Below, one piece after another: positions 1 to 64,000 of a stretch of 64,000 nucleotides of DNA; the first letter of the stretch is position 1, and each line of letters starts with the position of its first letter. The stretch is taken from the IMG/VR virus record IMGVR_UViG_3300045391_006539; one strand, given 5' to 3'. The notes under the pieces are model-generated. The model had not been told where the DNA came from and made no database searches. It was given only the letters and a program-made list of their open reading frames with translations. The DNA is from a virus. Taxonomy: Duplodnaviria > Caudoviricetes. Made by a program: the position numbers and the translations under genes.

Positions 1-403
1 GGTAGTTCGCAACACCTGGATTCTGAGGGTGGTGGACGTAGTACTGCGGAGCCGTGGGTTGTGGTTGCGGCTGATTGAACTGCGTGAACGGCACCTGCTG
101 GGTTGGGGGTTGAGGTGGCGGTCTGGGTGGCGTATACGTGGGTGTCACGGGTGGCAGCAATGGTCTAGGTGGCGCCACGGGTGGGCGAGATTGCAGAAGT
201 GACTGCGGCGGAATGACTTGCGGCGCTGGCTGCGCCGGTGCGGGTCGGTTTTCTGTGTGCTGTCTGCACGGTTCGAACCAGTTGCATCGCTCCCGGTGAT
301 GGGTCTGGGTTTTTGGGTTCGTATAGACTGGGTCTAGTCCTCCTGCGCACTCCTTCTCGGTTGGGTCCCAGCTCTTGCCGAAGCAGCTGGGTTGGCTGGT
401 CAT
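1..403 (-). CDS. Hypothetical protein (3'-truncated by window edge): N-terminal Cys motif then Pro/Gln-rich region
   Basis: Not in ORF track. Hand translation from ATG at 403 (MTSQPSCFGKSWDPTEKECAGG...RERCNWFEPC...PPQPPTQQVP) stays open to position 2. Strong SD AAGGAGGTG just upstream. Confidence 0.75.
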   Translation of the reverse strand, partial: MTSQPSCFGKSWDPTEKECAGGLDPVYTNPKTQTHHRERCNWFEPCRQHTENRPAPAQPAPQVIPPQSLLQSRPPVAPPRPLLPPVTPTYTPPRPPPQPPTQQVPFTQFNQPQPQPTAPQYYVHHPQNPGVANY

Positions 404-476
404 CAACAGCACCTCCTTTTGCTTAGATTGACCTCTCCATTCCCCTTATGCCGTGAGGGGACTATCATTTGCGGTC

Positions 477-983
477 ATGAAGAAGCTTTCTGGGCTGGTT
501 CTCGACTACTACGATGACGTGGACGGAGTGGTCTTTCAGAAGCTCTCGTCAGCGGCGCCAGTCCTCTCGGGTTTGGAGAAGACGGCAGCGAGTCTCGACC
601 CCGAAGCGCTCTCGCGTCTGCCGGATGACGTATTCGCTCTGCTCTTGCAGGATGGGGACACGAGTCTGCGCAAGTACGCGATGGCAGATGCAGGCAACAC
701 GGCGCTCTCCATCGCCTACTTCCTCGAGCTCGGTCATCGACTGCCCGTCGAGGCCCAGAAAGTGGCGGCTGCCAATCTCATTCAGGGTTGCGAGTGGTAT
801 GGCTTCCAACCACCACCCGAGCTCGAGAAGATAGCTCTCGGTCTGGGTACGGCCATTCACGGAGCACTCGTTTTGCCGGGTGCAATGAGTGAAGCGAAGA
901 AGAACTTGCAGGCGGTCAAGGGCGCTCCCGGTATCATGACACCCGAGCAAATCAAGGCTCGCCGCATGCAGATGGGAGTGTGA
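477..983 (+). CDS. Head-associated protein with KxA motifs and LPDDVFAL..RKY motif (DUF6582-like)
   Basis: ORF 453..983, ATG at 477 preferred. Motifs LEKTA, QKVA, LEKIA; LPDDVFAL/RKYAMAD resembles the DUF6582-type repeat. Confidence 0.6.
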   Translation: MKKLSGLVLDYYDDVDGVVFQKLSSAAPVLSGLEKTAASLDPEALSRLPDDVFALLLQDGDTSLRKYAMADAGNTALSIAYFLELGHRLPVEAQKVAAANLIQGCEWYGFQPPPELEKIALGLGTAIHGALVLPGAMSEAKKNLQAVKGAPGIMTPEQIKARRMQMGV

Positions 984-984
984 C

Positions 985-1827
985 GTGAACGAACTCGAGA
1001 ACTACCTGATGGACAAGACGGCAGAGGTGGCGGGTACACACCTGATGCCTTCCAGTGCTCCAACGTACAGTGACCAGAACCGTAGCCCCACCAAGACCAT
1101 CAAGAAGGCCTCCCTCGGACAGCGGGTGGACGTTACCGGTGCGGAAGCATCCGGCGGAGGGGCTACCAAGCAGGCTCATCATTACGCTCTGCCTGGTCTC
1201 TCTCGCTATCCGCTGGATAGTCAGCTGCATGTGAAGCAGGCGAGTGCCTACTTCGAAGAGAACCACAAATCGATGGCGCCCGTGCATCGGCACGAGTACT
1301 GCGTCAACCTGGTCAAGCGCGCGAGTGCGCTCGGCATGAACGTCTCCGACCTCGCTCGTAAGTATGGCTCGGAAAGCTACGCGAGCGATGCGGAAATCGA
1401 GATTGCTCTGCTCGGTCGAGCGAGCGTCATCAAAGAAGCGATGCACCGCAGGGCGCTCAATGCTCTCGATGACCACCGCGCGCTGATGAAGCCGTCCGAC
1501 TTTGTCGTGGCGCTCGAGCAGTTTGACAAGGTTGCTGGTATCAGCCACCTCTATGACAGCCACGTGCTCGACCCCTACCTCTCGACCTTCGGGACCAAGA
1601 TGGCGAGTGACAGCGCCATCCAGGTCGACAACGAGTACATCCCGAGGGCAGACCTCGAAGCCTTTGCGAGGACCGATGCCAGCCGCCTCACCGACTCTTT
1701 CGGTGAGGACTTCGTCAAAGAGTTTCGCAAGGACCCGGTTGGTATCTTGAACAGCCTGCCGAAGGACCAGAAGAAGATGGTCATTCGTTTGGCCTCGAGT
1801 ACTCTGACGGACCCGACCTCCACCTGA
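985..1827 (+). CDS. Head-associated protein with DUF6582-like domain and KxA motifs
   Basis: YALPGLSRYPLDSQLHVKQASAYF...LVKRASALGMNV matches the DUF6582 pattern from memory; DKTA, TKQA, TKMA. Confidence 0.6.
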   Translation: MNELENYLMDKTAEVAGTHLMPSSAPTYSDQNRSPTKTIKKASLGQRVDVTGAEASGGGATKQAHHYALPGLSRYPLDSQLHVKQASAYFEENHKSMAPVHRHEYCVNLVKRASALGMNVSDLARKYGSESYASDAEIEIALLGRASVIKEAMHRRALNALDDHRALMKPSDFVVALEQFDKVAGISHLYDSHVLDPYLSTFGTKMASDSAIQVDNEYIPRADLEAFARTDASRLTDSFGEDFVKEFRKDPVGILNSLPKDQKKMVIRLASSTLTDPTST

Positions 1828-1828
1828 G

Positions 1829-2662
1829 ATGGAGCGCGAGGATGCAGAGAGCCGCTTCCGCCGCGCGTTGGCGGAGGTGCAGGCGTATCCGAGCTTGGTC
1901 AAGGCTGGGGCTGATTACATCCGCGACCGATTGCGCGAGGGCTCCGTTCCAGGCAACGACGATGATGATGACATCATCGAGACGACCGAGAACGACGATG
2001 GAAAGAAGGAGGCGGAGGCGTTACCGCCCCCGCCCCACATCAACCTCTTCCAACATCCAGATACACACCCAGCGATACTCGACATCCTCTTGCTGCGCAA
2101 GTACGGACCCGAGTGGATGCTCTGGGAGCCCGAGACGCTCGCGCTACGCATCCCGCTCGATTTTCACACCGGTGAAGTGAGCGACCTCAACATGCACAAG
2201 ATTCAGGCCATGAAGACCCTGCACGTGGTCGACAGTCCTTGGACGGCGTGGGAGGTCTTCGTGTGGTGTGCCATGCCACTCAACGGTCTGTTCCCAGACT
2301 TCGAGGTGATGCAGGTACCGACGGTGGCGCAGGTACTGGTGGCCATCGACGTCTTCAACATCGTCCGGCAAGACGTGACTTGGAGCGACGAGCTCGCGAC
2401 TTACCTCGGCACGGTCTGGCGGCACGAAGGTCTATTCGTTCCCGTCTCTCCTGCGGACTTCATCACCATCGATACGAGCGGGACGAAGCTCGACCTCGAT
2501 AAGATTCGGAGCATGTGGCCCGAGGTGCGGCAGAGTCGGAAGGCGCCCTCGGACGAGAATGCCGAGAGCGAGCAGCTGCGGCGCATGCTCGAAGCCGATA
2601 CCTACCTGCGCGAGTCGCAGGAACTGTTCGAGCGCCAGATGAAGGGAGTGCTGGGTGCCTGA
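1829..2662 (+). CDS. Hypothetical phage protein; N-terminus carries a copy of the capsid protein's YIRDxLRE motif
   Basis: 277-aa ORF coupled to its neighbours; GADYIRDRLREGS versus capsid GGAYIRDKLREVS. Confidence 0.7.
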   Translation: MEREDAESRFRRALAEVQAYPSLVKAGADYIRDRLREGSVPGNDDDDDIIETTENDDGKKEAEALPPPPHINLFQHPDTHPAILDILLLRKYGPEWMLWEPETLALRIPLDFHTGEVSDLNMHKIQAMKTLHVVDSPWTAWEVFVWCAMPLNGLFPDFEVMQVPTVAQVLVAIDVFNIVRQDVTWSDELATYLGTVWRHEGLFVPVSPADFITIDTSGTKLDLDKIRSMWPEVRQSRKAPSDENAESEQLRRMLEADTYLRESQELFERQMKGVLGA

Positions 2663-3662
2663 GTGGGTCAAGGAAGCGCTCGCGCCAGCAACCCTCGCGG
2701 CGATGAGCACGGCAGTCAAAGGCTTGGGGGCCGGGGCTGGGGTGGGCGGCCTGCTCGGCGCTGGTGCCGGTGGAGCCCTCGGGGCAGTCCAAGGGTACCG
2801 GCACCAGCGCCAGCACGGAGCCGACGTCGGTCACGCCCTCGCCGGGGGTCTGAGGGGAGCGCTTCCTGGCATCGGCGCCGGCGCCCTGGCAGGTGCAGGG
2901 GTCGGTGGTATCGCTGGGGCTTTGAAGCCAATGCAAGCGCTGGCCATGGGTCAGAAGCCCGGTCTCTTGCAAAGCGCGAGCCACTTCGGCCAGCGTCAAG
3001 TCCATGCCCTCACGGGCGTTGGCGGGGCCCAGTACGCGCGCTCGGTGGGCGGAGGCGCTCACGATGCCGTCGAGCGCTACGAGGCAGCCAGGAAGGCCGT
3101 GGACGCCGTTCACGAGCTGCACCCAGACCGGGTCCCGGCCATGCGCGAGTTCACCAAGGCCCGACAGTGGCGCGACGCCGCGCTCGAGAGCGAGCGTCAG
3201 GGTATTACCAGCTTGCCGGGCTATGCCAAGGCGCTCTGGAAGAACCCGGCCGATGCCGTGGCGGCTGGAGTCAAGGACCAGTGGCACAGCATGGGTACTG
3301 GGGGACGGGCGCTCATGTATGGCCTGCCCGCCCTCAGCGTGGCGGGCGAGCTCGCCCACTCCGAGGACGAGTCGGGTAAGGGCAAGGGCCGCTTCCAGCG
3401 CGCGGGTGAGATGCTCGGCACGGCGACGGGCGCCCTCGCACCTTTGCCCATCGTCGGTGACCTCGCCTTTGGTGGGGCGCTCTCGGGCAGCTTGGGACAG
3501 GTCGGCAAGCGTCTCGACACCCGCTCCGCGCTCCGCAATTTGCAGAAGCGTCGGGGTGAGCAGGTGTCGCTCCCGCCCGAGCCACGCGGCGAGACGACAC
3601 CGAGCGAGTACATCGCGAGCGACAGGGCCTCAGGGGTCATCCCAGAAAGCGTCACGGCATGA
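2655..3662 (+). CDS. Glycine-zipper-rich putative internal virion/ejection protein
   Basis: VKEA followed by GLGAGAGVGGLLGAGAGGALGA and further GxxxG arrays; overlaps the portal start. Confidence 0.55.
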   Translation: MPEWVKEALAPATLAAMSTAVKGLGAGAGVGGLLGAGAGGALGAVQGYRHQRQHGADVGHALAGGLRGALPGIGAGALAGAGVGGIAGALKPMQALAMGQKPGLLQSASHFGQRQVHALTGVGGAQYARSVGGGAHDAVERYEAARKAVDAVHELHPDRVPAMREFTKARQWRDAALESERQGITSLPGYAKALWKNPADAVAAGVKDQWHSMGTGGRALMYGLPALSVAGELAHSEDESGKGKGRFQRAGEMLGTATGALAPLPIVGDLAFGGALSGSLGQVGKRLDTRSALRNLQKRRGEQVSLPPEPRGETTPSEYIASDRASGVIPESVTA

Positions 3663-5686
3663 GTTTCGTCGGCAGTATCTCGGCAGGCACGGCTGGTAGT
3701 CCTGGCCGCTTCATGGCGCAGACCCGGGGGCGGGTACAGGGCTCCGTCGCGAACGGGGTGAACTACCCGAGTCCGTTCTTCGACGTCGCTCATACCTATC
3801 TACCCGTCACCATCAAGCAGCTCTTTCGCTGGTGTCGGTACTACTTCCTGACCAATCCGCTCATCAACGCGACGGTCTTCAAGCTGTCCGAGTATCCCAT
3901 CACGGACATCATCATCGAGCACCCCGAGCCGAAGGTGCGGCATCGTTGGGAAGAGTACTTTCAGGACCACCTGCGCTTCCGCGCATTCCAGGTCGAGTGC
4001 GGTCTCGACTACCACGCTTACGGCAACATGCTCGGCTCGCTCGGGTTCCCGTTCAAGAAGTACCTCAGCTGCCGAGTCTGTGGCTTCAAGGAGCGGGCGG
4101 ACAAGATTCGCCAGCACTGGACCTTCACGAATACGGCCTTTCGCTTGACGTGTCCCACGTGTGGGCAGACGGGTGATGCCTCGGCGCGCGATATTTACTA
4201 CCGCAACGCGAGCGGCATCAACCTCATCCGCTGGAACTGCGAGCACGTCGAAATCAACTACAACGACGCGACCGGCGAGACGACGCACTTCTACACCATC
4301 CCGCCGCAGGTGAAGAACGACATCACCATCGGCAAGAAGGACATCGTCGAGAGCATCCCGCAGGTCTTCATCGAGGCCATCCGCCAGCAGAAGGGCATCG
4401 TCTTTTCGAAGGACAACCTCTTCCACATGAAGCGGGCGACGCTCGCCCAGCAGGACCGTGGTTGGGGCATCCCACTCATCCTGCCGGTGTTGAAGGACGC
4501 CTTCTACCTGCAAATCATGAAGAAGGCGCAGGAGGCCATCCTGCTCGAGCACATCGTGCCACTGCGCGTGCTCTTCCCCCAGGCAGGTTCTGGTTCGAGC
4601 GACCCGTATACCAGTGTGAACCTCGTCGACTGGCGCGACCACGTCGCGACCGAGATTGCACGCTGGCGTTATGACAATAACTACATACCTATTCTCCCTC
4701 TACCTATTGGCAATCAGACCATTGGTGGTGATGGCAGAGCTCTACTCCTTACTCAGGAGATTCAAATCTGGTCTGAGCAGATGATGGTGGGCATGGGCGT
4801 GCCCAAAGAGTTCCTGCTCGGCGGCATGAGCTACGCTGGCACCAACGTCTCCATGCGCATGCTGGAGAACGCCTTCATCGGCTACATCCTGCGCCAGAAG
4901 CAGATGGCGAACTGGGTCATGCAGCAGGTCTCGGCATTCATGGGCTGGCCTCGAGCGCAGGTGCGCTTCAAGCCGTTCAAGATGGCCGATGACATCCAGC
5001 GCAAGGCCTTCCTGTTCCAGCTCAACCAGGCCAACAAGATTTCCGACACCACGCTCCTCGCCGACTGCGACCTCAATCAGGAGGATGAGGACGAAGTGAT
5101 GATTCGCGAGACGTCCAAGCGTTTGCAGGCAACCAAGCTGCAGCAAATCGCCATGGCGCAGATTCAGGGCGAGGCCTCGGTCGTCATGGCCAAGTTCCAG
5201 GCCAAGGCGCAGCAGGTTTCCCAGGCGGTCCTGATGACCCCGCCGGCGCCGGGTGAGCCCGGGGCAGAGCAGGAGATGATGAACCAGGCCATGCAGGGGC
5301 AGGCGGCCCCACCACAGCTGCCTGCGGGCACACAGAGCCCGCTCAATGCGGGGCAGCAGGCAGGCGTCCAGCCCGCTCCTGATAGCCTCGCCGAGGCCGA
5401 CCTCAATGCCCAGGCGCAACAGGGTGTGGACATCCACCAGCTCGCCACCATGCTGGCCGAGCAGTATCTGTCGCTCGGTGCCGACGAGCAGCAAATGGCG
5501 CTCCAGAATCTCCAGGCTCAGAGTCCCGAGCTCGCGGAGCTGGTCTTGCAGGAAGTCCACCGCATGCAGGCACAGGGCATGGGTCCACAGCAGATGCCTG
5601 GGGCGCTCGGCGCGAGCGTCTCCCAGGTGGACACTAGACCTTTGCCCGAGCAGCGGGGACCTCGTCGCATGGCTGCATCCGTATGA
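3659..5686 (+). CDS. Portal protein (putative) with zinc-ribbon insertion and Gln-rich C-terminus
   Basis: 675 aa. Portal-like N-terminus (YYFLTNPLINATVFKLSEYP), GWGIPLILPVL, MGVPKEFLLGG; CRVC/CPTC insertion; head-gene context. Confidence 0.7.
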   Translation: MSFVGSISAGTAGSPGRFMAQTRGRVQGSVANGVNYPSPFFDVAHTYLPVTIKQLFRWCRYYFLTNPLINATVFKLSEYPITDIIIEHPEPKVRHRWEEYFQDHLRFRAFQVECGLDYHAYGNMLGSLGFPFKKYLSCRVCGFKERADKIRQHWTFTNTAFRLTCPTCGQTGDASARDIYYRNASGINLIRWNCEHVEINYNDATGETTHFYTIPPQVKNDITIGKKDIVESIPQVFIEAIRQQKGIVFSKDNLFHMKRATLAQQDRGWGIPLILPVLKDAFYLQIMKKAQEAILLEHIVPLRVLFPQAGSGSSDPYTSVNLVDWRDHVATEIARWRYDNNYIPILPLPIGNQTIGGDGRALLLTQEIQIWSEQMMVGMGVPKEFLLGGMSYAGTNVSMRMLENAFIGYILRQKQMANWVMQQVSAFMGWPRAQVRFKPFKMADDIQRKAFLFQLNQANKISDTTLLADCDLNQEDEDEVMIRETSKRLQATKLQQIAMAQIQGEASVVMAKFQAKAQQVSQAVLMTPPAPGEPGAEQEMMNQAMQGQAAPPQLPAGTQSPLNAGQQAGVQPAPDSLAEADLNAQAQQGVDIHQLATMLAEQYLSLGADEQQMALQNLQAQSPELAELVLQEVHRMQAQGMGPQQMPGALGASVSQVDTRPLPEQRGPRRMAASV

Positions 5687-5700
5687 GGGGCTAAGAGAAG

Positions 5701-5889
5701 ACCGCCCAAAGACGGACTACCCGACACGCACCGGTTTGGCATTGGTGGGCCGCGAAGCTTACGTTAGCCGCCCCGTGGTTGTGTGCGTGTCGAGTAGCCC
5801 GTCTTCGGACGGTGGATGAGCCCCTCGAGAGGAGCGTGCTGCCCGCGGAGGGGGTTCGCGAACAGCAGCCCCACTCGAAGGGCTCATCC
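5701..5889 (-). ncRNA. Putative structured RNA: two abutting long hairpins in the convergent intergenic region
   Basis: 5701-5731 pairs with 5783-5813 (31 bp), and 5814-5889 folds into a ~32-bp rod. The + strand A/C mismatches are G-U pairs on the - strand. Confidence 0.55.
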
Positions 5890-5898
5890 CGGTTTCTG

Positions 5899-6342
5899 TC
5901 AGTTGCTGTTGAGGTAGTTCGCAGCCTTGACGAGGCTGTGTTGACTATGCACGGCGCGTGCCATTGCAGTGACCTCGGGTTCGGTCCGCAGTGCCTGGAC
6001 TGTCTTCTCGAGTATTTCGGACACGTCGTTGTAGCGGGTGTCCTTGGTGACCTCCGCGATGGCCAAGGCCCAGACGATGCCCCACTCTGAGGTCTTCTCG
6101 AAGGCGTGCTCGGTGCCGAGGTATCCGAGCAGACCGTGCTTGGCCTGCTCCTTCATTGACCAGAAGGCCATGTCATTGAACGTACCGATGATTTTCTGCA
6201 CGCGCTGCATGTTCCCATCATCATCTGTCACCCGAGTGAGCATCATGCTCTCGGCGGCTCCGGTGATGAGTAGGGTGGCACCCGTGGTAACCGAGGAGGC
6301 AATACCGGCGGCGCGGTCGAGAACCTTGAGGAACTTCTTCAT
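5899..6342 (-). CDS. Hypothetical protein
   Basis: 147-aa ATG ORF continuing the - strand operon. Confidence 0.65.
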   Translation of the reverse strand: MKKFLKVLDRAAGIASSVTTGATLLITGAAESMMLTRVTDDDGNMQRVQKIIGTFNDMAFWSMKEQAKHGLLGYLGTEHAFEKTSEWGIVWALAIAEVTKDTRYNDVSEILEKTVQALRTEPEVTAMARAVHSQHSLVKAANYLNSN

Positions 6343-6395
6343 AGCGGTCTATTCACGTGCGGAGATGTGATGCACGTGCCTTTCTTCCATAGTTG

Positions 6396-7706
6396 TTATT
6401 CCTCAAAATCGTCAGAAATTGCGGCACTCTGCAGATTGCGTAGAACTTCATACCGCTTCTGCACGTTGCGGTCGTTGGACGTGAGAATCTGAATGCCCCA
6501 GTCGCAGGGTCGGCGTGTCCAAGGTCCTGGGGCGAGTAGCCACACGAACTCGGTGCCGCGTGGCTTGTGAGTAGGCGCGACGCCGTCTCCATCCGTCGAG
6601 TAGAAGATGATGTCGGGTTTGGGTCTGGAAGACATCACCCGTTCGATGGCTGGGATGAAGTTCGTACCACTCCGACCCACGACGGGCAAGGTGAAGAGCT
6701 CGCGCACACCGATGCGGATGGGTTCTCTCTTTACACTGGCGTCACAGGCGAGGTACCAGACCTCCGAGAATCCGAGCTGCATCATGGCGTGAGCGAACTC
6801 GTAGCGGTTCTCCCGGAGCTGTGGGCTACCCATCGAACCACTCGAATCTTCTATGAAGTAGACGACGGGTTCGTAGGTGATGAGGCCGGGTCGGAGAAGG
6901 CCGATGGCGTAGCTGCGCCGGGAGGGTCGGCGGAGCGAGTAGTCGCTTTGCCCCGAGCGCACACGACCGCAGGCATCCCCCAGCACCATGGGCACGACTT
7001 GTTGCCAGGGGACGACCGCTTCTTCGGTACCATCGAACCGGAGGAGTTCCTCCATGAAGGCCGGCATATTGCCCCGCCCGAAAGCGCCGCTCTTGGCAGC
7101 CTCTCTGAGGGCTTGCTTGCCGGCTTGTTTGAAGTACTGGACCTCCGATTCGCTGCGACCCTGTTCCTTCGTCTTCTGTTCGGAGGGTGATGGCTTTCCA
7201 CCCGAGCAGGTGCCGCAGCGTCCAGAGCCCACTGACAGAGCCTTGGGTCGCTTGTCGGGAGGCAGATTCTTCAGGAGCTCGTAGTACTTCTCTCCAGTGA
7301 GTCCCTTGGGGAAGCCGTAGTTCTTGCTAAAGAGTCCCTCTGGCGGCAGCTTGACGCCGAGGGAGTCGAGCATGTCGTTGATGGGGAAGTCGAAGGCGCA
7401 GGCCAAGAGCTCCCACTCGCTTTGAGGAAAGCTGACGATGCGCGGCAGATGGTCGTTCAGAATGTGCAACGCCTCGTGTATGAGTAGACCACTCGCCACT
7501 TCTACATCCCACTGTGAATACCAGTGGTAATCGATGCCGAGGAGCATCTTGTCCGTGACGAATAGCGTTTGGATGGCCTGGACGTTCTCGGGGACGAGGC
7601 CGAGTACGGTCACGTAGAAGTAGGGGAACTTGGATTTGATGTGGAGACGGGCCTGCTGCAAGCGGATGATGCCCGCACCGATACTCTGTAGCTCAGTCTT
7701 GGACAT
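6396..7706 (-). CDS. Putative metallopeptidase + VWA-like domain protein (DUF2201-type)
   Basis: HEALH (HExxH), DFPIND, SLRRPSRR, MIDAS-like EDSSGSM, GRSGTNF, STDGDG; paired with an AAA gene. Confidence 0.8.
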   Translation of the reverse strand: MSKTELQSIGAGIIRLQQARLHIKSKFPYFYVTVLGLVPENVQAIQTLFVTDKMLLGIDYHWYSQWDVEVASGLLIHEALHILNDHLPRIVSFPQSEWELLACAFDFPINDMLDSLGVKLPPEGLFSKNYGFPKGLTGEKYYELLKNLPPDKRPKALSVGSGRCGTCSGGKPSPSEQKTKEQGRSESEVQYFKQAGKQALREAAKSGAFGRGNMPAFMEELLRFDGTEEAVVPWQQVVPMVLGDACGRVRSGQSDYSLRRPSRRSYAIGLLRPGLITYEPVVYFIEDSSGSMGSPQLRENRYEFAHAMMQLGFSEVWYLACDASVKREPIRIGVRELFTLPVVGRSGTNFIPAIERVMSSRPKPDIIFYSTDGDGVAPTHKPRGTEFVWLLAPGPWTRRPCDWGIQILTSNDRNVQKRYEVLRNLQSAAISDDFEE

Positions 7707-8961
7707 AGTCAGTGATGTTATTGTCCGCCATCCAGCGGTATACGGGGTCTGCGAAGATGCGAATCGCTGGGCTCACGCTCCGACCGAGGTTCTTGCTGAG
7801 CAGGGTTCGTGCACCAGAGACGATGACGTCGCCCATGTCGGCTTGGATAAAGTTGCTGAAAATGCTCCAGGCGCGAGCGGCCATGTCGATGGCCACCTGT
7901 CGGTCGGGGATGCTGGCAACGTACTCCGTCACGCTCGTGAGGACGGCGTAGCCGACATCCATGCGGTGATTGTTGGGCTGGAAACCTTTCTCGAGGACCT
8001 CCTCGGGTCTCGGCAGGTCGGCATTGCGCAGCCAGGTGAGCATGTCGAATGCAGCTCCCTCACCCACGCAGCCCTCTATCATGAGCTGCCCGATGGCCTC
8101 GGAATGACCGAGCGCATCTGCGGTGGCCTTGAGGCGCCCGGCGAGTCTCCAAGTACGGTGTGAGGGCCAGTTGTACCCCGATTGCGGGTGGTCCGTCGAT
8201 GGTTCCATGTGTAGTGTCATGCCCTGCCGATACTCGTGGTAGCCCGTCAGCATGGCTTTGGCGTGAGCATAGGTCGAGCTCCAGCGGGAGCGAACGATGT
8301 CTTCTCCCTTGGCGGCGTCGAATTTGGGTGTCGCCCGCTCGCTCGCCATGAAGGCAATCCAATCTCGGTGGGGTGGCGGCTTCACCTGGAGGTGGCAGTA
8401 GCGGTTGGCCGTTGCCGGTGATAGGTGGAAACCACTGGTCGACCACTTGGGTGGGTTGGCTGCAGCCAGGATGCGAATGCCGGGAGCAAGGCGGGTATCC
8501 CCAACGACTCGGTCTTGGATGAAGCCGAGCATGGCTCCTTCCGTTGCTCGAGTCGCGTTGTTGGCCTCGTCGAGGAAGATGACGCCTCGACCCTGTGGGT
8601 TGAGCCAGCGCACGGCGGCGAGCATGCACTCGATGGTGGGCCCATTCAAGCCAGGCATGAGCACGCCTGCAAAATCTTCGGGTTGGCGCTGGCCTGGGTA
8701 GATGGGTGCGTAGGGCAGCATGCATTCGATGCACGCCTGTTTGACCTTGTCGCTCTTGGCCGTAGAGGGTAGACCCCAGTAGAAGACGGGAGCGCCCCAA
8801 ATGCAGTCGGGTTCGAAGGGGTCTCCCATGGGAGTCATGATGGCGACGTGCGCCGTGACGTGCATGACGTTGGTGGCATCCGGCACGTTCGCATCTTCGA
8901 TGCCGACGTGCATGGTGCTGCCTTTGGAATGGTCGAATACGTGCTTTTTCTGGTCAGGCAT
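7693..8961 (-). CDS. MoxR-like AAA+ ATPase
   Basis: Walker A variant GLPSTAKS, Walker B IFLDEAN, ILAAANPP, LSPATANRY, PSHRTW. Confidence 0.8.
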   Translation of the reverse strand: MPDQKKHVFDHSKGSTMHVGIEDANVPDATNVMHVTAHVAIMTPMGDPFEPDCIWGAPVFYWGLPSTAKSDKVKQACIECMLPYAPIYPGQRQPEDFAGVLMPGLNGPTIECMLAAVRWLNPQGRGVIFLDEANNATRATEGAMLGFIQDRVVGDTRLAPGIRILAAANPPKWSTSGFHLSPATANRYCHLQVKPPPHRDWIAFMASERATPKFDAAKGEDIVRSRWSSTYAHAKAMLTGYHEYRQGMTLHMEPSTDHPQSGYNWPSHRTWRLAGRLKATADALGHSEAIGQLMIEGCVGEGAAFDMLTWLRNADLPRPEEVLEKGFQPNNHRMDVGYAVLTSVTEYVASIPDRQVAIDMAARAWSIFSNFIQADMGDVIVSGARTLLSKNLGRSVSPAIRIFADPVYRWMADNNITDYVQD

Positions 8962-8976
8962 AGACTTTGGTTGTAT

Positions 8977-8999
8977 GGAGCCAGCACGCTGCTGGCTCC
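8977..8999 (-). promoter_or_regulatory. Perfect 10-bp hairpin in the leader of the AAA gene
   Basis: GGAGCCAGCA-cgc-TGCTGGCTCC, 3 nt downstream of the GAGATAAC motif on the - strand. Confidence 0.5.
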
Positions 9000-9035
9000 G
9001 TGGTTATCTCTGCTTCTCTGAAGAATTGCTAGACC

Positions 9036-9629
9036 TCACCCGGACTCTTTCCGAGTGCAGCTTCCGGGGCAGCCGCTTCTCCAACATCTAGCGTAAGTTC
9101 CGTCCTTACATTCCTCTCCATGACAGACGCCGTCTGCCCAGACTTCTTGTATGTCCGTGTTCAAGTCCATGATGCACGAGATGCAGAAGTACGTCGGGTT
9201 GGGGTCACAGATTTCGAACCTGTCACCTGGTTCACTGACATCTGGATTCCTACTGGAACGATGAATCTCTCCGAATGGGGCGACGCACATCGTCTCGCCC
9301 GGTAGGATGCCGCTCTTGCAATATTTGCAGTACACGATGGCGCCATGCACGTTCACTGGTACTCGGTTCTCCGAGTAGACATAAAAGCGCTCTTCGATTT
9401 CATTCCAATTCTTCACATGGATGAAGGCTGGTTCGTATAGGTAATCGTCCTCATTTTCCGTCTTGATGTCGAAGAACGTCAGCCGACCATTGACGATGAA
9501 CGGTCTGACCATGAACATGCAAACGCAGCCATCCATGTATGGGATGGGTTCTCCATCACACGCGCAGAGGACGTTACTTTCCATGACCCAATCGCTGTTC
9601 TCCCAGTCGTCTTCTCCATAACTTTTCAT
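9036..9629 (-). CDS. Cys-rich hypothetical protein
   Basis: 197 aa with several CxxC/CxC motifs; lower GC than the flanks. Confidence 0.7.
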   Translation of the reverse strand: MKSYGEDDWENSDWVMESNVLCACDGEPIPYMDGCVCMFMVRPFIVNGRLTFFDIKTENEDDYLYEPAFIHVKNWNEIEERFYVYSENRVPVNVHGAIVYCKYCKSGILPGETMCVAPFGEIHRSSRNPDVSEPGDRFEICDPNPTYFCISCIMDLNTDIQEVWADGVCHGEECKDGTYARCWRSGCPGSCTRKESG

Positions 9630-10211
9630 CTACAACCTCTCCCAGATGAGCGGTGTTCGCTCGACCCGAGTCCAGCGCCGGTGCACTGTCTCGAGTCGTG
9701 GGTCTGGGGTCAGGTAGGAATCTGGGTCCCAGTCCCAGAGCAATGTGTCTAGTTGTTCGACGTCTTGTCGGAAATCGATGTGCAACCGTCGAGTGAGCTC
9801 GAGTCCTTGCGGCAAGACTCCTGGGTAGTCTCGTCGTGCGATGCACTCGCGTTCGAACAAGTCGTCACGCAGGTCTTCATCATCGCAGCACAGTCCATAC
9901 CAATCAGGGTCGGTGGGTCCGACGTAATCCTGGCCGAGCCATTTGCAGTATTGACCGGGCTTGGCCATGCCGAGCAAGACCTCGAGGTCTCGCTGATTGA
10001 CGAACGTGATGAAGCCTTTCGAGTCCGTGAGCTTCGCCCGGACGCCGCCGAGAAGGCGTCCGGGAACGGGTGCGAGCACCCATTGCACGTACCAAGGTCT
10101 GTCTGGTTCTAGTGGGTCGCGGATGGCGACACCGGGCAGTCCGATGGGGTCTTCGAGAAACCTCGTTCCCTCGATGAGCTTGAGACTATGCGGCGTTGGG
10201 TTGACGAGCAT
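9630..10211 (-). CDS. Hypothetical protein
   Basis: 193-aa ORF abutting the next gene; SD GGAG upstream. Confidence 0.7.
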   Translation of the reverse strand: MLVNPTPHSLKLIEGTRFLEDPIGLPGVAIRDPLEPDRPWYVQWVLAPVPGRLLGGVRAKLTDSKGFITFVNQRDLEVLLGMAKPGQYCKWLGQDYVGPTDPDWYGLCCDDEDLRDDLFERECIARRDYPGVLPQGLELTRRLHIDFRQDVEQLDTLLWDWDPDSYLTPDPRLETVHRRWTRVERTPLIWERL

Positions 10212-10315
10212 TGGCGTTTCTCCAACTCTCTCTGGTCAATACCTCTCGGCACCAGAAGAGAAGCCCACAACATATGCCGTAGAAAAAGCCGAGACAGAGC
10301 ACTCCAAACAATGTC

Positions 10316-10426
10316 TTAATCCTCCTCGTCCTCCTCTGTTATGCCGTCTATTCCCAGCATTTCATCTATGTCTGCTTCGAATGCCTGACCTGAATTGTCG
10401 TATCCCTCTTCATCGGTATCTTTCAT
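10316..10426 (-). CDS. 36-aa highly acidic peptide
   Basis: Below the ORF-track cutoff. MKDTDEEGYDNSGQAFEADIDEMLGIDGITEEDEED with SD GGAGG (10435-10431) and a GGAATAAC motif upstream. Confidence 0.5.
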   Translation of the reverse strand: MKDTDEEGYDNSGQAFEADIDEMLGIDGITEEDEED

Positions 10427-10512
10427 TAGTCCTCCGATGTAGTTATTCCCGAATCAGGCCTCTTCCTTGCTGATGCAGAAGGCCGTGGGTTACCCTGGTG
10501 CGCGAGTCATCC

Positions 10513-13500
10513 ATGGCGTACCTAGACCATCAAGAAGCGTACGAGGACTTCAAGCAGTCGGTGCTCGAGGGCATCCGCAGCCACTTCCCAGTGACGGGAA
10601 GTCAGCAGAGCGTCGAGCTCAAGAACCTCGAGGTCAAGGACCTCGAGCCGGGCTCCGACGACATCCGTGGACAGCACGCGGCCAAGGTCCAGGGTGGTAG
10701 CTGGTCGAGTCCCGTCTACGCCACGCTGGTGATGAAGAACAAGGCCGGCGCGGTGGTGCAGGAGAAGACGATGCGCATCGCCGAGATTCCGCGTGTCACC
10801 AGACGCTACAGCTACATCGTCGATGGCAATGAGTATCAGGTCGACTCACAGTGGCAGCTCAAGAGCGGCGTCTACGCCCGCCGGCGTGAGAATGGCGAGC
10901 TCGAGAGCCGCTTCAACACGCCCAACAAGGGCGAGTTCAAAATCATCTTCGACCCGACGACGAAGCAGTTCAACATGCACCGGGGCAAGGCCGAGACCAT
11001 CGCGGTCTATCCGCTCATGAAGGCCATGGGCATCGATGACGATGCTCTGGAGAAGAGCTGGGGTAAGGAGGTACTCGCTGCCAACAAGAACGCTCGTGGC
11101 ATGGCGGGCGCGCTCACGAAGTTCTACAAGGCAGACCGCCGGGGTGACCCTGCCGACCACGCCGAGGCACTCAAGTACTTCCAGCAGACGATGGCAGACA
11201 GCCAGCTCGACTCGGCCGTGACGAAGACCACGCTCGGCAAGTCCTTCAGCAGCGTCGAGGGTGACACCTTGCTGCGAGCGACGGACAAGCTCATCAAGGT
11301 CCAGGGTGGCGCTCCCGAGGACGACCGGGACAGCCTCGAGTTCAAGAAGCTCCGTACGACTGGGGACTACGCCTACGACCGTCTCACGGACTGGATGACG
11401 AAGCGCTCCATTGGTGCACGCATGGCGCGTCAGGTGAACAAGGCGACCGACATCCGTCAGGTCGTCAAGTTCAACATGCTGAACGACCCTATCAAGAAGA
11501 CCTTCAAGACCAACTCGGCGAGTCGTCAGGCGAGTCAAATCAATCCGCTCGAGATGGCCGCTGCAGCCCAACAGACTACCATCATGGGGCCCGGCGGCAT
11601 TCAGAACACGCGCGTCATCGACAACACCATCAGCCTCAAGCTGGTGAATCCGAGCCACCTCGGTTTCCTCGACCCCGTCAAGACCCCGGAGAACGAGAAG
11701 ACTGGTATCATCCTGCGTCTGCCTACGGGCGTGAAGAAGGTCGACGGCGAGGCGAAGGTACCTCTCTACAACATCAAGACGGGCAAAATCGACTACCTCG
11801 GTCCGACGGAGTTCGGGCAGCAAAACGTGGTGCTCCCCGACCAGGTCACTTGGGAGAATGGCAAGCCCAATCCCATCTCCAGTGCCGTGAAAGCGAGTAC
11901 CATCGGCAACAAGCTCGGCGAGGTCAAGTTCAAGGACGCGCAGTACGTGATGCGCCACCCGTCTCAGCTCTTCAGCCTGACGACGAACCTCATCCCGTTT
12001 CTCGGCAGCAATTCTGGTAACCGTGCGACGTACGCTGGCGGTCAGATGGAGCAGGCGGTGAGTCTCAAGCACCGCGATGCGCCTCTCGTGCAGGTGGGCA
12101 CGGGCGTCAAAGACCCACACATCGATAGCTTCGAGGGCATCATGGGTCGACAGGCAGGGCACGTGTCCCTGCACTCGGGCGAGGTCGTCAAGGTGAGTAA
12201 GGATGCCGTCGCCGTCAAGATGGCCAATGGCAAGCTGCATGAGGTCCAGCTCTACGACAACTTCCCACTCAACGACCCGAAGAGCATGCTCTACTCGACG
12301 CCGACCGTGAAGGTGGGTGACAAGGTCAAAGCGGGTGACTCCGTTGCAGATACCAATTTTACGAAGGGTGGGCGCCTCGCGCTCGGCACCAACCTACGTG
12401 TGGCTTACATTCCCTACAAGGGCTACAACTTCGAGGATGGCGTCGTCATCAGCAAGAGCGCGTCCGAGAAGCTCACGAGCGAGCATCTCTACAAGGAGAG
12501 CACCCGTATCACGGATGAGACCGTTCGTGATGTGAAGAAGTTCCGTATTCAACATGCAGGCGCATTCGACGACAAGCAATACGACAAGCTCGACGACAAA
12601 GGTGTGGTCAAGATAGGCACCAAGGTTTTGCCGGGAGACCCGCTCGTGCTCGGCATGACGCCGTATAAAATCAAGGACCGCATGGGCATCGCTGCCGTAC
12701 GCAAGAGTCTGTCGGGACAGCACACCGACACGAGCCTGCGCTGGAAGAGCGACTACGCCGGTGAGGTGGTGGCCGTCCACGAGAAACCGGATGGTACGGT
12801 CGCCGTGCACGTGCGAACCGAGGAGCCCATGCAGGTCGGTGACAAGATTGCCGGCCGTTATGGCAACAAGGGCATCGTCACTCAGGTCATCGACGACGAC
12901 AAGATGCCGAAGACCAAGGATGGTAAGCACATCGAGGTCGCGCTCAACCCGAGCGGTGTACCAGGGCGCATGAACATCGGCCAGGTGCTGGAGACGGCTG
13001 CGGCGAAGATAGCGCTGAAGACGGGCAAACCCTACATCGTCAACAACTTCGACGGCTCGAGCGCCGTGGAGAAGGTGAAGAAGGAGCTCGAGAAGCACGG
13101 CCTCTCCGACCAGGAGGAACTCATCGACCCGGAGACGGGCCATTCCCTGGGCAAGGCACTGGTCGGCCCTCAGCACATGCTCAAGCTCGTGCACCAGGTG
13201 GACAAGAAGGTCTCGGTCCGTTCGGGTATGGCACCCCTCGAAGGGTCTGGGGAGACCGTCGAGAAGTACGACAGCAACCTCATCCCGAGTGGCACGGGCA
13301 AGGTCGGCGCCCAGTCCATCGGACACAACGGTCTCTACACCCTGCTCGCCCACGGCGCCAAGGCCAACATCCGCGAGATGCAGACCTGGAAGAGCGAGGG
13401 CCCCGACAAGGAGACCAACCTCGCCAAGAAATGGCCGAGTCAACACATCCAAGTCTGGGGTGCCATCCAGAGTGGTGAGTCGCTGCCGACCCCAACGCCC

Positions 13501-16500
13501 ACCTTCAGCTTCCACAAGTTCGGCGAGCTGCTCCGCGGTGCTGGCATCAACATGGAGAAGCAGGGCAACCAGCTCAAGCTCCTGCCCTTCACTGACAAGC
13601 AGACCCTCGCGCTCTCGAATGGCGAATTCAAGAAGCCGCACATGCTGACGGACGCCCGTCTCGACGACAAGGGTGAGCTCCGACCGTACTCGGGTGGTCT
13701 CTTCGACCCGCGCATCACGGGCGGCCATGGGGGCAGGGGCTGGGGTCACATCACTTTGCCCGAGCCGGTGCCCAACCCAGTCTTCGAGGGTGCCATCCGC
13801 AAGCTCACGGGTCTCTCCCAGAAGGACTACGATGACCTCGCTGGCGGCATGCGTGCGCTCGGGAAGAGCGGCAAGTTGGTCGAGCTCAATACGCCAGGCT
13901 CGGTCACTGGTGGTACAGCACTCAAGCAGATGCTCGACGACATCGACCCGAAGAAGGAGCTCGCCAAGGCGGAGAAGGAGCTCGCGGGCATGAAGCTCAC
14001 GAGCAGCATTGCGCATGGCGCTTCGACCCAGAAGGTCGATGCGCTCGTGAAGAAAATCAAATACCTGCGTACGCTCGACCAGGTTGGCATGAAGCCGAGC
14101 GAGGCGTACATCATCAAGCACTTGCCCGTCATCCCGCCGGCACTACGTCCGCCGGCGCTCATGAACGGCGACGTCAAGTGGGACGACCTCAACGGGCTCT
14201 ACCAGAACCTCGGGCAGCTGGTCACGCGCATGAAGGACCCGACGCTCGAGAAGAGCCTGACCGACAAGGGCAAGATGGAGCTCCGGAGCGACATCTACGA
14301 TGGCGTCAAGGCCATCATGGGTCTCGATAAGCTCACGGATGACAAGCAGAAGAAGGGCATCCTCCACCAGATTGCCAACAACGGCAATCAACCGAAGCAT
14401 GGCTTCTTCCAGGCGACGCTCATGAAGCGCAAGCAGGACCTGACCATGCGCTCGACCATCATCCCGGAGCCGTCGCTGGGTCTGGACGAGATTGGTCTGC
14501 CCAGGGACAAGGCCCTGTCTCTCTACAAGCCGTTCGTGGTGCGGAAGTTGGTGGAGATGGGCGCCGCGCGTAGTCCCCTGTCTGCCCAGCAGCTCATCGC
14601 CGACAAGGACAAGAGCGTCTACCGAGCGCTCGAGCTCGCGACGTCCGAGCGGCCCGTGCTCATCAAGCGCGACCCGGCGCTGCACAAGCACAGCGTCCAG
14701 GCCTTCAAGCCACGGCTGGTGCAGGGCATCGCCGTGCGCATCCACCCGCTCACTACTAGCGGCTTCAACGCCGACTTCGATGGTGACACCATGAGTGCCT
14801 ACGTGCCCATCAGCGATGAGGCCGTGAAGGAAGCCCGGGACATGTTCCCGAGCAACAATCTCTACAATGAAGCAACGGGCAAGGTCATCTACAAGCCCAC
14901 GCTCGAGGGTGCACTGGGTCTGTTCAAGCTCTCCCGCGTCACCGGCGACAGTGGCAAGAGCTATACCAGCATGGCCGAGGCCCTCAAGGCCGTGAAGGGC
15001 GGGGGTCTACCCATTGACAAGACCATCACCGTCGCCGGTCAGAAGACGACGCCGGGACGCCTGCTCATCGCCAGCGCTCTGCCCCAGCAGATGCAGAAGA
15101 AGTACATGAACGCAGACCCCAAGATGCTGGTCGATGGCAAGGGTCTCGATGCGCTCTTCGACGAGCTCGCCAAGAACCACAAGGCCGAGTTCGGCGTGGC
15201 GGCGAACCGTCTCAAGGACCTGGGCAACGGCGCGGCCTACGGCTCCATCATGGTGTCGAACTCGGGCAATGATGGACCGCGCGCCATTGCTGCCGCCGAG
15301 GGTCACACCAAGCGCGAGTTCATCCCCATACCCACGCACTCGCTCAGTCTCGACGACTTCATGGTCGACAAGGGTCTACGCCAGAAGCACGTCTCTTCAG
15401 CCCAGCGCCAGGTGGACTCCATTCAGAAGTCTCGTATGACCCCGGCGGAGAAGGAACGCAAGACCGTGGGGGTCTGGCAGAAGATGATGACGGACCTGAC
15501 TTCCGAGCATCTCGCCAAGCACGAGAAAGACCCGAGCAACCTCGCGCTCATGGTGCAGGCAGACGTCAAGCCCAGCAAGACACAGTACCGACAGATGGTG
15601 CTCGCTCCCGGCATCCTCGAAGATGCGGCGGGCAAGCCCATCGCCATCCCCGTCATCAAGAGCTACGCCGAGGGTCTCGACCTCGCGGGCTACTGGATTC
15701 AGTCGAGTGGTGCACGTGGCGGCACCATCAAAAAAGTGCAAGAGGTCAGAGACCCTGGTGCATTTAGCAAACAGCTGATGCAGACCACCATGGGCTCGGC
15801 GCTCGTGGCTGAGGAAGATTGCGGCACCCAGCGTGGTGTGAGCATGAGTGTGGGGCACCGTGACGTACACGACCGGGTGCTCGCGGCAGATTTCAACGCC
15901 AAGGGTATGACGATTCCAAAAGGGACCGTCCTATCTCCCGACGTCGTCGCGAAGATTCGTGCGCTCGATAAAGACTCGAGCGTCCTCGTCCGTTCGACCC
16001 TGAAGTGCGAACACGAGAAAGGCGTGTGTCAGAAGTGTGCGGGGGTCAGTCCGAATGGCGGCTTCTACCGCATTGGTACAAACCTCGGCGTCATTGCGGC
16101 GCAGGCGCTCGGCGAGCGCAGCATCCAGCTCACGCTCAAGGCATTTCACTCGGGTGGTGTGAGCACGGGTGGCAGTGGGACCATGAACAGCTTCAAGCGC
16201 GTCGAGGACCTGACCAATCTACCCTCGACCATCGCCGACTCGGCGACGCTCGCCATGCAAGGAGGGACTATCGAGAAGCTGGAGAGCGACGCGACGGGCA
16301 CCAAGGTCTGGATTGGTGGCAAGGCACACCACATCGGCAAGGACCGTGCGGGTCAGCTCCTCAGCAAGCCACTGGCTGGTGTGAACACCAGTTGGTCACC
16401 GCCCAAGGTGGGCATGAAGGTCGAGGCGGGGCAAGTCCTCAGCGACCCGACTCGCTCCTTCGTCAACCCTCACGACCTCTACAAGGCCACCGGCAGCATG

Positions 16501-16971
16501 GAGCGGGTTCAGAACTTCCTGACCGACGAGCTGCACGGCATCTACCAGAGCGAGGGCGTCCGCCGCCAGAACGTCGAGACCGTGGTGCGCTGCATGGGGC
16601 AGCTCACCAAGGTGCGGGACTCGGGTGACGCGGAGGGAGTGCTGAAGGGCGAGTATCGAAACGCATCTCACATCCGAGCCATCAACAAGGAGCTCGCCCG
16701 TCAGGGCAAGCGCCCCGTCGAGCATTCGCCCATCCTCAAGGGTATCGATATCTTGCCGCGCGAGATGCAGGAAGATTGGATGGCCAAGCTCATGCATAAC
16801 CACCTGAGCCAGACCATCTTGCAGGCTGCAGCAACGGGCGCGGTCTCTGACATCCACGGCACGCATCCCGTACCCGGCATCGCTTTTGGTGCGGAGTTCG
16901 GACGCACGAAGAAGGACTCTTTGAAGCCAGGTCTAGGTCATCTACGAAGTGCTCCGGATTATGGGTACTGA
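10513..16971 (+). CDS. Single-chain multisubunit-type (double-psi beta-barrel) DNA-directed RNA polymerase, beta+beta' fusion
   Basis: Beta motifs GDKIAGRYGNKG, LNPSGVPGRMNIGQ, MLKLVHQVDKK. Beta' motifs GLFDP, WGHITL, KRDPALHK, catalytic NADFDGD (14767-14787), EEDCGT, CEHEKGVCQKC, trigger loop AAQALGERSIQLTLKAFHSGG. Confidence 0.95.
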   Translation: MAYLDHQEAYEDFKQSVLEGIRSHFPVTGSQQSVELKNLEVKDLEPGSDDIRGQHAAKVQGGSWSSPVYATLVMKNKAGAVVQEKTMRIAEIPRVTRRYSYIVDGNEYQVDSQWQLKSGVYARRRENGELESRFNTPNKGEFKIIFDPTTKQFNMHRGKAETIAVYPLMKAMGIDDDALEKSWGKEVLAANKNARGMAGALTKFYKADRRGDPADHAEALKYFQQTMADSQLDSAVTKTTLGKSFSSVEGDTLLRATDKLIKVQGGAPEDDRDSLEFKKLRTTGDYAYDRLTDWMTKRSIGARMARQVNKATDIRQVVKFNMLNDPIKKTFKTNSASRQASQINPLEMAAAAQQTTIMGPGGIQNTRVIDNTISLKLVNPSHLGFLDPVKTPENEKTGIILRLPTGVKKVDGEAKVPLYNIKTGKIDYLGPTEFGQQNVVLPDQVTWENGKPNPISSAVKASTIGNKLGEVKFKDAQYVMRHPSQLFSLTTNLIPFLGSNSGNRATYAGGQMEQAVSLKHRDAPLVQVGTGVKDPHIDSFEGIMGRQAGHVSLHSGEVVKVSKDAVAVKMANGKLHEVQLYDNFPLNDPKSMLYSTPTVKVGDKVKAGDSVADTNFTKGGRLALGTNLRVAYIPYKGYNFEDGVVISKSASEKLTSEHLYKESTRITDETVRDVKKFRIQHAGAFDDKQYDKLDDKGVVKIGTKVLPGDPLVLGMTPYKIKDRMGIAAVRKSLSGQHTDTSLRWKSDYAGEVVAVHEKPDGTVAVHVRTEEPMQVGDKIAGRYGNKGIVTQVIDDDKMPKTKDGKHIEVALNPSGVPGRMNIGQVLETAAAKIALKTGKPYIVNNFDGSSAVEKVKKELEKHGLSDQEELIDPETGHSLGKALVGPQHMLKLVHQVDKKVSVRSGMAPLEGSGETVEKYDSNLIPSGTGKVGAQSIGHNGLYTLLAHGAKANIREMQTWKSEGPDKETNLAKKWPSQHIQVWGAIQSGESLPTPTPTFSFHKFGELLRGAGINMEKQGNQLKLLPFTDKQTLALSNGEFKKPHMLTDARLDDKGELRPYSGGLFDPRITGGHGGRGWGHITLPEPVPNPVFEGAIRKLTGLSQKDYDDLAGGMRALGKSGKLVELNTPGSVTGGTALKQMLDDIDPKKELAKAEKELAGMKLTSSIAHGASTQKVDALVKKIKYLRTLDQVGMKPSEAYIIKHLPVIPPALRPPALMNGDVKWDDLNGLYQNLGQLVTRMKDPTLEKSLTDKGKMELRSDIYDGVKAIMGLDKLTDDKQKKGILHQIANNGNQPKHGFFQATLMKRKQDLTMRSTIIPEPSLGLDEIGLPRDKALSLYKPFVVRKLVEMGAARSPLSAQQLIADKDKSVYRALELATSERPVLIKRDPALHKHSVQAFKPRLVQGIAVRIHPLTTSGFNADFDGDTMSAYVPISDEAVKEARDMFPSNNLYNEATGKVIYKPTLEGALGLFKLSRVTGDSGKSYTSMAEALKAVKGGGLPIDKTITVAGQKTTPGRLLIASALPQQMQKKYMNADPKMLVDGKGLDALFDELAKNHKAEFGVAANRLKDLGNGAAYGSIMVSNSGNDGPRAIAAAEGHTKREFIPIPTHSLSLDDFMVDKGLRQKHVSSAQRQVDSIQKSRMTPAEKERKTVGVWQKMMTDLTSEHLAKHEKDPSNLALMVQADVKPSKTQYRQMVLAPGILEDAAGKPIAIPVIKSYAEGLDLAGYWIQSSGARGGTIKKVQEVRDPGAFSKQLMQTTMGSALVAEEDCGTQRGVSMSVGHRDVHDRVLAADFNAKGMTIPKGTVLSPDVVAKIRALDKDSSVLVRSTLKCEHEKGVCQKCAGVSPNGGFYRIGTNLGVIAAQALGERSIQLTLKAFHSGGVSTGGSGTMNSFKRVEDLTNLPSTIADSATLAMQGGTIEKLESDATGTKVWIGGKAHHIGKDRAGQLLSKPLAGVNTSWSPPKVGMKVEAGQVLSDPTRSFVNPHDLYKATGSMERVQNFLTDELHGIYQSEGVRRQNVETVVRCMGQLTKVRDSGDAEGVLKGEYRNASHIRAINKELARQGKRPVEHSPILKGIDILPREMQEDWMAKLMHNHLSQTILQAAATGAVSDIHGTHPVPGIAFGAEFGRTKKDSLKPGLGHLRSAPDYGY

Positions 16972-16987
16972 TTCAGAGTTGAGTAGA

Positions 16988-16996
16988 TGCTAGACT
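16988..16996 (+). promoter_or_regulatory. Extended -10 promoter (TGC-TAGACT), probably leaderless transcript
   Basis: 7 nt upstream of GTG 17004 with no SD; same geometry at 477, 18295 and 19311. Confidence 0.45.
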
Positions 16997-17003
16997 CGAG
17001 TTC

Positions 17004-18263
17004 GTGCCCCTACCCGGCGTAGCTACGTACTCTCAGGCTGGACCTGACCAGAGACACCCCTTTCGAAACGCGTGGACGCAACCGGAAGGGGGCTCTGGCG
17101 CGTTCGTCCAGGAGTGCCAAGTCACCGATATCAATCTCAAGCTCTGGACGGTCGACGTCGTCACCAAGTTCGACCAGAAGCAATACCTGAACATTCAGAT
17201 TGCTTCTCCGTACATGCACTTCAACCAAGGTGAGGGCTTCTATGCGATGCCGGACATCGGCGCGAAGTGCCAGGTCTGTATCCCCAGTGATGGCCCACCA
17301 CCCTTCGTACTCGGCTTCATCATGCCGCAGGAGACGATAGATGGCGCGAGTGCGGACGCTCCCCAAGGAACAGATGGGCAGAAGGGAGGCGTCACCCAGA
17401 CCGCCACTACCGCCTCCTTCGCTGGTGGCCGTAAGCGGGCCAAGCCTGGAGACATGGGCGTCGCTTCCAGAGACGGGAGCTTTGTACGTCTCCACCGCGG
17501 TGGGGTCTTGCAGATTGGTGCTTCAGAGCTCGCTCAGCGCATTTACATCTCTCTACAAAACGTCATCACGGATATCAGCCAGAACTACCGTCACCAGAAC
17601 ACTGGCGGCAGCGTCAACTGGTTCATCTCCCCCGGAGAGTCTGTCACTAACCCTCCTACCACAGCACGGTATACCTATCGAGTTCTGGCCAATGAGGAGA
17701 AGGCTACCGTCCGTGTTGCCGTCGGACGAGTGAGCGACGTCTTGAAGGAACCGCTCGAGGAAGTTCGGAGCGACCTGACGCAGCTCGGTATCGATGGCAA
17801 GAGCATCGTCGCAGAGGTCATCATCGCGCCCGAGACCATTGCGGCAGAGGATGGGGCTCTCGGCAAGGACACTCCAGGTGCCAGCGTGCTTCGCTACTTC
17901 TTCGACAAGGCGGGCAATGCCCTCTTGCGGATGGAGGGCAGCGTCGTCGCGAGGGTCGGCAAGCGTCTGCGCCTGCGTGTCGATGACAACGTCGAGGTCT
18001 TCGGCAAGAAGGACATGACCATGACGTTCGATGGGGTCGGCCGCCTCGCAGCGCAGGGCGGACTCGACCTCTCGGGAGCCGTCGTTCGGGTCAACGGTGG
18101 CAGCAAGGCTGTGGCTACCGTGGGTTCGACCGTGATGATGACCGTGGTCGCGCCCATCCCCATCACGGTCGTCGTCGCCGGCGTGCCGAGCCCGGGAACC
18201 ATTCTCACCGGCGCGGTCTTCAGTGGGGTCATTACTAGCGGCAACCCGACCTTCCTCGCTTGA
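17004..18263 (+). CDS. Baseplate central spike protein (gpV/Gp5 OB-fold-like) with PAAR-like C-terminus
   Basis: TVDV...GEGFYAMPDIGAKCQV OB-fold pattern, beta-strand repeats, terminal GVITSGNPTFLA. Confidence 0.55.
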   Translation: MPLPGVATYSQAGPDQRHPFRNAWTQPEGGSGAFVQECQVTDINLKLWTVDVVTKFDQKQYLNIQIASPYMHFNQGEGFYAMPDIGAKCQVCIPSDGPPPFVLGFIMPQETIDGASADAPQGTDGQKGGVTQTATTASFAGGRKRAKPGDMGVASRDGSFVRLHRGGVLQIGASELAQRIYISLQNVITDISQNYRHQNTGGSVNWFISPGESVTNPPTTARYTYRVLANEEKATVRVAVGRVSDVLKEPLEEVRSDLTQLGIDGKSIVAEVIIAPETIAAEDGALGKDTPGASVLRYFFDKAGNALLRMEGSVVARVGKRLRLRVDDNVEVFGKKDMTMTFDGVGRLAAQGGLDLSGAVVRVNGGSKAVATVGSTVMMTVVAPIPITVVVAGVPSPGTILTGAVFSGVITSGNPTFLA

Positions 18264-18294
18264 AGATGAGTCCTCGGGCTAATCTGGTCTAACG

Positions 18295-18939
18295 ATGGCC
18301 TCTGTAGATGAAATTGCGGGCGGAACGCTCGGTGAGCTCAACACGGGCCTCGACCAGGCCACGGTGCTGCTGCCGGCACTGACGGCGCAGATAGACGCGG
18401 CCATCGGGCTCGGCCTCGGCCCCCTCAAGTTTGACCTCGGGGTCCAGCTCAACGCCGCGCTGGCCGCGACGGCCACCCTCACGCTCCAGGTGGGCAACCC
18501 CCTGGCGGCCCTGCAGGCGGCGCTGGCGGCCGTCGTGCAGCTCCAGGCTGCCATCACGGCGAGTCTTGCCCTGCCACCAGTGCAGCTCAGTCTGGGCGCC
18601 GAGCTCAGCGCCATGGCGGCCCTCGCCGGTACGGTCTCGGCTCGGCTCGGGGCCATCGAGGGCATCATCCAGGCCGCGCTCGCGGCGAAGCTGCCAGCCG
18701 TTCAGTTCCTCGATGGTCTCGACCTGAACGTGGGCCCCGCCATCCTGCTCGGTTTCGACGGCATCAGCGACGGTACGCAGATGTCTCAGATTGGCAACCT
18801 CATTCAGAACAAGCTGCAGGCGCCCGTCACCTTCGGCGGCGATACCATCCAGCCCACGGACAACGTGAGTGGGGTGCTGCTCCTGACGACCGCAGACCCT
18901 GTCTTCACAGTGATGGCGCAGATATTTGCGGGGCTATGA
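18295..18939 (+). CDS. Ala/Leu-rich hydrophobic hypothetical (likely baseplate-associated)
   Basis: 214-aa ORF directly after the spike gene. Confidence 0.6.
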   Translation: MASVDEIAGGTLGELNTGLDQATVLLPALTAQIDAAIGLGLGPLKFDLGVQLNAALAATATLTLQVGNPLAALQAALAAVVQLQAAITASLALPPVQLSLGAELSAMAALAGTVSARLGAIEGIIQAALAAKLPAVQFLDGLDLNVGPAILLGFDGISDGTQMSQIGNLIQNKLQAPVTFGGDTIQPTDNVSGVLLLTTADPVFTVMAQIFAGL

Positions 18940-18962
18940 GAAGCACTCGATGAGTGCTCCTC
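18938..18962. terminator. Hairpin between convergent genes
   Basis: AGCACTC-gat-GAGTGCT core stem; no clear U-tract. Confidence 0.35.
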
Positions 18963-18976
18963 TGGGCACTCTGCCG

Positions 18977-19246
18977 TCAGCCGAGTGCACGTAGGTCATG
19001 AACCTCTTCGATGTTGGTGACCACCCATCCTGATTCGGTATCGGTGGTGTCTAGTCCCCCCAATTTCTCTAGGGTGGGAACTGGGTCGAGCACCTTTCGG
19101 TAGACCTCGGGTTCGTTACCGAACCGCACCTCGAAAAGCTCACTTCGGTCGCCCTTTTCATTCACCGTGAAAGGCCAACTCGGATGCGCAAAGAGAAAGA
19201 TGTTCCGGTGTGGATACCCAGTTCTGATGGTGAATTGATAAATCAT
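18977..19246 (-). CDS. Small hypothetical protein
   Basis: 89 aa filling the gap between + strand genes; SD GGAGG and GGAATAAG motif upstream. Confidence 0.6.
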   Translation of the reverse strand: MIYQFTIRTGYPHRNIFLFAHPSWPFTVNEKGDRSELFEVRFGNEPEVYRKVLDPVPTLEKLGGLDTTDTESGWVVTNIEEVHDLRALG

Positions 19247-19294
19247 CGCGTTCTAGTCCCTCCAGTCCGCTTATTCCGGTACTGGCAAACTCTT

Positions 19295-19303
19295 TGCTAT
19301 CCT
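19295..19303 (+). promoter_or_regulatory. Extended -10 promoter (TGC-TATCCT), probably leaderless transcript
   Basis: 7 nt upstream of ATG 19311; no SD. Confidence 0.45.
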
Positions 19304-19310
19304 CTCGGCC

Positions 19311-21662
19311 ATGCAGCCACTCTTCCTCGAGCCGCGAGTCGAGTTCCAAAAGACTGCGGCGATGACGCAGCTTCCTGAAGACCCAAACGCGTGGCCTCAC
19401 GAGATTCTGCAGGAGCTCTACAAGCAAGCACCCTACATCGCAGACTTCTCCCCGCACGTGGTGATGGAGAAGGTCGATGGGGAACAGGGGTATGGACTCG
19501 GGTTCGTAGAGGTGGGAAACCAGACCGAGATTCAGGCGGCTGCAACGCCCGAAGCCACGGCAGCATCTGGAGTGCGCAAGGTGCGCGTCCCCGTGGTCAT
19601 CAAGGACGGGATGCTCTTCCCCTTCGACTTGCTCGTGAGCGACGACTCGAAGGTCTTGCCGCTCACCGAGACGCGGCTACGTGCCGCCATCTTCCGTCCC
19701 CAGGCCTTCGACGTGACGAGTCGTACTCCTGGCGACCAGAGCATGATTGGCCAGCTCTATCCTCCATATCGCCAGAGCATGGGCTTTGGCAGCGGCACCA
19801 TGACGAGCGTTGGCATGGGCGGCATGGACAAGGGTGGCAGCGCGCTCGAGACCTACCTCGGCGAGAAGACGGCAGGCTTCCAGGAAGAAGCGGCGCAGTT
19901 CATGTCAGCGGACTACCTGCACGCGCCGGAGGGCACCAAGCAGGCACGCTACGGCAAGAAGGTCGCCTCGGGTGACGCGCGCGTCGGGATGATGGACGAG
20001 TTGCTTTCGAAGAGCGCCTCGGCGCTCGGCGCCGTCAACGCAGCGCTCGCGGGTCGAGGTGCAGCCAGTCAGGCCGTGAAGAATACGGCAGCGGCCAAGA
20101 GCCACGCCACGGCGGCGATGGTGCGCGCCAAGAACATCGCGAGCAAGAGCGGGCTCTTGAAGAAGACTGGGTCACTGCTCGCCGATATCGCGCCGACGGT
20201 TTACGAGAGCGACCTGCTCGCGTTCAAGCGCGCCATGGTCGACTCCGACCTGCAGCCCTTGCTCTACAAGAACGCAGCGGCCATGACCCCGGCACTCGAG
20301 GTGCTGCTCACGGTGCCAGAGCGGCCCAAGTTCGCCTCCGCTCTGCCCAGCCTGGTCTCGCCCACGGTGGTCCAGCTCAAGCGCACGGACGAGGGTTACA
20401 GGGTCAAGGCGGCGAGTCATCTCCTATGGGCGCCGTTCACGGAGGACATCGACCGCGGCGCCGCCGTCGCGCGCTTCGGCGAGAAGGTCGTCCTTGCAGC
20501 CGATTTGTCGGGTGCCGTCACTATGTCTGGGGAAGAACCCGCCGCCGAAGACATGGAAGCGGCGCAGCCCACCGCGGCGCCCAAATCTATAACGGCGCCG
20601 GGCGTCTATCGCGTGACCACGCCCGAGGGCGAGGACGTCGTCGGGCACGTCATTCCCAACCTGGTCGACATCGACGGCACGGAGTTGCCGCTCGCGCTCT
20701 TCACGAATGGTGAGCAGTCCATCGTGCAGGGTGACGTGGTGGGCGTTCCCGTAGACGAGGCCGTGGAACTACCCGCGGGAGCGAGCGAGCCTCACGGTCG
20801 TGGTGTATTTATCACCGAGGGTCCCGAAGGCACCAAAGCCACCATCCCGCTCGACATCCAGGGCTCGGTGGACATGGGCGATGGTGAGCCCTCGCTCTAT
20901 CGCGCCGAGAGTTTTACGGGTGAGCAGGTCATGGTCTCGCTCCAGCCCAACATCGTGGCCGTGACGGGCACCGAGGACGGCAAGATGCTCATCCCCTCGA
21001 GCTGGTCGTGGCTGCCACTCGACCATACGGATGCCGTAGCGCTCGAGTCCCAGGAAGATGGGCTCGGTGGCAAGACGGCCTCGCTCCGCGCTGCAGACTC
21101 CACCATCGAGCTCGTGAGCGGGCATGGCGGGACGTACTCGCTGCGGGGTCTACCCGTCGAGAAGCTCGCACATGACGAGCGCGAGATGCTCGGTCTCGAC
21201 GACACGATGTTTCTGCTCGCAGGTCTCGGTGTGCCGCAGAAGCGGGGCATCGAGAAGCTCGCCAAGGCGATGACTGGGCTCGAACCGGTGCAGGTGCGTG
21301 TGTATCACACACTCAAACTCGCGAGCGATGCGGCAGCGGAGGCCGTAGCCGCCGCGCGGGAGGTACTCGCACACCTACCCAACCTGCGCCAGCCCCATCT
21401 CTTCAAGGAAGCGGCAGTGCTCGGCGACCCCCAAGCCGTCGACACGGTGCTCGCTCTCGGGTTCCTAAACCCGGAGAATCTCACTACGTTCGTGGGCTAT
21501 CTGCCCGAGCTCGAGGCGAGCCAAGCCAAGCTCTGTGACATCTTGCTCGCGAGCCGTCTCGGCAGCCTCATCGAGACGCCCGAAGGCGCCGTCGAGCGCT
21601 CCGTGCGCAGCGTCGAGGCGGTACTCGAGGGGCTCAAAGCTCTGGCCTTCCAGCAGAACTGA
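19311..21662 (+). CDS. Large head-associated protein with many KxA motifs
   Basis: 783 aa; QKTA, EKTA, TKQA, KKVA, SKSA, YKNA, PKFA, GKTA, EKLA, LKLA, FKEA. Confidence 0.7.
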   Translation: MQPLFLEPRVEFQKTAAMTQLPEDPNAWPHEILQELYKQAPYIADFSPHVVMEKVDGEQGYGLGFVEVGNQTEIQAAATPEATAASGVRKVRVPVVIKDGMLFPFDLLVSDDSKVLPLTETRLRAAIFRPQAFDVTSRTPGDQSMIGQLYPPYRQSMGFGSGTMTSVGMGGMDKGGSALETYLGEKTAGFQEEAAQFMSADYLHAPEGTKQARYGKKVASGDARVGMMDELLSKSASALGAVNAALAGRGAASQAVKNTAAAKSHATAAMVRAKNIASKSGLLKKTGSLLADIAPTVYESDLLAFKRAMVDSDLQPLLYKNAAAMTPALEVLLTVPERPKFASALPSLVSPTVVQLKRTDEGYRVKAASHLLWAPFTEDIDRGAAVARFGEKVVLAADLSGAVTMSGEEPAAEDMEAAQPTAAPKSITAPGVYRVTTPEGEDVVGHVIPNLVDIDGTELPLALFTNGEQSIVQGDVVGVPVDEAVELPAGASEPHGRGVFITEGPEGTKATIPLDIQGSVDMGDGEPSLYRAESFTGEQVMVSLQPNIVAVTGTEDGKMLIPSSWSWLPLDHTDAVALESQEDGLGGKTASLRAADSTIELVSGHGGTYSLRGLPVEKLAHDEREMLGLDDTMFLLAGLGVPQKRGIEKLAKAMTGLEPVQVRVYHTLKLASDAAAEAVAAAREVLAHLPNLRQPHLFKEAAVLGDPQAVDTVLALGFLNPENLTTFVGYLPELEASQAKLCDILLASRLGSLIETPEGAVERSVRSVEAVLEGLKALAFQQN

Positions 21663-21677
21663 TTGCATTTCCCGAAG

Positions 21678-21786
21678 AGCTGGGCCAGGTTATGCCTGGG
21701 CCAGCTACCCCGGGGTCGTCTTCTCCGTTCAGCGTTTTTCCGTGGGTTCGTCGTGCTTCGCCCTGTTCGGGGTAGCTGGGCCCGGC
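21678..21786. promoter_or_regulatory. Intergenic element with two mutually exclusive hairpins
   Basis: 21678-21689 pairs with 21695-21706; alternatively 21701-21712 pairs perfectly with 21768-21779. Confidence 0.45.
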
Positions 21787-21796
21787 TTCGACCACC

Positions 21797-22729
21797 ATGA
21801 TTCGCTCGAGTCCTGCGGACTATTATTTGAAATATTTATGTACCCATCCCGAGGGGTACAAGAACGACCAGATACGGCGCCTCGTCAAGCTTCAAGGTCT
21901 CGACTTCTTGGGCATGGAGCATCTGCAGAACCTGCGAAGTGAGTGCACACCACCGACGCCGTTCTACCCAGAGGACAAGCTGCACCACTCGTCCATGCGC
22001 TTCCTCACCAAGGAACGCATCTACGGGCTCTATCATCCCGATGGGGACACCCTCATCGCCATCAAGTTGCTCGACAATCCCAAGGCCAAGGAGGTCGTCG
22101 AGAGCATGCTGGCCGCCGGCGCCGAGCCGGTCTTGATAGTCCACTCGCTCAAGCGCCTGCAATTCCAAGCGACGAGTCGAGCCGTCGAGCTCTACCAGCA
22201 TTTCTACTTCAACACGAAGCTCCTCGATTCGACAGAGCTCCGTGCCGTCTTGCTCATGCGGTCGCAGATAGATGTCGACCCGATGGATACGGATGCGAGC
22301 CGTTATCGGACTGCCTACGAGAAGGTCTCCAAGAGCAATGTACACATGCTGGCGCAGTCGTCTCCGCTCTCGCCCTTCAGCCGCATTCTAAACATGATGC
22401 AAGTTGGCATCATGCCAACGGGTGTGCAGATTGCGAAGCTCGCTACCATCGCGCGCATGGCTGCCGTGGTACGAACTGCCGAGAACTCCTTGCTGGGCCG
22501 CGCCGAGCGAGCCAGGGACTTCGCGCTCACTGGTAAAATCATGAACGAGCTCATCGAGAGCGTCGGTGACGCCTCGGGTGACTTGCAGAAGAGCATGATG
22601 GGTGTGGCGCTCGACACCGAGGCGAGTGCAGTGCCCAGTCTCGAGCAGCTCACACAGGGTAACTACACGGTAGAGTTACTCCCCGAGCGCGTAGGCGAAG
22701 ATTCCGAAGTGGAGGCAGCGAGTGAGTGA
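21797..22729 (+). CDS. Hypothetical protein (terminase small subunit candidate by position only)
   Basis: 310-aa helical ORF two genes upstream of the large terminase; no diagnostic motif. Confidence 0.55.
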   Translation: MIRSSPADYYLKYLCTHPEGYKNDQIRRLVKLQGLDFLGMEHLQNLRSECTPPTPFYPEDKLHHSSMRFLTKERIYGLYHPDGDTLIAIKLLDNPKAKEVVESMLAAGAEPVLIVHSLKRLQFQATSRAVELYQHFYFNTKLLDSTELRAVLLMRSQIDVDPMDTDASRYRTAYEKVSKSNVHMLAQSSPLSPFSRILNMMQVGIMPTGVQIAKLATIARMAAVVRTAENSLLGRAERARDFALTGKIMNELIESVGDASGDLQKSMMGVALDTEASAVPSLEQLTQGNYTVELLPERVGEDSEVEAASE

Positions 22730-23147
22730 GAGAACGGTAGTCCTGGGAGAAGTCGATGAGGACCGTGCGCGGCGCACCATCAGTGACATGCAGGCGGCCA
22801 GTGGTCCATCCTTGTCGGCTGTGATTGATGCAGTCCCCAAGTTCATCTCCGTCGATGACTTCACCACCTTTCGCGCCGAGTGGACGCTGCAGGATGGCAA
22901 CGTCATCGTTCACTTCTTCACGCCCTCCGTGGCCCCGACCATCGCGTACTGGACCGAGGTCTTCCCCGTGGCCCTCGACCGCGTTGGCCGCGAACACTTC
23001 GAGGCAGACAAGCCTAGGCTGCAGGCCAAGTATACGGTGGAGCTCAACTCCTGGTGGCTGCGTGCTTTGAAGTACGACCACATCATCGACATCGTCCGTT
23101 TCATGGATGCGTTCTTCGACAAGCTCGACGCTGCTCTCGAGGCATGA
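22722..23147 (+). CDS. Hypothetical protein
   Basis: 141 aa; SD GGAGG; overlaps the upstream stop. Confidence 0.65.
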   Translation: MSERTVVLGEVDEDRARRTISDMQAASGPSLSAVIDAVPKFISVDDFTTFRAEWTLQDGNVIVHFFTPSVAPTIAYWTEVFPVALDRVGREHFEADKPRLQAKYTVELNSWWLRALKYDHIIDIVRFMDAFFDKLDAALEA

Positions 23148-23388
23148 GACCGAAGCTCAGAAACCGCTTCTCGAAGACGAGGTCTTTCAGCATCCAGCCC
23201 GCCTCCTTCGTGTGCCAGCGCATGAAGTGACGCACCATGGGTCTCATCTTGACGGGGATGACCTCGCGCGCCTGGAAGTAGATTAGGTATCCGTCCTCCA
23301 GTGTCTGGATGACCGGGTTGTAGAATATCTCGTACGCTCTCTGTAGAGAGGCGAGCAGGTCTTCCACATAGGTATCTACTTTCATCAT
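23101..23388 (-). CDS. Small hypothetical protein
   Basis: 95 aa of globular-looking sequence filling the gap; its start overlaps the terminase start at CATG. Confidence 0.5.
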   Translation of the reverse strand: MMKVDTYVEDLLASLQRAYEIFYNPVIQTLEDGYLIYFQAREVIPVKMRPMVRHFMRWHTKEAGWMLKDLVFEKRFLSFGLMPREQRRACRRTHP

Positions 23389-26266
23389 GGCAGCAGCCGA
23401 AGTCTATCTCGACAACGACGAAGAGGAACTCCCAGATGTCTCTGCGAGCCATCCGGATTACATCTGGCAGCCTGAAGAGGACCCCGAGGAGCCGGACCTG
23501 CTAATCCGCGAGGAAGCCATTGCGAAGCTACCCAAACTACCACGGGTCAAGCCGAGCGTCTTCACGCAGACTGCCTTTCTCATGCCCACCGAGGTGGGTG
23601 AGGGTGACCAGCAGACCATAGAGCTCAGGAACTTCTCGTTCAAGGAGCGCCCGCACCTGCGCCGCATCTACGATACGGCGTGTCGTCGTGTATTGCTCAT
23701 GTGCGCTCGTCAGGTGGAGAAGTCCACCCTGCTCGGCAATATCTCCATCGCGTACTCGTGCATCGTCCCCGGCTACCGCACGCTCTACGTCTCGCCCTCT
23801 GCCACTCAGACCAAGACCTTCAGCGCCGACCGCATCAAGGAGCCGCTCGAGACCAGCACCTTCCTTCGTCAGTTCACGACGAAGATGCTCTCCATGAACA
23901 TCCTGGAGAAGCAGTTCATCAATCGCAGCAAGATTACCCTGCGCTACGCGTTCCTCAACGCCGACCGCTGCCGAGGAATTCCGGCATGGGCTCTGTTCCT
24001 GGATGAGATTCAGGACATCCTCGCCGACAACATCCCCGTCATCGAGGCCTGCCAGAACCACGCGCCCAAGCGCTGGCGTCGCAACATCTACAGCGGCACT
24101 CCGAAGTCCCTCGACAACACCATCGAGACTTACTGGTCGTCGATGAGCACGATGAACGAGTGGGTCGTGCCCTGTGAGGGGTGCAACAACTGGAACATCC
24201 TGGGCGAGAAGAACATCGGCAGGAAGGGCATCGTCTGTACCAAGTGCGGCAAGTACCTGAACGCTCAGCACCCACGAGCTCAGTGGGCCGCGCAGCGCCA
24301 GTTCGACGACGTGAAGGTCCCCTTCGAGGGCTACCGCATCAGTCAGTTGATGGTGCCCTGGGTGGACTGGAACGAAATTCTCATTGCCTATGAGAAGCAC
24401 GGGCGTGACAAGTTTTATAACGAGACGCTCGGCATTTCGTACGACTCGGGCATGCGCCCGCTCACTCGGGCGCAGGTCATGGCGGTTTGCAACCCCGAGA
24501 TTACGATGTATGACTCGAAGCAGCGCGAGTACTACAAGCAGCTCAGCGCTGCTCAGCCCATCTTCGCTGGCATTGATTGGGGATGTCATGACGAAGACAC
24601 CCGCATCCTGACGAGGGATGGCTTCAAGTACTTTCGAGACCTGGGTGACAAGGACGAGGTTGCTCAGTGGGACCCAGACACTCGGGAGATGACTTACACC
24701 AAACCGAAGGCCGTGACCGTGAGGGATTGGGACCAGCCCCTTCTGCACTTCAAGACCAAGGGTGGTCTCGACATGATGTTGACCCACACCCATCGCATGC
24801 GGGTGGGCGCCCAGCAGGGGGAGCACTGGCTGACGGAATCTGCAGGTGAGCTTGCTGAGCGGGGTGGCAACGTGAAGTTCGTGGGCCACGTCGAGTGGAA
24901 GGGCGACTTCGATGCCGTGGGCTTCATCTTGCCAGGTCTACCAAAGAGTCCTGGCTACAAGGGTTCCGAGGACGTTGAGTACAGAATGGACGACTGGCTC
25001 GAGTTCCTCGGCTATGTCCTGTCCGAGGGTGGTGTTTGCCTGAAGAAGAACAAGGTAGGTGAGCTCGTTCCTTACTGCGTGAAGATGTCACAGCGGGAGA
25101 CAGTGAGTCCAGAGAAGTACGAGAAGATTCGTATGTGCATGGTGCGTATGGGTCTCAACTTCACGGCATTTCCCAACCCGAAGACGGGCGATGTCAACTG
25201 GACCATCTACGGTAAGCAGCTCTGGAGCTGGCTTGCCAAGCATGTAGGGATGACGGGTGACGTGAAGCGCATCCCCGCCATGTTCAAGCGTCTCTCTAAG
25301 CGGCAACTGCGCATTCTGTTCGACGCCATGCTCCTCGGTGACGGTTACGTAGACCCACGGGATGGTTGCACGGGTGGCGCCTACTACTCGACGTCGAAGA
25401 AACTCTGCGAGGATTTTCAGGAACTCTGCATCAAGTTGGGTCTACGTTGCGTGGTGCGTCTGCACAAACCAGCCGCAGGCAATCGCAAGGCTCGCTACCG
25501 TGCATCTTGGTCTGTGGGCAGGGACTATACATTCAACAAGCCCAGCACCAGCATCGAGCGAGTCCCCTACAAGGGCAAGGTCTACTGCTGCTCGGTGCCC
25601 ACGGGCTACATCGTGACCGAGCGCAATGGTTGCATTGCGTATCAGGGCAACACGGGCGAACATTCGTACACGGTGCTCACCCTGGCCACGTACATCGGGC
25701 GCAAGTTCCGCTGCTTCTACATCCACCGCTTCGTCGGCGAGGAGACGGAGCCCGACCGGCAGATAGAGCTCATCATCGAGACCTTGCGCTACTACAACGT
25801 GGCGCTCATCGGTTGTGACTATGGTGGTGGTCACTACCCGAACGACAAACTCGTTCGTGTCTTCGGTCCCAACAAGGTCTGGAAGTATCAGTACTCCAAC
25901 ACGCCGAAGCAGGCATACAAGTGGAACCCGCAGCTCCTACGCTTCATGCTCCACCGCACCGAAGTGATGAGCCAAATCTTCAATGCCATCAAGCGCCGGC
26001 GTGAATGTGAGTTTCCTCGCTGGGAGGAGTTCGAGAAGCCCTACGCTCAGGACTTCCTCAACATCTACAGTGAGGACAACAAGATGACGCGCATCATTCA
26101 GTACAAGCATGCGCTCGACAAGCCCGACGACAGCTTCCATTCGTTCCTCTACTGCTGGCTGGTCTCGATGCTGAAGTTCCGTCGCCCAGACATCATCAAG
26201 CCCAACCGCGAGGACGCGAAGGGCAATCAGGTGCCCATCTATACGGGGCCTGTCGAGCAGTCGTGA
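23387..26266 (+). CDS. terL: Terminase large subunit (GpA-like), intein-containing
   Basis: Walker A ARQVEKST, Walker B LFLDEIQD, SGTPKS, CEGC/CTKC Zn finger, nuclease GIDWG and PDDSFHS. Confidence 0.9.
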   Translation: MAAAEVYLDNDEEELPDVSASHPDYIWQPEEDPEEPDLLIREEAIAKLPKLPRVKPSVFTQTAFLMPTEVGEGDQQTIELRNFSFKERPHLRRIYDTACRRVLLMCARQVEKSTLLGNISIAYSCIVPGYRTLYVSPSATQTKTFSADRIKEPLETSTFLRQFTTKMLSMNILEKQFINRSKITLRYAFLNADRCRGIPAWALFLDEIQDILADNIPVIEACQNHAPKRWRRNIYSGTPKSLDNTIETYWSSMSTMNEWVVPCEGCNNWNILGEKNIGRKGIVCTKCGKYLNAQHPRAQWAAQRQFDDVKVPFEGYRISQLMVPWVDWNEILIAYEKHGRDKFYNETLGISYDSGMRPLTRAQVMAVCNPEITMYDSKQREYYKQLSAAQPIFAGIDWGCHDEDTRILTRDGFKYFRDLGDKDEVAQWDPDTREMTYTKPKAVTVRDWDQPLLHFKTKGGLDMMLTHTHRMRVGAQQGEHWLTESAGELAERGGNVKFVGHVEWKGDFDAVGFILPGLPKSPGYKGSEDVEYRMDDWLEFLGYVLSEGGVCLKKNKVGELVPYCVKMSQRETVSPEKYEKIRMCMVRMGLNFTAFPNPKTGDVNWTIYGKQLWSWLAKHVGMTGDVKRIPAMFKRLSKRQLRILFDAMLLGDGYVDPRDGCTGGAYYSTSKKLCEDFQELCIKLGLRCVVRLHKPAAGNRKARYRASWSVGRDYTFNKPSTSIERVPYKGKVYCCSVPTGYIVTERNGCIAYQGNTGEHSYTVLTLATYIGRKFRCFYIHRFVGEETEPDRQIELIIETLRYYNVALIGCDYGGGHYPNDKLVRVFGPNKVWKYQYSNTPKQAYKWNPQLLRFMLHRTEVMSQIFNAIKRRRECEFPRWEEFEKPYAQDFLNIYSEDNKMTRIIQYKHALDKPDDSFHSFLYCWLVSMLKFRRPDIIKPNREDAKGNQVPIYTGPVEQS
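24584..25651 (+). mobile_element. Intein with LAGLIDADG homing endonuclease (356 aa)
   Basis: Starts CHDEDTRILTRDG; block B LTHTHRM; FLGYVLSEGG and LFDAMLLGDG; ends VTERNGCIAYQGN before Thr+1. Confidence 0.92.
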
Positions 26267-26268
26267 GA

Positions 26269-27000
26269 CTACTCGTTGCGGGGCGCCTCCCAGACGAGGT
26301 TGTTCATCGATAGCGCGATGACATCTTCGTGGGGGCACCCCTTGACCTCGGGAAACATCTCGGCGGCGAGCTCTTTGCCGTAGAGCGTGCGCACGTGAAA
26401 GTAGGCGGTACGTCGGGCTGTGCGTAGTCCCGTGTTCAAGAGCTGGTAGGTCGTCTCGAGCTCGGGGTTGTAGCGGGTGACGAGGACATCCTGCCCGTCG
26501 CAGAGCTTGCGACCGAGCCTGAGGAAGGCCCGCCAGGGTTCCTTCTGGTCGGTGTAGAAGGTGATGGCCTCGAAGTGACTCTCGGTCAGACCGTATAGGG
26601 TCTTGGCCCACTCGAGCAGGACGGTAGGATTGCGACTGGCTGGCTCGCGCAGTGCGTCCTCTGCTCGGAGCAGAAGACTCACGACCGAGTCCCGGTCTGT
26701 GGCGATGTGTGGCGTGTTCAAACCCAGCACGAAACGAATCTGGTCGAGTTCACGGCGCAGGGCGCGTGCCTCCATGGACGCACGCTTGGCTTCGACGAAG
26801 GCGGCCTCCGGATTACTACCCTTCTCGCGAATCTCCTTCAGCGCTGCGATGTCCGTCATTCGATAGAGTCGATTGGCGACAGTCGAGGGGCTCTCTGGAG
26901 CGGGTTTCAAGATGCCCCGGCGCAGCATCTTTTGTAGTTGTGAGCTAGTGACACCGAGGATGGACGCAGCTTGTTCGCCATTCACGAGCTCGTATTTCAT
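26269..27000 (-). CDS. MerR/excisionase-like HTH DNA-binding protein
   Basis: EQAASILGVTSSQLQKMLRRGIL...RLYRMTDI, then a coiled coil. Confidence 0.7.
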   Translation of the reverse strand: MKYELVNGEQAASILGVTSSQLQKMLRRGILKPAPESPSTVANRLYRMTDIAALKEIREKGSNPEAAFVEAKRASMEARALRRELDQIRFVLGLNTPHIATDRDSVVSLLLRAEDALREPASRNPTVLLEWAKTLYGLTESHFEAITFYTDQKEPWRAFLRLGRKLCDGQDVLVTRYNPELETTYQLLNTGLRTARRTAYFHVRTLYGKELAAEMFPEVKGCPHEDVIALSMNNLVWEAPRNE

Positions 27001-27090
27001 CGCTCGAGTGAGACACATCGAGGCCCTCGCGTCTAGGCCCCTTCCTTCCCTTGACTACATGCCACGGTATATTCTTACCCCGGAGGACCG

Positions 27091-28332
27091 ATGGAAGACC
27101 TACCCACCGCACTATTGACGCAGCAAGAGCATGCGCGAGCGAGAACTGGCGAGGAACTGGAGACGTTCGGCAAGCATGCCTCGAAGCTCTACCTCCGGGG
27201 AAAATGTGAGACGCTGAGCGAGGCTGTGGTCGAGGCGGTGAAGACCGCTGGTCTGTCCCCAGAACAGGTCAAGCGCGTCGTCGAGTTCGCCAATACGAGC
27301 ACCTACCTCGAGAAGTTTGCGAGCGAAGACTCGACCCACAAGGTCATCAACTTCGAGGGCGGCCCAGCCTCCTTCCCCGACGTCATCCGCGACCTCAATG
27401 ACGGTGGTGGGGGCTCGGTCTACGATTCTGCCCAGGGCGACTACTCGCTCCCACCCCCAGACGTGGAGAAGATGGCGGCTGCCAACCTCGCTCGGCTGGG
27501 GTTCATGGACGGGAAGCTGGCGAGCGCCTTCGCCGTCGACGAGATTCCGCTGCCCTATGGAGAGCCACTGCGTGACGCCATCGACATGAAGGACAAGCTC
27601 GCGAGTCTCTACGATGAGGCCATGAGCGAGCTCGGCAGTCTCGAGACCCGCTATATGGACCTCTGCGACCTGATGTTTGGGCAGGTCAAGCAGGCCTCGC
27701 TCGAGGGCGTGCCACTCGGTCAGCTCGTTCCGCTCTTTGCATCGGTCACCGAAGACCCCGCCTTCCTCAAGGCGGCCTTCGCCGAGCTCGGTCCGCGCCT
27801 CGTGGACAACCGGGTCTTCGAGACTCACGATGCCATGAGCGAGTCGCTCATGAAGACCGCGGGCGCCGGTATGCCCAATCCCCAGCACCCCCTCGTCGGT
27901 ATCTACGCGGACTTCTGCGAGACGCTCGCGAAGCTGGCCGCCACCCGCCAGGTGAGCGAGGACGTCGTCGCCAACCTCGACACGTTGCAGACCTTCATCA
28001 AGAAGGCTTCTGCGGCCACGGCTGGCGAGAGCGTCGGCAAGGTCCTCGGTGCCATCCCAAAAGCCTGGAGGGCCGTCACGGGAGCGGCGGCCCACGCCTC
28101 GCAGCCTGTTGAGCAGTTCGTCGAGAAGGCGGTGGGTCCCAATGCGGCATGGGCAGCGAGCCGCGCCGTCAAGTACGCCCCTCATGCGGCGACGGCACTC
28201 GCGGGCGAAGAGGTCTACCAGCGCGCCAAGGCCAACCCCGCCATCCAGGGCGCGGAGAACTTCGTGCTCTCGCGTCTCCCCTATACTCGTCAGAACATGG
28301 CGCGACAGTACAACTTGCAGATGGGTTACTGA
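27091..28332 (+). CDS. Head-associated protein with many KxA motifs
   Basis: SD GGAGG; VKTA, EKFA, EKMA, GKLA, VKQA, MKTA, AKLA, IKKA. Confidence 0.7.
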   Translation: MEDLPTALLTQQEHARARTGEELETFGKHASKLYLRGKCETLSEAVVEAVKTAGLSPEQVKRVVEFANTSTYLEKFASEDSTHKVINFEGGPASFPDVIRDLNDGGGGSVYDSAQGDYSLPPPDVEKMAAANLARLGFMDGKLASAFAVDEIPLPYGEPLRDAIDMKDKLASLYDEAMSELGSLETRYMDLCDLMFGQVKQASLEGVPLGQLVPLFASVTEDPAFLKAAFAELGPRLVDNRVFETHDAMSESLMKTAGAGMPNPQHPLVGIYADFCETLAKLAATRQVSEDVVANLDTLQTFIKKASAATAGESVGKVLGAIPKAWRAVTGAAAHASQPVEQFVEKAVGPNAAWAASRAVKYAPHAATALAGEEVYQRAKANPAIQGAENFVLSRLPYTRQNMARQYNLQMGY

Positions 28333-28333
28333 G

Positions 28334-28801
28334 ATGAGCAATCCCCTCGAAGACTACCTGGCGACCAAGCCCAAGACCAAGACGGCCTTCCTCGGCATGT
28401 CGGGCAGCAGTATCAAGAATGGCATCACCATGGGTGCCGAGGAAGCCATCGGCAAGGGCGTCGTGGGTCTAGCTGCGACAGGTATCGGTATCGCTGCACT
28501 CAAGACCATGCGCGCCCTGGGCAAGGCCCGGGACTTCAAGAACATGATGGCGCTCAACCCAGACCTGGTCGAGTACCACGACCAGAACCCGGCGCAGTTC
28601 AACGCCCACTACAACTCGCTCCGAGCCATGGCTCCAGCGTACGGGCAAGACCCCGTCATCTCCGGCACGCTCATGCGCCAGATGAACAACAGTCCCATGC
28701 ACGCCGGCGGCGTCCTGATGAGCGCACTCGAGGGCGCTCAGAAGTCCTCGCCGTCGTTCACTGCCAGCATGGACCCGCTCAAGGTGCAGGGTCGCTTCTG
28801 A
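28334..28801 (+). CDS. Small head-associated protein with KTA and a hydrophobic Gly-rich helix
   Basis: Internal ATG of track ORF 28049; MSNPLEDYLATKPKTKTA|FLG...GVVGLAATGIGIAAL. Confidence 0.65.
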   Translation: MSNPLEDYLATKPKTKTAFLGMSGSSIKNGITMGAEEAIGKGVVGLAATGIGIAALKTMRALGKARDFKNMMALNPDLVEYHDQNPAQFNAHYNSLRAMAPAYGQDPVISGTLMRQMNNSPMHAGGVLMSALEGAQKSSPSFTASMDPLKVQGRF

Positions 28802-28804
28802 GCG

Positions 28805-30493
28805 ATGCTCAAATGTAGTCACTTCCGGGCCGAGACGGAGCATGGACCCTCTGCCATCCCGCTCTTCGGCAAGGCCGACGCGTACTTCGAGAAGACCGCG
28901 TCGGCCCAGCTGCTTCCGGAGGTGAGTCGGTACATCGCTCAACTCCGTCCGCTGCCCAACTCCCAGTACGTCTTGGTCAACGCCATGGGCGCGGGCGAGT
29001 ACTACGGCAGCAACGTCAACGGGGACTACTTCACGGAGGCGTGCCTCATTCACAAGCCCGACGAGTGGACTGGCAATCCCCTGTTCGACCGTGCTCTGGC
29101 GGCAGCATGGCCCTATGGGTTCCCCACCTTCTATCGCGCTCATCCATACGCGCATCATCGAAACAAGGACAGCAAACGCGCCTTCGGAGAAGTCGAGCTC
29201 GCTGCCTGGAACCCGCACATGCGCCGGGTCGAGCTCGTCACCCGGGTAGACCAGGACAAGTGTGCCGAGTTCGGTGGGCAGGGTACCTGGGACAAGCTCA
29301 GGACAGGGGCCTATCCCGATGTATCGATGGGTACCAAAGTCCCTTTCGACACCTGCAGCATCTGCCTCGACTGGAAGACCTACGAGGAGGCGCTCGCGAG
29401 CTTCGACCCAGTGCGGCACAAGCACCCGGGTCTCGCTGCGCTCGAGTGGCACAAGACCAAGCGGCCCATCCAGGGCCTGTCCATCACTCGCCAGGACTAC
29501 TGCGAGCATGCCCTGCGGCAGATGAACCGCATCTTCCCCGATGGGAGGAAGTCATTCGTCTACAACGACTGGCCGGCATTCTTCGATATCAGCTTCGTCT
29601 TCATCGGCGCGGACAAGACGGCGAAGACGATGTTCTTCATCTTCTCGCAGGGTGTACCGCACAGTGCGGTACGTTCGAGCGCCGAGCTCGCCGATGACCT
29701 GGGGGTCGAGGAGCCGGGGGAGAAGACCGCGAGCGTCGATGACCTGCTGCTCGAACAGGCTTTCGGCAAGCTAGCGCGGCAGAAGCGTGGGGAAATCGAC
29801 AAGAGGTACGTGCCCACGCAGTTCGCGGGCAAGGCCGTGCCCCTCATCACTGGGTGTGAGCCCGACCTACCCAACGAAACTCTCGACCAGCTCTCCTCGG
29901 TGGCACCCGCGAACGTCCTGTCCACGCTCGGCGGGATGGGAATTTTGCTCAAGCCGAGGGAGTTCCAACGCCTGATTCTCACCCAGCTCGGCCAGCGTGA
30001 GTTGGCGGATGAACTCGATGAGAATGGTGAGGTCATCGAGCAGACGGACGAGCGAGAAAACATGGGCGTGGATGCCAAAAACTTCCAACCCGCGCTCGCC
30101 GAGATGCTCTCTGGACTCATCGCCCAGCGTTCCCTTTTAGCCCCCGAACTCGAACAGCGCGCAGTCATGTCGTCGCCGTCCGAGAAGACCAAGAGCGCAC
30201 GAGCGCCTTCCCATTCCAAAGACCTGCTCGATAAGATTGCCGCTGCCTATAACGGCTACCGCCAAGACGTGATGGAACTGGTCGCTCACTCGCAACACTT
30301 GATGGCTCTGGCGGGGACTACGAGTCCCCTGCAGAAGCTTTCATCGGTGCCTGCCAGTGAGGTCTTCACCCCGCTATCGGCTGCATACCTCCGGTATGCT
30401 TACGCCGATGAGTTCGGTGGGGCGAGTACCACTACCAAAACGGGCGGCAGCCGGCGTGGAGGAGGGTCTCCCTCCGAAGAACACGTGGGGTGA
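28805..30493 (+). CDS. Prohead (capsid maturation) protease, HK97/assemblin-like, with zinc-finger insertion
   Basis: NVNGDYF, HHRNKD...AFGEV, DVSMG (Ser nucleophile-like), CSIC..YCEH, FFDISFVFIGAD..A; lies upstream of scaffold and capsid genes. Confidence 0.7.
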   Translation: MLKCSHFRAETEHGPSAIPLFGKADAYFEKTASAQLLPEVSRYIAQLRPLPNSQYVLVNAMGAGEYYGSNVNGDYFTEACLIHKPDEWTGNPLFDRALAAAWPYGFPTFYRAHPYAHHRNKDSKRAFGEVELAAWNPHMRRVELVTRVDQDKCAEFGGQGTWDKLRTGAYPDVSMGTKVPFDTCSICLDWKTYEEALASFDPVRHKHPGLAALEWHKTKRPIQGLSITRQDYCEHALRQMNRIFPDGRKSFVYNDWPAFFDISFVFIGADKTAKTMFFIFSQGVPHSAVRSSAELADDLGVEEPGEKTASVDDLLLEQAFGKLARQKRGEIDKRYVPTQFAGKAVPLITGCEPDLPNETLDQLSSVAPANVLSTLGGMGILLKPREFQRLILTQLGQRELADELDENGEVIEQTDERENMGVDAKNFQPALAEMLSGLIAQRSLLAPELEQRAVMSSPSEKTKSARAPSHSKDLLDKIAAAYNGYRQDVMELVAHSQHLMALAGTTSPLQKLSSVPASEVFTPLSAAYLRYAYADEFGGASTTTKTGGSRRGGGSPSEEHVG

Positions 30494-30519
30494 CGATAAC
30501 CACGGTTGAGGAGTTTGGA

Positions 30520-31326
30520 ATGACCATGAATCAAGATTTGCGCCAGATGTTCGCGGGCAGCGACGAAGCCACCGTGAAGCAGGCCGAGGCCGAGATGTTC
30601 GCGAAGCTCGCTGCGGCGGAAGGCGTCAACCTCGCAGACTTCACCGATGAGCAGGTGCAGCAGCTCTGGGACCATACCTTCGGCAAGCATGCCGAGGATG
30701 GCGAAGAGGCCAAGAAGGACGACGAGGAGAAGGACGACGACGAGAAGAAGGAAGCGGCCGCGGCCGAGCACCAGCAGAAGCTCGCGTTCGCCAACGAAGT
30801 CGCCAAGGCCGAGCACCTCGGTCAGGTGATGGCCGAATCTTACGTGCAGCACCTCAACAAGCTGGGCCACGACCTGTCGAAGGAAGCCACCAAGGCGCTG
30901 CCGGGTCCGAGCATGCGTGGTGCCTTCGGTCGGGCACTGACGAGCGTCCAGCAGGCGGCTCGCAAGGGCAAGGGCGCCGTCGAGCGCGGCGCGCGCAAGG
31001 CGGGTGATTTTGCCAAGGAACACAAGGGCAAGTTCATCGCTGGTGGCGCGGGTGCTGCTGCGGGTGCCGGTGGGGGCTATGTGGCTGGCAAGAAGAAAGA
31101 GAGCTCGGCGCTCTCCAACATCGACCAGCTGGCGCTCGAGCACGCGGTCAAGCTCGCGAACGACGCAGGTCTCGACCCCGAGGTGGCGGCGACGCGTGTG
31201 ACGAGCGTCGCGAACCTGGGTCTGGACGAGTCCGACAAGGTCGCCTCCACGCTGCAGGAGCAGGTGCACGTCCGCGCGCTCGAGTATCTCGAGGCGGCGG
31301 GTTACCCCGTCACCTGGCCCGAGTGA
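30520..31326 (+). CDS. Scaffold-like head protein with KxA motifs and an internal Gly-rich cationic peptide
   Basis: SD GAGGAG; acidic helices; VKQA, AKLA, GKHA, KKEA, QKLA, SKEA, VKLA, DKVA. Confidence 0.65.
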   Translation: MTMNQDLRQMFAGSDEATVKQAEAEMFAKLAAAEGVNLADFTDEQVQQLWDHTFGKHAEDGEEAKKDDEEKDDDEKKEAAAAEHQQKLAFANEVAKAEHLGQVMAESYVQHLNKLGHDLSKEATKALPGPSMRGAFGRALTSVQQAARKGKGAVERGARKAGDFAKEHKGKFIAGGAGAAAGAGGGYVAGKKKESSALSNIDQLALEHAVKLANDAGLDPEVAATRVTSVANLGLDESDKVASTLQEQVHVRALEYLEAAGYPVTWPE

Positions 31327-31360
31327 ACGTAGTTCCGTAGTCATCGGGACACGACGAAAG

Positions 31361-32779
31361 GTGGCAGCGACGTTCAAGATGGCGGCGTCTATGGGTTCTG
31401 GTCTACCAGACCCCCATAAGGACGTCGCTGCTTCCAACCCCATCCCGACGATGGCTGTCGAGAACAAGCCAGCGCCGGGGCAGACGGGTCCCAAGGGTCT
31501 AGCCCCGAGGACCACGTACTCGCGAGTGAACACGGGGCAACCTCCCGTCATGGACGCTGGAGCATCCGCCCAGAAGAGTGGCCCCAACATGGGGATGAGT
31601 TTTCTGCCTGCTAAAGTGGCAGCGGATAGAGGTTTTATGGCTACGTCATTTCAAGAGCGCCCCACGCTGCAGTCGATGGTGAAGGCAGCCATGGAGGGGG
31701 CGACGCATCGTCTGTCTGTCAACATCGAGGCAGGGCGTCAGGAGCAGACTCGCAGCGGTGTGAAAACCGCGAATGCGAAGGCGTCTTCGTCCTCCCCCGG
31801 TCACGTATCTACCGAGCTTTGCCAGAAGCTCGCAGGTGCACTCGGTTTCATCAGCCAGCAAATCGTCAAGGAAGCGGAGGGTCCCGGTGAAGGACCGGGC
31901 GCATTGACGGTGATGCAGGCGACGAGCAACGAGAAGCCCCTCGAGCCGGGCGAGAGTGGCCAGGCGACGGGCAAGAACCAGCCGCCGCGCACGCCCGAGA
32001 CTCAGAGCGAGCAGGTGCAGAGCGGCAACGCTGGTACGGGTCTCGAAACCAATGACGACATGATGCACGGCGAGCAGCCGGTGGAACCCATCAAGAACGC
32101 CTCGGCCTTGGTGCAGGCCAACCTGGCCAAGGTGTCCTCGGCACTCGGCGCGGCCATGGGTGTGCGCAACGCCGTGCGCAATACGGCCGTCGATGCCGTC
32201 TCCAAGGGCAAGGCCCTTGGTCAGAAGGGTGTCGACTGGGCGAAGGCCAACCCCAAGAAGGCCATCGGCATCGGCGCAGGCGCCGCGGCCGTGGGCGGTG
32301 GTGCTGCTCTCGCCTCGCGCAAGAAGGAGGGCTCCGCCCCCATCGCGCTCATCCGGAAGCTGGCGGAAGATGCCATCAATCCGGCGCACATCGACTCACC
32401 AGCGAGCGTCAACCCCGCCGAGCCCCCGCCTGGTGCGAGCGCGAGCGAAGAGGGCGTGCCGAGCGAGCCCGGTGACGTGACCAGCCAGAAGCGGATGATT
32501 GCCTCCAACCAGGCAGCCATCGACTACACGAAGCGCGAGGCCAAGGCAGACCCCAAGAAGGACGTCGCCCAGGTCGTGACCGAGCCGCCGCTGTCGAGCA
32601 CGACGGACAAGGTGCTCGAGCAGGCCTTCGATGCCACGGGTCAGGCCGGCGTGAAGATTTCGTCGGCGGGTGGTCTGCGCAAGACCGCCATGCAGGTGAG
32701 CGCCCAGCGCGTCATCCTCGACCGCTTGCTCAAGCAGGCGAGCGCCGACGTGGAGAAGTCCCAGGGCGCGAGCGCCTGA
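31361..32779 (+). CDS. Low-complexity scaffold-like head protein with KxA motifs (possible internal start 31637)
   Basis: 472 aa; VKTA, QKLA, VKEA, IKNA, RKLA, RKTA, LKQA. TGC-TAAAGT and GAGG precede ATG 31637. Confidence 0.65.
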   Translation: MAATFKMAASMGSGLPDPHKDVAASNPIPTMAVENKPAPGQTGPKGLAPRTTYSRVNTGQPPVMDAGASAQKSGPNMGMSFLPAKVAADRGFMATSFQERPTLQSMVKAAMEGATHRLSVNIEAGRQEQTRSGVKTANAKASSSSPGHVSTELCQKLAGALGFISQQIVKEAEGPGEGPGALTVMQATSNEKPLEPGESGQATGKNQPPRTPETQSEQVQSGNAGTGLETNDDMMHGEQPVEPIKNASALVQANLAKVSSALGAAMGVRNAVRNTAVDAVSKGKALGQKGVDWAKANPKKAIGIGAGAAAVGGGAALASRKKEGSAPIALIRKLAEDAINPAHIDSPASVNPAEPPPGASASEEGVPSEPGDVTSQKRMIASNQAAIDYTKREAKADPKKDVAQVVTEPPLSSTTDKVLEQAFDATGQAGVKISSAGGLRKTAMQVSAQRVILDRLLKQASADVEKSQGASA

Positions 32780-32793
32780 GCGAAGGAGGTCAA

Positions 32794-33150
32794 ATGGACA
32801 AGCAGAGTGCAGCCAAGGTCGCGCAGGTGCTCCAAGAGGCGGGGGAGACCATCCTCAGCCTGAGTGCCGAGCGTGACAAACTGGCTTCCGAGAACGCGGC
32901 CTACAAGCGCCGTGAGGAAGCCACCAAAGTCGCGAGTGTGCTCCACGACAAGGGCATCGACCGTGACATGGAGTTTCCCGAGCTGGTATCGAAGCTCGAG
33001 AAGGAAGCAGAGGCAGGCCGTCTCCCAGAGATTGCCCGCGCTGCAGAGTGGATTGGTCCACAGATGAGCTTCGGCTCCACCAATCACGACGAGAACGTTG
33101 GTTCGGGTGGCGACATGCTGACCAACTACCTCGTTGGTTCTGTCGGCTAG
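32794..33150 (+). CDS. Small coiled-coil scaffold-like protein
   Basis: SD AAGGAGG; DKLA, TKVA, EKEA. Confidence 0.7.
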   Translation: MDKQSAAKVAQVLQEAGETILSLSAERDKLASENAAYKRREEATKVASVLHDKGIDRDMEFPELVSKLEKEAEAGRLPEIARAAEWIGPQMSFGSTNHDENVGSGGDMLTNYLVGSVG

Positions 33151-33169
33151 ACCAGAGGAGACCAAGTAA

Positions 33170-33691
33170 ATGAGCACCATTCAGAAGGTCAACTTTGAGA
33201 TAGTCAGCGACTTGTTGAAGAACCAAGTGCGTGACTTCGCGCTTGCCGACAAGACCATCGCTGAACCTCTCAACACAACCGCACTCGTCGACGGCGAGTG
33301 GTTCATCATCGACTCGAGCTACAAGGCGGCGCGGGCCACGGCCATCAACGCGGCCAACAACGTGGCAACGCAGACGTCCTACGTGGTGTGGTCCGAGCGT
33401 GGGCGTACCGACGTGCTGGCCATGGCGCAGCGCAAGGTTCCGCTCATCTTCCTCGGCGATTTCGAGGCAGACACGCGCATCTTCGACGCCACTGCAACGC
33501 CGAGCGGCGGCGCGGCCATCACGACCGTGGGCCAGCCCCTGAAGGTCGCGAGCATCGACATCGGCGGCAAAATCGTGTGCGGTCTCGTCGGCGCCGTCGC
33601 GGGCGATGGCGAGCCCATCGTTGGCCGCGTCACCCGCTTGCCCGCCAACAACGGCGGCAAGCTTCGTTTCGTCCGAGCCAGCAGCATCTGA
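33170..33691 (+). CDS. Putative capsid decoration/cement protein
   Basis: 173-aa beta-rich ORF immediately upstream of the capsid gene; SD GAGGAG. Confidence 0.5.
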   Translation: MSTIQKVNFEIVSDLLKNQVRDFALADKTIAEPLNTTALVDGEWFIIDSSYKAARATAINAANNVATQTSYVVWSERGRTDVLAMAQRKVPLIFLGDFEADTRIFDATATPSGGAAITTVGQPLKVASIDIGGKIVCGLVGAVAGDGEPIVGRVTRLPANNGGKLRFVRASSI

Positions 33692-33718
33692 GCTCAGAAA
33701 GGAAAGAGGACACAGACC

Positions 33719-34834
33719 ATGGTTTCAGGTCGCATGCTCAACGAGTCCTTTGCTCAGAAGCTGAACACGGCTGATGGCAAAGAGAAAGTCGCCGAATTCG
33801 GCGGCGCCTACATCCGGGACAAGCTGCGCGAGGTTTCCTTCGTGCGCAAAATCATCCCCCCGGAGAACGTGACGCGCGCGGATTGCCAGCGCTCCGTCAA
33901 CCACGACACGCTCGTGAAGATTGTCGATATCGAGCCCAAGAGCCGCGCGATGACGGTGACCTTCCGTGGCGCTCCGTCGGCTCGCTTCATCCGCGGCGAC
34001 CGCGCCGAGGTGGCCTTCTTCACCATCTCCAGCGAGATGTTCCAGAAGACCGAGCAGGAGCTCCTCGCCTACGAGATGCCCATCACGAAAATCATCGAGG
34101 AGAACTCGGTGAAGGACATCCAGGAAATCGAGGACCGCGAGTTCGTCATCCACATCGAGGCGGCAGTCCAGGCGCTGCAGACCGAGGCCAACAGCGGCAC
34201 CCCGGCGGCGCTGGCAGCGAGCACCATCGGCACGACGGTGGAGTTCTCCATCATCAAGGGCGAGCTCGCCCGCGCCGATTCGGCAGACACGGCGACGGTG
34301 CAGCCCATCCAGCGGCCCGACATCGTCAACCTGTTCAAGCTGCTCGACACCAACCGTCTGCGTTGTGAGCGCCTGCTCATGACGGAGCCGGACTGGGACG
34401 ACCTGCTGCAGTGGACGGTCGAGGACTTCGGCGACAAGATTCAGTCCGAGACGGCCATCGATGGCTACAAGTACAACACGGTGCTGGGGCGGCCTTACAT
34501 CCGCACCATCAAGACGGACATCCTGCGTCCGGGCAACGTGTATGCCTTCACGAAGCCGGAGTTTTTCGGGAAGTTCTACGTCCTGAACAACACCAAGTTC
34601 TACATCGACAAAGTCGCGAACACCATCACGTTTCAGGCGTGGGAAGACATCGCGATGTCGGTCATCAACGTGGCGTCCGTGCGCAAGCTGGAGCTCTACT
34701 CCGGCAATGCCAACCCGAACGCGGGTAACCAGAGCCTCATCGCCAACTTCGTGCCGGTGGACGAAGACCAGCTCGGCGCAGTGAACAACCGCGTGAGCGC
34801 CGGCCTCAAGTTCCCGTCGGTGACCCAGTACTGA
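33719..34834 (+). CDS. Major capsid protein (HK97-fold, inferred)
   Basis: 371 aa with very biased codon usage; follows protease/scaffold/decoration genes and precedes a terminator; IRDKLREVSFVRKIIPP N-terminus; helix EIEDREF. Confidence 0.75.
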   Translation: MVSGRMLNESFAQKLNTADGKEKVAEFGGAYIRDKLREVSFVRKIIPPENVTRADCQRSVNHDTLVKIVDIEPKSRAMTVTFRGAPSARFIRGDRAEVAFFTISSEMFQKTEQELLAYEMPITKIIEENSVKDIQEIEDREFVIHIEAAVQALQTEANSGTPAALAASTIGTTVEFSIIKGELARADSADTATVQPIQRPDIVNLFKLLDTNRLRCERLLMTEPDWDDLLQWTVEDFGDKIQSETAIDGYKYNTVLGRPYIRTIKTDILRPGNVYAFTKPEFFGKFYVLNNTKFYIDKVANTITFQAWEDIAMSVINVASVRKLELYSGNANPNAGNQSLIANFVPVDEDQLGAVNNRVSAGLKFPSVTQY

Positions 34835-34888
34835 CGGAGCGCGAGACGTAACCATAGGGCTCGCGTTCGCGTGAGCATGGTCAGAAAC

Positions 34889-34925
34889 GGGCGTCGGTGC
34901 CGGATGGACCGGCGCCCTTTCTGTT
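34889..34925 (+). terminator. Rho-independent terminator after the capsid gene
   Basis: GGGCGTCGGT/ACCGGCGCCC stem (one G-U) followed by TTTCTGTT. Confidence 0.65.
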
Positions 34926-34938
34926 CGAGGAGATAGAC

Positions 34939-35640
34939 ATGCCCATTCTAGGTTCAGGACAGTTCACCTCACAGAAGGCGCAGCGGCCTCACCTTCTGCG
35001 TGGTGCAGGCGGTATCGCAGGCGAAATTGCCGACCTGCGCGAAGACATCAAGGCAGACTTCACTCCGAACGCCGCCATCGCGGTCGAGGAGTTCACCAAC
35101 TTGCCGGCGGCTGGCGCGGCGCTCATCTCGACGGCGGCATCGGTCACCGTCGCGCCTCGCTCACCGACGCTGCTCGCGCTCGCCGCGAACATCAGCCCGC
35201 CCCGCAACATCACGGTGACGACGGCTGGTGGTACGCCTGCCGACGCGCCGGCAACCACGCTCATTACGGGCACCGACATCAACGGCGACGTGATGACCGA
35301 GACCATCAACGTGGCCCAGACAGCGACCATCGCGGCGGGCGTGAAGACCTTTGCCTCGGTGACCTCCATCCTGGAGGCCGCTGCGCAGGGTACGGATGCC
35401 ACGCTGAGCTACGGCATCGGCGTCGCCGTGGGCCTCAAGAAGAAGGTCATGACTCGGGCGGGTCTGTTCGCGCTCGTCAAGGAGATTGCTGCGGGCTCGC
35501 TCGCGCCGACGCCCGGAACCTTCGTGGTCCCGGCCACGGCCGTGCCGAACGGGTCGTACGCTCCGAACACCGCGGCGAACGGGACGAACGACTACACCCT
35601 GTTCTACGAGTACGACCCGACCACGAACGAAAACGCGTGA
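34939..35640 (+). CDS. Thr/Ala-rich virion structural protein
   Basis: SD GAGGAG; beta-rich sequence including ITGTDINGDVMTETI. Confidence 0.6.
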   Translation: MPILGSGQFTSQKAQRPHLLRGAGGIAGEIADLREDIKADFTPNAAIAVEEFTNLPAAGAALISTAASVTVAPRSPTLLALAANISPPRNITVTTAGGTPADAPATTLITGTDINGDVMTETINVAQTATIAAGVKTFASVTSILEAAAQGTDATLSYGIGVAVGLKKKVMTRAGLFALVKEIAAGSLAPTPGTFVVPATAVPNGSYAPNTAANGTNDYTLFYEYDPTTNENA

Positions 35641-35649
35641 GGTGACTTC

Positions 35650-36219
35650 ATGGCCGAAGACACCAAAGACTCAGAGACTGTCGAGGCACCTGCCCCGGCA
35701 GCTCCCAAGACCTACCTGCTGAAGAACGTCAGCCGGGGTCGGGGCAACCGCATCGAGCGGAAGTCCCAGCCCGGTCGTCGTCCCTTCGTGCAGCGGTTTG
35801 CCGGCGGCAACATCGTCGTCCGCCGAGCCCGTCCAGCGCGCATCTCGGAGGCCGCGCTCTTGGCCAACCTCGGAGCCATCAAGAAGGCCGTCGCTGCTCA
35901 TCAGATTGTCGTCACGACGTCTGCTGGTGACATCGTCGACCTCGAGACGTTCCAGGTGACGCCGCAGGTACCGGCGAGTCCGGTGCCCAATCCTCCGCTG
36001 GACTCGGCCAAGAACGACAAGAACGAGAACATCGGCTACGACGTGCCCCCGACTCCGGAAGGCACGGCGGCACACTCCGAGGTCCCCGAGCTCCTCCGTC
36101 AGGGGGAACTACCGGGGGAGTCAGAGCCGCCACCGGAGCCGAGTGGAGAGCCCGAGGTCGAGAAGCCCCATGAGCACTCCCATTCCCACAAGAAGGGGAA
36201 GAAGCGAGGCCACTCATGA
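35650..36219 (+). CDS. Hypothetical protein, Pro-rich C-terminus
   Basis: SD GAGGTG; in operon. Confidence 0.65.
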   Translation: MAEDTKDSETVEAPAPAAPKTYLLKNVSRGRGNRIERKSQPGRRPFVQRFAGGNIVVRRARPARISEAALLANLGAIKKAVAAHQIVVTTSAGDIVDLETFQVTPQVPASPVPNPPLDSAKNDKNENIGYDVPPTPEGTAAHSEVPELLRQGELPGESEPPPEPSGEPEVEKPHEHSHSHKKGKKRGHS

Positions 36220-36560
36220 AAGTCTTCAACATCACGGACGCCTCCACGGCAGCCCTGCGCAATCAGGGACTCGAGAACCAGCACATCAAAGTGGGCGACG
36301 TCATCGTCGCCCCGGGCGCTTCGACGGTCCTTCGAGGCACGGCCAAGGAACGGTCGGAACTCTCGTCCCTCATCAAAGCGGGGGCGGTGGTAGTCGGCAA
36401 ATTGCCCGTTTGGTACGCGGCCAAGCGCAATCTGAGCTTGGATGGAACGCCTTTTGTGGTCTCGGAACCGGTGGCTCAGGTGGTGGAGGCCGACAATCCT
36501 CCGCCCGAGAGCGCGCCGGAATCCGCATCGGTGGCCCCCGAGTCATCGACCGAGGAGTGA
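36216..36560 (+). CDS. Hypothetical protein
   Basis: ATGA overlap with the upstream gene. Confidence 0.65.
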   Translation: MKVFNITDASTAALRNQGLENQHIKVGDVIVAPGASTVLRGTAKERSELSSLIKAGAVVVGKLPVWYAAKRNLSLDGTPFVVSEPVAQVVEADNPPPESAPESASVAPESSTEE

Positions 36561-36563
36561 GTC

Positions 36564-37109
36564 ATGGCTGAGCTCCAGTCCGTCATCCCGCTGAGTCCGT
36601 CGATGCAGGCATTCGTGCCGGTCGTGCGGGCCTACATGCGCGACATGCCGGAGCTCAACCGACTCGTCGCGGGAGTGGAGAGCGGGGACCGTTTCATCGC
36701 CTGGTCGGTGCTCGACGCCATCAGTCGGTTCAACGGTACCCCGCACTTCACGAGTCTGTCTCTCGACGACTTGCTCGGTCTGCAGCAACATCACTTGCTG
36801 CTGCGCCTGACGAGTGAGACCATCCTCGAGAGCGTGGGTCTACTGCAGACCCGCAACCACATCAACTACTCGAACGGCGGCATCAACGTCGGCGTCAACG
36901 ACAAGACCCCACTCATCCAGTCCTGGCTGCAGCTCTTCAGCGCACGGACGGAGCAGATGATTTCTCGGGTGAAGGTTGCCATCAACATCCAGGGCATCCT
37001 CGGACCCGAGAACAACGGGGTCCATTCTGAGCTGTGGGCAGTCAATAGCACATACCTGAGCTACGCAGTTCCTCTATTCCTGTTCATCAAGTTCGTCCTC
37101 ATGTCCTGA
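36564..37109 (+). CDS. Putative head-tail adaptor/neck protein
   Basis: Helical 181 aa (VRAYMRD...YSNGGINV); position between head and tail genes. Confidence 0.5.
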   Translation: MAELQSVIPLSPSMQAFVPVVRAYMRDMPELNRLVAGVESGDRFIAWSVLDAISRFNGTPHFTSLSLDDLLGLQQHHLLLRLTSETILESVGLLQTRNHINYSNGGINVGVNDKTPLIQSWLQLFSARTEQMISRVKVAINIQGILGPENNGVHSELWAVNSTYLSYAVPLFLFIKFVLMS

Positions 37110-37119
37110 TTGGGGCTAC

Positions 37120-37581
37120 ATGGCACTCGCATTTCGAAAGTTCTCTCGGCTCGAGCACGCGACGTCGTTTCTCCAGGGTCACCTCGTCGGAAGCGTGAGC
37201 TTGCTGCGCAATGGCAACTCGCTCTATTTGCATGGCAAGACCCTCATCTTCACGACGCCGAGCGCCACGGTGACGTTCGATGCGACTCCCGATGGCACGC
37301 AGATTCCTCTCACGCTCGCGCAGGTGAAGTCCCAAATCGAGGCGGGCGCGTCGGGCGTGACGTGCCACTTTAGCGAAGGCCGGCTCGACCTGTTCATGGC
37401 GACGCCCGGGTCTATCGCGCTCGACAAGGACGGCACGGCCAATGCCCAGCTCGGCTTCAGTACGACGGCGGACAGCTCGGCGGCGGTCTATGCCGCGCCG
37501 GGTGGGTCTGCGCCAGCGCTCGTCCAGATTGTCCCGGACACGGGCAGCAACTCCTTCGTGGTGGTGACCGATGATGCATGA
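37120..37581 (+). CDS. Virion structural protein with a sheath-insertion-like motif
   Basis: TLAQVKSQIEA...GTANAQLGF resembles repeats in the sheath N-terminal region. Confidence 0.5.
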   Translation: MALAFRKFSRLEHATSFLQGHLVGSVSLLRNGNSLYLHGKTLIFTTPSATVTFDATPDGTQIPLTLAQVKSQIEAGASGVTCHFSEGRLDLFMATPGSIALDKDGTANAQLGFSTTADSSAAVYAAPGGSAPALVQIVPDTGSNSFVVVTDDA

Positions 37582-40318
37582 GTTCGAACGCGCCCTTTCC
37601 CGCAGTATTCCTCTCGGGGTCTCCGCTGGCTTCTTCCACCGCATCAAGACGGCGGGCTGGGGGGAACCACCGGATGAGACGGGCGCCCTCGAAGGCGCCT
37701 TTGCCGCGCCCATCGAGCAGGTCATCGCCAAGCTCACCGAAGTGGCGGCGGCGAAGTTCCAGCTGATGGTGGCCTACCATGTCTACGCCGAGAGCATGCG
37801 GGGCGTGGCGCAGCATGCCTGCGCCGAGGTCTTCCACGAGCACGCCGAGCAGGAGCGCGCGGCCGGTGAGGCTTACCTCAAACGCACGGCCGTGCTCGGC
37901 AGTGGCCCCGTCCACCTACCCGAGGTGACGACGCCGCCGGCGAGTGCAGACCCGGCGGGCATTCTCATGCTGCTCGCCCGCGCCGAGCAAGAGGCGATTG
38001 CCGCCCAGCGCGAGCTCAAGGCGCTCGTCGGGGAGGACAACCCCCTCTCGTTCCAAATCGAGCAATTCATGGTCGAGGACCAGCACCACCTCGACGAGTG
38101 CTGGCAGATGCTGCCGCAGGACGCCGTTCGTACGCCAGTCATCGACACGGCCCCTGCCGGTATGGTAGAGGCACCAAACGTCGAGGAGGAGACTCCGGCG
38201 CCTGTCGAGGCTCCCGCAGTGCCGAAGTCTCCGTCCAAGACTGCCGGCGCCCTCGCGAACATCGAGAAGACCGTCTTTGACGGCAAGCGTCTCGGAGCCA
38301 AGCCCTTCCAGTCCTTCAATGCTTTCGGCACGCCGAGCAAAGAGGTGCTGATGGCGCTACCGGCAGGTGGCGCAGCCGTGGGCGCGGGTCTAGGCTCGCT
38401 CAGGTCTCTCGTACAGAGCCCCGAAGACAAGGAGCAAGTCCTCGAAACGGGCGGCCCCGTCAGTCAGTTCAAGACTCGGCACCCCGTCATCGCGGGTGCT
38501 CTCGGCGGCGCAGCCCTCGGCGGCAGTGCTGCGCTCGCAGCCAAGGGCCTCATGCGTGGCCGCTCGCCACTCGACCCTACGGGTGGCGTGAAGCCGGCGA
38601 GCGTGCCGCATCTCGTGGGTGGTGCGGGTCTATTCGCAGCGCCATCGGCGGTGGGCATCGTCGACGAGGCACTCGCCCGGAAGCGGGACGAGGCGCTCGC
38701 CAAGAGCGCGAGCATTGCCGAGCTCGGGCGCAAGATGCGTCGTGGTCTGGGGCGCTACGGCGAGCTCGTCTCGGGGAGCAACGCACGGCGCATGGGTCGC
38801 GCGGCACAAAATGCGATGCTCGACGCGCAGCGGGTGGCTGGAAGGGGCGTCGACCAGGCAGCGCGCAGGGGCAAGCACCACGTGCGAACCCACGGCGAGG
38901 AAATCGTTGGTGAGTTCAAGCGTCGCATGGGCAAGGCGACCGAGCTCGGGGACGCGGCGGTCAAGGAGTACGACCTCTCGCGCAAGGTTCAAATCGGTAC
39001 GGGTGCCGGCGCCGTGGGCGCGCTCGGTACGGCCGCGGCCGCCAAGAACCGCTCGGACATGAAGAAAATCGAGCGCACGAATCAGCGGCTCAAGACCGCT
39101 TTCGTCGTCGCGCTCGAGAAGCTCGCCCTCGCTCCGAGCGAGCCTGGCTTTGGCAGCGACCCGTCGGCGGCGCCCATGCCCGGCAACGAGCCCTCGTTCG
39201 TGCCCCAGCCCAGCATGGAAGCCCCCGGTCCCCAGCCGCCCATGGCGCAGCCGCCGGGCACGGGGCAGTACGCTCCGGTCAACTATCTCGAGGCGGAGCT
39301 CACGGGGCGTCGCGTGCAGGAAGCCAACGAGGCCAACTTCTACCGCGCCAAGGCGGACGAGGCGAGCACGCAGGTCGCCAGTATGGGCGAGCAGGTGCAG
39401 TCCATTCAGGGTCAGCTCGACCAACTCTCGGCGCAGGCTGCCGAGAGCCAGTCGCAAATCATGGCCGCCAACGAGGAGGCCATGCGCGCGAACGACCAGA
39501 TGCTCAACCAGGCGACCCTCGCTGCGCGCATGCGCATGGGCATGCAACAGCTACGCGCCCAGATGATGGAAGTCGCGAGCCAAGACCCCGAGCAGCTGGC
39601 AGCGGCTGCCGGTGGCCCGACGCCGATGGACGTCGGACAACAAGCACAGATGGCGGGCGCTCCGGCGGCGGCCCCTGCGGGTTCTCCTGAGGGAGCGTCA
39701 GACCCGACGGGTGGCGCCGGCGGAGCGCCACCGGGTGCTCCGGCAGAGCCCGGTGCAGACCCGGGAACGCCAGCAGCCTCACCCGACCCGGGTGCACCCC
39801 CAGGCTCGCCGTCGGCGGGTGCGGGTGGCCCTCCAGGCGGTGGTGGCGGTGAGGGTGGCGAATCGCAGAAGAGCGACGGCGGTGAGTCGACCGACAAGAA
39901 GAAAGACACTGCCGAGACCACCGTGTCCATCAAGAAGGGCTCGGCGAAGACGGCCGGTCTCATGAACATGCCGAACATGGAGCAGGAGCTCCGGCACATG
40001 GCACCCTACGTTGCTGCTGGCGTGGGCCTCGGTGGGCTCGCGGGCGCGTACGAGGGCTATCACGAGGGGGACAAGGTTCCGAACCTGCAGAAGCGCGTGA
40101 GTGAGCTGCAGGGGACGTTCGGCAAGTCGCTCGAGCTCGCACAGACCCAGGTCGAGCTGGCGAAGGCGGAAGAGGCACGCGCCAACCCGGGCAAGAGCGC
40201 CCTGCGTGGGGGTCTTCGTGGTGCGGCCATCGGCATGACGGCGGGTGCCATCACTCCGCAGGCCATCGGCGGCGTGCGTGAGCTCGGCAAACACATCAAG
40301 CACCTGAGGGCAAACTAA
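37571..40318 (+). CDS. KxA-punctuated polyprotein: ferritin-like domain, glycine zippers, coiled coil, Pro/Gly linker
   Basis: Four-helix ferritin pattern (AYHVYA, FHEHAEQE, KRTAVLGS, AEQEAI, EDQHHLD) between IKTA and SKTA; later AKSA, LKTA, EKLA, AKTA. Confidence 0.7.
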   Translation: MMHEFERALSRSIPLGVSAGFFHRIKTAGWGEPPDETGALEGAFAAPIEQVIAKLTEVAAAKFQLMVAYHVYAESMRGVAQHACAEVFHEHAEQERAAGEAYLKRTAVLGSGPVHLPEVTTPPASADPAGILMLLARAEQEAIAAQRELKALVGEDNPLSFQIEQFMVEDQHHLDECWQMLPQDAVRTPVIDTAPAGMVEAPNVEEETPAPVEAPAVPKSPSKTAGALANIEKTVFDGKRLGAKPFQSFNAFGTPSKEVLMALPAGGAAVGAGLGSLRSLVQSPEDKEQVLETGGPVSQFKTRHPVIAGALGGAALGGSAALAAKGLMRGRSPLDPTGGVKPASVPHLVGGAGLFAAPSAVGIVDEALARKRDEALAKSASIAELGRKMRRGLGRYGELVSGSNARRMGRAAQNAMLDAQRVAGRGVDQAARRGKHHVRTHGEEIVGEFKRRMGKATELGDAAVKEYDLSRKVQIGTGAGAVGALGTAAAAKNRSDMKKIERTNQRLKTAFVVALEKLALAPSEPGFGSDPSAAPMPGNEPSFVPQPSMEAPGPQPPMAQPPGTGQYAPVNYLEAELTGRRVQEANEANFYRAKADEASTQVASMGEQVQSIQGQLDQLSAQAAESQSQIMAANEEAMRANDQMLNQATLAARMRMGMQQLRAQMMEVASQDPEQLAAAAGGPTPMDVGQQAQMAGAPAAAPAGSPEGASDPTGGAGGAPPGAPAEPGADPGTPAASPDPGAPPGSPSAGAGGPPGGGGGEGGESQKSDGGESTDKKKDTAETTVSIKKGSAKTAGLMNMPNMEQELRHMAPYVAAGVGLGGLAGAYEGYHEGDKVPNLQKRVSELQGTFGKSLELAQTQVELAKAEEARANPGKSALRGGLRGAAIGMTAGAITPQAIGGVRELGKHIKHLRAN

Positions 40319-41097
40319 TGCTGGACGCATTTCTGGAAGTCGCGTGTGGCCGTGAGAAGATGGCCGCGCAGAAGACCCGCAACATGGAGCTGCTCGGCAA
40401 GCTCCCGACCGAGACCCTGCAGAAGATTGCCTGCGGCGGACTCGGCGGGTACGGTGGAGAAGGCTGGCTCGAGAAGTTCCAGGGCAGTCCCTTGCTCGGA
40501 CAGGCCATCGCCATCGAGAAGGAAGAACTCGCCATCCAGATGGAGGAAAGTCAGCGGCGTGCTCGCGAGCGCGAGGTGCGAGAGAGCATGGGCTCGTGGG
40601 AAGACACGGCGGCCAAGCGCGACGAGCTCGCCGTCAAGCGACGTCTTTTGGAACTCGAGCTGGTGGGCGGACCCTCCGCTGTCAGCCCCGCGCCGGCTGT
40701 CGAGGAAGACCCGGGGCTCGAGCCCGAGCTCGCTGCTCCCGCCGAAGACCCGGCGGTCGATGTTGCCCCGAGTGAGGGGGCAGCAGCTCCGCCGAAGGGT
40801 CTACGCCCTCACTCCACGGAGGTGGGGAACGGTGGCGCAGACCCGGGTGCGGAGGTAGACACACCCGAGACCGACCCGAGTGAGGCGGCAGACCCACCGA
40901 AGCCCAAGCCCAAAGCCGAGGCCAAGGAGAAGACTGTCGAGAAGACCACCGAGAAGCCGGTGCCGGAGAAGATTGACGTCAAGACCTCTGAGAAGGAGGC
41001 GGCTGCGCGCTTCAAGTTCGCTGCGGCTCGCTTGCGCTTCTCTCAGGCCGTGAAGGAGGCGCAGCCCGCGAACGGGCAGCGTCCCTTTCACCGCTGA
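40318..41097 (+). CDS. Head-associated KxA protein; probable +1 frameshift extension
   Basis: MLDAFLEVACGREKMA, QKIA, EKEA, FKFA, VKEA; ends CCC TTT CAC CGC TGA. Confidence 0.7.
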   Translation: MLDAFLEVACGREKMAAQKTRNMELLGKLPTETLQKIACGGLGGYGGEGWLEKFQGSPLLGQAIAIEKEELAIQMEESQRRAREREVRESMGSWEDTAAKRDELAVKRRLLELELVGGPSAVSPAPAVEEDPGLEPELAAPAEDPAVDVAPSEGAAAPPKGLRPHSTEVGNGGADPGAEVDTPETDPSEAADPPKPKPKAEAKEKTVEKTTEKPVPEKIDVKTSEKEAAARFKFAAARLRFSQAVKEAQPANGQRPFHR

Positions 41098-41848
41098 GAA
41101 GACCGCCGGCGTCGCCGCTCCCGCCACGGGTCTCCGTCGGGGGCTGCAGCTCATCTCGGGCAGCCGTCTCGGGCAGCTCGAGCAGGCAGCGGCGCAGCGG
41201 GGCGCGGTGGCCGCGCGGCAGTCGGGTCTCGCCAACCACCACTACCGGGGCGCCTTCCACGCCGCCGACGAGGCGGCGAGCAGCCGCCTCTACCAGCGCT
41301 CGCTCACGAGTGCTCGGGGCTCGGCTCGGACCCATGGTGCCGCCGAGCGCGCCCAGCGCGCGCTCGGGGCGGAGCGGGCCGCAGTGCAGGGCGCTCGGGG
41401 TACGGCGCTTCGGGCTGCTGGCGCCGGGGCGCTCGGGGTGGGTGGAGGTGCGATGGGCATGAACGCCGCCGAGGGTGGCCCCAAGCTCGCGAGCCCCCTG
41501 ACGGCCACCGTGGCCTCGGGCAAGCGCCTGGTCTCGGGGGCGGTCGACGCCCTCGGGAGCACCATGGCAGCGGCTCCCAAGGCCATCTCGGGCGTCGTGC
41601 CCAAGGCGGTCGCCAGCGAGGCAGCGACCGCCGCGGGTAGCCGGCAGGCGGCGCGCGCCGTGGCGAACGAGCGTCGGGTGGCGCAGGCTGCTCGAGCAGC
41701 GGCACCCCCCGTGCCACCACCGGCCGCACCGGTGGCAGCCCCGGCCCTCGACCCGCGCGCTCGCGCACGGCGCATCATCGGCGGCGTGGGTCTCGGGGGT
41801 CTCGGTCTCGGCGCGGTCGCCGCCCACGGTCAACCCGAGGCACGCTGA
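41090..41848 (+). CDS. Ala/Arg/Gly-rich extension in the +1 frame (frameshift product candidate)
   Basis: Frame open from 41054; encodes AEKTA|GVAAPATGLRRGLQLISGSRL upstream of the first GTG (41207). Confidence 0.55.
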   Translation, partial: TAEKTAGVAAPATGLRRGLQLISGSRLGQLEQAAAQRGAVAARQSGLANHHYRGAFHAADEAASSRLYQRSLTSARGSARTHGAAERAQRALGAERAAVQGARGTALRAAGAGALGVGGGAMGMNAAEGGPKLASPLTATVASGKRLVSGAVDALGSTMAAAPKAISGVVPKAVASEAATAAGSRQAARAVANERRVAQAARAAAPPVPPPAAPVAAPALDPRARARRIIGGVGLGGLGLGAVAAHGQPEAR

Positions 41849-41851
41849 GAC

Positions 41852-42748
41852 GTGGCCATCGGCATCTCCGTCGACGACGTGGTCGTGCGTTCCCTGGACG
41901 TCGACCACTTCGAAGTCTCCTGGAAGCTCAAGCCGACGAGTCAGGACATTCTGGACTACACGTTCCAGGTCCTGCGCTCGGAGGCGGCGATGGGTCCCTT
42001 CGAAGCGGTCTCGGCGGAGATGGACGACCGGTTCTTCTTTGTCGACAACCGCATCGCCAGCGGCAACGACTTCCGGCAGTGGTTCTACACCATCCGGGTC
42101 AAGGACAAGCAGTCGGGCGACACCAAGGACTTCGGTCCCGTCTCGCCCGGTGCTGACGCAGACCTCATCGCCGCGGAGCTGCGCAAACACATCAACCTGC
42201 TGATGCAGGAGTTCATCGGGCGCAGGTGCTGGGTCTTCCCCGTACGCACCTTCGGTCAACGCTGCTCGTGCTGGAACCCGACGTTGCAGAAGCGCACGCG
42301 GAGCCACTGCCTCACTTGCTACGATACGGGCTTCGTGCGCGGCTATATGACGCCCATCGAAGTCTGGGCCAGCATCGACCCGGATACGAAGAACGAGCAG
42401 AACATGACGCTGGGTCCGACCCAGCAGAGCAACACCTCGGCGAAGCTCGGCTTCTTCCCACCCGTCAAACCGCGCGACGTCATCGTCGAGGCGGAGAACA
42501 TTCGCTGGCGCATCGTGACCGTGGGTGGGACCGAGCAGGTGCGTGCCCAAGTGCACCAGGAAATCACCCTGCACAAGATTCCCTCGACGGACATCGAGTA
42601 TCGACTACCACTCGACCCGGGCGGCGCGCTGCAGAACTTGTGGCTCTCGCCACCTCGGAACTTCAGCAACCCCCACAACTATGAGGGCTTCACGTCCGAG
42701 GACTACATCAACGCCCAGCGTCTATACACCTCGCGGTTCCCCCAGTGA
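41852..42748 (+). CDS. Putative neck/head-closure protein with FN3-like N-terminus and Zn motif
   Basis: VSWK..YTFQVLRS..FVD..YTIRV (FN3-like); CSCW...CLTCYDTGFVRGY. Confidence 0.55.
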   Translation: MAIGISVDDVVVRSLDVDHFEVSWKLKPTSQDILDYTFQVLRSEAAMGPFEAVSAEMDDRFFFVDNRIASGNDFRQWFYTIRVKDKQSGDTKDFGPVSPGADADLIAAELRKHINLLMQEFIGRRCWVFPVRTFGQRCSCWNPTLQKRTRSHCLTCYDTGFVRGYMTPIEVWASIDPDTKNEQNMTLGPTQQSNTSAKLGFFPPVKPRDVIVEAENIRWRIVTVGGTEQVRAQVHQEITLHKIPSTDIEYRLPLDPGGALQNLWLSPPRNFSNPHNYEGFTSEDYINAQRLYTSRFPQ

Positions 42749-43134
42749 TGGACAAGTTTTCGCACTGCCTCGACGTTCTCTCCAAACTGGCGGAGCTCGC
42801 GCCCGACCCCATCAAACCGTCGCCGCCAGACCCGCAGATGCCCCCGGGTCGAGCGCTCAGCCTCGCCAAGACGCTCGGCGTCGGGACACTCGGCCTCGGT
42901 GCCGGTTATCTGGCGGGTGCAGGTCTCGGCAAGGGCATCGAGTACGTGATGGGGCAGCAAGGTGAGAATCCGGCCAGTGCTGCACGCGTCATCGCGCCCG
43001 TGGCGGGCGCCGCCGCCGGTATCATCTATCCTCTCTGGAAGGAACGGGAGCAGCAGGTGCTCCGTCAGGCGGTAGAAAAACGACATGCCTACGAGAGTGC
43101 ACGAAACCAAAACAGGGGCAGGCTTCCCGGGTAG
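42745..43134 (+). CDS. Small glycine-zipper KxA protein
   Basis: SKLA, then GVGTLGLGAGYLAGAGLG and a second hydrophobic helix. Confidence 0.6.
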   Translation: MMDKFSHCLDVLSKLAELAPDPIKPSPPDPQMPPGRALSLAKTLGVGTLGLGAGYLAGAGLGKGIEYVMGQQGENPASAARVIAPVAGAAAGIIYPLWKEREQQVLRQAVEKRHAYESARNQNRGRLPG

Positions 43135-43975
43135 TAGTTTCAAGTACACCCCCCTGCAGCACGTGCGCGTGCTGTGCATCAGCTTCGTTCAGGGCCTCTT
43201 CGCCGAGGCCCCACCGGGTAACTACCGCTGGAGTCCCGATGACGAGCTCAGCGAAATCGTCATTCGTGACGAGAGTCCCATCCAAGTGCGGACCGTGGGT
43301 ATGCGCCCCGCCATCAACTTCACGATGGGTAAGGTCAGCTTCTACAGCCTGGGCATGGATGACATGTTCACCTACGACTTCGATATCGGTCGCAAGGTGA
43401 AGGTAGTCCTGATACCTGGCACGATGAACATCAATGTCTGCTCACGGGTAGACATCGAGGCGCACAATCTGGCATGGGTCGTCTCCGAGCATCTCTGGCT
43501 CTTGCGCGAGCTCTTGCTCAAGGCCGGCTTCTTCGAGATTGGTCGGGGCATCGACGTCTCTCCGCCTTCTCCCGCAGGTTCCATCGTCGCCAATGACTCG
43601 GGTGACGAGTGGTACTGCTCGTCTCTCACGCTGCCCTTCCAGTTCAATCGCAAGAGCGCCTTCACGCCACTCGGTGACAAGATTGCCGAAAGCATCGCAC
43701 TACGCGTGCGCAGTCAGCTCGGTCTCATCGAAGAGGGGCGGGGTGGACCCGCGCTCGCGGGTCACGAGTACCCCGTGAAGGTCTCGACGCAGTTCCCGCC
43801 TTCGTTCGCGCCTCAGGCGAGCGACGTCTACGGCAAGACACCCGACCCAGCGGGTACACGGAACTACCAACTGCCCGTTGCACCGCACCCGCTCAACCCG
43901 AGCAAGCTCGTCGTCATCGAGACCGTGCGTCCCTGGGCAGCGAGTGCTCCGCCTCGTGGTAGACGCATCGTGTAG
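43085..43975 (+). CDS. Putative tail completion/terminator protein
   Basis: 296 aa directly upstream of the sheath; RPAINF..G motif; call mostly by position. Confidence 0.45.
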   Translation: MPTRVHETKTGAGFPGSSFKYTPLQHVRVLCISFVQGLFAEAPPGNYRWSPDDELSEIVIRDESPIQVRTVGMRPAINFTMGKVSFYSLGMDDMFTYDFDIGRKVKVVLIPGTMNINVCSRVDIEAHNLAWVVSEHLWLLRELLLKAGFFEIGRGIDVSPPSPAGSIVANDSGDEWYCSSLTLPFQFNRKSAFTPLGDKIAESIALRVRSQLGLIEEGRGGPALAGHEYPVKVSTQFPPSFAPQASDVYGKTPDPAGTRNYQLPVAPHPLNPSKLVVIETVRPWAASAPPRGRRIV

Positions 43976-44057
43976 GAGAGGGGTGGTCTTCCCTTAATTC
44001 GAGGCTGCGTGGAAGGATTCCCCTCGACGACATGCACAGTCGAGAAGGAGCCGACCA

Positions 44058-47000
44058 ATGAGCGTCCAGCTTGCGCAGCCAGGGGTAGAAATCATCCAGG
44101 AGTTTCAGGCTGCGAGTCCCAGCATCATCACGCCGGCGCTCTTGCCCAACGTGGTCGGTGTCGCCAAGCAAGTCGTGGGACTCAATGTCTCCGACGGTGC
44201 GGGTGGTACGACGCTCAACCCGGACGCGCTACTCCAGCTGCCTGCGCAGTTCACGGCACTCGCCGGTAGCGGTAACCCCAAGGTCTACTCGGGACTCGAT
44301 GGTCTCGACCTGGTTTTCTCCGTCAACAACGGCGTCGACATCACAGTCACCTTTGCGGGCAGCAGTCTGTCCGTCGACGACGTGGTGGCACAGGTCAACG
44401 CGGAACTCACGAGCTCGGGTGTCTCGAGCGTCATCGCCGAGACCTTGGGTGATGAGGGCAACTGGACCCTGCGCACCATCGGTACTGGGTCTTTCCAGAC
44501 CATCGTCGTCAAGGCGACGAGCGATTCGGCGGTGCTCACGGCCTTTGGCATTGGCGCAGGCAAGACCTACGCGGGACTCACTGTCTACAACCAGTACGAA
44601 GTGGTGGTGCCGCCAGCGAGTCTGCCCGACCCGCGTGACAACCTGGCAGAGCTCGCCGTCGAGCAGGACAGCATCCGGGTCTTCTTCTCGCTCGGCGGGT
44701 CCGCGGGGGTGTATGAAGCACTGCGCACCGAGGCCTTCCTCAAAAATGGCGAGGTCAATGATGCGGCCGTCATCACGGGCAACGTCTCGCTCGCAGGCCT
44801 GACCCTGCCGGGTGACATTGGTACGGGCACGTTGATGATTTCGGTCGATGGCGGCGCGGCCCAGACCGTCACTTTCAGCAACCCAGCCAACCCCGCCGCC
44901 ATCGTCAGCCAGATTGCCGGGCAGCTCACGGGTGCGACTCCGTCCCAGTCGGGCAACTTCCTGCGTCTCACGACGACGAGTCTCGGCGCCGATGCCTCCG
45001 TGACCATCACGGGCGGCTCGGTCGCGAGTACGCTCGGTGTCTCGGGTCTGACCGATACGGGCGAGAGCATCCAAGCCATCGACGACGGTGATGGTGATTC
45101 GCTCACGAGTCTGCTCAAGTTCTCGGCCGAGAGTTTCACGGCGAGCGCCACGGCGGCGGTGGTGAGTGCCTTCACGGCAGCGACCAATCCTGCCGATGGT
45201 ACGACCCTCATCCTCTCCGATGGTGGGCAGCCACAGACCATCGTCTTCGACGGCGTCGCGGCCTTTGCCGATATCCTCGCCCAAATCAACGCGGTGGTGG
45301 GCACGGTGGCAGGCGGCAAAATCACGGCGAGCGACGCGGGTTCGAGCAAGCTGCGCCTCACGCACTCGGACACGGGCAGCGACTCGGTCATCAAGATTCT
45401 GGGTGGCACGGCACTGTCTGCGCTCGACCCGAGTACCCCGACGCTGGTGGTCGGCACCTACCGGGGTACGGCCAACGTGCCACTGCCGGGTGATGCGCTC
45501 TACATCGATGGCGCTTTCTACGCCAACATCACTCAGGTGGCCCCGGGTGCAGTCGCGACCAACCTGAAAATCGACAAGCTCGTGCCGGTGAGCACGGACG
45601 TCGGCCGCTACTACTACATCGTGGCCAAGGGTCTACCGACGGCGAACCGTCCCGACCCCAATCTGGTGGTGGACGCAAACGGCAACGTCATCCTCAAGCC
45701 GGAGCAGTTGCGCGACGTCAACGGCAACCCGACGTCCGTGACGGCGCCGATGTACTTGTCCTACTCGGCGGTGCGCAAGGACGTCTCGGCGAGTGCCAAC
45801 CAGCCGGGTCTACTGGTCTTCGACGACACGGCTCAGCTCGAGGAAGTGCTCTCGCCGGTAGACTCGACCAACCCGCTCGCGCTCGGTCTGTTCTTCGCCC
45901 TGCTCAACGCACCCGGCGCGCAGGTGACGGGCCTCGGCGTGGATGAAATCAGCGACGATGCGCCCTACGGCACGCTCGACGCTTTCAGCCGCGCCGCGGG
46001 GTTTCTCGAGGGCAAGGAGGTCTACGCCATTGCGCCGTTGACCCACGACCCCTCGGTGCACCAGGTCTTCAACACCCACGTCTCGGTGATGAGCTCGCCC
46101 TCGAACAAGGCCGAGCGCGTCGCCATCATCAACGTCCAGACTCCGACCACCAAGCCTCACACGTTGGTGGCGAGCGGTGTCGGTGACCGTGCGAGCTCGA
46201 CTACGTTCGACACGGGTATCTCGAACCTGACGGCGCTGGTCTTGAACCAAGGCATCACGCCGACCGGCACCATCCCCGCCGATGAAGGTCTGTTCCTCGA
46301 CCTCGCGAGTGATGGCAACCGCTACTCCATCGAGAGCATCAGTGGTGACTCTGTCACCCTGCGCACGAGCTTCGACGCGGGCGAGAACGACGACGGGTTC
46401 TACACCGCTGCAAACCTCGCCTCGACCGTGGTGCAGACCGCCTTCACGGTCAGCGTCCGGGGTGCAGACCTCACCATCGCTGGACTGCCCGACCTCAATG
46501 GCATTGCCGACACGATTGCCACGACGGGTCGCGGCTATGGCAACCGCCGATTGTGGATGACGTTCCCCGACCAGGTGGGTGCGACCGTCAACGGGCTCGA
46601 GAGTCTGCTGCCGGGTTTCTACGCCTCGGCCGCCATCGCGGGCATGGTCGGGCAGCAGCCGCCGCAGCAGGGCTTCACGCGCTTCCCGATGGCTGGCTTC
46701 ACGCGTGTGGTGGGCAGCAACGACCGCTTCAGCACGACGCAGCTCAACGTGATGGCAGGTGGCGGCGCCTACATCCTCGTCCAGGAAGCCCCAGGCGCAC
46801 CCATCATCAGCCGCTTCGCCATCACGACGGACCTCACGTCCATCGAGGTGCGGGAGACCAGCATCACCCGCATCCTGGACTTCACGGCGAAGTTCTTGCG
46901 GCGCTCGCTGCTCAACTTCATCGGGCGCTTCAACATCACCCAGGGCTTCCTCGACACCCTCGGCAACGTCATCGAGGGTCTCGGCCAGTTCCTCATCGAG

Positions 47001-47132
47001 ACGGGCGTCCTGCTCGGCTTCAACCTGAACCAGATTCAGCAGGACAAGGACGCGCCGGACACGGTGCTCATCGATGTCACGGTCGAGGTGCCCTACCCCT
47101 GCAACTTCATCCGCCTGACGCTGGTCATCTGA
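44058..47132 (+). CDS. Tail sheath protein
   Basis: 1024 aa; N-terminal QPGVEIIQE; C-terminal sheath domain (TTDLTSIEVRETSITRILDF...FIGRFN...VPYPCNFIRLTL). Confidence 0.85.
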   Translation: MSVQLAQPGVEIIQEFQAASPSIITPALLPNVVGVAKQVVGLNVSDGAGGTTLNPDALLQLPAQFTALAGSGNPKVYSGLDGLDLVFSVNNGVDITVTFAGSSLSVDDVVAQVNAELTSSGVSSVIAETLGDEGNWTLRTIGTGSFQTIVVKATSDSAVLTAFGIGAGKTYAGLTVYNQYEVVVPPASLPDPRDNLAELAVEQDSIRVFFSLGGSAGVYEALRTEAFLKNGEVNDAAVITGNVSLAGLTLPGDIGTGTLMISVDGGAAQTVTFSNPANPAAIVSQIAGQLTGATPSQSGNFLRLTTTSLGADASVTITGGSVASTLGVSGLTDTGESIQAIDDGDGDSLTSLLKFSAESFTASATAAVVSAFTAATNPADGTTLILSDGGQPQTIVFDGVAAFADILAQINAVVGTVAGGKITASDAGSSKLRLTHSDTGSDSVIKILGGTALSALDPSTPTLVVGTYRGTANVPLPGDALYIDGAFYANITQVAPGAVATNLKIDKLVPVSTDVGRYYYIVAKGLPTANRPDPNLVVDANGNVILKPEQLRDVNGNPTSVTAPMYLSYSAVRKDVSASANQPGLLVFDDTAQLEEVLSPVDSTNPLALGLFFALLNAPGAQVTGLGVDEISDDAPYGTLDAFSRAAGFLEGKEVYAIAPLTHDPSVHQVFNTHVSVMSSPSNKAERVAIINVQTPTTKPHTLVASGVGDRASSTTFDTGISNLTALVLNQGITPTGTIPADEGLFLDLASDGNRYSIESISGDSVTLRTSFDAGENDDGFYTAANLASTVVQTAFTVSVRGADLTIAGLPDLNGIADTIATTGRGYGNRRLWMTFPDQVGATVNGLESLLPGFYASAAIAGMVGQQPPQQGFTRFPMAGFTRVVGSNDRFSTTQLNVMAGGGAYILVQEAPGAPIISRFAITTDLTSIEVRETSITRILDFTAKFLRRSLLNFIGRFNITQGFLDTLGNVIEGLGQFLIETGVLLGFNLNQIQQDKDAPDTVLIDVTVEVPYPCNFIRLTLVI

Positions 47133-47140
47133 GGTCTTCG

Positions 47141-48355
47141 ATGCCCCAGAACACGGCACCCATCGCCCTCATCCGCAAGCTCGCGGCTGAGGGCGCGCCG
47201 GCGGAAGTCCCCGAGGGCTATGAGAAGCAGCTCGGCAAGGACTACCAGCGCACGCATCAGAAGCACGTTCAACGTACGGCTCTGCCCACGACCCTCGGTG
47301 CCCTCGGGGGCGCCATCGGTGGCGGTATCCTGAGCGAGCGGCTCACGCGCACGAAGCTGCCTGCGCTCGACTTCATGGGGCAAACGCTCTTACCCGAGTC
47401 CCACATCGCTGGTGACCCGTTCATCGGCGCGCTCGGTGGTGGCGTCATGGGCGGCGCGCTCGGTCATGCTGCAGCCCACCTCTCACCGGAGACCCGGAAA
47501 CTTCGCGACAAGATGCAGTCCATCCAGACCGAGCGTGACGCCCTTGGCGCACGTACGCCCGGGTCTACGACGGTCCTGACCGACGAGAACCTCGACCGGG
47601 ACCGGTACGGGGAGCTCCGTGCCGATGCAGCGCAGGCTCGCCTGAACCTCCGTGAGGCGGGCAAGCCCACACGCGTGGGCGCAGGGCTCGGCGCGCTCGC
47701 TGGGGCAGGTGCCGGTCTGCTCTCGGGTTATCGTGCCAGTGGTGGCAGAGCGTCAGAGATGGCGGCTCACGGACTCCTCGGAACGAGCTTGGGAATCGGC
47801 GCCGGCGCCATCGGCGGCTCGTTGGCCTCTGGACGCTCTTTTCCTCTGGCAATCAGGCGGCAAATCCAGACCGAGGAAGCCCGGCAGCGCTTCCGTCGGG
47901 GCGCGCAGACGCTCGACGCAGAGAAGGAAGCGGCCGCGCGCGCCAACTTCGACAGTCTCTTCGTGGGCCCAGACCCCACACTCGAGGAGACCATCGACGA
48001 GCTCAAGTTCGCGGCCATCGCAGACCCCGAGCTCTTGAAGGTGGCCTACGTGCTCGCCGAAGACGACTTGCTCACGACCTACGAGGCGCTCGGTGGCATC
48101 TACAAGGTCGCCTTTGGTCAGCAGATGTTCGACACGAAGCAGCTCGCGGGTAGTCCTGCCCTCGCCGGTGGCATGAACCAGCGCGCCTCGACCGCCACTC
48201 CCACGCTCGCCCAGCCGGGTGCTCAAGCGCCGCAGTCGCCAGCGGCCCCCAAGGTGCCCACCAGTCAGCCGTCACAGGGTTCGAGCGCTCCTTCTGCTGC
48301 TTCGGCGACGTCCGCACCGTCGACCCCCGGTGCCACGACAATCACCGTGGGTTGA
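47141..48355 (+). CDS. Glycine-zipper KxA protein inserted between sheath and tube genes
   Basis: Internal ATG of track ORF 46553; APIALIRKLA, four GxxxG segments, EKEA, LKFA, LKVA, YKVA. Confidence 0.65.
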   Translation: MPQNTAPIALIRKLAAEGAPAEVPEGYEKQLGKDYQRTHQKHVQRTALPTTLGALGGAIGGGILSERLTRTKLPALDFMGQTLLPESHIAGDPFIGALGGGVMGGALGHAAAHLSPETRKLRDKMQSIQTERDALGARTPGSTTVLTDENLDRDRYGELRADAAQARLNLREAGKPTRVGAGLGALAGAGAGLLSGYRASGGRASEMAAHGLLGTSLGIGAGAIGGSLASGRSFPLAIRRQIQTEEARQRFRRGAQTLDAEKEAAARANFDSLFVGPDPTLEETIDELKFAAIADPELLKVAYVLAEDDLLTTYEALGGIYKVAFGQQMFDTKQLAGSPALAGGMNQRASTATPTLAQPGAQAPQSPAAPKVPTSQPSQGSSAPSAASATSAPSTPGATTITVG

Positions 48356-48378
48356 TAGAATCGGACTAGGAGACGAGA

Positions 48379-49134
48379 ATGGCCGGTAACTACAGTGATT
48401 GGGCTCCATACACCAACTACGTCCAGTCGGGTATGGTGGACGGGGCGTACGCGAACGCCGGGTTCACGCTGCTCGCCGCAGGCCCGCCACGCATCGCCAA
48501 CATCGGCGGTGCGGCTGCCTTTGCACAGTCCCTCAATGGGCAGGGGGCGAATCAAATCGTCTTCCCCATCGGCATCGTCCAGAACTTCAGCCTGAGCCAC
48601 AGCCGCAACTTCTCGCGCATCTTCGAGATTGGCTCCGAGCGCAGCTACTTCATCGGTGGCCGCACCATCGGGCAGCTGGGTCTGGCGCGCATCTACTACC
48701 ACGGTGCGTCTCTCCTGCGCGTGCTCTACGCGTACTACCAGGACCTCTTGCCGCCCACGGTGGTGCCGGCGATGTTCCCGAATGCGGGCGCGTCGGTGAT
48801 GAGCAACCCGCACGACGTGGTCATCCCTCCGGGATACGAGAACCTGTACATGAACCTGGCCTCGGACTTGTTCGCGCAGCCCGTGGGTATCATGATGTAC
48901 GTGCGTGACGTCAACCAGGACGCCCTGGGCGCGATGTACTTCGAGGCCTGCTACCTGCCGAATCACAACTGGCAGACCGACAGTCAGGGCGTGCTCATTC
49001 AGGAGAGCGTCTCGGTCCAGTTCGAGCGCGCGGTGCCCGTCGCCATCTCGGCGCTGCAGCTCATCTCGAGCGCCAACCAGAATGCGGGTGGCGCGAACCT
49101 CTCCGAGACCTTCATGGGCATCCCGCAGAGCTGA
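48379..49134 (+). CDS. Tail tube protein (putative)
   Basis: PIGIVQNFSLSHSRNFSRIFEIGS..., YFEACY...IQESVSVQFER; SD GGAG; follows the sheath. Confidence 0.7.
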   Translation: MAGNYSDWAPYTNYVQSGMVDGAYANAGFTLLAAGPPRIANIGGAAAFAQSLNGQGANQIVFPIGIVQNFSLSHSRNFSRIFEIGSERSYFIGGRTIGQLGLARIYYHGASLLRVLYAYYQDLLPPTVVPAMFPNAGASVMSNPHDVVIPPGYENLYMNLASDLFAQPVGIMMYVRDVNQDALGAMYFEACYLPNHNWQTDSQGVLIQESVSVQFERAVPVAISALQLISSANQNAGGANLSETFMGIPQS

Positions 49135-49523
49135 TGGCAGCCAAGCCCTACACCCTGAGCGCACTCATCCGCCTCCCGCCCGATGATGGGCAGGAGGCGG
49201 GCGTCCGTGAGTTCTCCACTGCAGGGGTCTTCTCCCACAAAGTGGAGGCCGAGCTCGTCTTCACGGGAACGGGTACCCACGTGGTGAACTTCGGGAGCAT
49301 CCCGAGCACCGGTGCGAAGGCCATCCTGCTCGAGTACGAAGCGACCGACAGCTCCGACCAAGACCCGCTGCTCGTGAGCCTCAACGGCAGTGAAGACACG
49401 TTCCCGGTCTTCTCGGGTGGTGGTCTGATGCTCAGCAATCCCCTACCCGCCGGTGCCGGTGTCACGGCGCTCAGTGTCACGTATGCAGCCGCCTGCATCG
49501 TGAAAGTCACCCTGCTGGCGTAG
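49134..49523 (+). CDS. Small beta-rich structural protein
   Basis: 129 aa coupled to the tube gene. Confidence 0.6.
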   Translation: MAAKPYTLSALIRLPPDDGQEAGVREFSTAGVFSHKVEAELVFTGTGTHVVNFGSIPSTGAKAILLEYEATDSSDQDPLLVSLNGSEDTFPVFSGGGLMLSNPLPAGAGVTALSVTYAAACIVKVTLLA

Positions 49524-49528
49524 TTCAC

Positions 49529-49900
49529 ATGTTCCTCGCACTCCTTCAGCCGGTGGCGCAAGTCCCGGCTGAAGTCGCGGCCAAGGCGGGGACTACACTG
49601 ATAGAGAGCGGCATACTCGGTACGCTGCTCGTCGTCAGCGTACTCGGTAACGCGGCTCTCATCTGGCTCGCTCTCCGCACCATGAACAAGCGGGTGGAGG
49701 ACGGCAAAGCCCTGCATGCCCTGAGCGAGAAGATGGTAACTACCTTCGCCAGCATGGAGACGGCAGTCGAAGACCTGAACGACGCAGACAAGGCTCAGAC
49801 TATGGCTCTTCAATCCATGAAGAGCACGCTCGACACACTGCTCATGAGCATGGCTGTTCGTGGCGTACCGAACAACCACCCGCCGGGCAAGGTGCGGTGA
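49529..49900 (+). CDS. Membrane protein, holin-like candidate
   Basis: SGILGTLLVVSVLGNAALIWLAL transmembrane helix plus coiled coil. Confidence 0.45.
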   Translation: MFLALLQPVAQVPAEVAAKAGTTLIESGILGTLLVVSVLGNAALIWLALRTMNKRVEDGKALHALSEKMVTTFASMETAVEDLNDADKAQTMALQSMKSTLDTLLMSMAVRGVPNNHPPGKVR

Positions 49901-50097
49901 TGCTCCAGGCTCTGCTACGGTATCTGGGACTCGATGCCGAGAGCAAACGGCAACGAGCGGAGACGAAAGAACGCCTCGACCGCGCCAATTCACAGCTCGA
50001 CTTGCTTCAGAAGAAGCTCGAAGAGACCAGCCAGAACTCTTTGAAGGAGCAGAAGGCGATTCACAAGACCTTGAGCCAAGGTGGCAGCCGTGGATGA
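49897..50097 (+). CDS. Small coiled-coil protein
   Basis: 66 aa overlapping both neighbours. Confidence 0.55.
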   Translation: MMLQALLRYLGLDAESKRQRAETKERLDRANSQLDLLQKKLEETSQNSLKEQKAIHKTLSQGGSRG

Positions 50098-50572
50098 AGA
50101 CACCAGACCCGTAGACCGTGACATCTTGCGTCAGGCCATTGCTGCTTTGCGCGAGGTCAACGCCAATCTCGAGAGCGTGATGCTCCGTAACGACAAGGTC
50201 ATCCGCCGGCAGAACTGGCTCACGGGGCTGTTCCTACTGTCGCTCGGCATGCTCGGTGGGCAGCTCTTCCTGGGCCTTTCTCAGCAGGCGCTGCAGGAGT
50301 CGGCCAAGACCCAGCTCGCCGCACAGGAGCAAGGGCGCATCGAGATGCAGCGCGCGCTCGAGGCGGCCAAGATTCAGGTGCGCGAGCTCGAGACGTCGAT
50401 GAAGCAGCAGCTCCAGGCCGTGCCCACGGTGACGAGTGACAAGGCGGGGCGGCTCAGTCTCGAGGTACCACTCGACGACGCCACCAAACAGGCGGTGAGT
50501 GCGACTCCCACACTCCCTCCCGAGAAGGTGGTGATACCCTTGAAGCCGTCACAGGCGAAGCTCTCGAACTGA
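50081..50572 (+). CDS. Single-TM coiled-coil protein (spanin-like candidate)
   Basis: WLTGLFLLSLGMLGGQLFLGL followed by a heptad-rich region. Confidence 0.45.
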   Translation: MAAVDEDTRPVDRDILRQAIAALREVNANLESVMLRNDKVIRRQNWLTGLFLLSLGMLGGQLFLGLSQQALQESAKTQLAAQEQGRIEMQRALEAAKIQVRELETSMKQQLQAVPTVTSDKAGRLSLEVPLDDATKQAVSATPTLPPEKVVIPLKPSQAKLSN

Positions 50573-50577
50573 GGTCT

Positions 50578-51351
50578 ATGGACAAGCAGGCAAACCCGGT
50601 CGTCGCCGCCAAGCTCATCGCCGCCATGCTCGGCTCGGGCTTGATGATGGCCGACAGTGCCCATGTCCAGGAACTCCAGGAAGAAGCGGCGGTTCTCAAC
50701 GAGATGAGCCGCATGTACGAGGCGAGGAAGATGCAGCAGACCATCGACAGCCTGAGCACCCAGAAGTTCGCTTCGGCCGAGTGGCATGCCCTGCGCGCGG
50801 TGAAGGTGGCGGCCGCCGTCACGGCCGCCGGCGGGGACTTCGACAAGCTCGCGGCCCTGCTCGAGGCGGAGGGCATGGACAAGGAGGCGCTCGGCGCGCT
50901 CATCGGAGGTCTCGCCCGGCTCGGTGGGGCCGCTCTCAAAGGCCTCGGCGGGGGCGCCAAGGCGCTCGGCGCCGCCAAGCTCCCCTCACTCGGGGGCTCC
51001 GGCGTGGGCGCGTTCCAGAAGGCCTGGCAGGGCGCCGCGCCGGCAGCGCAGGCTACCCAGGGGTACCTGCAGCGCGCTGGCGGCTGGCTCCAGGGACACG
51101 GCGCCTCGCTCGCCGCCAAAGGTCAGGCCAGTGTTGCGGCCGCCGCGCCGGCAGCCGCTGCGAGCAAGCCGCTGCTCGGCATGGGAACCAAGGCCAAGCT
51201 CGTCGGCGCGGGTGCGCTCGCTGGTGCGGGCTACCTCGGATACAAGGGTCTGCAGGCGGGACGAGACTACATGCTGGCGCCGCCGCGGCACAGCATTTAC
51301 GGCACACCCGTCGCGAACAACATCAATCAATACGGAGTGCCGCAGTACTAG
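50578..51351 (+). CDS. KxA protein with C-terminal Gly/Ala-rich amphipathic peptide
   Basis: DKQA, QKFA, VKVA, DKLA, MDKEA|LGALIGGLARLGGAALKGLGGG. Confidence 0.7.
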   Translation: MDKQANPVVAAKLIAAMLGSGLMMADSAHVQELQEEAAVLNEMSRMYEARKMQQTIDSLSTQKFASAEWHALRAVKVAAAVTAAGGDFDKLAALLEAEGMDKEALGALIGGLARLGGAALKGLGGGAKALGAAKLPSLGGSGVGAFQKAWQGAAPAAQATQGYLQRAGGWLQGHGASLAAKGQASVAAAAPAAAASKPLLGMGTKAKLVGAGALAGAGYLGYKGLQAGRDYMLAPPRHSIYGTPVANNINQYGVPQY

Positions 51352-51668
51352 CGGAGCCAGCTAGGGATGACATCGGCGTTCGGAGGCAGGTCTTTTGGAG
51401 GCCTTTCCTCGAGCGCCTCATCGTCCGCCGGTGACGACGTCGAGGCTCTGGAGGAGCTCGCTGACCTTGTCTTCGCCGAGGAGCTCTCGGGATTCGAGGA
51501 TGAGACGGCGGTACTCTTCCGGTTGAAATCCAAGGTCGCATTGTCGAGCAGAGTCTGCTCCATTGGCGACAGGGTCTCGAGAGTCTTGCTTCCGCTCATC
51601 AGTTCCTGCAGCAGTTCGCTCACCCCCGTCTCGTATTTGCTCGGGTCTCGAAGCAGGTCGTCGAACAT
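51348..51668 (-). CDS. Hypothetical protein overlapping the upstream gene in another frame
   Basis: MFDDLLRDPSKYETGVSELLQEL...VIPSWLR; its stop overlaps that of the convergent + gene. Confidence 0.4.
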   Translation of the reverse strand: MFDDLLRDPSKYETGVSELLQELMSGSKTLETLSPMEQTLLDNATLDFNRKSTAVSSSNPESSSAKTRSASSSRASTSSPADDEALEERPPKDLPPNADVIPSWLR

Positions 51669-52050
51669 AATCTCGGGGCTTCCAATGAGGTTGGAGAAGA
51701 GCCCCTGCGGACGCGAGGATGGCACGGAGTCGCTTCTTCGAGAGACCAGACTTGACCACGAAGGGAACGTGGGCGGGACTACTGGATGCAATTGCATCAA
51801 TGTAAGCAAGGCCGAGGCCTGTAGTTTCGGCGTCTGTGAGCTCGCGCTGAACTTTCTCGAACTCATTCTCTATCCACCTGCGATGCGTGTGTAGATGGCT
51901 CGCAACTATACCAGTGACCGTGCTGGTGACGCTCATGTACTCGTTGCCGCGCTGGGCCACGCGATGACTCAGAACGACGCAATACTTGCCCAGTAGACGC
52001 CAGAAGTAAGGCGTCATCTTGAGGGCTACCGTGGGAGCGTCTCTTCGCAT
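51418..52050 (-). CDS. Hypothetical protein
   Basis: 210-aa ATG ORF. Confidence 0.55.
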   Translation of the reverse strand: MRRDAPTVALKMTPYFWRLLGKYCVVLSHRVAQRGNEYMSVTSTVTGIVASHLHTHRRWIENEFEKVQRELTDAETTGLGLAYIDAIASSSPAHVPFVVKSGLSKKRLRAILASAGALLQPHWKPRDYVRRPASRPEQIRDGGERTAAGTDERKQDSRDPVANGADSARQCDLGFQPEEYRRLILESRELLGEDKVSELLQSLDVVTGGR

Positions 52051-52200
52051 AGACCCAGTAGATTCTCTCGAATTTTCAGTGGACTATGAACTATGAAGGA
52101 TGCACAGTCAAAGGGCCTGCGTCGATAGGGAAAAAGAGTGTGGGCGCGAATCTCGCACTAGAGGCAGGTTGCCCCTGAGAGCGTCGCGATAGGAGAGACC

Positions 52201-52932
52201 ATGGCAAAACTAGAGACTGCCGACCAATTCATCGAACAAGTCAAGAACGGGAAATACGAGACCAAGGTCAACGCGCAGCGTGCTGCGGGGCGAACCCGTC
52301 TGTCAGATGGCGAGAAGAAGAAGGCTTTCGCCTTCCTCGACAAGCACTTTGGCGTAGATGCCGCGCCGGCGTCAACCACCCCCAAGACTTCCAAACGTCT
52401 CGCGAAGGTTTCACGCAAGAAGAAAGTCACACGCCCGAAGAAGACTACCCCGAGCGAGGTCGCGGTGACCGAGCCCGCGGCGGCAGCCGCGTCCAAGCCA
52501 GCCAAGACGGCCAAGAAGGTCGTGACCAAGACCCGCAAAGCGCCGGTCGAGGCGGCTCCCGAGGGAACGCTGCCCATCAGCCCGAGCGAGGTCAACTCGG
52601 TCGCCGACGTGCTCAAGCTCATCGACTCCACCGTGAGTCAGAGCGTGTCCATCGTTGGCGCTCTGCGCACGGCCAACGACCTGCACGAAGCGGGCGACAT
52701 CGCGACGGGCGTCAGTACCATCAAGCTGGCCCTGGTGGGTGCAGCCCAGCTCCTGCATCAGAACGTGGTGGCGCCGCTCAACAGGGCGGGGACTCAGGCC
52801 GATGCAGAAGTGGCACAGCGACTGCAGGAAGTCATCAACGCGAGCGTCGACGGACCCGCTCAGCAGAATGCATCCGTGCAGCACGCGGGTTACGTGCCAC
52901 CGCCACCCGCGTTCGAGTCTCAACTGTCCTGA
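52201..52932 (+). CDS. Protein with a histone-H1-like Lys/Ala/Thr-rich segment (putative DNA-binding)
   Basis: SD AGGAG; KKKVTRPKKTTP...SKPAKTAKKVVTKTRKAP. Confidence 0.6.
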   Translation: MAKLETADQFIEQVKNGKYETKVNAQRAAGRTRLSDGEKKKAFAFLDKHFGVDAAPASTTPKTSKRLAKVSRKKKVTRPKKTTPSEVAVTEPAAAAASKPAKTAKKVVTKTRKAPVEAAPEGTLPISPSEVNSVADVLKLIDSTVSQSVSIVGALRTANDLHEAGDIATGVSTIKLALVGAAQLLHQNVVAPLNRAGTQADAEVAQRLQEVINASVDGPAQQNASVQHAGYVPPPPAFESQLS

Positions 52933-53369
52933 GCAGGTCGCCTCTTTCTCCACAGGATGCCGATGCTGTGAACGTCGTCCGTGACTTCGGGCTCTCCCAG
53001 CAGGCGTATGTCCCCACTCGTATGGATTGGAATCGACCAGCCTCGGCTTCCGTGGTGAGATTCTAAGACCACCGAGACTTCGCGCTCCTTCTGCTCGGCG
53101 AGGAGGAGCGCGTAGGCCCGGGTCTTTTGCACGAAGGCGTGCAGCGTCTCGGGCCAGCTCGTCTTGTTCGTGGGCAGGTCGAGCACGCACGCGCCGTTGA
53201 CGGGCAAGCCATCCTCTCCGAGGATGGTCTCGCTCGGCCAAGCGATGACGAATGGGTCTACCTGGCGTCGCTCTCGCCAGCTCTCATAGACGCTCTTGAG
53301 ACCGCGGGCGGCCTCTGCCTTGATATTGTCCCAGATGAAGCGTTCGCTCGTGTAGTATCGGTTGTCCAT
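52920..53369 (-). CDS. Hypothetical protein
   Basis: MDNRYYTSERFIWD...; internal ATG of track ORF 52920..53495. Confidence 0.6.
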   Translation of the reverse strand: MDNRYYTSERFIWDNIKAEAARGLKSVYESWRERRQVDPFVIAWPSETILGEDGLPVNGACVLDLPTNKTSWPETLHAFVQKTRAYALLLAEQKEREVSVVLESHHGSRGWSIPIHTSGDIRLLGEPEVTDDVHSIGILWRKRRPAQDS

Positions 53370-53640
53370 GGCTGCTCGTGACAGCTTGGAGGGTCTACGC
53401 AAGGAGCTCAAGCTCCGTGAGTCGAGAATCGCTCGAGCCACGCATTCCCTACGGGTAGACGTGGGTCCACTGGAGGGTGATGGCTTCACCGTCACTGCGG
53501 TTTGGCCCCATGGGTCCTGGCAGCGACGCTTTTCGTACGCGGACTGTCATCAATTCGGGACCTTCCCGCCGCGTAAGAAGACAGGCTGTAGTCTCAGTCG
53601 AGACATCATTCAAGCCATCCACACCCAACGAGGCATATGA
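53368..53640 (+). CDS. Hypothetical protein
   Basis: MAARDSLEGLRKEL...; coupled to the next gene by ATGA. Confidence 0.5.
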   Translation: MAARDSLEGLRKELKLRESRIARATHSLRVDVGPLEGDGFTVTAVWPHGSWQRRFSYADCHQFGTFPPRKKTGCSLSRDIIQAIHTQRGI

Positions 53641-54143
53641 GCAGACCGACCAGCATGGAGCATGCGAAACCCATTGAGGAGTACCTGGCCGCCGGCGAGG
53701 AGGTCGTGCCACGCACTACTTGGTTCTATTTTGGCTACGACTGGCAATCACGCGAGAAGCAGGTCTTCCTGAACGAGCCGAGCGAGGACCTCCAGCGCTC
53801 TCTGGTGCAGGAAGGCAAGTGGCACCATCTCTACAAGCTGCAGGTCGAACTGCCCGTACCTGCGGAAGTCGATGAGCGTACGGAGATTCGCGTCTCGGAG
53901 ACCGCCGACCTGCGCGTCGAGGTCATGCTCGACGCAAAGGACTACGCCGAGAGTGAGCGGCTCTCCTATGCGTTCGCCCGCCGTCTGTATGGCATTACGC
54001 CGTATGTGATACCGGCGACGAGGACCATCAAACAGACGAACTACACCTGGAAGACGAACCTGGATGAGAAAGGCGAGGGTCCACACGTCTTCATCGTGGA
54101 GCGTGATGGGCAACGGCTCCGGGTTACAGTAGAGGAACTATGA
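53637..54143 (+). CDS. Hypothetical protein
   Basis: 168 aa with ATGA overlaps. Confidence 0.65.
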   Translation: MSRPTSMEHAKPIEEYLAAGEEVVPRTTWFYFGYDWQSREKQVFLNEPSEDLQRSLVQEGKWHHLYKLQVELPVPAEVDERTEIRVSETADLRVEVMLDAKDYAESERLSYAFARRLYGITPYVIPATRTIKQTNYTWKTNLDEKGEGPHVFIVERDGQRLRVTVEEL

Positions 54144-54862
54144 TTATCGGCATCCTCGGATTCGCTCAGACAGGCAAAGATACCATCGCCAATCTACTCG
54201 CCGAACATGGCGCCCAGAAGATTGGCTTTGCCGACGAGCTCAAGCGCATCACGATGCAGCTCTTCGGCTTCACTCCCGAGCAGATGTGGGGCACCAAAGA
54301 GCAGAAGGAAGCCCCGGATTTGCGATACCCGCGTCTCCATTCCATCACGTATTACAACGATGAGCCGGGCAGCGTCAGGGTCAAGTGCCTATGCTGCGGT
54401 CTCGAGAGTCCCAGTGACGACATCGATGTGGTCAACGCGACGTACGAGGCTCCGTGTTACCTCAACGGGCGCTACGCATTGAAGACCCTAGGTACCGAGG
54501 GCGCTCGTGCGTGCTGGGATGGTATCTGGGTGCAGAAGGCCGTCCAAAACGCTCGTGGGATAGAGCGCGGTCTTTGGTACGACGTGCGGCAGGGTTTCGG
54601 GACCTCGTTTCACGACCATGCGGCCCCAACGACGGCCGTCTTCATCGATTGCCGCTTCGAGAACGAGGTCGTGGGCATCCAGGCTGCGGGTGGTCGGGTC
54701 TACCGCATCAAACGACCGGGCTACGAGAAGCCCATGTTCGACCACCCGAGCGAGACGGAACAACTACGCATACCCGATGATAAGCTCCAGGGTGTGATTC
54801 ACAACGACGGCACACTGGAAGACCTGAAGGCGAAAGCCATCGGGCTCCTCTCGGAGAGGTGA
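54140..54862 (+). CDS. Deoxynucleoside monophosphate kinase (T4 gp1-like)
   Basis: MIIGILGFAQTGKDT P-loop, FADELK, DCRFENE, HPSE, IHNDGTLEDL. Confidence 0.88.
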   Translation: MIIGILGFAQTGKDTIANLLAEHGAQKIGFADELKRITMQLFGFTPEQMWGTKEQKEAPDLRYPRLHSITYYNDEPGSVRVKCLCCGLESPSDDIDVVNATYEAPCYLNGRYALKTLGTEGARACWDGIWVQKAVQNARGIERGLWYDVRQGFGTSFHDHAAPTTAVFIDCRFENEVVGIQAAGGRVYRIKRPGYEKPMFDHPSETEQLRIPDDKLQGVIHNDGTLEDLKAKAIGLLSER

Positions 54863-54865
54863 GGC

Positions 54866-55255
54866 ATGACGGCACGTACGTTCCAGCTCTCTCAGGAGGA
54901 ATACGAGTCGCTCATTGCGCTCGCACGCCAGGGCGCCCAGCTCTCGGGCAACCAGAGCCGTGTGCGCCAGCTCGAGGAATGGCTGAAGCTCATCGAAAAA
55001 CAGAATGGCGTGAGTCGAAGTGTGGTGACGGTCTTGTGGCAGGAGCTCGATGAGCCGCTACCTCCGGGCACGTTCTTCCCCACGACCTGGCCACCGACGC
55101 TCAAGCGCACCGTCGAGCTCATCGGTAGACTCGTCTCCCGCGCCGACATCGACGCGGTGCTCTCGGCGCATGCCAAGAACCCGACCAGCGTGATGTGTAC
55201 CAAAGACCCCAATGGAGTCGTGGGCCTCACGCCCATCGACCAATTCTTCGTTTAG
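54866..55255 (+). CDS. Hypothetical protein
   Basis: SD GAGGTGAGG; 129 aa. Confidence 0.7.
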   Translation: MTARTFQLSQEEYESLIALARQGAQLSGNQSRVRQLEEWLKLIEKQNGVSRSVVTVLWQELDEPLPPGTFFPTTWPPTLKRTVELIGRLVSRADIDAVLSAHAKNPTSVMCTKDPNGVVGLTPIDQFFV

Positions 55256-55258
55256 CGC

Positions 55259-55525
55259 ATGCCAACCATCGATGTGAGTCAGCTGCCGTCCTACGTCCTC
55301 CTGTTCGAAGACATCGAGGCGACGTGTACGGTCGATGGCTGGAAGAAGAAGTTCAAATTCGTCAACGGCATGAGGCTTCGGGTGGGTGACCCTTTGCCTC
55401 GCGGTGAAGACCCGAACTTTGATACATGCATGCGATGCAAGAGAAAGTCGATGCGAGTGACGAAGGTCCCGGAGGCCCCGTCCCCACTCCCGCCACGTGG
55501 CTTCTGGAGGGTTCCCACCGAATAG
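55259..55525 (+). CDS. Small Cys-containing hypothetical protein
   Basis: 88 aa with CMRC. Confidence 0.55.
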   Translation: MPTIDVSQLPSYVLLFEDIEATCTVDGWKKKFKFVNGMRLRVGDPLPRGEDPNFDTCMRCKRKSMRVTKVPEAPSPLPPRGFWRVPTE

Positions 55526-55548
55526 TCGTCGGCCCAGAGCCAGGACAG

Positions 55549-55878
55549 ATGACGGTGCACGGAGACTTCGGTCCCGTCGCCGTCGTGGAGGGACAAGTCA
55601 GTTGCCGTCCCATCGAGAGTGCCGCTCAGCGCTTTCGTGGGGTGGTCTACGACTTCGACCACCTCTGGTGGACGCACACCGGGATGATTCTGCTCTTGCA
55701 GGGGGTCATCTTGCCGAATCTCGTTGGCCCCGTGATGACCATCATCCGTGGTCAGCACAGCGAAGTCTGGCGCCCACGTCCCTGCGTGCGTGACGTGCGC
55801 TTCGTAGTTCAGATGGACAATCCAGAGGGTCTGTCCTGCGGCGACATCTTCCAGCTCGCCGTGGGTCTAGGCCTCTGA
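55549..55878 (+). CDS. Hypothetical protein
   Basis: Internal ATG of track ORF 55426 with AGGA upstream; fills the gap. Confidence 0.4.
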   Translation: MTVHGDFGPVAVVEGQVSCRPIESAAQRFRGVVYDFDHLWWTHTGMILLLQGVILPNLVGPVMTIIRGQHSEVWRPRPCVRDVRFVVQMDNPEGLSCGDIFQLAVGLGL

Positions 55879-55930
55879 CTTCCCTTCTTGCTAGGATTGT
55901 ATATACGATGTGTCGACAATTGAGAGGCCC

Positions 55931-57208
55931 ATGGTCCGACGAACCGTGACGCAGGGCTCGAGCAAGGGCGTGGTGGAGCTCCCCAATCCCACCGGTGAGG
56001 TGTTCATCGCGCCAGGCGTCGGTGCCGAAGGCACGGCCAAGGCGCAGGGCTACCAGGCGGGCATCCACGCGCGGCGTGGGTCGTTGCCCAAGCAGGACCT
56101 GCCCCTCAACCCAGACCGGCCACTGGTGCCACACCTCTCGGGTGGACCCACCTCGGGCGGACGTCCCCAAACGATGGCCGAGTTCGCCGCCAGCGAGCGC
56201 GGACAGATACCCAGGGGACCCGCACCCGCCCCGGGCGGGAACTCCATCATCATGGAAGGTGCGCCCCGCCCCCAGGCGCCCCCCGCCGCGCCGCCGCGGC
56301 TGAAGCTCCTCCCCAACGACGTCCTGCCGACCCAGGCCAAGGACGACCCCGAGTACCGCCAGGGCTACGGGTCCGAGTTCGCTGCCAACCAGCCCAACCT
56401 GGCGGCCAAGTACGGGGTCATCCGGGGCGGTACCTTCATCCCGCCTCAGAAGCTCGTCGCCGACACGGGGCAAGCCAAGCTGCGACCTGACACCGTGGCG
56501 GGCCTGCAGGCGCTTCAGCAGCACCTGCAGCAGGGAAATGCACCCGAGCCTGCGCCTGATGCCGAGGACCTCGCGGCGGAGAAAGCCGTGGCAGAGGGCC
56601 TCGGTGGCTCGGCAGCGCGCATCGGGGGCGTCGACCCGGGTTCGGAGACCAAGCCGCGCGACAGCGACGACGAGCGCGCCAAGGCCCTCAAGCGCGCCAT
56701 CGACCAGATGGACGCCTTCGAGTTCAACCAGTGGCGCCAGCTCACCATGCGCCAGATTCTCCACTCCGAAGAGGAGCGCGAGACCATCGAGAAGCGTCTA
56801 CAGCCGCTCGACATCGGCGACATCCTGATGAAGGGGGTCATCCGCCAACGCATCCCCATCATCCCCGGTAAGTACGAGCTCACGCTGCAGTCCTACGAGG
56901 GTCAGGTCGAGCTCGCGCTCAAGCGCCTGGTCATGATGGAGAGTCGCAGCGTCGACGTCGGTGAGCAATACCTACTCGACAAGCACTCGTTCATGAGCAT
57001 CGCCGTCGGCCTGCACAAAATCAACGACACGGTCTACCCCGATGTCTTTGACGCCAATGGGGTCTTCGACGACAAGTTGTTCTTCACCAAATTCAACCGC
57101 GTGATGCGCTTGCCACTGCACATGCTCGCCAGTATCGGGGTCAACCTGATGTGGTTCGAAATGCGGGTGCGCAAGCTCTACTCGGCTACCGCACTGGGAA
57201 ATGGCTAG
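55931..57208 (+). CDS. Probable tail assembly chaperone (gpG-like) with Pro-rich N-terminus
   Basis: Ends at in-frame slippery heptamer G GGA AAT (57196-57202) two codons before the stop; alternative start GTG 55910. Confidence 0.5.
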   Translation: MVRRTVTQGSSKGVVELPNPTGEVFIAPGVGAEGTAKAQGYQAGIHARRGSLPKQDLPLNPDRPLVPHLSGGPTSGGRPQTMAEFAASERGQIPRGPAPAPGGNSIIMEGAPRPQAPPAAPPRLKLLPNDVLPTQAKDDPEYRQGYGSEFAANQPNLAAKYGVIRGGTFIPPQKLVADTGQAKLRPDTVAGLQALQQHLQQGNAPEPAPDAEDLAAEKAVAEGLGGSAARIGGVDPGSETKPRDSDDERAKALKRAIDQMDAFEFNQWRQLTMRQILHSEEERETIEKRLQPLDIGDILMKGVIRQRIPIIPGKYELTLQSYEGQVELALKRLVMMESRSVDVGEQYLLDKHSFMSIAVGLHKINDTVYPDVFDANGVFDDKLFFTKFNRVMRLPLHMLASIGVNLMWFEMRVRKLYSATALGNG

Positions 57209-57624
57209 GGACTCCCGAAGGCTGGTCACGAGCAAATCTCTTGCTCAAGACCCTGCGAGCGCCACCCGAACCCGGGACGCTTCGGGAGTCCATGCTGAAT
57301 CTGCTGCTCATGAAGCAAGAAGCCATCGAGCACGCACGGTTCAGAGCGCTCTCTCAGATAGTCATCGACAAGGACAAGGGCATCGAAGCATTTGAGGAGT
57401 ACATGAAGACGGCCTTCCCGTACTTGGAGGCCACGAAGAAGAAAGACCGCAAAGAGTCCATCGACAAGCTCCTCGCAGAGATTGGTAAAGGAGCCATCGC
57501 CATTCGTCCCATCGCCACCCCCACCATGCGCAGCCGTATCTCCGAGGCCAAACAGAAGCGCATCGCACCCCAGTCCAAAGAAGAAGAGCAGAAACTCTAC
57601 AAGCGCATCGGCCGTAGCATATGA
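57202..57624 (+). CDS. -1 frameshift extension (gpT-like)
   Basis: -1 frame continues WLGTPEGWSRANLLLKTL... for 140 codons. Confidence 0.55.
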   Translation, partial: WLGTPEGWSRANLLLKTLRAPPEPGTLRESMLNLLLMKQEAIEHARFRALSQIVIDKDKGIEAFEEYMKTAFPYLEATKKKDRKESIDKLLAEIGKGAIAIRPIATPTMRSRISEAKQKRIAPQSKEEEQKLYKRIGRSI

Positions 57625-58016
57625 CCACCATTCTCGGACCCAGACAGACCACGGCAGAGGCCTACTTCTGTCCAAAGTGCCAGAGCCCAGTCGAGGTGCC
57701 CGTGACCCTGCTGGGCGTGCCTGGTGACGTGCGCTGCTCGTGTGGTTGGTACGGCATGCACACCGAGCTCGCCGTCTCCAAGTTCAAGCACGAGTTCGCG
57801 AGTGACGAGGAGATTGCAAACCGCATGTCGAGTGACCTGCGCAATCTCCTCGCCAAGACGGCGGGTTCGAGCTACGCGGCGTTCCTGCTCAAGTGGGGCT
57901 TTCTCGACCAGCCTGTCCAGCGAGCGCAGCTCGCCCGTTATCTGCAGGACATCGCCAAGGCCGTCGTTCCAGCCATCATCGAGACGCGCAAGAAGCTGGT
58001 CGAGGAAAAGTCATGA
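57621..58016 (+). CDS. Zinc-ribbon hypothetical protein
   Basis: FCPKC...RCSCGW. Confidence 0.7.
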   Translation: MTTILGPRQTTAEAYFCPKCQSPVEVPVTLLGVPGDVRCSCGWYGMHTELAVSKFKHEFASDEEIANRMSSDLRNLLAKTAGSSYAAFLLKWGFLDQPVQRAQLARYLQDIAKAVVPAIIETRKKLVEEKS

Positions 58017-58345
58017 TGGATGACCCTCTTCGAGACGAAGACGACGAGGCGCCTCGAGCCCCGGAGGTCAAACCCGACAGCAACGGACTTTTCTGTTTTC
58101 TGAATGGCGAGCGCGAATGCGGGGCAGACTGCATGGCCTACCTCACCGAGCCAAACAGCGAATCCCCGCATCTCGGTCTCCAACAGAAGAACTGCATACT
58201 GCTCGTGTCCGTCGAGCGCCTCGGAAGGTCTACTGCTGGCATCGCCAGTCTGGTCAACAAGGCCCAGCAGGCATCTGCTAAGGAGGCGGCTGACCGCATG
58301 CGACAGTCGCATCCCTCCCCTCCAGACCCACGAGGCACGAAATGA
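58013..58345 (+). CDS. Cys-cluster hypothetical protein
   Basis: FCFLNGERECGADCMAY..NC; ATGA overlap. Confidence 0.65.
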   Translation: MMDDPLRDEDDEAPRAPEVKPDSNGLFCFLNGERECGADCMAYLTEPNSESPHLGLQQKNCILLVSVERLGRSTAGIASLVNKAQQASAKEAADRMRQSHPSPPDPRGTK

Positions 58346-58947
58346 AGGCCACCATCACCTCCGTCGACCAGAACTACGTGCTGGCAACGAAGTCGGTACT
58401 CAACTTCCTCACGTTCGAGTTGCCGAGTGGTCGGCGCTTCCAAGTCCCCGTCGATGACGGGGTGGTCGAAGCCATCATTGGTGAATCGAATCAGTCGAAG
58501 GCGCACACGGACACCACTGGGTATCTACAACACGCGCCGGTCGAGCCCATACCATCCGTGAGCCGTCAGCTCGATTCTCTGTTCGAGGAGGCGCCACCCG
58601 CCAACGTCTCCATCGAGACGAGTGTGCAGCACGTCGAATGGGCGAGTCTACCAGATGCTCAACTGCCCCAGCAGGCCAAGAACGTCATGCAGGCGAGCGG
58701 TGTCGCCCCCGTCCTTCCACGTGAGGACTTCGAGCGGCTGCGAGAGCAAATCATGGCCAAGCTCTCGCAACGTCAGGAAGTCGGCAAGGTGGATTGGAGC
58801 TCGGGTGCTCGACGCGCGCCGACGCGAGTTGCTCGGCGCACGGTGCCACAAGACGAGTTCGGCAACCCCATCCCACCGGGTGGCGTCATCGAACCAGACC
58901 CCGGTGAGACCCGTGACGAGGACGATGATGGGGTCCAACAGGCATGA
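58342..58947 (+). CDS. Hypothetical protein
   Basis: 201 aa with ATGA overlaps. Confidence 0.65.
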   Translation: MKATITSVDQNYVLATKSVLNFLTFELPSGRRFQVPVDDGVVEAIIGESNQSKAHTDTTGYLQHAPVEPIPSVSRQLDSLFEEAPPANVSIETSVQHVEWASLPDAQLPQQAKNVMQASGVAPVLPREDFERLREQIMAKLSQRQEVGKVDWSSGARRAPTRVARRTVPQDEFGNPIPPGGVIEPDPGETRDEDDDGVQQA

Positions 58948-59417
58948 TTACCCTCGCCTGCCTCGAGTGCCGACTCGCGTTGCGCACGAGCAGCGAGAAG
59001 CACGACGAGGTCAACTTCCTCATCGGGATGTACTCGGAGTGGTACCCCGACCGCTATCCGTGCCCACGCAGCGAGTGCAAGGGGAAGATGACACTCACCG
59101 ACGCCATCGCCGCGGACGAGCTCGAATATCTCGAGATGCACGACGTCACGCCACAGGAGGCGTTTCAGGCGCTCCAGGGTATGGGTCTACCGAGTGAGAA
59201 AGCGTGCACGGTCGAGGGCGTACGGGCGGCATTTGCCCAGAGAGTCATCGAGCTCGATGTCGCTCCCGTACCGGGCACGCAGCGGGTGCTGCTGCGCTCG
59301 CTCAAGGTCGAGGATGGAACGCGCCTGTTCGTCGCCTCCAGCCCCTTCGGAGCCGTCGTCTACCGCATCGCCCCACCTCGTTCCGTGACCCGGGAGGTTC
59401 TCAGTGAGAATCTTTGA
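58944..59417 (+). CDS. Zinc-binding hypothetical protein
   Basis: CLEC...CPRSEC. Confidence 0.65.
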   Translation: MITLACLECRLALRTSSEKHDEVNFLIGMYSEWYPDRYPCPRSECKGKMTLTDAIAADELEYLEMHDVTPQEAFQALQGMGLPSEKACTVEGVRAAFAQRVIELDVAPVPGTQRVLLRSLKVEDGTRLFVASSPFGAVVYRIAPPRSVTREVLSENL

Positions 59418-60123
59418 CGACGTCGTCTTGCTCGAATACCGGCGTGAGAACGACGCCTACACTTTCGCGGGTAGTATCACCATCAAGGGGCAGCACGAAG
59501 AGGCCTTCCAAGGCGCCTCGTTTGTGGACATGCTCGAGCGTGCCGGGGCGGTGCTCCGGCAGTATCTGGGCTACCGCCTCATCCTCAAGCGGGGCGAAGC
59601 TCCTTACCCCATGGCCTTGCCGGAGAACATCGAGGAACTACTCCGAGACGACACGGCCGAGGCAATTCGGAGGCTCACCATTCCCCCACAACGCATCGAG
59701 ATTCGAGACCGACCCACCCGTGGCAAGAAAGACACCTTGCTCGGGGAACTTCGGCATGGCTTCGACACCCTCGCCGACGCCCTGGGCGACGAGCTCTACC
59801 TGCGACTGCAGGTGCGCCGAGATGGGTCATGGGCAGAGGACCCGGCATCCGGGCGCTGGCTACCCGTCAGTGCAGACCAACTCTGTGGCAACCTCCGCAT
59901 CGTCGAGGTCAGCCCCTATCGAGGGGCGTGGTGCACCGCTCGTACCAGCGACGTGCTCGCGCTCGGCCTCGGTCGTTACTACCTCCCACGCCGCTGGAAT
60001 CCCAGCCGTGGCTGGATTTCACACACTGCTCTCGTCGAGATGTACGAGACCTATCAGAAGGAGAAAGCCGATGCTACCAGCACGAGGAGTGACGACTCCG
60101 CAGAATCAGGGCTCCCCGCGTAA
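59404..60123 (+). CDS. Hypothetical protein
   Basis: 239 aa; SD GGAGG before GTG. Confidence 0.65.
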   Translation: MRIFDDVVLLEYRRENDAYTFAGSITIKGQHEEAFQGASFVDMLERAGAVLRQYLGYRLILKRGEAPYPMALPENIEELLRDDTAEAIRRLTIPPQRIEIRDRPTRGKKDTLLGELRHGFDTLADALGDELYLRLQVRRDGSWAEDPASGRWLPVSADQLCGNLRIVEVSPYRGAWCTARTSDVLALGLGRYYLPRRWNPSRGWISHTALVEMYETYQKEKADATSTRSDDSAESGLPA

Positions 60124-60388
60124 CGAGGGTCCCGCCAACACCGTCGTCAGCGTGGCGCCAGCCCAGTTCGTCGCCGTCGAGTATTTCGACGCCGACGGCC
60201 GTCGACACCGGGACGTGGCCCTGGATGTGGGTGGCGAGTACTGGTTCGCACGGGATGGGGAGGCGTGGACGGGTGACCTGCGTCAGGCCAAGCCGTGGCT
60301 GCGCGATGGCATCAAAGCCAAACTGCCACTGCCCGAGGCGACCCGTATCACGGACAACGTGGACGTCCTACCCGCCGTCACTGCATGA
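60071..60388 (+). CDS. Hypothetical protein
   Basis: Internal ATG of track ORF 59414 with SD AAGGAG. Confidence 0.6.
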   Translation: MLPARGVTTPQNQGSPRNEGPANTVVSVAPAQFVAVEYFDADGRRHRDVALDVGGEYWFARDGEAWTGDLRQAKPWLRDGIKAKLPLPEATRITDNVDVLPAVTA

Positions 60389-60741
60389 AGTTCCAGAGCC
60401 TCGGCAGCGACCGCGTTCTCGTACGTCTCGACCCCCGCCGGACCCACACGCGCGGGGGTCTCGTCATCCCTGACACCGAGGCGCAGATGATTCGCACCGG
60501 GGTCATCTTGCAGACGGGCCCTGGCAAGTGGGTGAAAACCCGGCGTCGAGTAACCCAGGACTACCGCGAGGTTCTACGTCCCATCGAGGCGCGTGTAGGT
60601 GAAAGGGTAGCGTTTTTCATCGGTTCGGTAGATACTAAGAGCGGCCAAGCAGTTTCCTTCCATCTACGAGAGGACGAAAGACTGATTCGAGAAGAGGACG
60701 TGCTCTTCGTAATCGAGGAAGGAGACGTGGAGGTGACCTGA
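60385..60741 (+). CDS. groES: Co-chaperonin GroES (Cpn10)-like protein
   Basis: SLGSDRVLV...TRGGLVIPDT...GVILQTGPGK...VGERVAF...LIREEDVLFVIE. Confidence 0.85.
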   Translation: MKFQSLGSDRVLVRLDPRRTHTRGGLVIPDTEAQMIRTGVILQTGPGKWVKTRRRVTQDYREVLRPIEARVGERVAFFIGSVDTKSGQAVSFHLREDERLIREEDVLFVIEEGDVEVT

Positions 60742-61136
60742 TGGAACCCTTGAAGAACACCAAGCCGGTCATGGCGGAAATGCTCGTTCGGCACGTCTTT
60801 GGCGAGTCGGAGAGCTTCGAACGCGTGTGTGCTCAGCGCGGAATGAACCTGACGGAGGCCGTCCACCAAGCCCTCAAGAGCTGGGTGGGACAGGCACTCC
60901 TCACGGCTCACTCCGAGCCGGCGCTGCCCGTCATTGGCATGCTCCCCGACCCCTCGGACTGTCCGCATGGTCAGGAGGCGCACTTCATCGACCTGGTCGA
61001 GCATGACCTGGCCGTACTCCGCCAGCGGCAGCAGGCCTGCTTTCGGGACAAGAACCAGGGTGAGCTCGCCAAGACCACCCAGGCCATCGAGACCCACATT
61101 CAGGCCTTGGCCGCGCTGCGCGAGCGGGTGGCATGA
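60741..61136 (+). CDS. Protein with ribbon-helix-helix-like N-terminus
   Basis: FERVCAQRGMNLTEAVHQALKSW. Confidence 0.5.
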   Translation: MEPLKNTKPVMAEMLVRHVFGESESFERVCAQRGMNLTEAVHQALKSWVGQALLTAHSEPALPVIGMLPDPSDCPHGQEAHFIDLVEHDLAVLRQRQQACFRDKNQGELAKTTQAIETHIQALAALRERVA

Positions 61137-61393
61137 GATTCGTCCACCTCACGAGTCCCGGGCGCCTGGAGTTCAATTGGCTCTGGGCGCCGACGTGGGT
61201 CGGGATGAACAACCAGTTGAAGGGTCAGCTCGAGCGGGACCTCGGTGAGGCAGTGCGTGTGGCGGGGATGCCCGCCACCGAGGAGAACCTCGACCAAATT
61301 CACGAGGTCTTGCTCGACTTGCTCGTCGAGCGTTACCCCGAGGTGCCGGGTCTGCGGGACTATCTCGACGGTATCAAGTTCGTACGGCCATGA
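61133..61393 (+). CDS. Hypothetical protein
   Basis: 86 aa with ATGA overlaps. Confidence 0.65.
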   Translation: MRFVHLTSPGRLEFNWLWAPTWVGMNNQLKGQLERDLGEAVRVAGMPATEENLDQIHEVLLDLLVERYPEVPGLRDYLDGIKFVRP

Positions 61394-61572
61394 CGACCAA
61401 GAAGAAGGGAAAAGACTCCAATCCGCACGTCTCCATCCGCATCCCCTTGAAGCTTCGTGACGACATCAATGACTACGCCAAGCGTCACAACACGACGGTC
61501 TCGGTGCTCACGCGTAGTTATTACGAGCAGCTTCTCGCGGCAGATGGTCCGCAAGATGCAGAGCAAATCTGA
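61390..61572 (+). CDS. Ribbon-helix-helix (CopG/Arc-like) DNA-binding protein
   Basis: VSIRIPLKLRDDINDYAKRHNTTVSVLTR. Confidence 0.7.
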   Translation: MTTKKKGKDSNPHVSIRIPLKLRDDINDYAKRHNTTVSVLTRSYYEQLLAADGPQDAEQI

Positions 61573-62150
61573 TGGAAGGCTACGAGGAGAAGACCAGCTC
61601 CGTCACGGTTCCAAAGAACACTGGCGTCGAGGGCTTCATGCGTACGCTCAGGGGCATCCTCGAGCTACGCAACGTGCAGAGCATTGCCATCGACGCACGT
61701 GGCACGGTGAGTTACACGCGCTACGTTCGGCAAGGTGAGACTCCAGTCCAGCTCGCCGTCGACTATACGAGCGTCGAGCCTTGGGCCATCATCCGTAATG
61801 GCGAGCTCGAGGAGGTGGATACGCGAGGACTGCCCGCGGCGAGCGTCGTCGCACTCCTCTTCAACCGTGTGGCGAGTGAGGGGCTCGTACCCATCGCCTT
61901 TGCTTCTGGAGCAGGCACGTTCTTCTGGAGCTGGCACGAAGAAACGAGTGGCATACGCCTCTCGCGTCGTGGTCAGGTCTACGGACTGCCTCTCTACATC
62001 GACCGGCAGATGCCCGACCATTCCCTAGTTCTCTGTGCTGCCCATGTGCGCGGAAGTCTCGTAGACTGCCATCGTTTTCTCACGGTGACGATGGCTCTGC
62101 CGCTTTCGGTGCAGGCCATACCGCCGCCGACGGAGGTGCAGATACTATGA
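61572..62150 (+). CDS. Hypothetical protein
   Basis: 192 aa, coupled to neighbours. Confidence 0.65.
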   Translation: MEGYEEKTSSVTVPKNTGVEGFMRTLRGILELRNVQSIAIDARGTVSYTRYVRQGETPVQLAVDYTSVEPWAIIRNGELEEVDTRGLPAASVVALLFNRVASEGLVPIAFASGAGTFFWSWHEETSGIRLSRRGQVYGLPLYIDRQMPDHSLVLCAAHVRGSLVDCHRFLTVTMALPLSVQAIPPPTEVQIL

Positions 62151-62635
62151 GCTACGAAAGCAAGGCAGCCGTGCTGCAGGCCGGCATCGTTCCAGAGACC
62201 ATGCTCAAAGAGCTCGAGCGTTGGGGATTGTCCGTGCCGCCCACCATCATCGAGGAGAACCAGCGCCTCGCGCTCGAGAACATCCGCGAGGCACTCGAGA
62301 GCCGTGAGCTCGTAGAGGTGCGCATTACGGACCTCGATGCTCTGCGCTCGTATCACGAGAGGAGCCGCACCGGTCGCCTCTACTTCGGGGCACATCGGAA
62401 CGGGACCAAGAAGACCCCGACCTTCGTCGAGGTCACGTTCGTGAGGACGGCAGCCGGGGACTACCTCATCCCCTGGACGCACGAGGACATCTATGACCTC
62501 ATGCTCGATGACACCACCTATCTCAAGCCGGTGGGTGAACCACGCGTCTACTTCTCCGACGTCTCGGAGCTCTATTACGGTAGGCGGAAGTTTTTCATGG
62601 TCTGCCGCCCCGCTCCCGAAGAGGTCAAGCGATGA
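62147..62635 (+). CDS. Hypothetical protein
   Basis: 162 aa; SD GGAGGTG. Confidence 0.65.
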   Translation: MSYESKAAVLQAGIVPETMLKELERWGLSVPPTIIEENQRLALENIREALESRELVEVRITDLDALRSYHERSRTGRLYFGAHRNGTKKTPTFVEVTFVRTAAGDYLIPWTHEDIYDLMLDDTTYLKPVGEPRVYFSDVSELYYGRRKFFMVCRPAPEEVKR

Positions 62636-63072
62636 GCCTCCAGGAGCGCTTCAGTGAACTCTGTGCCGCACTGCAGGCCAAGAGTGGCGCAACGGTAGTA
62701 CCGGGTAGTGAGACCATCACCCCAACCCAGGTTCGTTTCAACGTCCGCGTCCAGCCTGGTAACGATGCCCGGCGTTGGCTCAAACTCACCAAGAACATCT
62801 TGATTCTGGCGCGTACGGCGCGTTGGACCACGGATATCTCTCGACAGTACTTCCTCGACCCTACGGACGAAGTCCGCTGGGGCTGGCGCCTCATCTTTCA
62901 GGGGCAGGAACTCGAGTCTTCCCTCGCTCTGCTCGCGCAGTCCGTGCGCAGTTACGCCATCCAGGCCTCACAGCAGCTCGAAGAAGTACCCCTGCATGGC
63001 AGCCCAAATCGTTCGAGGGGTGCCGGTCTCACGGGTACGGTACCCGTTGGTCCTTTCGCCACCCGAGGATGA
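62632..63072 (+). CDS. Hypothetical protein
   Basis: 146 aa; ATGA overlap. Confidence 0.65.
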   Translation: MSLQERFSELCAALQAKSGATVVPGSETITPTQVRFNVRVQPGNDARRWLKLTKNILILARTARWTTDISRQYFLDPTDEVRWGWRLIFQGQELESSLALLAQSVRSYAIQASQQLEEVPLHGSPNRSRGAGLTGTVPVGPFATRG

Positions 63073-63075
63073 GCC

Positions 63076-63723
63076 ATGCCCGTCGCTCCAGTTCTCTACT
63101 CCGACACTCCCGAAGCCACGCCACGCATCCTCACCGAGGAGGAGAAGGCAGCCCTGGCTCAGGACCAGGTCATCCAGGACTTGAAGCGCGCCGCTGCCGG
63201 CGTGGCCAAGTTCAAAATCGAGCTCATGTTCACGGCTCAGTTCTCCATCATCAAGCCCGTGCAGGGTGTGGTGAGCTTCTGGGAGAGTGGGTCGAAGCTG
63301 CACGGTGGTGGTGACACCATCATTCACTTCTGCCCCGGCAAACGGCTCGGTAAGAACCAGTGTGAGCACTACATCCCAGACCCTTCTCACGGCTATGGGT
63401 TTCTGGTCTGTCCGGCGTGCAACAACCTCTGGAACGGTGACCAGGTCTATGGCCAGGTCCTCGCTCGTCTCACGGCGCAGGACTGGGCGAAGCTGCTCGA
63501 AAAGTACTACCGCAAGCTGGACATGAACTGCGATATCGTCATCAAGTACCAGCGTGAGGACATTCGCAATGCACATCGCCACCGGCTCCAGGTGGACAAG
63601 CTCGCCGACGTGCGTTCGGCGCCCAAACGGCTGCGGCGTATCTACACCCTGCAGAGCCTGATGGCAGACATGGCCGGTGGGTCGAGCCTGTACGATAGGA
63701 TATTGTCCTTTGTGAAGGCCTGA
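63076..63723 (+). CDS. Zinc-finger-containing hypothetical protein
   Basis: FCPG..QC...VCPAC. Confidence 0.7.
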   Translation: MPVAPVLYSDTPEATPRILTEEEKAALAQDQVIQDLKRAAAGVAKFKIELMFTAQFSIIKPVQGVVSFWESGSKLHGGGDTIIHFCPGKRLGKNQCEHYIPDPSHGYGFLVCPACNNLWNGDQVYGQVLARLTAQDWAKLLEKYYRKLDMNCDIVIKYQREDIRNAHRHRLQVDKLADVRSAPKRLRRIYTLQSLMADMAGGSSLYDRILSFVKA

Positions 63724-63726
63724 ATC

Positions 63727-64000
63727 ATGTCCAAACCCCTCCGCACCAACCCCGCCTACGCCCACCTCGCCTATCAGAAGTCTCTCATCAACAAGACTAT
63801 CCTGTATTTGAGGCGGACCTTCCTGGGCGACGAAATCAGCGACCCACGCGAGATTCTGGTCTGTGAGGAGGTCTTCCAGCAAGACCAGCAGGTCCCGCAG
63901 GAGGCCGTACAGCACTACATCGAGAAGCTCACCGAGGAGGCGGCAGGTCTCGACGTGGAGCTCCGACGCTTCCAGCTCGTCGCTCCCATCAACTCTCCGC
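63727..64000 (+). CDS. Hypothetical protein (3'-truncated by window edge)
   Basis: ATG 3 nt after the upstream stop; MSKPLRTNPAYAHLAYQKS... open to the window end. Confidence 0.65.
   Translation, partial: MSKPLRTNPAYAHLAYQKSLINKTILYLRRTFLGDEISDPREILVCEEVFQQDQQVPQEAVQHYIEKLTEEAAGLDVELRRFQLVAPINSP

Follow-up and report, generated by a model that had tools for sequence, protein, structure and literature searches.

A putative two-box promoter accompanies a bacterial-type RNA polymerase and a sigma-like protein in a clade of large phages

Appropriation of the host core RNA polymerase (RNAP) by a sigma factor is a classical phage strategy, and the T4 protein gp55, which serves the late promoter TATAAATA, as well as gp28 and gp34 of SPO1, are phage sigmas that redirect the host enzyme. 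The jumbo phages phiKZ and AR9 encode multisubunit RNAPs of their own, a virion-packaged form of which transcribes the early genes (PMC7598289, PMC9209446). These enzymes are composed of four or five subunits, are sigma-less and read a short, single-block motif, which in the case of AR9 contains uracil and is read on the template strand (PMC9209446). Among bacterial systems, the sigma-28 consensus is TAAAGTTT-n11-GCCGATAA (PMC2859248), and the fliC promoter of P. aeruginosa carries TCTAAAG from -36 to -30 and GCCGATAA from -15 to -8 (PMC12784957). The virions of Salmonella phage Arash contain RNAP beta, beta' and sigma in abundance; promoters are not mentioned in the report on this phage (PMC10585845).

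The window, which is the whole 64,000-nucleotide stretch of phage DNA analyzed here, has no megablast match among known phages. Judging from its sequence, it encodes a candidate for the enzyme that reads the element described below:

10498-16971, plus strand: fused beta-beta' multisubunit RNAP of 2157 aa (Pfam Rpb2_6, E = 7e-61; Rpb1 domains 1, 2 and 5)

A preliminary description had proposed that short words of the form GNNRTAAS are the promoter read by the phage RNAP for early genes. The eight octamers named there are present on the minus strand at the positions given, the six main ones 15-55 nt before a minus-strand start codon (about 15-75 nt had been claimed), and TAA is indeed rare, with 70 and 87 copies on the two strands against about 430 expected from base composition. 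As written, the consensus is not enriched over shuffled sequence (32 matches, 38.8 expected), and neither is GGMATAAS with one mismatch (66 matches, 80.9 expected). The real signal is a longer, two-box element, GCAA-N16(17)-GGNATAAS-N5-Y-GGAG, of which the first consensus covered neither the -35 box and the spacer nor the dinucleotide at the predicted start. Pairs of the E. coli sigma-70 consensus are absent, as had been stated (0 found, 3.9 expected, positions 1-20000), but the motif is itself a -10 half, paired with a GCAA -35 box.

With a scoring matrix trained on two relatives only, G1 and G2 (RNAP about 54% identical), exactly four outliers are obtained in the window, and the highest score in 30 random windows is 18.0. 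The four sites, all with an exact GCAA box and a predicted +1 located 9-46 nt before the start codon, are the following putative promoters:

P452: 434-472, minus strand; GCAA at 472-469, 16-nt spacer, GGCATAAG at 452-445, then GGGAAT; score 28.3; predicted +1 at G 438 (GGAGAGG), 35-nt leader to the ATG at 403
P6402: 6384-6422, minus strand; GCAA at 6422-6419, 16-nt spacer, GGAATAAC at 6402-6395, then AACTAT; score 27.5; predicted +1 at G 6388, 46-nt leader to the ATG at 6342
P10449: 10431-10470, minus strand, divergent from the RNAP gene; GCAA at 10470-10467, 17-nt spacer, GGAATAAC at 10449-10442, then TACATC; score 22.1; predicted +1 at G 10435, 9-nt leader to the ATG at 10426, GGAGG also being the ribosome-binding site
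P19277: 19259-19297, minus strand; GCAA at 19297-19294, 16-nt spacer, GGAATAAG at 19277-19270, then CGGACT; score 26.5; predicted +1 at G 19263, 17-nt leader to the ATG at 19246

The remaining four octamers, which had been counted as copies of the same motif, are chance look-alikes:

9003-9010, minus strand: GAGATAAC, not a member; -10 score -3.2, CAATT box one base too close, without Y-GG; the motif is missing from the corresponding positions of G1 and G2
27074-27081, minus strand: GGGGTAAG before a MerR-like gene (26269-27018), not a member; -10 score -7.5, without a -35 box
10338-10345, minus strand: GGCATAAC within the ORF of an acidic peptide, chance match; -10 score 11.2, without a -35 box, purine at -1
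21689-21696, minus strand: GGCATAAC, chance match; -10 score -4.2, without a -35 box

A scan for the bipartite pattern gives 5 matches in the window, 24 in G1 and 28 in G2, against 0, 2 and 2 in the reversed controls. The upstream box emerges from 37 sites that were selected solely on GGNATAAS-N5-Y-GR: in the unselected columns at -20 to -17 from the first G, the C, A and A of GCAA are found in 27, 34 and 30 of the 37 sites, respectively, and the columns of the 16-nt spacer (17 nt at P10449) contain near-zero information. The base at position -7 is G (34 sites) or C (3 sites) and never T. GGNATAAG has the orientation of the local gene in 14 of its 15 occurrences in G1 and in 22 of 23 in G2 (36/38 together), and more than half of these sites are intergenic, where intergenic DNA makes up just 11-16% of the sequence. 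Nearly all sites scoring at least 20 (36/37) are followed within about 110 nt by an ORF with its start codon and ribosome-binding site. Iteration of the matrix at a low threshold was dropped because it drifted into purine-rich coding repeats, and a k-mer lead, ACAGTCC/GGAGGACTGT, turned out not to be a motif.

In the window, the element precedes the following genes, all on the minus strand:

2-403: gene behind P452, at least 134 aa, running past the window start (ORF call)
5899-6342: gene behind P6402, 147 aa
6396-10426: operon behind P10449, its gene order kept in G1 and G2
10316-10426: acidic peptide of 36 aa, in the P10449 operon
9630-10211: 193-aa protein, in the P10449 operon
9036-9629: 197-aa protein, in the P10449 operon
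7693-8961: ATPase, in the P10449 operon
6396-7706: DUF2201 metallopeptidase/VWA-like protein, in the P10449 operon
18977-19246: gene behind P19277, 89 aa (ORF call)

The gene at 2-403 has no match in Pfam or PHROG; it has homologues in G1 and G2, and the same motif stands ahead of each (at 60276 and 80469, respectively). P10449, too, has counterparts, the same divergent promoter being found beside the RNAP gene in G1 (49743), G2 (70483) and a further genome, G006 (13599). The gene behind P6402 has no homologue in G1 or G2, and the TAA of P6402 doubles as the stop codon of the gene at 6396-7706. The structural genes on the plus strand are without the motif and seem to use other signals.

The same element, co-oriented with genes, occurs in seven uncultured phage genomes of 160-195 kb. 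Five of these, beyond G1 and G2, were found from the DNA pattern alone, with 18, 7, 4, 1 and 2 matches and controls of 0 each; single matches in the IMG/VR pattern scan may be due to chance, and reliance was placed only on contigs with multiple matches and zero controls. The fused RNAP is present in all five pattern-found genomes, orthologues with 52-56% identity are present in the seven motif-bearing genomes, and the RNAP is found in 8/8 motif genomes when Arash is included. A sigma-factor homologue was detected in six of these eight genomes, among them all those with a completeness rating of 95% or more, and in all four complete genomes among the pattern-found ones; the evidence on sigma comes from the relatives, the sigma gene of the window's own genome lying outside the window. 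It was not found in G2 (91% complete), by tblastn and a three-sequence HMM, or in G007 (88% complete), though both are motif-rich. A promoter copy adjoins the RNAP gene in four genomes, and the motif directly precedes the sigma gene in G008 and gp9-gp10 in Arash, where gp10 is the sigma.

A Pfam Sigma70_r2 search of G1 and G2 returned no sigma, and the G1 protein was detected only with Arash gp10 as the query. Its best curated family is FliA/WhiG (TIGR02479, E = 1.4e-10), yet its 41 bits are far under the cut-off of 189.6; FliA/WhiG models also top the list for Arash gp10, with 37 bits against the same cut-off. Among solved structures, SigA, WhiG and FliA all give similarly weak scores. The matches of regions 2 and 3 to bacterial sigmas are ordinary, and region 4 was detected in the orthologue of G005 and can be aligned to the protein of G1. 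For the G1 sigma, a single-sequence AlphaFold model (pLDDT 63) was set aside as too uncertain.

Arash (OQ632216.1) resembles the window phage in having a homologous RNAP and sigma and differs from it in that the RNAP is split into two genes. Its genome contains 27 GGTATAA-N6-YG sites (as GGTATAAG-N5-TG), against 1 in the control, and 26 of the 27 lie on the non-structural strand, as in the uncultured clade; the sites are located 28-62 nt upstream of annotated starts and have a CAAT-like box further upstream, a feature also shared with the clade. Unlike in the uncultured phages, T is invariant at the otherwise variable position -12, and the predicted start region reads TGTAA instead of YGGAG. 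A pyrimidine-G is conserved 6-8 nt past the -10 element in both groups, and since the Arash start region (T-G-TAA) is accompanied by a separate ribosome-binding site, the Y-G is no side effect of the latter.

Compared with sigma-28/FliA promoters, TAAA-N15-GCCGATAA, the phage element, GCAA-N15-nGGnATAA, is in the same register (PMC2859248, PMC12784957). Common to both are xxAA at -34 to -31, ATAA at -11 to -8, a G/C-rich extended -10 just upstream of it and a start about 8 nt past ATAA, which in the phage is predicted. The phage element differs by GCAA for TAAA and nGGn for GCCG, which leaves ATAA and the last two bases (AA) of the -35 box as the sole shared ones, as well as by the fixed G/C at -7 and the conserved YGGAG start region. 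In a further difference from sigma-28 promoters, the element serves phage genes, and the phage may supply the core enzyme. Phage-encoded multisubunit RNAPs are common to phiKZ, AR9 and the window phage, whereas here the RNAP is a fused chain, a sigma homologue is encoded in the relatives and the promoter is bipartite, with -35 and -10 boxes. In T7-type promoters, a single-subunit RNAP recognizes a continuous consensus of about 23 bp, in contrast to the unconserved spacer and the two-barrel multisubunit RNAP found here. As in T4 and SPO1, a phage sigma-family protein would define a phage-specific promoter class with an A/T-rich -10; T4 late promoters, however, are without a -35 box and are read by the host core, whereas the window phage has a -35 box and encodes its own core enzyme. 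No description of the motif words or of a sigma-bearing phage RNAP was found in the literature.

Based on these sequence features, the element is well supported as a promoter, with the two blocks, the fixed-length spacer of free sequence and the position upstream of, and pointing with, genes that characterize sigma-70-family promoters. It is very improbable that it is instead the site of a DNA-binding regulator or an mRNA translation or processing element tied to the ribosome-binding site, even if GGAGG, 5-11 nt before the start codon, doubles as the ribosome-binding site at 17 of the relatives' 36 sites and at 2 of the window's 4. Against this, a conserved box 16 nt upstream, past a sequence-free spacer, is a DNA-level feature, the GG is kept even where a separate ribosome-binding site follows 25-50 nt further on, the equivalent bases in Arash are TGTAA, and the element is strictly oriented and lacks dyad symmetry. 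Reading by a host holoenzyme without any phage factor, either sigma-70 of the extended -10 type or sigma-28/FliA, is improbable as well. With its A at -11 and a G at -14, ATAA would fit an extended -10, the Arash sites are often TGGTATAAG, resembling the host extended -10 element, and the boxes are spaced as in sigma-28 promoters (PMC2859248). However, the T that sigma-70 requires at -7 is G or C at 37/37 sites, there is no TTGACA-like box as in primary sigma-70 promoters (TTGACA-N17-TATAAT), the GCCG core of sigma-28 is replaced by nGGn, and one consensus is kept across very different hosts, from those of uncultured phages with 62% GC to that of a Salmonella phage, which fits a phage-carried factor.

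The reading that we favor, as more likely than not, is that the phage sigma has the element as its cognate promoter, probably acting with the phage's own RNAP, and that non-structural genes are served by it. A phage sigma that recognizes this promoter and redirects the host core, with the beta-beta' enzyme reading another promoter class, is unlikely, despite the precedent of T4 gp55 and SPO1 gp28, the ordinary region 2/3 matches of the phage sigma to bacterial sigmas and the motif-less structural genes on the plus strand; it is opposed by the abundance of sigma, beta and beta' together in Arash virions (PMC10585845), the joint presence of sigma and phage RNAP in every complete genome checked and the promoter copies beside the RNAP gene. 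The Arash virion proteome (PMC10585845) and the gene content, and no feature of the window sequence, suggest that the phage enzyme would read the element in place of the host core, and that the genes served would be early rather than middle ones. The claim of a phage-specific promoter is upheld as regards the two boxes, the gene orientation, the position kept in relatives and the co-occurrence with RNAP and sigma in each complete relative examined; the consensus on which it was based was too loose, and half of its sites are not members.

Under the favored reading, with ATAA placed at -11 to -8, the GCAA box would lie at -34 to -31, GG at -14/-13 would act as an extended -10, and NATAA(G/C) would form the -10 core. 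Transcription is predicted to start at the conserved G after the pyrimidine (Y-G being -1/+1), which would place GGAG at +1 to +4. The reader would be the phage-encoded, weakly FliA/WhiG-like sigma, whose regions 2 and 3 may contact GGNATAAS and whose region 4 may contact GCAA, and the core enzyme would most likely be the fused beta-beta' RNAP. The window would contain four minus-strand units under this control, all made up of non-structural genes. In about half of the copies in the clade, the first transcribed GGAGG would serve as the ribosome-binding site, with leaders of just 10-16 nt.

More tentatively, the clade including Arash may deliver with its virions a kit of a bacterial-type RNAP (here fused beta-beta') and its own sigma-28-like sigma, which would start the infection from GCAA-N16-GGNATAAG without the host polymerase and re-make sigma via the same promoter class. 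If true, the phage RNAP would form a holoenzyme that depends on sigma, in contrast to the sigma-less enzymes of phiKZ- and AR9-type phages. For these 160-200 kb phages with a bacterial-type RNAP and a sigma, a clade about which little is known, the consensus defines a promoter precisely enough to be tested. Arash shares the motif, can be grown on Salmonella Typhimurium, and its virion proteome has been published, so that the existence and the target of a phage-made, sigma-dependent holoenzyme are directly testable. The consensus also permits the annotation of transcription units across the genomes of the clade, separating the non-structural regulon from the motif-less structural genes, and GGNATAAG/YGGAG versus GGTATAAG/TGTAA offers a natural pair for studying sigma-promoter co-evolution.

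Downstream of the gene behind P6402, a further feature is located between convergent genes:

5687-5898, minus strand: two very long hairpins, then UCUUCUCUUAGCC (MFE -134.6 kcal/mol, z = -11.9)

From their sequence, these hairpins are the probable terminator of the P6402 unit. The word TTYTAGCC is not enriched across the whole window; one variant of it closes the hairpins, whose tail resembles TTTYTAGCC, which is overrepresented ahead of genes in G1 and G2.

The window is a stretch of phage DNA (62% G+C) in which the plus strand carries the majority of the genes, including the following one for an RNA polymerase (RNAP):

10498-16971, plus strand, fused beta-beta' multisubunit RNA polymerase, one 2157-aa chain (Pfam Rpb2_6, E = 7e-61; Rpb1 domains 1, 2 and 5)

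A megablast search against known phages found no close relative of the window among those deposited. The RNAP led to uncultured relatives in IMG/VR, of which two contigs were used, G1 (177 kb) and G2 (171 kb), whose RNAPs are ~54% identical to it, and also retrieved, among distant relatives, the cultured Salmonella phage Arash.

The preliminary description had proposed that the 8-mer GNNRTAAS is a phage-RNAP promoter. All the listed 8-mers are present at their stated positions on the minus strand, and the six main ones lie 15-55 nt ahead of the start codon of a minus-strand gene. TAA is indeed scarce, with 70 and 87 copies per strand in the whole window versus ~430 from base composition (5-6 times rarer), and window positions 1-20000 contain zero canonical sigma-70 pairs. 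As an enriched motif, the pattern does not hold up (32 matches versus 38.8 expected in the window), and neither is GGMATAAS with one mismatch enriched there (66 versus 80.9).

Aligning the sites revealed a second block downstream of the first. The combined pattern GGMATAAS-N6-GGA occurs exactly five times in the window, each time on the minus strand; if one mismatch is allowed there are seven copies versus 1.98 expected, a number reached in none of 100 shuffles. In both G1 and G2 the same element occupies the homologous position, in the gap from which the RNAP gene and a gene for a small acidic peptide diverge. Scans of the whole contigs gave 21 matches to the element in G2 and 12 in G1, versus two each for the reversed pattern, and an unbiased 6-mer count of their upstream regions placed ATAAGA, CATAAG, GGCATA and GGATAA among the top enriched words. 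When 37 sites (four in the window, 14 in G1, 19 in G2) picked only by GGNATAAS-N5-Y-GR were aligned, GCAA appeared at positions -20 to -17 relative to the first G, in columns not used for selection (C in 27/37, A in 34/37 and A in 30/37), and the 16 columns separating it from GGNATAAS carried nearly no information. The full element therefore reads GCAA-N16-GGNATAA(G/C)-N5-(T/C)-GG(A/C)G.

A scoring matrix trained on the 33 G1 and G2 sites alone was then applied to the window, with the following results for the eight sites:

452, minus strand, score 28.3: member, exact GCAA box
6402, minus strand, score 27.5: member, exact GCAA box
19277, minus strand, score 26.5: member, exact GCAA box
10449, minus strand, score 22.1: member, exact GCAA box, spacer longer by one base
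9010, minus strand, -10 score -3.2: non-member, CAATT box one base too close
27081, minus strand, -10 score -7.5: non-member, without -35 box
21696, minus strand, -10 score -4.2: non-member, without -35 box
10345, minus strand, -10 score 11.2: non-member, without -35 box, within a 36-aa ORF

The next-highest score in the window is 15.3, within a coding region; in 30 random control windows the best score was 18.0 and the mean of the maxima 12.5. By these scores, 452, 6402, 10449 and 19277 are real sites and the other four chance matches. The motif is absent from the homologous place of site 9010 in G1 and G2, and no motif-like sites were found on the plus strand of the window or in its structural half (28-64 kb). 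Directly 3' of the non-member GAGATAAC, a perfect 10-bp hairpin without a T-run (GGAGCCAGCA...TGCTGGCTCC, 8974-9002) sits between genes 9036-9629 and 7693-8961. At 441-461, a 9-bp inverted repeat (TCCCCT...AGGGGA) encloses in its loop the -10 box of P452, the promoter at site 452, possibly a regulatory feature, possibly chance.

In G1 and G2, 36 of 38 GGNATAAG sites are co-oriented with the local gene and more than half are intergenic, though intergenic DNA makes up 11-16% of the sequence. A ribosome-binding site (RBS), start codon and ORF follow within ~110 nt at 36 of the 37 sites scoring at least 20, and P452 and P10449 keep their position ahead of homologous genes in both contigs. The first gene behind P10449, which is divergent from the RNAP gene, encodes a very acidic 36-aa peptide (MKDTDEEGYDNSG...EEDEED; 10316-10426, minus strand), and a small acidic ORF has the equivalent place in G1 and G2. 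Several motif copies lie directly 3' of a T-run followed by TAGCC, and the P6402 unit is closed by two very long hairpins, so the units look insulated from each other. These hairpins, two stems of ~31 bp each, fill a 212-nt gap between convergent genes (5687-5898; MFE -134.6 kcal/mol, z = -11.9 in the window) that ends in UCUUCUCUUAGCC; they probably act as a strong terminator, perhaps in both directions, or else represent a structured RNA. TTT(C/T)TAGCC ranks with the most enriched upstream words of G1 (e.g., 65265-65279, 140510-140530) and G2 (e.g., 85431-85445), and looks like the clade's terminator tail because it often stands directly ahead of the next promoter's -35 box.

Multisubunit RNAPs usually prefer a pyrimidine at -1 and a purine at +1. 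Measured from the conserved G, leaders fall into two groups, of 10-16 nt (17/36), in which GGAGG doubles as the RBS, and of 27-54 nt, in which the RBS is separate and downstream and Y-GG is kept all the same. In Arash the equivalent position reads T-G-TAA and the RBS is always separate. The Y-G dinucleotide is thus a feature of the DNA element, not of translation. The promoter reading of the preliminary description, in the sense of a phage-specific promoter, is well supported, even if half of the sites listed for it are not members.

The element is probably read by a phage sigma factor. With Arash gp10 as the query, a sigma of 262 aa was found in G1 (E = 3.6e-22), and another in G005, which is more distantly related (RNAP 38% identical to that of the window). 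The best curated family for the G1 protein is FliA/WhiG (TIGR02479, E = 1.4e-10, far under cut-off), Pfam detects region 3, and solved structures give matches to SigA, WhiG and FliA, all weak. The G005 orthologue matches region 4 (E = 1.8e-4) and the C-terminus of the G1 sigma aligns to it, so the sigma includes a domain that could read a -35 box. The sigma-28 consensus is TAAAGTTT-n11-GCCGATAA (PMC2859248); in the open complex of Pseudomonas aeruginosa fliC the boxes are -36 TCTAAAG -30 and -15 GCCGATAA -8, A(-11) flips out, and the G/C pair further upstream is recognised as an extended -10 (PMC12784957). With ATAA placed at -11 to -8, GCAA falls at -34 to -31, GG at -14/-13, and Y-G, the conserved dinucleotide, at -1/+1, a geometry in agreement with sigma-28 promoters, although the phage motif has GCAA in place of TAAA and nGGn in place of GCCG. 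Reading by the host sigma-70 is argued against by position -7, which is never T in the 37 sites. The phage element is a bipartite promoter of the sigma family whose geometry is sigma-28-like. The motif lies directly upstream of the sigma gene in the uncultured relative G008, as it does ahead of gp9-gp10 in Arash, an arrangement suggesting that the sigma promotes its own production.

As to the core enzyme, the phage sigma may work with that of the host at these promoters; reading by the phage RNAP, and early, is plausible. The RNAP beta subunit gave more spectra than any other protein of Arash virions, and beta', sigma and a helicase are abundant too, in a paper that contains no discussion of promoters (PMC10585845). 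If a complete holoenzyme is packaged, the motif promoters would be the first used after injection. The genes behind these promoters would suit a non-structural regulon of early or middle timing: those in the window encode small proteins of unknown function, the acidic peptide and an ATPase partnered by a DUF2201/VWA protein, those in the relatives collagen-like proteins and one resembling thymidylate synthase, and those in Arash belong to nucleotide metabolism.

Scanning IMG/VR with a strict pattern yielded 43 matching stretches. Contigs of 150-200 kb account for at least 13, and several of these contigs have more than one match; single matches may be chance. Five contigs taken further (G006 to G010) hold 18, 7, 4, 1 and 2 copies of GGNATAAG-N5-YGGAG, with zero in every control, and all five encode the fused RNAP (52-56% identity). 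A homologue of the phage sigma is present in all four of these rated 100% complete (E = 1e-22 to 1e-72), and was not found on the incomplete contigs G2 and G007. In Arash (53% G+C), GGTATAA-N6-YG occurs 27 times versus once in the control; 26 of the 27 copies are on the strand bearing the non-structural genes and one is directly ahead of gp9-gp10, gp10 being the sigma. Sites in the 18-50 kb region lie 28-62 nt ahead of annotated starts, and a CAAT-like box stands upstream at roughly the same distance as in the other phages. The element belongs to an undescribed clade-wide regulon with a cultured member, Arash, in which it can be tested.

Two further observations concern the RNAP and the structural genes. 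The RNAP orthologue of G009 (IMGVR_UViG_3300031552_000001, 81466-89424) is a frame of 2674 aa matching in four separated pieces, a pattern that points to insertions, for example inteins, in the polymerase gene. TAGACT, TAGAAT or TAGGAT occurs near the start codon of plus-strand structural genes of the window, in the short gaps that precede them (16972-17003, 48350-48378 and 55879-55909), and these words may represent a second, -10-only promoter class for such genes.

Follow-up and report, generated by a model that had tools for sequence, protein, structure and literature searches.

Does the tripeptide K-x-A, which recurs in many proteins of a tailed phage, mark the sites of a capsid-maturation protease, or is it a product of lysine- and alanine-rich composition? 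The question is raised by a 64,000-nt stretch of DNA (the window) from an uncultured phage of about 200 kb. An earlier note had listed K-x-A in 15 open reading frames (ORFs, all on the + strand and named here by their first nucleotide) and had attributed it to cleavage by the ORF 28805 product. We consider it likely that a hydrophobic residue-x-K-x-A followed by S or A is the recognition motif of this phage's own capsid-maturation serine protease, encoded by ORF 28805. Indirect evidence from several directions supports a conserved, functional role of K-x-A in connection with this protease.

Enrichment, specificity and conservation of K-x-A

Two checks proposed in the earlier note, a composition-shuffled null and homolog alignments, were carried out on the window and bear the observation out, though more narrowly than it had been put. 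Using 2000 composition-preserving shuffles per protein for the 64 called genes, eight of the 15 listed ORFs were enriched for K-x-A at p<=0.015 (477, 985, 19311, 27091, 28805, 30520, 31361 and 32794), with a pooled count of 73 versus 25.5 expected. Lys/Ala content alone does not account for these eight. The remaining seven were not enriched by count: ORFs 2655, 28334, 37571, 40318, 42745 and 50578 gave no excess in the shuffles, and ORF 47141 was borderline (p=0.06). When single sites were checked in five proteins, drawn from the listed ORFs lacking enrichment and the capsid protein, four kept them in homologs (28334, 37571, 50578 and the capsid). In all other genes together, sheath, terminase and RNA polymerase included, the pooled count was 48 versus 61 expected; the earlier note had likewise called the motif inconspicuous in sheath, terminase and non-structural genes.

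The excess is specific to the spacing and residues of the motif. In the eight enriched proteins, the control motifs were at expectation (observed/expected: AxK, 25/25.5; KA, 22/25.5; KxxA, 28/25.4; RxA, 14/17.3). The variants K-x-S/G proposed earlier are unsupported because KxS (13/12.6) and KxG (12/15.1) match expectation as well. KxxS, in contrast, reached 36 versus 12.6 expected, and Ser stands directly after the Ala at 32% of the sites versus 8% of the K-x-A in other genes (Fisher p=0.003). Ranked among all gapped residue pairs of the contiguous, unselected block 27091-34834, K-x-A comes first (z 6.2).

Across nine ortholog groups, both motif positions are kept above background: conservation is 0.68 for the motif Lys versus 0.51 for other Lys (Mann-Whitney p=7e-4), and 0.65 for the motif Ala versus 0.44 for other Ala (p=6e-6). 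Conserved K-x-A also occur inside protein cores, at K124 and K271 of the protease and K298 of the capsid protein. Some conserved copies cannot be cut sites, since they sit in a folded domain or core (985, protease and capsid), and part of the K-x-A signal could be structural.

ORF 28805, a candidate prohead maturation protease

ORF 28805 (28805..30493, +) encodes a 562-aa protein that we regard as a candidate prohead maturation protease on the basis of its fold, conserved residues and gene neighbourhood, in line with its earlier designation as a protease. Its catalytic domain (about residues 33-280) lies between two disordered segments, an N-terminal leader (1-32) and a linker (280-332) that leads into a helical C-terminal domain (333-540). 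A Cys/His insertion is also present. Its AF2 model (mean pLDDT, 77.7) was aligned by VIA-align with T4 gp21 (5jbl_B; Z 8.8, rmsd 2.8, 131 aa), with the varicella-zoster virus (VZV) protease (1vzv; Z 8.3) and with other assemblins (Z 5-8), and the best Foldseek matches were almost all herpesvirus proteases plus gp21. The modelled structure is therefore assigned to the T4 gp21/herpesvirus assemblin fold, as a moderate match with Z under 9. No sequence match was found in Pfam, PHROG, NCBIfam or PDB, and the family profile showed no sequence similarity to gp21; the family itself comprises 2325 cluster representatives at E<1e-3. Its members lie directly upstream of the capsid gene in Salmonella phage Arash, Vibrio phage D69 and Bacillus phage G, and in phage G the homolog follows the annotated portal.

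Among 35 homologs of 33-73% identity, the candidate catalytic residues His118 (codon 29156..29158, +) and Ser174 of the DVSMG motif (codon 29324..29326, +) are invariant. In many intein-bearing homologs, the alignment to the query is interrupted within residues 174-182, a break that may be read as the intein position.

The protein carries 8 K-x-A versus 3.1 expected in the shuffles. K30-T-A32 (28892..28900, +) is the predicted N-terminal autoprocessing site, and the segment around it has pLDDT<50; all 35 homologs have K30, and at least 90% of them retain A32. Two predicted C-terminal autoprocessing sites, K307-T-A309 and K322-L-A324 (29723..29776, +), fall in the linker and keep K-x-A in 31/35 and 28/35 homologs, respectively. 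K307 and A309 are retained in at least 90% of the homologs, and the linker around them is gappy, variable and disordered. Conservation at K30/A32 and K307/A309 equals that of the putative catalytic residues, although both pairs reside in disordered, otherwise variable linkers on either side of the catalytic domain. A further K-L-A/S-S site, at K511, is located about 50 aa from the C terminus and occurs in 16/35 homologs.

Candidate substrates and the predicted processing

The HK97-fold major capsid protein (33719..34834, +; phrog_2522, NF042927) has a predicted 25-residue N-terminal propeptide ending in K23-V-A25 (nt 33785-33793). The EKVA reported earlier near this N terminus is thus in place, and 5/5 close orthologs share the site; the Arash and D69 capsids carry K-E-A, aligned two residues downstream. 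In the head module, multiple conserved copies were found in four proteins. ORF 30520 (30520..31326, +) encodes a scaffold-like acidic protein with 9 K-x-A (4.4 expected); 5-6 of 6 orthologs retain five of them, including one about 30 aa ahead of a highly conserved C-terminal segment. The product of ORF 27091 (27091..28332, +) has 12 copies in 413 aa (3.3 expected), eight of them retained in 5-6 of 6 orthologs, and its homologs in Arash (gp220) and D69 are likewise K-x-A-rich. The 12 copies in ORF 31361 (31361..32779, +; 5.5 expected) include six retained in 5-6 of 6 orthologs, and the small ORF 32794 (32794..33150, +) has four (1.0 expected), with K45 and K70 conserved. Upstream of the protease gene, ORF 28334 (28334..28801, +) specifies a small Gly/Ala-rich protein whose leader, NP(l)[DE][DE]YL...K-x-A, ends in K16-T-A18 (nt 28379-28387; KTKTA↓FLG, the arrow marking the predicted cut) and is retained in 5/5 orthologs. 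All boundary examples quoted earlier, this one among them, were found in the sequence.

The 783-aa product of ORF 19311 (19311..21662, +) holds the largest number of copies, 15 versus 4.7 expected, clustered at residues 14-366 and 588-699, with seven sites retained in 4-5 of 5 orthologs. It shows a weak pairwise match (E=0.008) to Arash gp218, which is abundant in virions (1149 spectra); the portal of Arash is Gp204. ORF 37571 (37571..40318, +) encodes a 915-aa protein with a ferritin-like domain at residues 52-179 (Pfam Ferritin, E=1.6e-9). Its count is unenriched (8 versus 7.3), and K26-T-A28 (nt 37646-37654) ends a leader ahead of that domain, with K223-T-A coming after it; the two orthologs that share this leader and the next segment, in the relatives L005 and L008, both retain ..FF..IK[TH]A. 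ORFs 40318-41097 and 42745-43134 (within 40318..43134, +) are candidate substrates by sequence, each with a K-x-A near the N terminus; one 40318 ortholog, in the relative L004, begins MLDNFLKVA.

ORFs 477, 985, 2655, 42745, 47141 and 50578, counted in the earlier note among some 14 head proteins, sit outside the head module and are here regarded as putative head proteins only. The adjacent ORFs 477-983 and 985-1827 (477..1827, +) are both enriched (5 versus 1.5 and 8 versus 2.0). In 20 homologs of the latter, K11, K41, K111, A113, A86 and A207 are invariant; its AF2 model places three K-x-A in disordered residues 1-60 and five of the eight within a confidently folded helical domain. ORF 2655 (2655..3662, +), a Gly/Ala-rich candidate substrate, has a single N-terminal K6-E-A8 (1 observed versus 2.3 expected). 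In the Gly/Ala-rich product of ORF 50578 (50578..51351, +), D101-K102-E103-A104 (nt 50881-50889) abuts a Gly-zipper-like segment, LGALIGGLAR. All 7 homologs share K63, K90, A92, D101, K102 and E103, and MDKEA↓LGAL is retained in 6/6, in one as K-E-S. ORF 47141 (47141..48355, +), another Gly/Ala-rich candidate substrate (5 versus 2.3 expected), has an N-terminal 9-mer, PIALIRKLA, that also occurs within ORF 31361, where the site is retained in 6/6 orthologs.

Following T4 and phiKZ, we infer that the 28805 protease would be incorporated in the prohead alongside scaffold-like and internal proteins. It would then release its own catalytic domain by cutting in the disordered linkers at A32↓S33, A309↓S310 and perhaps A324↓R325, strip the propeptide of about 25 residues off the major capsid protein, cut up the scaffold-like 30520, 27091, 31361 and 32794, and a large part of 19311, into short peptides, and trim short N-terminal leaders off 28334, 37571, 50578 and probably others. 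The trimmed leaders may act as capsid-targeting tags. Proteins such as 27091 and 30520 would yield peptides of about 10-60 residues. This resembles the breakdown of a scaffold, of which T4 gp22 is an example, and leaves unsupported the earlier proposal of a polyprotein cargo whose pieces stay in the capsid. In T4, most such fragments exit the head (PMC9026906).

Related phages, known proteases and alternative readings

An unbiased scan that ranked all gapped residue pairs of a head module placed K-x-A first in Arash (46 versus 21, z 5.4), D69 (51 versus 22, z 6.0) and the metagenomic relative L004 (z 6.0) and second in L005; the signal was weaker in phage G (z 2.8). In L004 and L005, the enrichment falls in the same ortholog groups. 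The records of D69 and phage G gave no megablast match to the window and are thus unrelated to it at the DNA level. As a positive control, the T4 gp20-24 module returned IxE (z 4.1) and LxE (z 2.8), the I/L-x-E motif established experimentally (PMC9026906). K-x-A enrichment accompanies a 28805 homolog in every related phage examined. The hosts and base composition of these phages are very different (Salmonella, a Vibrio set, Bacillus/Lysinibacillus and a high-GC uncultured clade).

These data are best read as T4/phiKZ-like processing of head proteins at a different motif, φ-x-K-x-A↓(S/A). T4 gp21 cuts at L/I-x-E↓, phiKZ at S/A/G-x-E↓ and SPN3US at A-x-E↓ with Ser favoured at P1' (PMC9026906, PMC10052503); the substrates of gp21 are gp22, gp67, gp68, gp23, gp24, IPI-III and Alt, and the internal proteins bear a capsid targeting sequence (PMC9026906). 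The window resembles the T4 system in its protease fold, a three-residue P3-x-P1 motif, scaffold/core proteins with many copies, sites flanking the protease, an N-terminal site in the capsid protein, short N-terminal leaders terminating in the motif, and a code that the gapped-pair scan picks up alike. It differs in that the motif is K-x-A, with cleavage predicted, and in that 28805, at 562 aa with its Cys/His insertion and large helical C-terminal domain, has neither sequence similarity to gp21 nor a Pfam family. Like phiKZ gp175, 201phi2-1 gp268 and SPN3US gp245, the candidate belongs to a large phage in which many head proteins would be processed at a short motif; the Ser preference at P1' is shared with SPN3US gp245, and C-terminal autoprocessing, here predicted, with the phiKZ-type prohead proteases (PMC10052503, PMC9026906). 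All three have Glu at P1, unlike the probable P1 Ala and P3 Lys here, and no sequence-level homology of 28805 to them was detected. The motif is thus distinct from the Glu-ending ones, as the earlier note had argued, and no description of K-x-A specificity for phage head proteases was found in the literature open to search.

Herpesvirus assemblins of the pUL26 type self-release at Ala↓Ser R and M sites. They share with 28805 the fold, the order of protease domain, linker and C-terminal domain, a presumed cut between a small residue and Ser, and a site near the C terminus (K511 here). Lys at P3, however, is no assemblin feature. The C-terminal domain of 28805 showed no similarity to the separate scaffold-like 30520; therefore, a nested-gene arrangement is not present.

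Could the protease recognise the motif but cut after Lys (K↓x-A), which would place x-A-S on the prime side? Lys is indeed the most conserved motif position, but the fold-sharing assemblins cut Ala↓Ser. Moreover, Ser is enriched right behind the Ala, as it is favoured at P1' in SPN3US, and characterised relatives read P3-x-P1 and cut behind the third residue (PMC9026906, PMC10052503); we regard this register as unlikely. An uncut, conserved short linear motif, for example one that docks proteins to the scaffold or capsid interior, contacts DNA, or serves for lysine modification or crosslinking, would suit the several conserved sites within folded helices or cores. Ten or more copies per protein fit known protease codes instead, as do the sites in disordered linkers at the protease domain borders, near the capsid N terminus and at the ends of conserved leaders, none of which a docking or modification motif would lead one to expect; with the T4 control behaving in the same way, a non-proteolytic role appears improbable.

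Processing by another enzyme, from the host or a second phage protease, is very unlikely in our judgment. The link between 28805 and its substrates is drawn solely from co-occurrence and from sites flanking the protease domain, but the enrichment follows the 28805 homolog across phages of very different hosts and base composition, and the best-conserved sites flank its own catalytic domain. As for a functionless by-product of composition or helical periodicity, the enriched proteins are Ala-rich and largely helical, as it would predict. Such an origin was already disfavoured and is hardly credible given counts above composition-keeping shuffles, control motifs at expectation, motif positions conserved above background, and recurrence in the D69 and phage G head modules, which have no megablast match to the window.

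Direct homologs of the favoured protease, with the same gene neighbourhood, are phage G gp19 (24% identity), which has been named head maturation protease (bioRxiv 10.1101/2024.12.16.628780), and Arash gp222 (31% identity). The papers on these two proteins do not describe a cleavage motif or processing. In contrast to phage G and Arash, the phage of the window represents a separate high-GC lineage with metagenomes as its only record. The Arash virion paper lists no peptides and has a coverage column that cannot reflect actual sequence coverage, and so weighs neither for nor against cleavage. Homologs of the K-x-A proteins, the protease gp222 among them, were detected in its virion preparations.

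K-x-A counts in the candidate head proteins

In an earlier note, K-x-A (Lys-x-Ala) was read as the cleavage code of a candidate prohead maturation protease, ORF 28805, in about 14 head proteins. The motif was counted in each protein against a null model in which that protein was shuffled 2000 times, using a set of 64 genes obtained by GC3-guided ORF selection (ORFs are named by their start coordinates). By this count, K-x-A was enriched in ORFs 477, 985, 19311, 27091, 28805, 30520, 31361, and 32794 (p≤0.015) but not in ORFs 2655, 28334, 37571, 40318, 42745, and 50578, with ORF 47141 being borderline. All genes outside the list of the earlier note contained 48 K-x-A versus 61 expected. When the eight enriched proteins were pooled, 73 K-x-A were observed versus 25.5 expected, and AxK, KA, KxxA, RxA, KxS, KxG, and ExA were all at expectation. 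The K-x-S and K-x-G variants that had been included with the motif therefore lack support as a class. The enriched motif does not end in Glu, as motifs of the T4/phiKZ type do, and ExA stood at 29 observed versus 30.8 expected.

An unbiased scan, in which every residue pair at gaps of 0 to 2 was scored, ranked K-x-A first of all pairs (z 6.2) when applied to 27091-34834, an unselected, contiguous block that ends with the HK97-fold major capsid protein (33719-34834, +). Applied to the T4 gp20-gp24 module as a positive control, the scan returned IxE and LxE (gp22, 16 versus 5.7), and the T4 I/L-x-E motif has been established by experiment (PMC9026906). In the window, K-x-A is over-represented in scaffold or core proteins as well as in the protease, unlike in tail and replication proteins. 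Furthermore, the residue following Ala is Ser at 32% of the sites versus 8% for K-x-A sites elsewhere (p=0.003), and the position two before Lys favors hydrophobic residues (L or F). Since characterized relatives show a P3-x-P1 pattern preceding the cut (PMC10052503) and Ser is preferred at the next position, we place the scissile bond after Ala, an assignment by analogy.

A nine-residue string, PIALIRKLA, is common to the interior of ORF 31361 (32339-32365, +) and the N terminus of ORF 47141 (47159-47185, +), and it may represent a shared docking or cleavage element.

The candidate protease ORF 28805 and the retention of K-x-A among its relatives

ORF 28805 (28805-30493, +; 562 aa) yielded no match in Pfam, PHROGs, NCBIfam, or PDB sequences and belongs to no curated family of Pfam, NCBIfam, or PHROG; its profile showed no similarity to T4 gp21 in hhalign (probability 0.1). 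Its own family is large, with 2325 cluster representatives at E<1e-3. The AF2 model (mean pLDDT 77.7) consists of a disordered segment (residues 1-32), a confident domain (33-280), a disordered linker (280-332), and then a helical C-terminal domain. When this model was searched with Foldseek, the best matches were nearly all herpesvirus proteases, together with T4 gp21, at weak E-values (0.13-1). VIA-align superimposed the model on T4 gp21 (5jbl_B) with Z 8.8 and rmsd 2.8 over 131 of 164 residues and on the VZV protease (1vzv) with Z 8.3, and about 40 of its best 50 matches were herpesvirus proteases. The predicted structure therefore has the fold of the assemblin-like capsid maturation serine proteases, i.e., herpesvirus assemblin, T4 gp21, and HK97 gp4. 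H118 and S174, which are invariant in 35 homologs, are the putative counterparts of the catalytic residues of the templates.

The same 35 homologs revealed strong conservation of two K-x-A sites within the protease itself, where K30 is invariant and at least 90% of the sequences retain A32, K307, and A309. These sites (residues 30-32 and 307-309) lie inside the disordered stretches on either side of the catalytic domain, and the linker holding K307 and A309 is otherwise gappy and variable. Sites at which a protease processes itself would be expected to show such an arrangement, and gp21, gp175, and assemblin provide precedents. ORF 28805 differs from the herpesvirus pUL26-type fusion, in which the C-terminal domain is shared with the scaffold, since its C-terminal 230 aa showed no significant similarity to the scaffold-like ORF 30520.

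Residues 184-235 (29354-29509, +) form an insertion with C184, C187, C233, and H235 (CxxC...CxH), all of which are invariant in 23 closer homologs, and the homologs from Arash, D69, and phage G show the pattern as well. From its sequence, this insertion looks like a zinc site; T4 gp21, at 212 aa, would be too short to contain it.

A tblastn search with ORF 28805 identified homologs only in Vibrio phages D69, D181, and D148 (30% identity), Salmonella phage Arash (gp222, 31%), and Bacillus phage G (gp19, 24%). Each of them lies shortly before the capsid gene, and the one in phage G follows the annotated portal. In the window, ORFs 27091, 28334, 28805, and 30520 precede the capsid gene at 33719, and the same order was found in six syntenic metagenomic contigs (L004-L009) and in Arash, D69, and phage G. 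ORF 28805 thus lies where the gene for an assemblin-like protease would be expected, within the head module, next to the scaffold-like ORF 30520 and ahead of the gene for the major capsid protein. Applying the unbiased scan to the head modules of these relatives, we found K-x-A to be the top pair in Arash (46 versus 21) and in D69 (51 versus 22), and it reached z 2.8 in phage G. Of the metagenomic contigs scanned, K-x-A came first in L004 and second in L005, and the excess in both sits in the same ortholog groups.

The expectation that the motif would be conserved in homolog alignments was borne out across nine ortholog groups, in which motif Lys showed a conservation of 0.68 versus 0.51 for other Lys (p=7e-4), and motif Ala 0.65 versus 0.44 for other Ala (p=6e-6). 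Site-by-site alignment showed that many K-x-A positions are retained in all orthologs. Conserved sites were also found in proteins carrying a single one. The ORF 28334 leader, NPl[DE][DE]YL...K-x-A, is retained in 5/5 orthologs; DKEA precedes a Gly-zipper-like segment of ORF 50578 in 6/6 homologs, in one of them as K-E-S. In ORF 37571, the leader ahead of the ferritin-like domain ends in IK[TH]A in both orthologs carrying it. Few columns are invariant across 20 homologs of ORF 985, and these include the motif residues. Conserved K-x-A also occurs in folded regions, including five in the helical domain of ORF 985 and others in the protease and capsid cores, so part of the signal may be structural or come from sites that are left uncut.

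Homologs of these proteins, gp222 included, are present in Arash particles according to the virion proteome. The 'coverage' values in Table 2 of that study (PMC10585845) are irreconcilable with the numbers of unique peptides and cannot be literal sequence coverage, so they weigh neither for nor against cleavage. For the virion protein gp220, for example, the table gives 95.8% of 307 aa from 6 unique peptides, and its tryptic map has 33 pieces. The Arash supplement is a feature table without a peptide list.

Proposed processing of the head proteins

We propose that heads of this lineage would be processed as in T4 and phiKZ, with the code φ-x-K-x-A↓(S/A), in which the arrow denotes the cut. Processing would remove about 25 residues from the capsid protein, break the scaffold-like proteins down into short peptides, and trim from other proteins a short N-terminal leader, which may double as a capsid-targeting tag. 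We infer that ORF 28805 cleaves the K-x-A proteins and that the code is a variation on the known T4/phiKZ-type head processing with a different motif.

The earlier note had gone further, taking the fragments to stay in the capsid as a polyprotein cargo. This part is not supported by comparison with T4, in which most such head-protein fragments exit the head (PMC9026906), and cutting ORFs 27091 and 30520 at their K-x-A sites would give short peptides rather than modules. Larger pieces would arise from ORF 19311, leaving fragments of about 148, 222, and 82 aa, and K-x-A sites bracket a ferritin-like domain in ORF 37571 (37571-40318, +), a long head-module protein that also contains a coiled coil and Gly/Ala-rich segments. 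This domain (residues 52-179; Pfam E=1.6e-9) was also detected by Pfam in the ortholog from L008, and the one from L005 shares the N-terminal leader and the sequence after it. The domain is reminiscent of encapsulins, HK97-fold shells with ferritin-like cargo. A more far-reaching reading, which we regard as rather improbable, concerns a very large, mostly uncultured clade of 100-500-kb phages that includes phage G, Arash, the Vibrio D69 group, and the lineage of the window. The head protease of this clade would cut at Ala↓Ser, as in herpesviruses, with a Lys at P3 gating the specificity, and short N-terminal leaders ending in φ-x-K-x-A would be a general tag for loading into the capsid and subsequent release, delivering diverse cargo, such as the ferritin-like domain and Gly-zipper membrane-type segments, unmasked by cleavage.

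To our knowledge, the proposed specificity for Lys at P3 and Ala at P1 is unlike every phage prohead-protease code characterized so far. A literature search for K-x-A as a phage cleavage motif found nothing relevant, and phage G gp19 is labeled a head maturation protease without a motif being given. S/A/G-x-E is the sole motif mentioned in a 2026 review of jumbo phages, and the prohead proteases of T4, phiKZ, and SPN3US all cut after Glu (PMC9026906, PMC10052503). If confirmed, this specificity would extend to a family of more than 2,000 sequence clusters, with the cultivable phages G, Arash, and the Vibrio D69 group among its members, and sequence alone would allow mature forms to be predicted for dozens of head proteins that lack annotation. 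The connection between the maturation proteases of phages and herpesviruses would also become firmer, and there would be a candidate capsid-targeting tag for packaging foreign proteins, a use to which the T4 CTS has already been put. The idea is directly testable with phages already cultured.

Other genes of the window and inteins

The window has a GC content of about 62%, and megablast of 8 kb of it against a phage collection (50,697 phage records) gave no near match. An identical copy of the ORF 28805 protein is encoded on a 200,805-bp contig, and the window thus comes from a large, myovirus-like phage that only metagenomes have yielded. PHROGs searches with ORFs 477, 985, 1829, 2655, 17004, 21797, 33170, 34897, 47141, and 50578 produced no match, nor did ESM Atlas hold a usable match for ORF 19311 or Foldseek a meaningful one for the ORF 985 model. 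Relatives sought in viral contigs via ORF 985 and the sheath protein (44058-47132), which has a tail-sheath-like C-terminal region, were not found.

We considered ORF 19311 (19311-21662, +) as the portal and rejected this assignment, since the only Arash protein to which position and a weak pairwise match (E=0.008) relate it is gp218, whereas the portal of that phage is Gp204. gp218 is an abundant virion protein. A weak portal match (phrog_16240, E=3e-6) was obtained for ORF 3659 (3659-5686, +). The fused beta/beta' RNA polymerase (10498-16971, +), a single protein of 2157 aa, has 9 K-x-A versus 16 expected; in Arash virions, the beta and beta' subunits rank with the most abundant of the proteins detected (PMC10585845).

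The large terminase (23387-26266, +) is 959 aa in length and has a weak LAGLIDADG-domain match at residues 647-687 (E=0.0055) that falls short of Pfam's cut-off, whereas its orthologs in L006-L008 have 600-623 aa, and an intein within it is therefore likely. Many ORF 28805 homologs (P0121-P0270) are long (900-1700 aa), matching the query in 2-4 separate stretches, and intein or homing-endonuclease Pfam domains are present in the long homologs that were listed with their domains. The breaks fall near residues 66, 107-116, 174-182, and 232, adjoining the most conserved motifs, and we read the break within residues 174-182 in many intein-bearing homologs as an intein beside Ser174, in keeping with a site critical to function. 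It would be unusual for a phage protease to carry inteins next to its putative active site.

Follow-up and report, generated by a model that had tools for sequence, protein, structure and literature searches.

A large uncultured soil phage encodes both large subunits of a bacterial-type RNA polymerase, beta and beta', as one protein, and a very large phage family has kept this arrangement. We analysed a window of 64 kb (64,000 nucleotides) from its ~200-kb genome, in which the polymerase gene (P0001) occupies 10513..16971 on the + strand as one ORF of 2,152 codons plus stop. Judged by its sequence and by structural models, the product is very probably the catalytic core of the phage's own DNA-dependent RNA polymerase, functional in its fused form. 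The reading that we favour, and to which we assign a probability of roughly 0.7 as a whole, is that this fused core works with a phage sigma factor, is insensitive to rifampicin and is probably carried in the virion.

One continuous chain with beta and beta' in order

The open frame runs from 10498 to 16971 (+), and the ATG at 10513 yields a protein of 2,152 aa whose N-terminus (MAYLD) agrees with the family consensus start MAxLD. Pfam places the beta domains ahead of the beta' domains, with Rpb2_3 (residues 340-403) and Rpb2_6 (591-904, E 7e-61) followed by Rpb1_1 (1165-1240), Rpb1_2 (1307-1444, E 8e-24) and Rpb1_5 (1721-2040). Both double-psi barrels, the NADFDGD motif, the bridge helix, the trigger loop, the second zinc site, the clamp helices and the flap are all present in canonical order. 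A preliminary description of this DNA had proposed a single-chain beta-beta' enzyme with all core motifs, with its junction near 13500-13640, a deleted beta' N-terminal zinc-binding domain and a diverged rifampicin-cluster region; Pfam and the alignments bear out each of these points, as detailed below.

The beta module comprises residues 1-1014 (10513..13554, +), as defined by alignment to Salmonella RpoB and by an AlphaFold2 model. The equivalent of rifampicin cluster I (residues 337-348; 11521..11556, +) aligns to RpoB 512-523 with its contact positions substituted, the five cluster I changes relative to Salmonella RpoB being Q513R, D516S, H526A, R529Q and S531T. The fused enzyme would be expected to be insensitive to rifampicin. 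The beta double-psi barrel motif GDKIAGRYGNKG (residues 776-787; 12838..12873, +) aligns to RpoB 1063-1074, and its K778 and K786 are invariant across 71 family members. The beta C-terminal motif FSFHKF..GINM (residues 998-1014, from nt 13504) is followed by the junction (residues 1015-1033; 13555..13611, +), which contains neither a stop nor a frame change, and then by the beta' N-terminal motif LSNGEFKKP (residues 1034-1042, from nt 13612). Beta ends at the counterpart of RpoB residue 1337 (of 1342) and beta' begins at that of RpoC residue ~19, so the linker amounts to only a few residues.

The beta' module spans residues 1034-2152 (13612..16968, +), again assigned by alignment, here to Salmonella RpoC, and by an AlphaFold2 model. 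At the site of the missing zinc-binding domain (residues 1062-1085, GLFDPRITGGHGGRGWGHI...; 13696..13767, +), RpoC 64-78 and 83-99, with the zinc ligands C70, C72, C85 and C88, lack a counterpart in all five family members aligned. The clamp helices (residues 1222-1270; 14176..14322, +) align to RpoC 261-308 and the catalytic NADFDGD (residues 1419-1425; 14767..14787, +) to RpoC 458-464; its three aspartates (D469, D471 and D473 in the numbering of alignment A4) are invariant in 71 sequences. Further along lie the bridge helix, near residue 1733 (RpoC 778), and the second zinc site, which is kept: C1770, C1832, C1839 and C1842 (15820..16038, +) correspond exactly to RpoC C814, C888, C895 and C898. 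The trigger-loop core LKAFHSGG (residues 1875-1882; 16135..16158, +) aligns to RpoC 932-939, and H927 and G929 of the trigger loop (A4 numbering) are invariant.

Structure prediction is in line with these assignments. AlphaFold2 modelled residues 1-1060 with a pLDDT of 88.0 and a pTM of 0.81, and residues 953-2152 with a pLDDT of 89.2 and a pTM of 0.86. Both high-confidence halves match solved bacterial chains, the first resembling beta (TM 0.74-0.78, E down to 3e-74) and the second beta' (TM 0.74-0.80, E down to 8e-66).

The enzyme had also been called minimal, which holds in one sense. Its 2,152 aa fall below the beta plus beta' sums of all 58 bacterial pairs sampled (shortest ~2,218 aa, median 2,373 aa; the pairs are slightly underestimated because they were trimmed to the first Met). 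Compared with the 2,749 aa of Salmonella beta plus beta' it is 597 aa shorter, but most of this shortfall consists of lineage-specific inserts of the Salmonella subunits (RpoB 221-302, 317-352, 939-1048 and 1134-1187; RpoC 947-983, 1019-1039 and 1080-1177).

A family of fused polymerases in phage head modules

Near-full-length homologues fall into more than 120 clusters (53-77% identity, 2,117-2,214 aa), and the fused layout is common to more than 100 clusters at 50% identity, in phage genomes of 170-210 kb. The best 150 representatives after 50% clustering all match at E < 1e-149; the majority reach 2,000 aa or more, with the beta' part beginning near residue 1000. Homologues of the same length as the window protein number in the hundreds. 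Beta and beta' motifs lie in a single frame at 64 of 85 IMG/VR loci, a further 10 have frames of 2,078 aa or longer, and none of the 85 is split at the beta/beta' junction. Every scorable locus that is not cut by a contig end has a continuous junction frame. All five related genomes examined contain a single beta' catalytic locus. The fused forms come from soil, freshwater and marine metagenomes, and the hosts of their split relatives are Salmonella and Vibrio. Two of these relatives, Arash and D69, are cultured, whereas the continuous form is absent from the cultured phages in a collection of 50,697 records. We found no published description of the continuous single-chain layout in the literature.

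In the phylogeny, the fused family forms a clade (support 98) whose sister is the Arash and D69 enzymes (99), and all 22 sampled bacteria, which represent 10 phyla, are separated from the phage enzymes (100). The tree is a quick LG+G4 search without an archaeal outgroup, with many rows flagged for compositional heterogeneity. Nesting inside a bacterial rpoBC clade, which the preliminary description had named as an outcome that would speak against it, was not seen among these 22 bacteria.

The gene sits in the head module, with the portal gene on one side and the terminase and capsid genes on the other. The portal protein (3659..5686, +) is 33% identical to Arash portal Gp204 (E 4e-90) and has a weak PHROG portal match. 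The large terminase subunit (959 aa; 23387..26266, +; PHROG terminase, E 4e-54) carries an insert of ~390 aa and matches Arash Gp1 in two parts, residues 78-369 and 757-922. The major capsid protein (33719..34834, +) is 30% identical to its Arash counterpart Gp226 (E 1e-34). Directly downstream of the polymerase lies a 419-aa gene (17004..18263, +) that adjoins it in 79 of the 85 related loci; this gene has no Pfam or PHROG match, and its language-model features (likeness 0.94-0.96 to Phage_base_V and Gp5_OB clusters) serve as a lead only, to a possible baseplate hub or spike. The earlier placement beside spike and head genes thus stands for portal, terminase and capsid, with the spike as a lead. 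A Pfam scan of the 66 other ORFs of the window found no sigma, alpha or omega domain, as had been reported, and no shared promoter-like motif was found in its intergenic regions.

Virion carriage, assembly and promoter recognition

In the mechanism that we propose, bacterial-type beta and beta' would be made as one polypeptide that forms the phage's own polymerase core. Copies would probably travel in the virion and enter the cell at infection, and transcription would therefore not depend on the host polymerase. Proteomics of Arash, whose enzyme is 31% identical, and gene position bear on this proposal. In the Arash particle, the polymerase part Gp206 accounted for 3,516 spectra, the most of any protein, and Gp216 for 1,210 (data of PMC10585845); by our own arithmetic, this corresponds to 2.3 and 2.0 spectra per residue, near-equal values at roughly half the 4.3 of the major capsid protein. 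The Arash sigma factor Gp10 was also detected in the particle preparation (PMC10585845). Because the Arash enzyme dominates its virion proteome, packaging of the fused enzyme is plausible, and we give it an even chance.

The alternative, a serious one that we place somewhat below even odds, is that the host polymerase reads the early genes, the phage enzyme transcribes only middle or late genes, and the Arash particle signal is carry-over. A total of 116 of the 272 Arash proteins scored as 'virion', ribonucleotide reductases and kinases among them; since this set includes clearly non-structural enzymes, carry-over of abundant intracellular proteins is possible, as the authors themselves point out (PMC10585845). 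With only one polymerase per genome, the enzyme must at least serve later transcription, and gene position alone is weak evidence. Against carry-over stand the top rank of the polymerase in the Arash preparation, the balanced per-residue abundance of its two parts and a head/tail-module position, beside the portal and the spike-like gene, that 79 of 85 loci share.

Assembly poses a separate question. In bacterial enzymes, the beta C-terminus adjoins the beta' N-terminus. The covalent beta-beta' link may substitute for the alpha dimer in assembly, and it is fairly likely that the fused polymerase is independent of host alpha. Alpha and omega families gave no match in the same five related genomes, whereas all 14 control genomes gave matches; absence of these genes does not exclude the use of host subunits. 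It is conceivable, albeit unlikely, that the fused chain needs a host alpha dimer, and perhaps omega, for assembly or for response to regulators. Its fold is bacterial-type throughout, and no phage substitute for alpha or omega was recognised in the five genomes. Hosts are evidently diverse, however (Salmonella and Vibrio for the split forms, with the fused forms coming from soil, freshwater and marine metagenomes), and at ~27% identity to the bacterial subunits conserved alpha contacts are doubtful. Moreover, the phage polymerases of the phiKZ and AR9 type are active in the absence of alpha (PMC7598289, PMC7824862), and the covalent link would remove the main need for an assembly platform.

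The preliminary description had taken the enzyme to be sigma-independent, a claim that the related genomes do not support. All 10 complete relatives encode a sigma-70-family homologue (E 1e-37 to 9e-73), as do the contigs of two further relatives, G001 and G003, and the gene is a core gene of the lineage. A profile of this family matches SigA, RpoD and RpoS chains over regions 2 to 4 (E 3e-16), and Arash Gp10 matches Sigma70_r3 at 9e-9. The sigma gene of the window's own genome was not seen, presumably because it lies outside the window. The clamp helices are the main docking site of sigma region 2 and the flap tip is the other sigma docking site; both the clamp helices and a flap tip are kept in the polymerase. 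When the beta' clamp segment of a relative was modelled with the sigma-like protein of the same phage, the predicted complex scored 0.71 (best control 0.00), a mark that 58 of 80 solved complexes attained, as against 2 of 110 mismatched pairs. Contacts agreed between runs at 45% or more, partner pLDDT was at least 72, and the predicted interface lies on the clamp helices (the segment equivalent to residues 1222-1270). Because sigma-polymerase complexes are solved, this pass may reflect memorised structures; the prediction shows likeness, not binding. The fused polymerase probably works with a phage sigma, and promoters would be recognised through this factor docked on the clamp helices.

A virion enzyme that finds its promoters without sigma, either unaided or with another kind of factor, as in phiKZ and AR9, is improbable by comparison. 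It would fit the lack of a sigma gene in the 64 kb, the failure of Pfam sigma models alone to detect the factor in the closest relatives, G001 and G002, and the precedent of phiKZ-type phage polymerases that work without sigma (PMC7824862). It would also fit the missing beta' zinc-binding domain, whose absence removes a contact of the bacterial holoenzyme, so that initiation may differ from the bacterial model. These points are outweighed by the sigma-70-family gene across the complete genomes, G001, G003 and Arash, by the retained docking sites and the predicted complex, with the caveat on memorised structures, and by the co-occurrence of sigma and polymerase in the Arash particle preparation.

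Finally, an artefact or a recent capture, in which host rpoB and rpoC were joined by misassembly or a frameshift or bacterial DNA was binned with the phage, is effectively refuted. One related contig is labelled 'provirus' in IMG/VR and natural rpoB-rpoC fusions occur in some bacteria, but the identical protein occurs on two independent contigs (JGI and Logan data), hundreds of homologues share its length, and it is flanked by portal, terminase and capsid genes of a phage. Its identity to any bacterial RpoB/RpoC is only 27-29%, the best 80 matches among 185,579 species genomes are ordinary RpoC, and bacteria are monophyletic against the fused family in the tree.

Comparison with known polymerases

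The fused protein shares with bacterial RpoB/RpoC its domain order, catalytic motifs, second zinc site and fold (TM 0.74-0.80), as well as the predicted use of a sigma-70-family partner. It differs in its low identity (27-29%), in lacking the beta' zinc-binding domain, in being encoded in a phage head module and in belonging to genomes without recognisable alpha or omega genes. Natural RpoB-RpoC fusions exist in Helicobacter and Wolbachia, and the beta-then-beta' order of the window protein is the fusion order known to be tolerated in bacteria.

Like the fused family, phiKZ/AR9-type phages encode two-barrel enzymes without alpha or omega, and one of the phiKZ-type sets travels in the virion to start infection (PMC7598289, PMC7824862). 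Those enzymes, however, consist of 4-5 polypeptides in two paralogous sets, are far more divergent and lack sigma, whereas the fused family has one chain, one locus per genome and a sigma-family factor. The crAss-like gp66, YonO and the tape-measure-fused P23-45 enzyme (PMC10770324) also carry both barrels on one polypeptide, and those of the crAss-like phages and P23-45 reach the cell from the virion. These enzymes have diverged so far that beta/beta' profiles fail to detect them (PMC7481178), and most accessory domains are missing; the window protein, in contrast, is found by standard Pfam models (7e-61 and 8e-24) and keeps the full bacterial architecture.

The mReC lineage (Weinheimer and Aylward 2020, PMC7481178), which had been suggested as a possible match, agrees in part. 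It comprises metagenomic tailed phages with a compact, recognisably cellular-like beta/beta' outside cellular clades, but the inspected mReC entries of that paper's table all have separate beta (900-1,563 aa) and beta' (899-1,391 aa) genes, unlike the single chain of the fused family. Some mReC contigs carry two polymerase sets, and the filter of that paper demanded two proteins, each of at least 800 aa. The cultured Cobetia phage Carin-5 has a two-gene enzyme in the mReC style, with sigma, beta and beta' in a row in its replication module. In our tree this enzyme falls apart from the fused family, but its long branch makes its placement unsure.

Closest are the enzymes of Arash (Gp206 and Gp216, with sigma Gp10) and of Vibrio phages D69, D148 and D181, which are ~31-33% identical to the fused protein over 94% of its length. 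Arash-type phages share the order of portal then polymerase with the window phage, their portal, terminase, capsid and tail genes are homologous, and their sigma-like factor is homologous to that of the fused family. Arash Gp206 (1,525 aa) combines beta with the N-terminal part of beta', and its beta/beta' junction is fused as in the window protein. All four enzymes are divided a single time within beta', around RpoC residue 575-581, with the parts 0.6-4.8 kb apart and small ORFs between them (including a homing endonuclease in D148 and D181), whereas the window chain is continuous.

A continuous β-β' chain and its catalytic core

In the ORF listing of the window, the longest open frame of the region extends over 10498-16971 (+), and its ATG at 10513 gives a chain of 2,152 residues whose start agrees with the family consensus MAxLD. 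Pfam places the β domains N-terminally (Rpb2_3 at residues 340-403; Rpb2_6 at 591-904, E 7e-61) and the β' domains C-terminal to them (Rpb1_1 at 1165-1240; Rpb1_2 at 1307-1444, E 8e-24; Rpb1_5 at 1721-2040). Every motif quoted in the preliminary description was located in the chain at the position it had assigned.

We aligned five family members with Salmonella RpoB and RpoC, for which Salmonella and E. coli numbering coincide. The β module reaches RpoB 1337 of 1342 before β' sets in at about RpoC 19, a near-seamless join. The NADFDGD magnesium site of the β' double-psi barrel (residues 1419-1425) aligns with RpoC 458-464, and its three aspartates are invariant across 71 family members. Likewise, the GDK..GR.GNKG motif of the β double-psi barrel (residues 776-787) aligns with RpoB 1063-1074, and its lysines K778 and K786 are invariant. 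Bridge helix and trigger loop are both present, the clamp helices are kept and align to RpoC 261-308, and the flap tip is kept but shortened. The second zinc site is retained exactly (RpoC C814, C888, C895 and C898). The β' zinc-binding domain, by contrast, is deleted as had been proposed: RpoC 64-78 and 83-99, with C70, C72, C85 and C88, lack a counterpart in all five aligned members. The reported divergence of the rifampicin region is also borne out, with Q513R, D516S, H526A, R529Q and S531T in cluster I. Together with known resistance mutations, these substitutions predict that the polymerase is insensitive to rifampicin.

The term 'minimal' applies in a relative sense. Relative to Salmonella β plus β', the chain is short by 597 aa, but it lies just ~3-10% below the shortest to the median of 58 other bacterial pairs. 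Its shortfall against E. coli consists mostly of proteobacterial inserts (RpoB 221-302, 317-352, 939-1048 and 1134-1187; RpoC 947-983, 1019-1039 and 1080-1177).

AlphaFold2 models, built with 71-sequence alignments, covered the chain in two overlapping pieces, residues 953-2152 (pLDDT 89.2, pTM 0.86) and residues 1-1060 (pLDDT 88.0, pTM 0.81). In line with the original assignment, Foldseek ranked solved bacterial β' chains top for the former (E 8e-66, TM 0.74-0.80) and solved bacterial β chains top for the latter (E 3e-74, TM up to 0.78). A PDB sequence search also returned bacterial β' chains as the best solved relatives (E 4e-92).

Distribution and placement of the family

A word-indexed search recovered more than 120 clusters at 53-77% identity, nearly all with lengths of 2,117-2,214 aa; a few cluster members of 2,438-2,675 aa bear LAGLIDADG or intein domains. 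In an exhaustive HMMER search with the β' module, the best 150 representatives (50% clustering) all scored E < 1e-149, and the majority measure 2,000 aa or more, with β' starting at about residue 1000. The β and β' motifs share a single frame in 64 of 85 IMG/VR loci; in another 10 the frame is no shorter than 2,078 aa, contig ends truncate seven, and a split at the β/β' junction occurs in none of the 85. The fused feature is real and conserved. Complete fused-form genomes with terminal repeats measure 173-210 kb. Among 185,579 species genomes, the best 80 matches are ordinary RpoC at 27-29% identity, and among β'-length proteins a gap separates the family (at least 35% identity, E < 1e-180) from bacterial β' (29%, E 1e-97). 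The family looks large, spread across soil, freshwater and marine samples, and almost uncultured.

Many HMMER representatives reach 2,400-4,700 aa, their matches broken into several pieces, and this pattern suggests that mobile elements often insert into the polymerase genes; in the homologues P0008, P0022, P0023, P0055, P0065, P0101 and P0107 (2,476-2,672 aa), a LAGLIDADG/intein domain (PF14528) lies within the gene. We also noticed the label 'provirus' that IMG/VR gives to one related contig, G001 (IMGVR_UViG_3300047496_000430, 177 kb), although its appearance is that of a near-complete lytic-type genome; the classifier may have been misled by the bacterial look of the polymerase gene.

The only cultured relatives are the Vibrio phages D69, D148 and D181 and the Salmonella phage Arash, at 31-33% identity. 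Their polymerase gene is in two parts, one of 1,525 aa (β and the N-terminal part of β') and one of 606 aa (the remaining β'), separated by small ORFs, with a homing endonuclease at this place in D148 and D181. The break falls at RpoC 575-581, where the fused chain and the related loci are continuous. The two groups resemble each other in having β joined to the N-terminal part of β', in the order of portal then polymerase, and in homologous portal, terminase, capsid and sigma genes.

In a quick IQ-TREE phylogeny (simple LG+G4 model, 45 rows, 1,987 columns, bacterial and phage sequences without an archaeal or eukaryotic outgroup), 20 fused sequences group in one clade (SH-aLRT 98), with Arash and D69 as its sister (support 99). 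A long branch (support 100) separates both groups from every one of the 22 bacteria, which represent 10 phyla, so that the nesting within a bacterial rpoBC clade that would have spoken against the preliminary description is not seen in this tree. Since fused and split enzymes alike join β to β' at the junction, the common ancestor of the whole clade probably already had the fusion, and the break inside β' in Arash and D69 appears to have arisen later. The position of the clade outside the sampled bacteria bears on the debate over ancient versus derived phage polymerases opened by the study of multi-subunit RNA-polymerase-encoding Caudovirales (mReC; Weinheimer and Aylward 2020, PMC7481178). 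In the same tree, the rpoB-rpoC of two metagenome-assembled genomes, L100 (labelled Alistipes, Bacteroidota) and L080 (Coriobacteriaceae, Actinomycetota), cluster within Bacillota, probably reflecting contig mis-binning.

Sigma factor, gene neighborhood and possible virion packaging

The preliminary description had proposed a sigma-independent enzyme, and this is its weakest part. Its observation that the window lacks alpha, omega and sigma stands: a Pfam scan of the 66 other ORFs found none, and tblastn with two sigma-like proteins of relatives gave no match in the window. Rather, the sigma gene probably lies outside it. Arash Gp10 bears a sigma-factor annotation and a Sigma70_r3 match (9e-9), and sigma-like homologues occur in 10 of 10 complete fused-form genomes, in G001 (E 2e-28, ~107 kb away from the polymerase gene) and in a further related contig, G003, with Sigma70_r4. 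A profile of ten sigma-like proteins matches SigA, RpoD and RpoS chains over regions 2 to 4 (E 3e-16 to 1e-12). In the closest relatives, the factor escaped Pfam Sigma70_r2 and r4 searches and was recovered by a protein query alone, so we do not treat the Pfam blank as absence. The retained clamp helices and flap tip likewise speak against sigma independence.

When the β' clamp segment of a relative was modeled with its own sigma-like protein, the complex scored 0.71, against 0.00 for the best control; 58 of 80 solved complexes attain this mark, as do 2 of 110 mismatched pairs. Contact agreement across the runs was at least 45%, partner pLDDT was at least 72, and the interface lay on the clamp helices. 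Because such sigma-polymerase complexes are already among the solved structures, the prediction speaks for likeness, not binding. Promoter recognition would most likely proceed through the phage sigma-70-family factor. Among 20 intergenic stretches of the window, several of which may be coding, 8-10-mer sharing brought out no common promoter motif.

Alpha and omega gave no family match in five related genomes, whereas all 14 control genomes were positive. In bacterial enzymes the β C-terminus and the β' N-terminus are adjacent, and natural rpoB-rpoC fusions occur in some bacteria; on these grounds, the covalent β-β' link would plausibly replace the alpha platform. The same five related genomes each have a single β' catalytic locus. 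A search for a T7-like single-subunit polymerase gave no family match in five complete relatives, a result that, being without a positive control, carries no weight.

The window, phage DNA recovered from a soil metagenome, represents about one third of the phage genome; a protein identical to the fused chain is present on a 200,805-bp contig. Of the sequencing runs listed as containing the sequence, two are soil-metagenome DNA and none is RNA. As first described, the polymerase sits inside the virion gene cluster. Portal (3659-5686; 33% identity to its Arash counterpart, E 4e-90), polymerase, large terminase (23387-26266, +) and major capsid protein (33719-34834) are common to the window and Arash in similar order, the latter two again homologous to their Arash counterparts. 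Further matches include several tail/baseplate proteins that are structural according to Arash proteomics. Directly downstream of the polymerase lies a 419-aa gene of unknown family (17004-18263, +), its companion in 79 of 85 related loci, and language-model features offer the lead that it is baseplate hub- or spike-like. A 783-aa gene of unknown family (19311-21662, +) accompanies the polymerase in 74 of the 85, and both could be its delivery partners. PHROG scans of 20 genes near the polymerase were mostly without a match.

Other features of the window are worth recording. With 959 aa, the large terminase exceeds its Arash counterpart (532 aa); the two segments homologous between them, residues 78-369 and 757-922, flank ~390 residues that contain no intein or endonuclease Pfam domain in the window scan and have a PHROG 'PhoH-like' match at residues 372-471. 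The stretch from portal to polymerase contains two genes on the reverse strand (6396-8961, -): an ATPase (7693-8961, -; PHROG 1297) and a neighbor (6396-7706, -) to which the DUF2201 metallopeptidase and VWA-like domains of a pooled Pfam scan probably belong. About 8-28 of 85 related loci have the same pair. Pfam further identified, among the 66 ORFs, a ferritin-like protein, a Cpn10 co-chaperonin and a deoxynucleotide monophosphate kinase. The window also encodes an LPP-type lipoprotein motif and a MerR/excisionase-like HTH protein (26269-27018, -), and contains no tRNA genes.

The proposed packaging of the polymerase in the virion we consider about an even bet, judging from the Arash particle proteome and from the conserved position beside the portal and the spike-like gene. 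In Arash particles, the polymerase part Gp206 gave the most spectra of all proteins (3,516), Gp216, the other part, gave 1,210, and sigma Gp10 was among the proteins detected (PMC10585845). Normalized to length, these counts correspond to 2.3 and 2.0 spectra per residue for Gp206 and Gp216, against 4.3 for the capsid protein. The same data set scored 116 of 272 proteins, ribonucleotide reductases among them, and its authors allow for carry-over (PMC10585845), which may extend to the polymerase.

We assign a probability of roughly one in three to the full reading: that the phages of this family, ~170-210 kb in size, encode a single-polypeptide bacterial-type core, dispense with alpha and omega, pair the core with a phage sigma factor, and carry the enzyme in the particle and inject it, so that they would be free of the host enzyme from the first minute. 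If true, this two-protein holoenzyme would be the simplest known sigma-dependent cellular-type RNA polymerase. Bacterial RNA polymerase requires five chains plus sigma, which makes its expression and engineering awkward. A core that naturally consists of one chain and has its own small sigma would offer a compact model for assembly, for rifampicin insensitivity and for sigma docking without the zinc-binding domain, and a possible orthogonal transcription module. The mechanism is clear and testable, and cultured split-form relatives exist for this purpose.

Comparison with other phage polymerases

Among phage-encoded polymerases of cellular type, the fused chain represents a new architectural variant. 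In the literature covered on mReC, Arash, fused or two-barrel and virion polymerases, itself an incomplete selection, we found no continuous bacterial-type β-β' phage enzyme described, and such an enzyme is also missing from two reviews of jumbo-phage polymerases.

The mReC detection rule calls for one β and one β' match, each of at least 800 aa, and parts 9-10 of the table give two different genes per entry, β of 900-1,563 aa and β' of 899-1,391 aa (PMC7481178). The fused family has one gene and falls outside this two-gene rule, and none of six typical fused lengths is among the protein lengths listed there (PMC7481178). Several mReC contigs in Supplementary Data 2 carry two polymerase sets, roughly 1,360 + 1,005 aa and 1,000 + 900 aa (PMC7481178), reminiscent of phiKZ-like phages with their paired virion and non-virion enzymes. 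In the cultured Cobetia phage Carin-5, which has two genes in mReC style, sigma, β and β' are consecutive in the replication module; in the LG+G4 quick tree it sits on a long branch apart from the fused family.

Enzymes of the phiKZ/AR9 type are built from four to five polypeptides, in two paralogous sets (virion and non-virion) and without sigma, whereas the fused family has one chain, one β' locus per genome and a sigma-family gene in the lineage. One polymerase in place of two sets may show how a single enzyme serves as both injected early and late polymerase, and, should packaging hold, the family would add to the phiKZ-type split enzymes and the crAss/N4-type enzymes a third kind of virion polymerase, independent of both. 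The crAss gp66/YonO type also unites both barrels in one chain. Its similarity to β and β' profiles is undetectable and bacterial accessory domains are absent, whereas the fused chain gives strong Pfam and PDB sequence matches to both β and β'.
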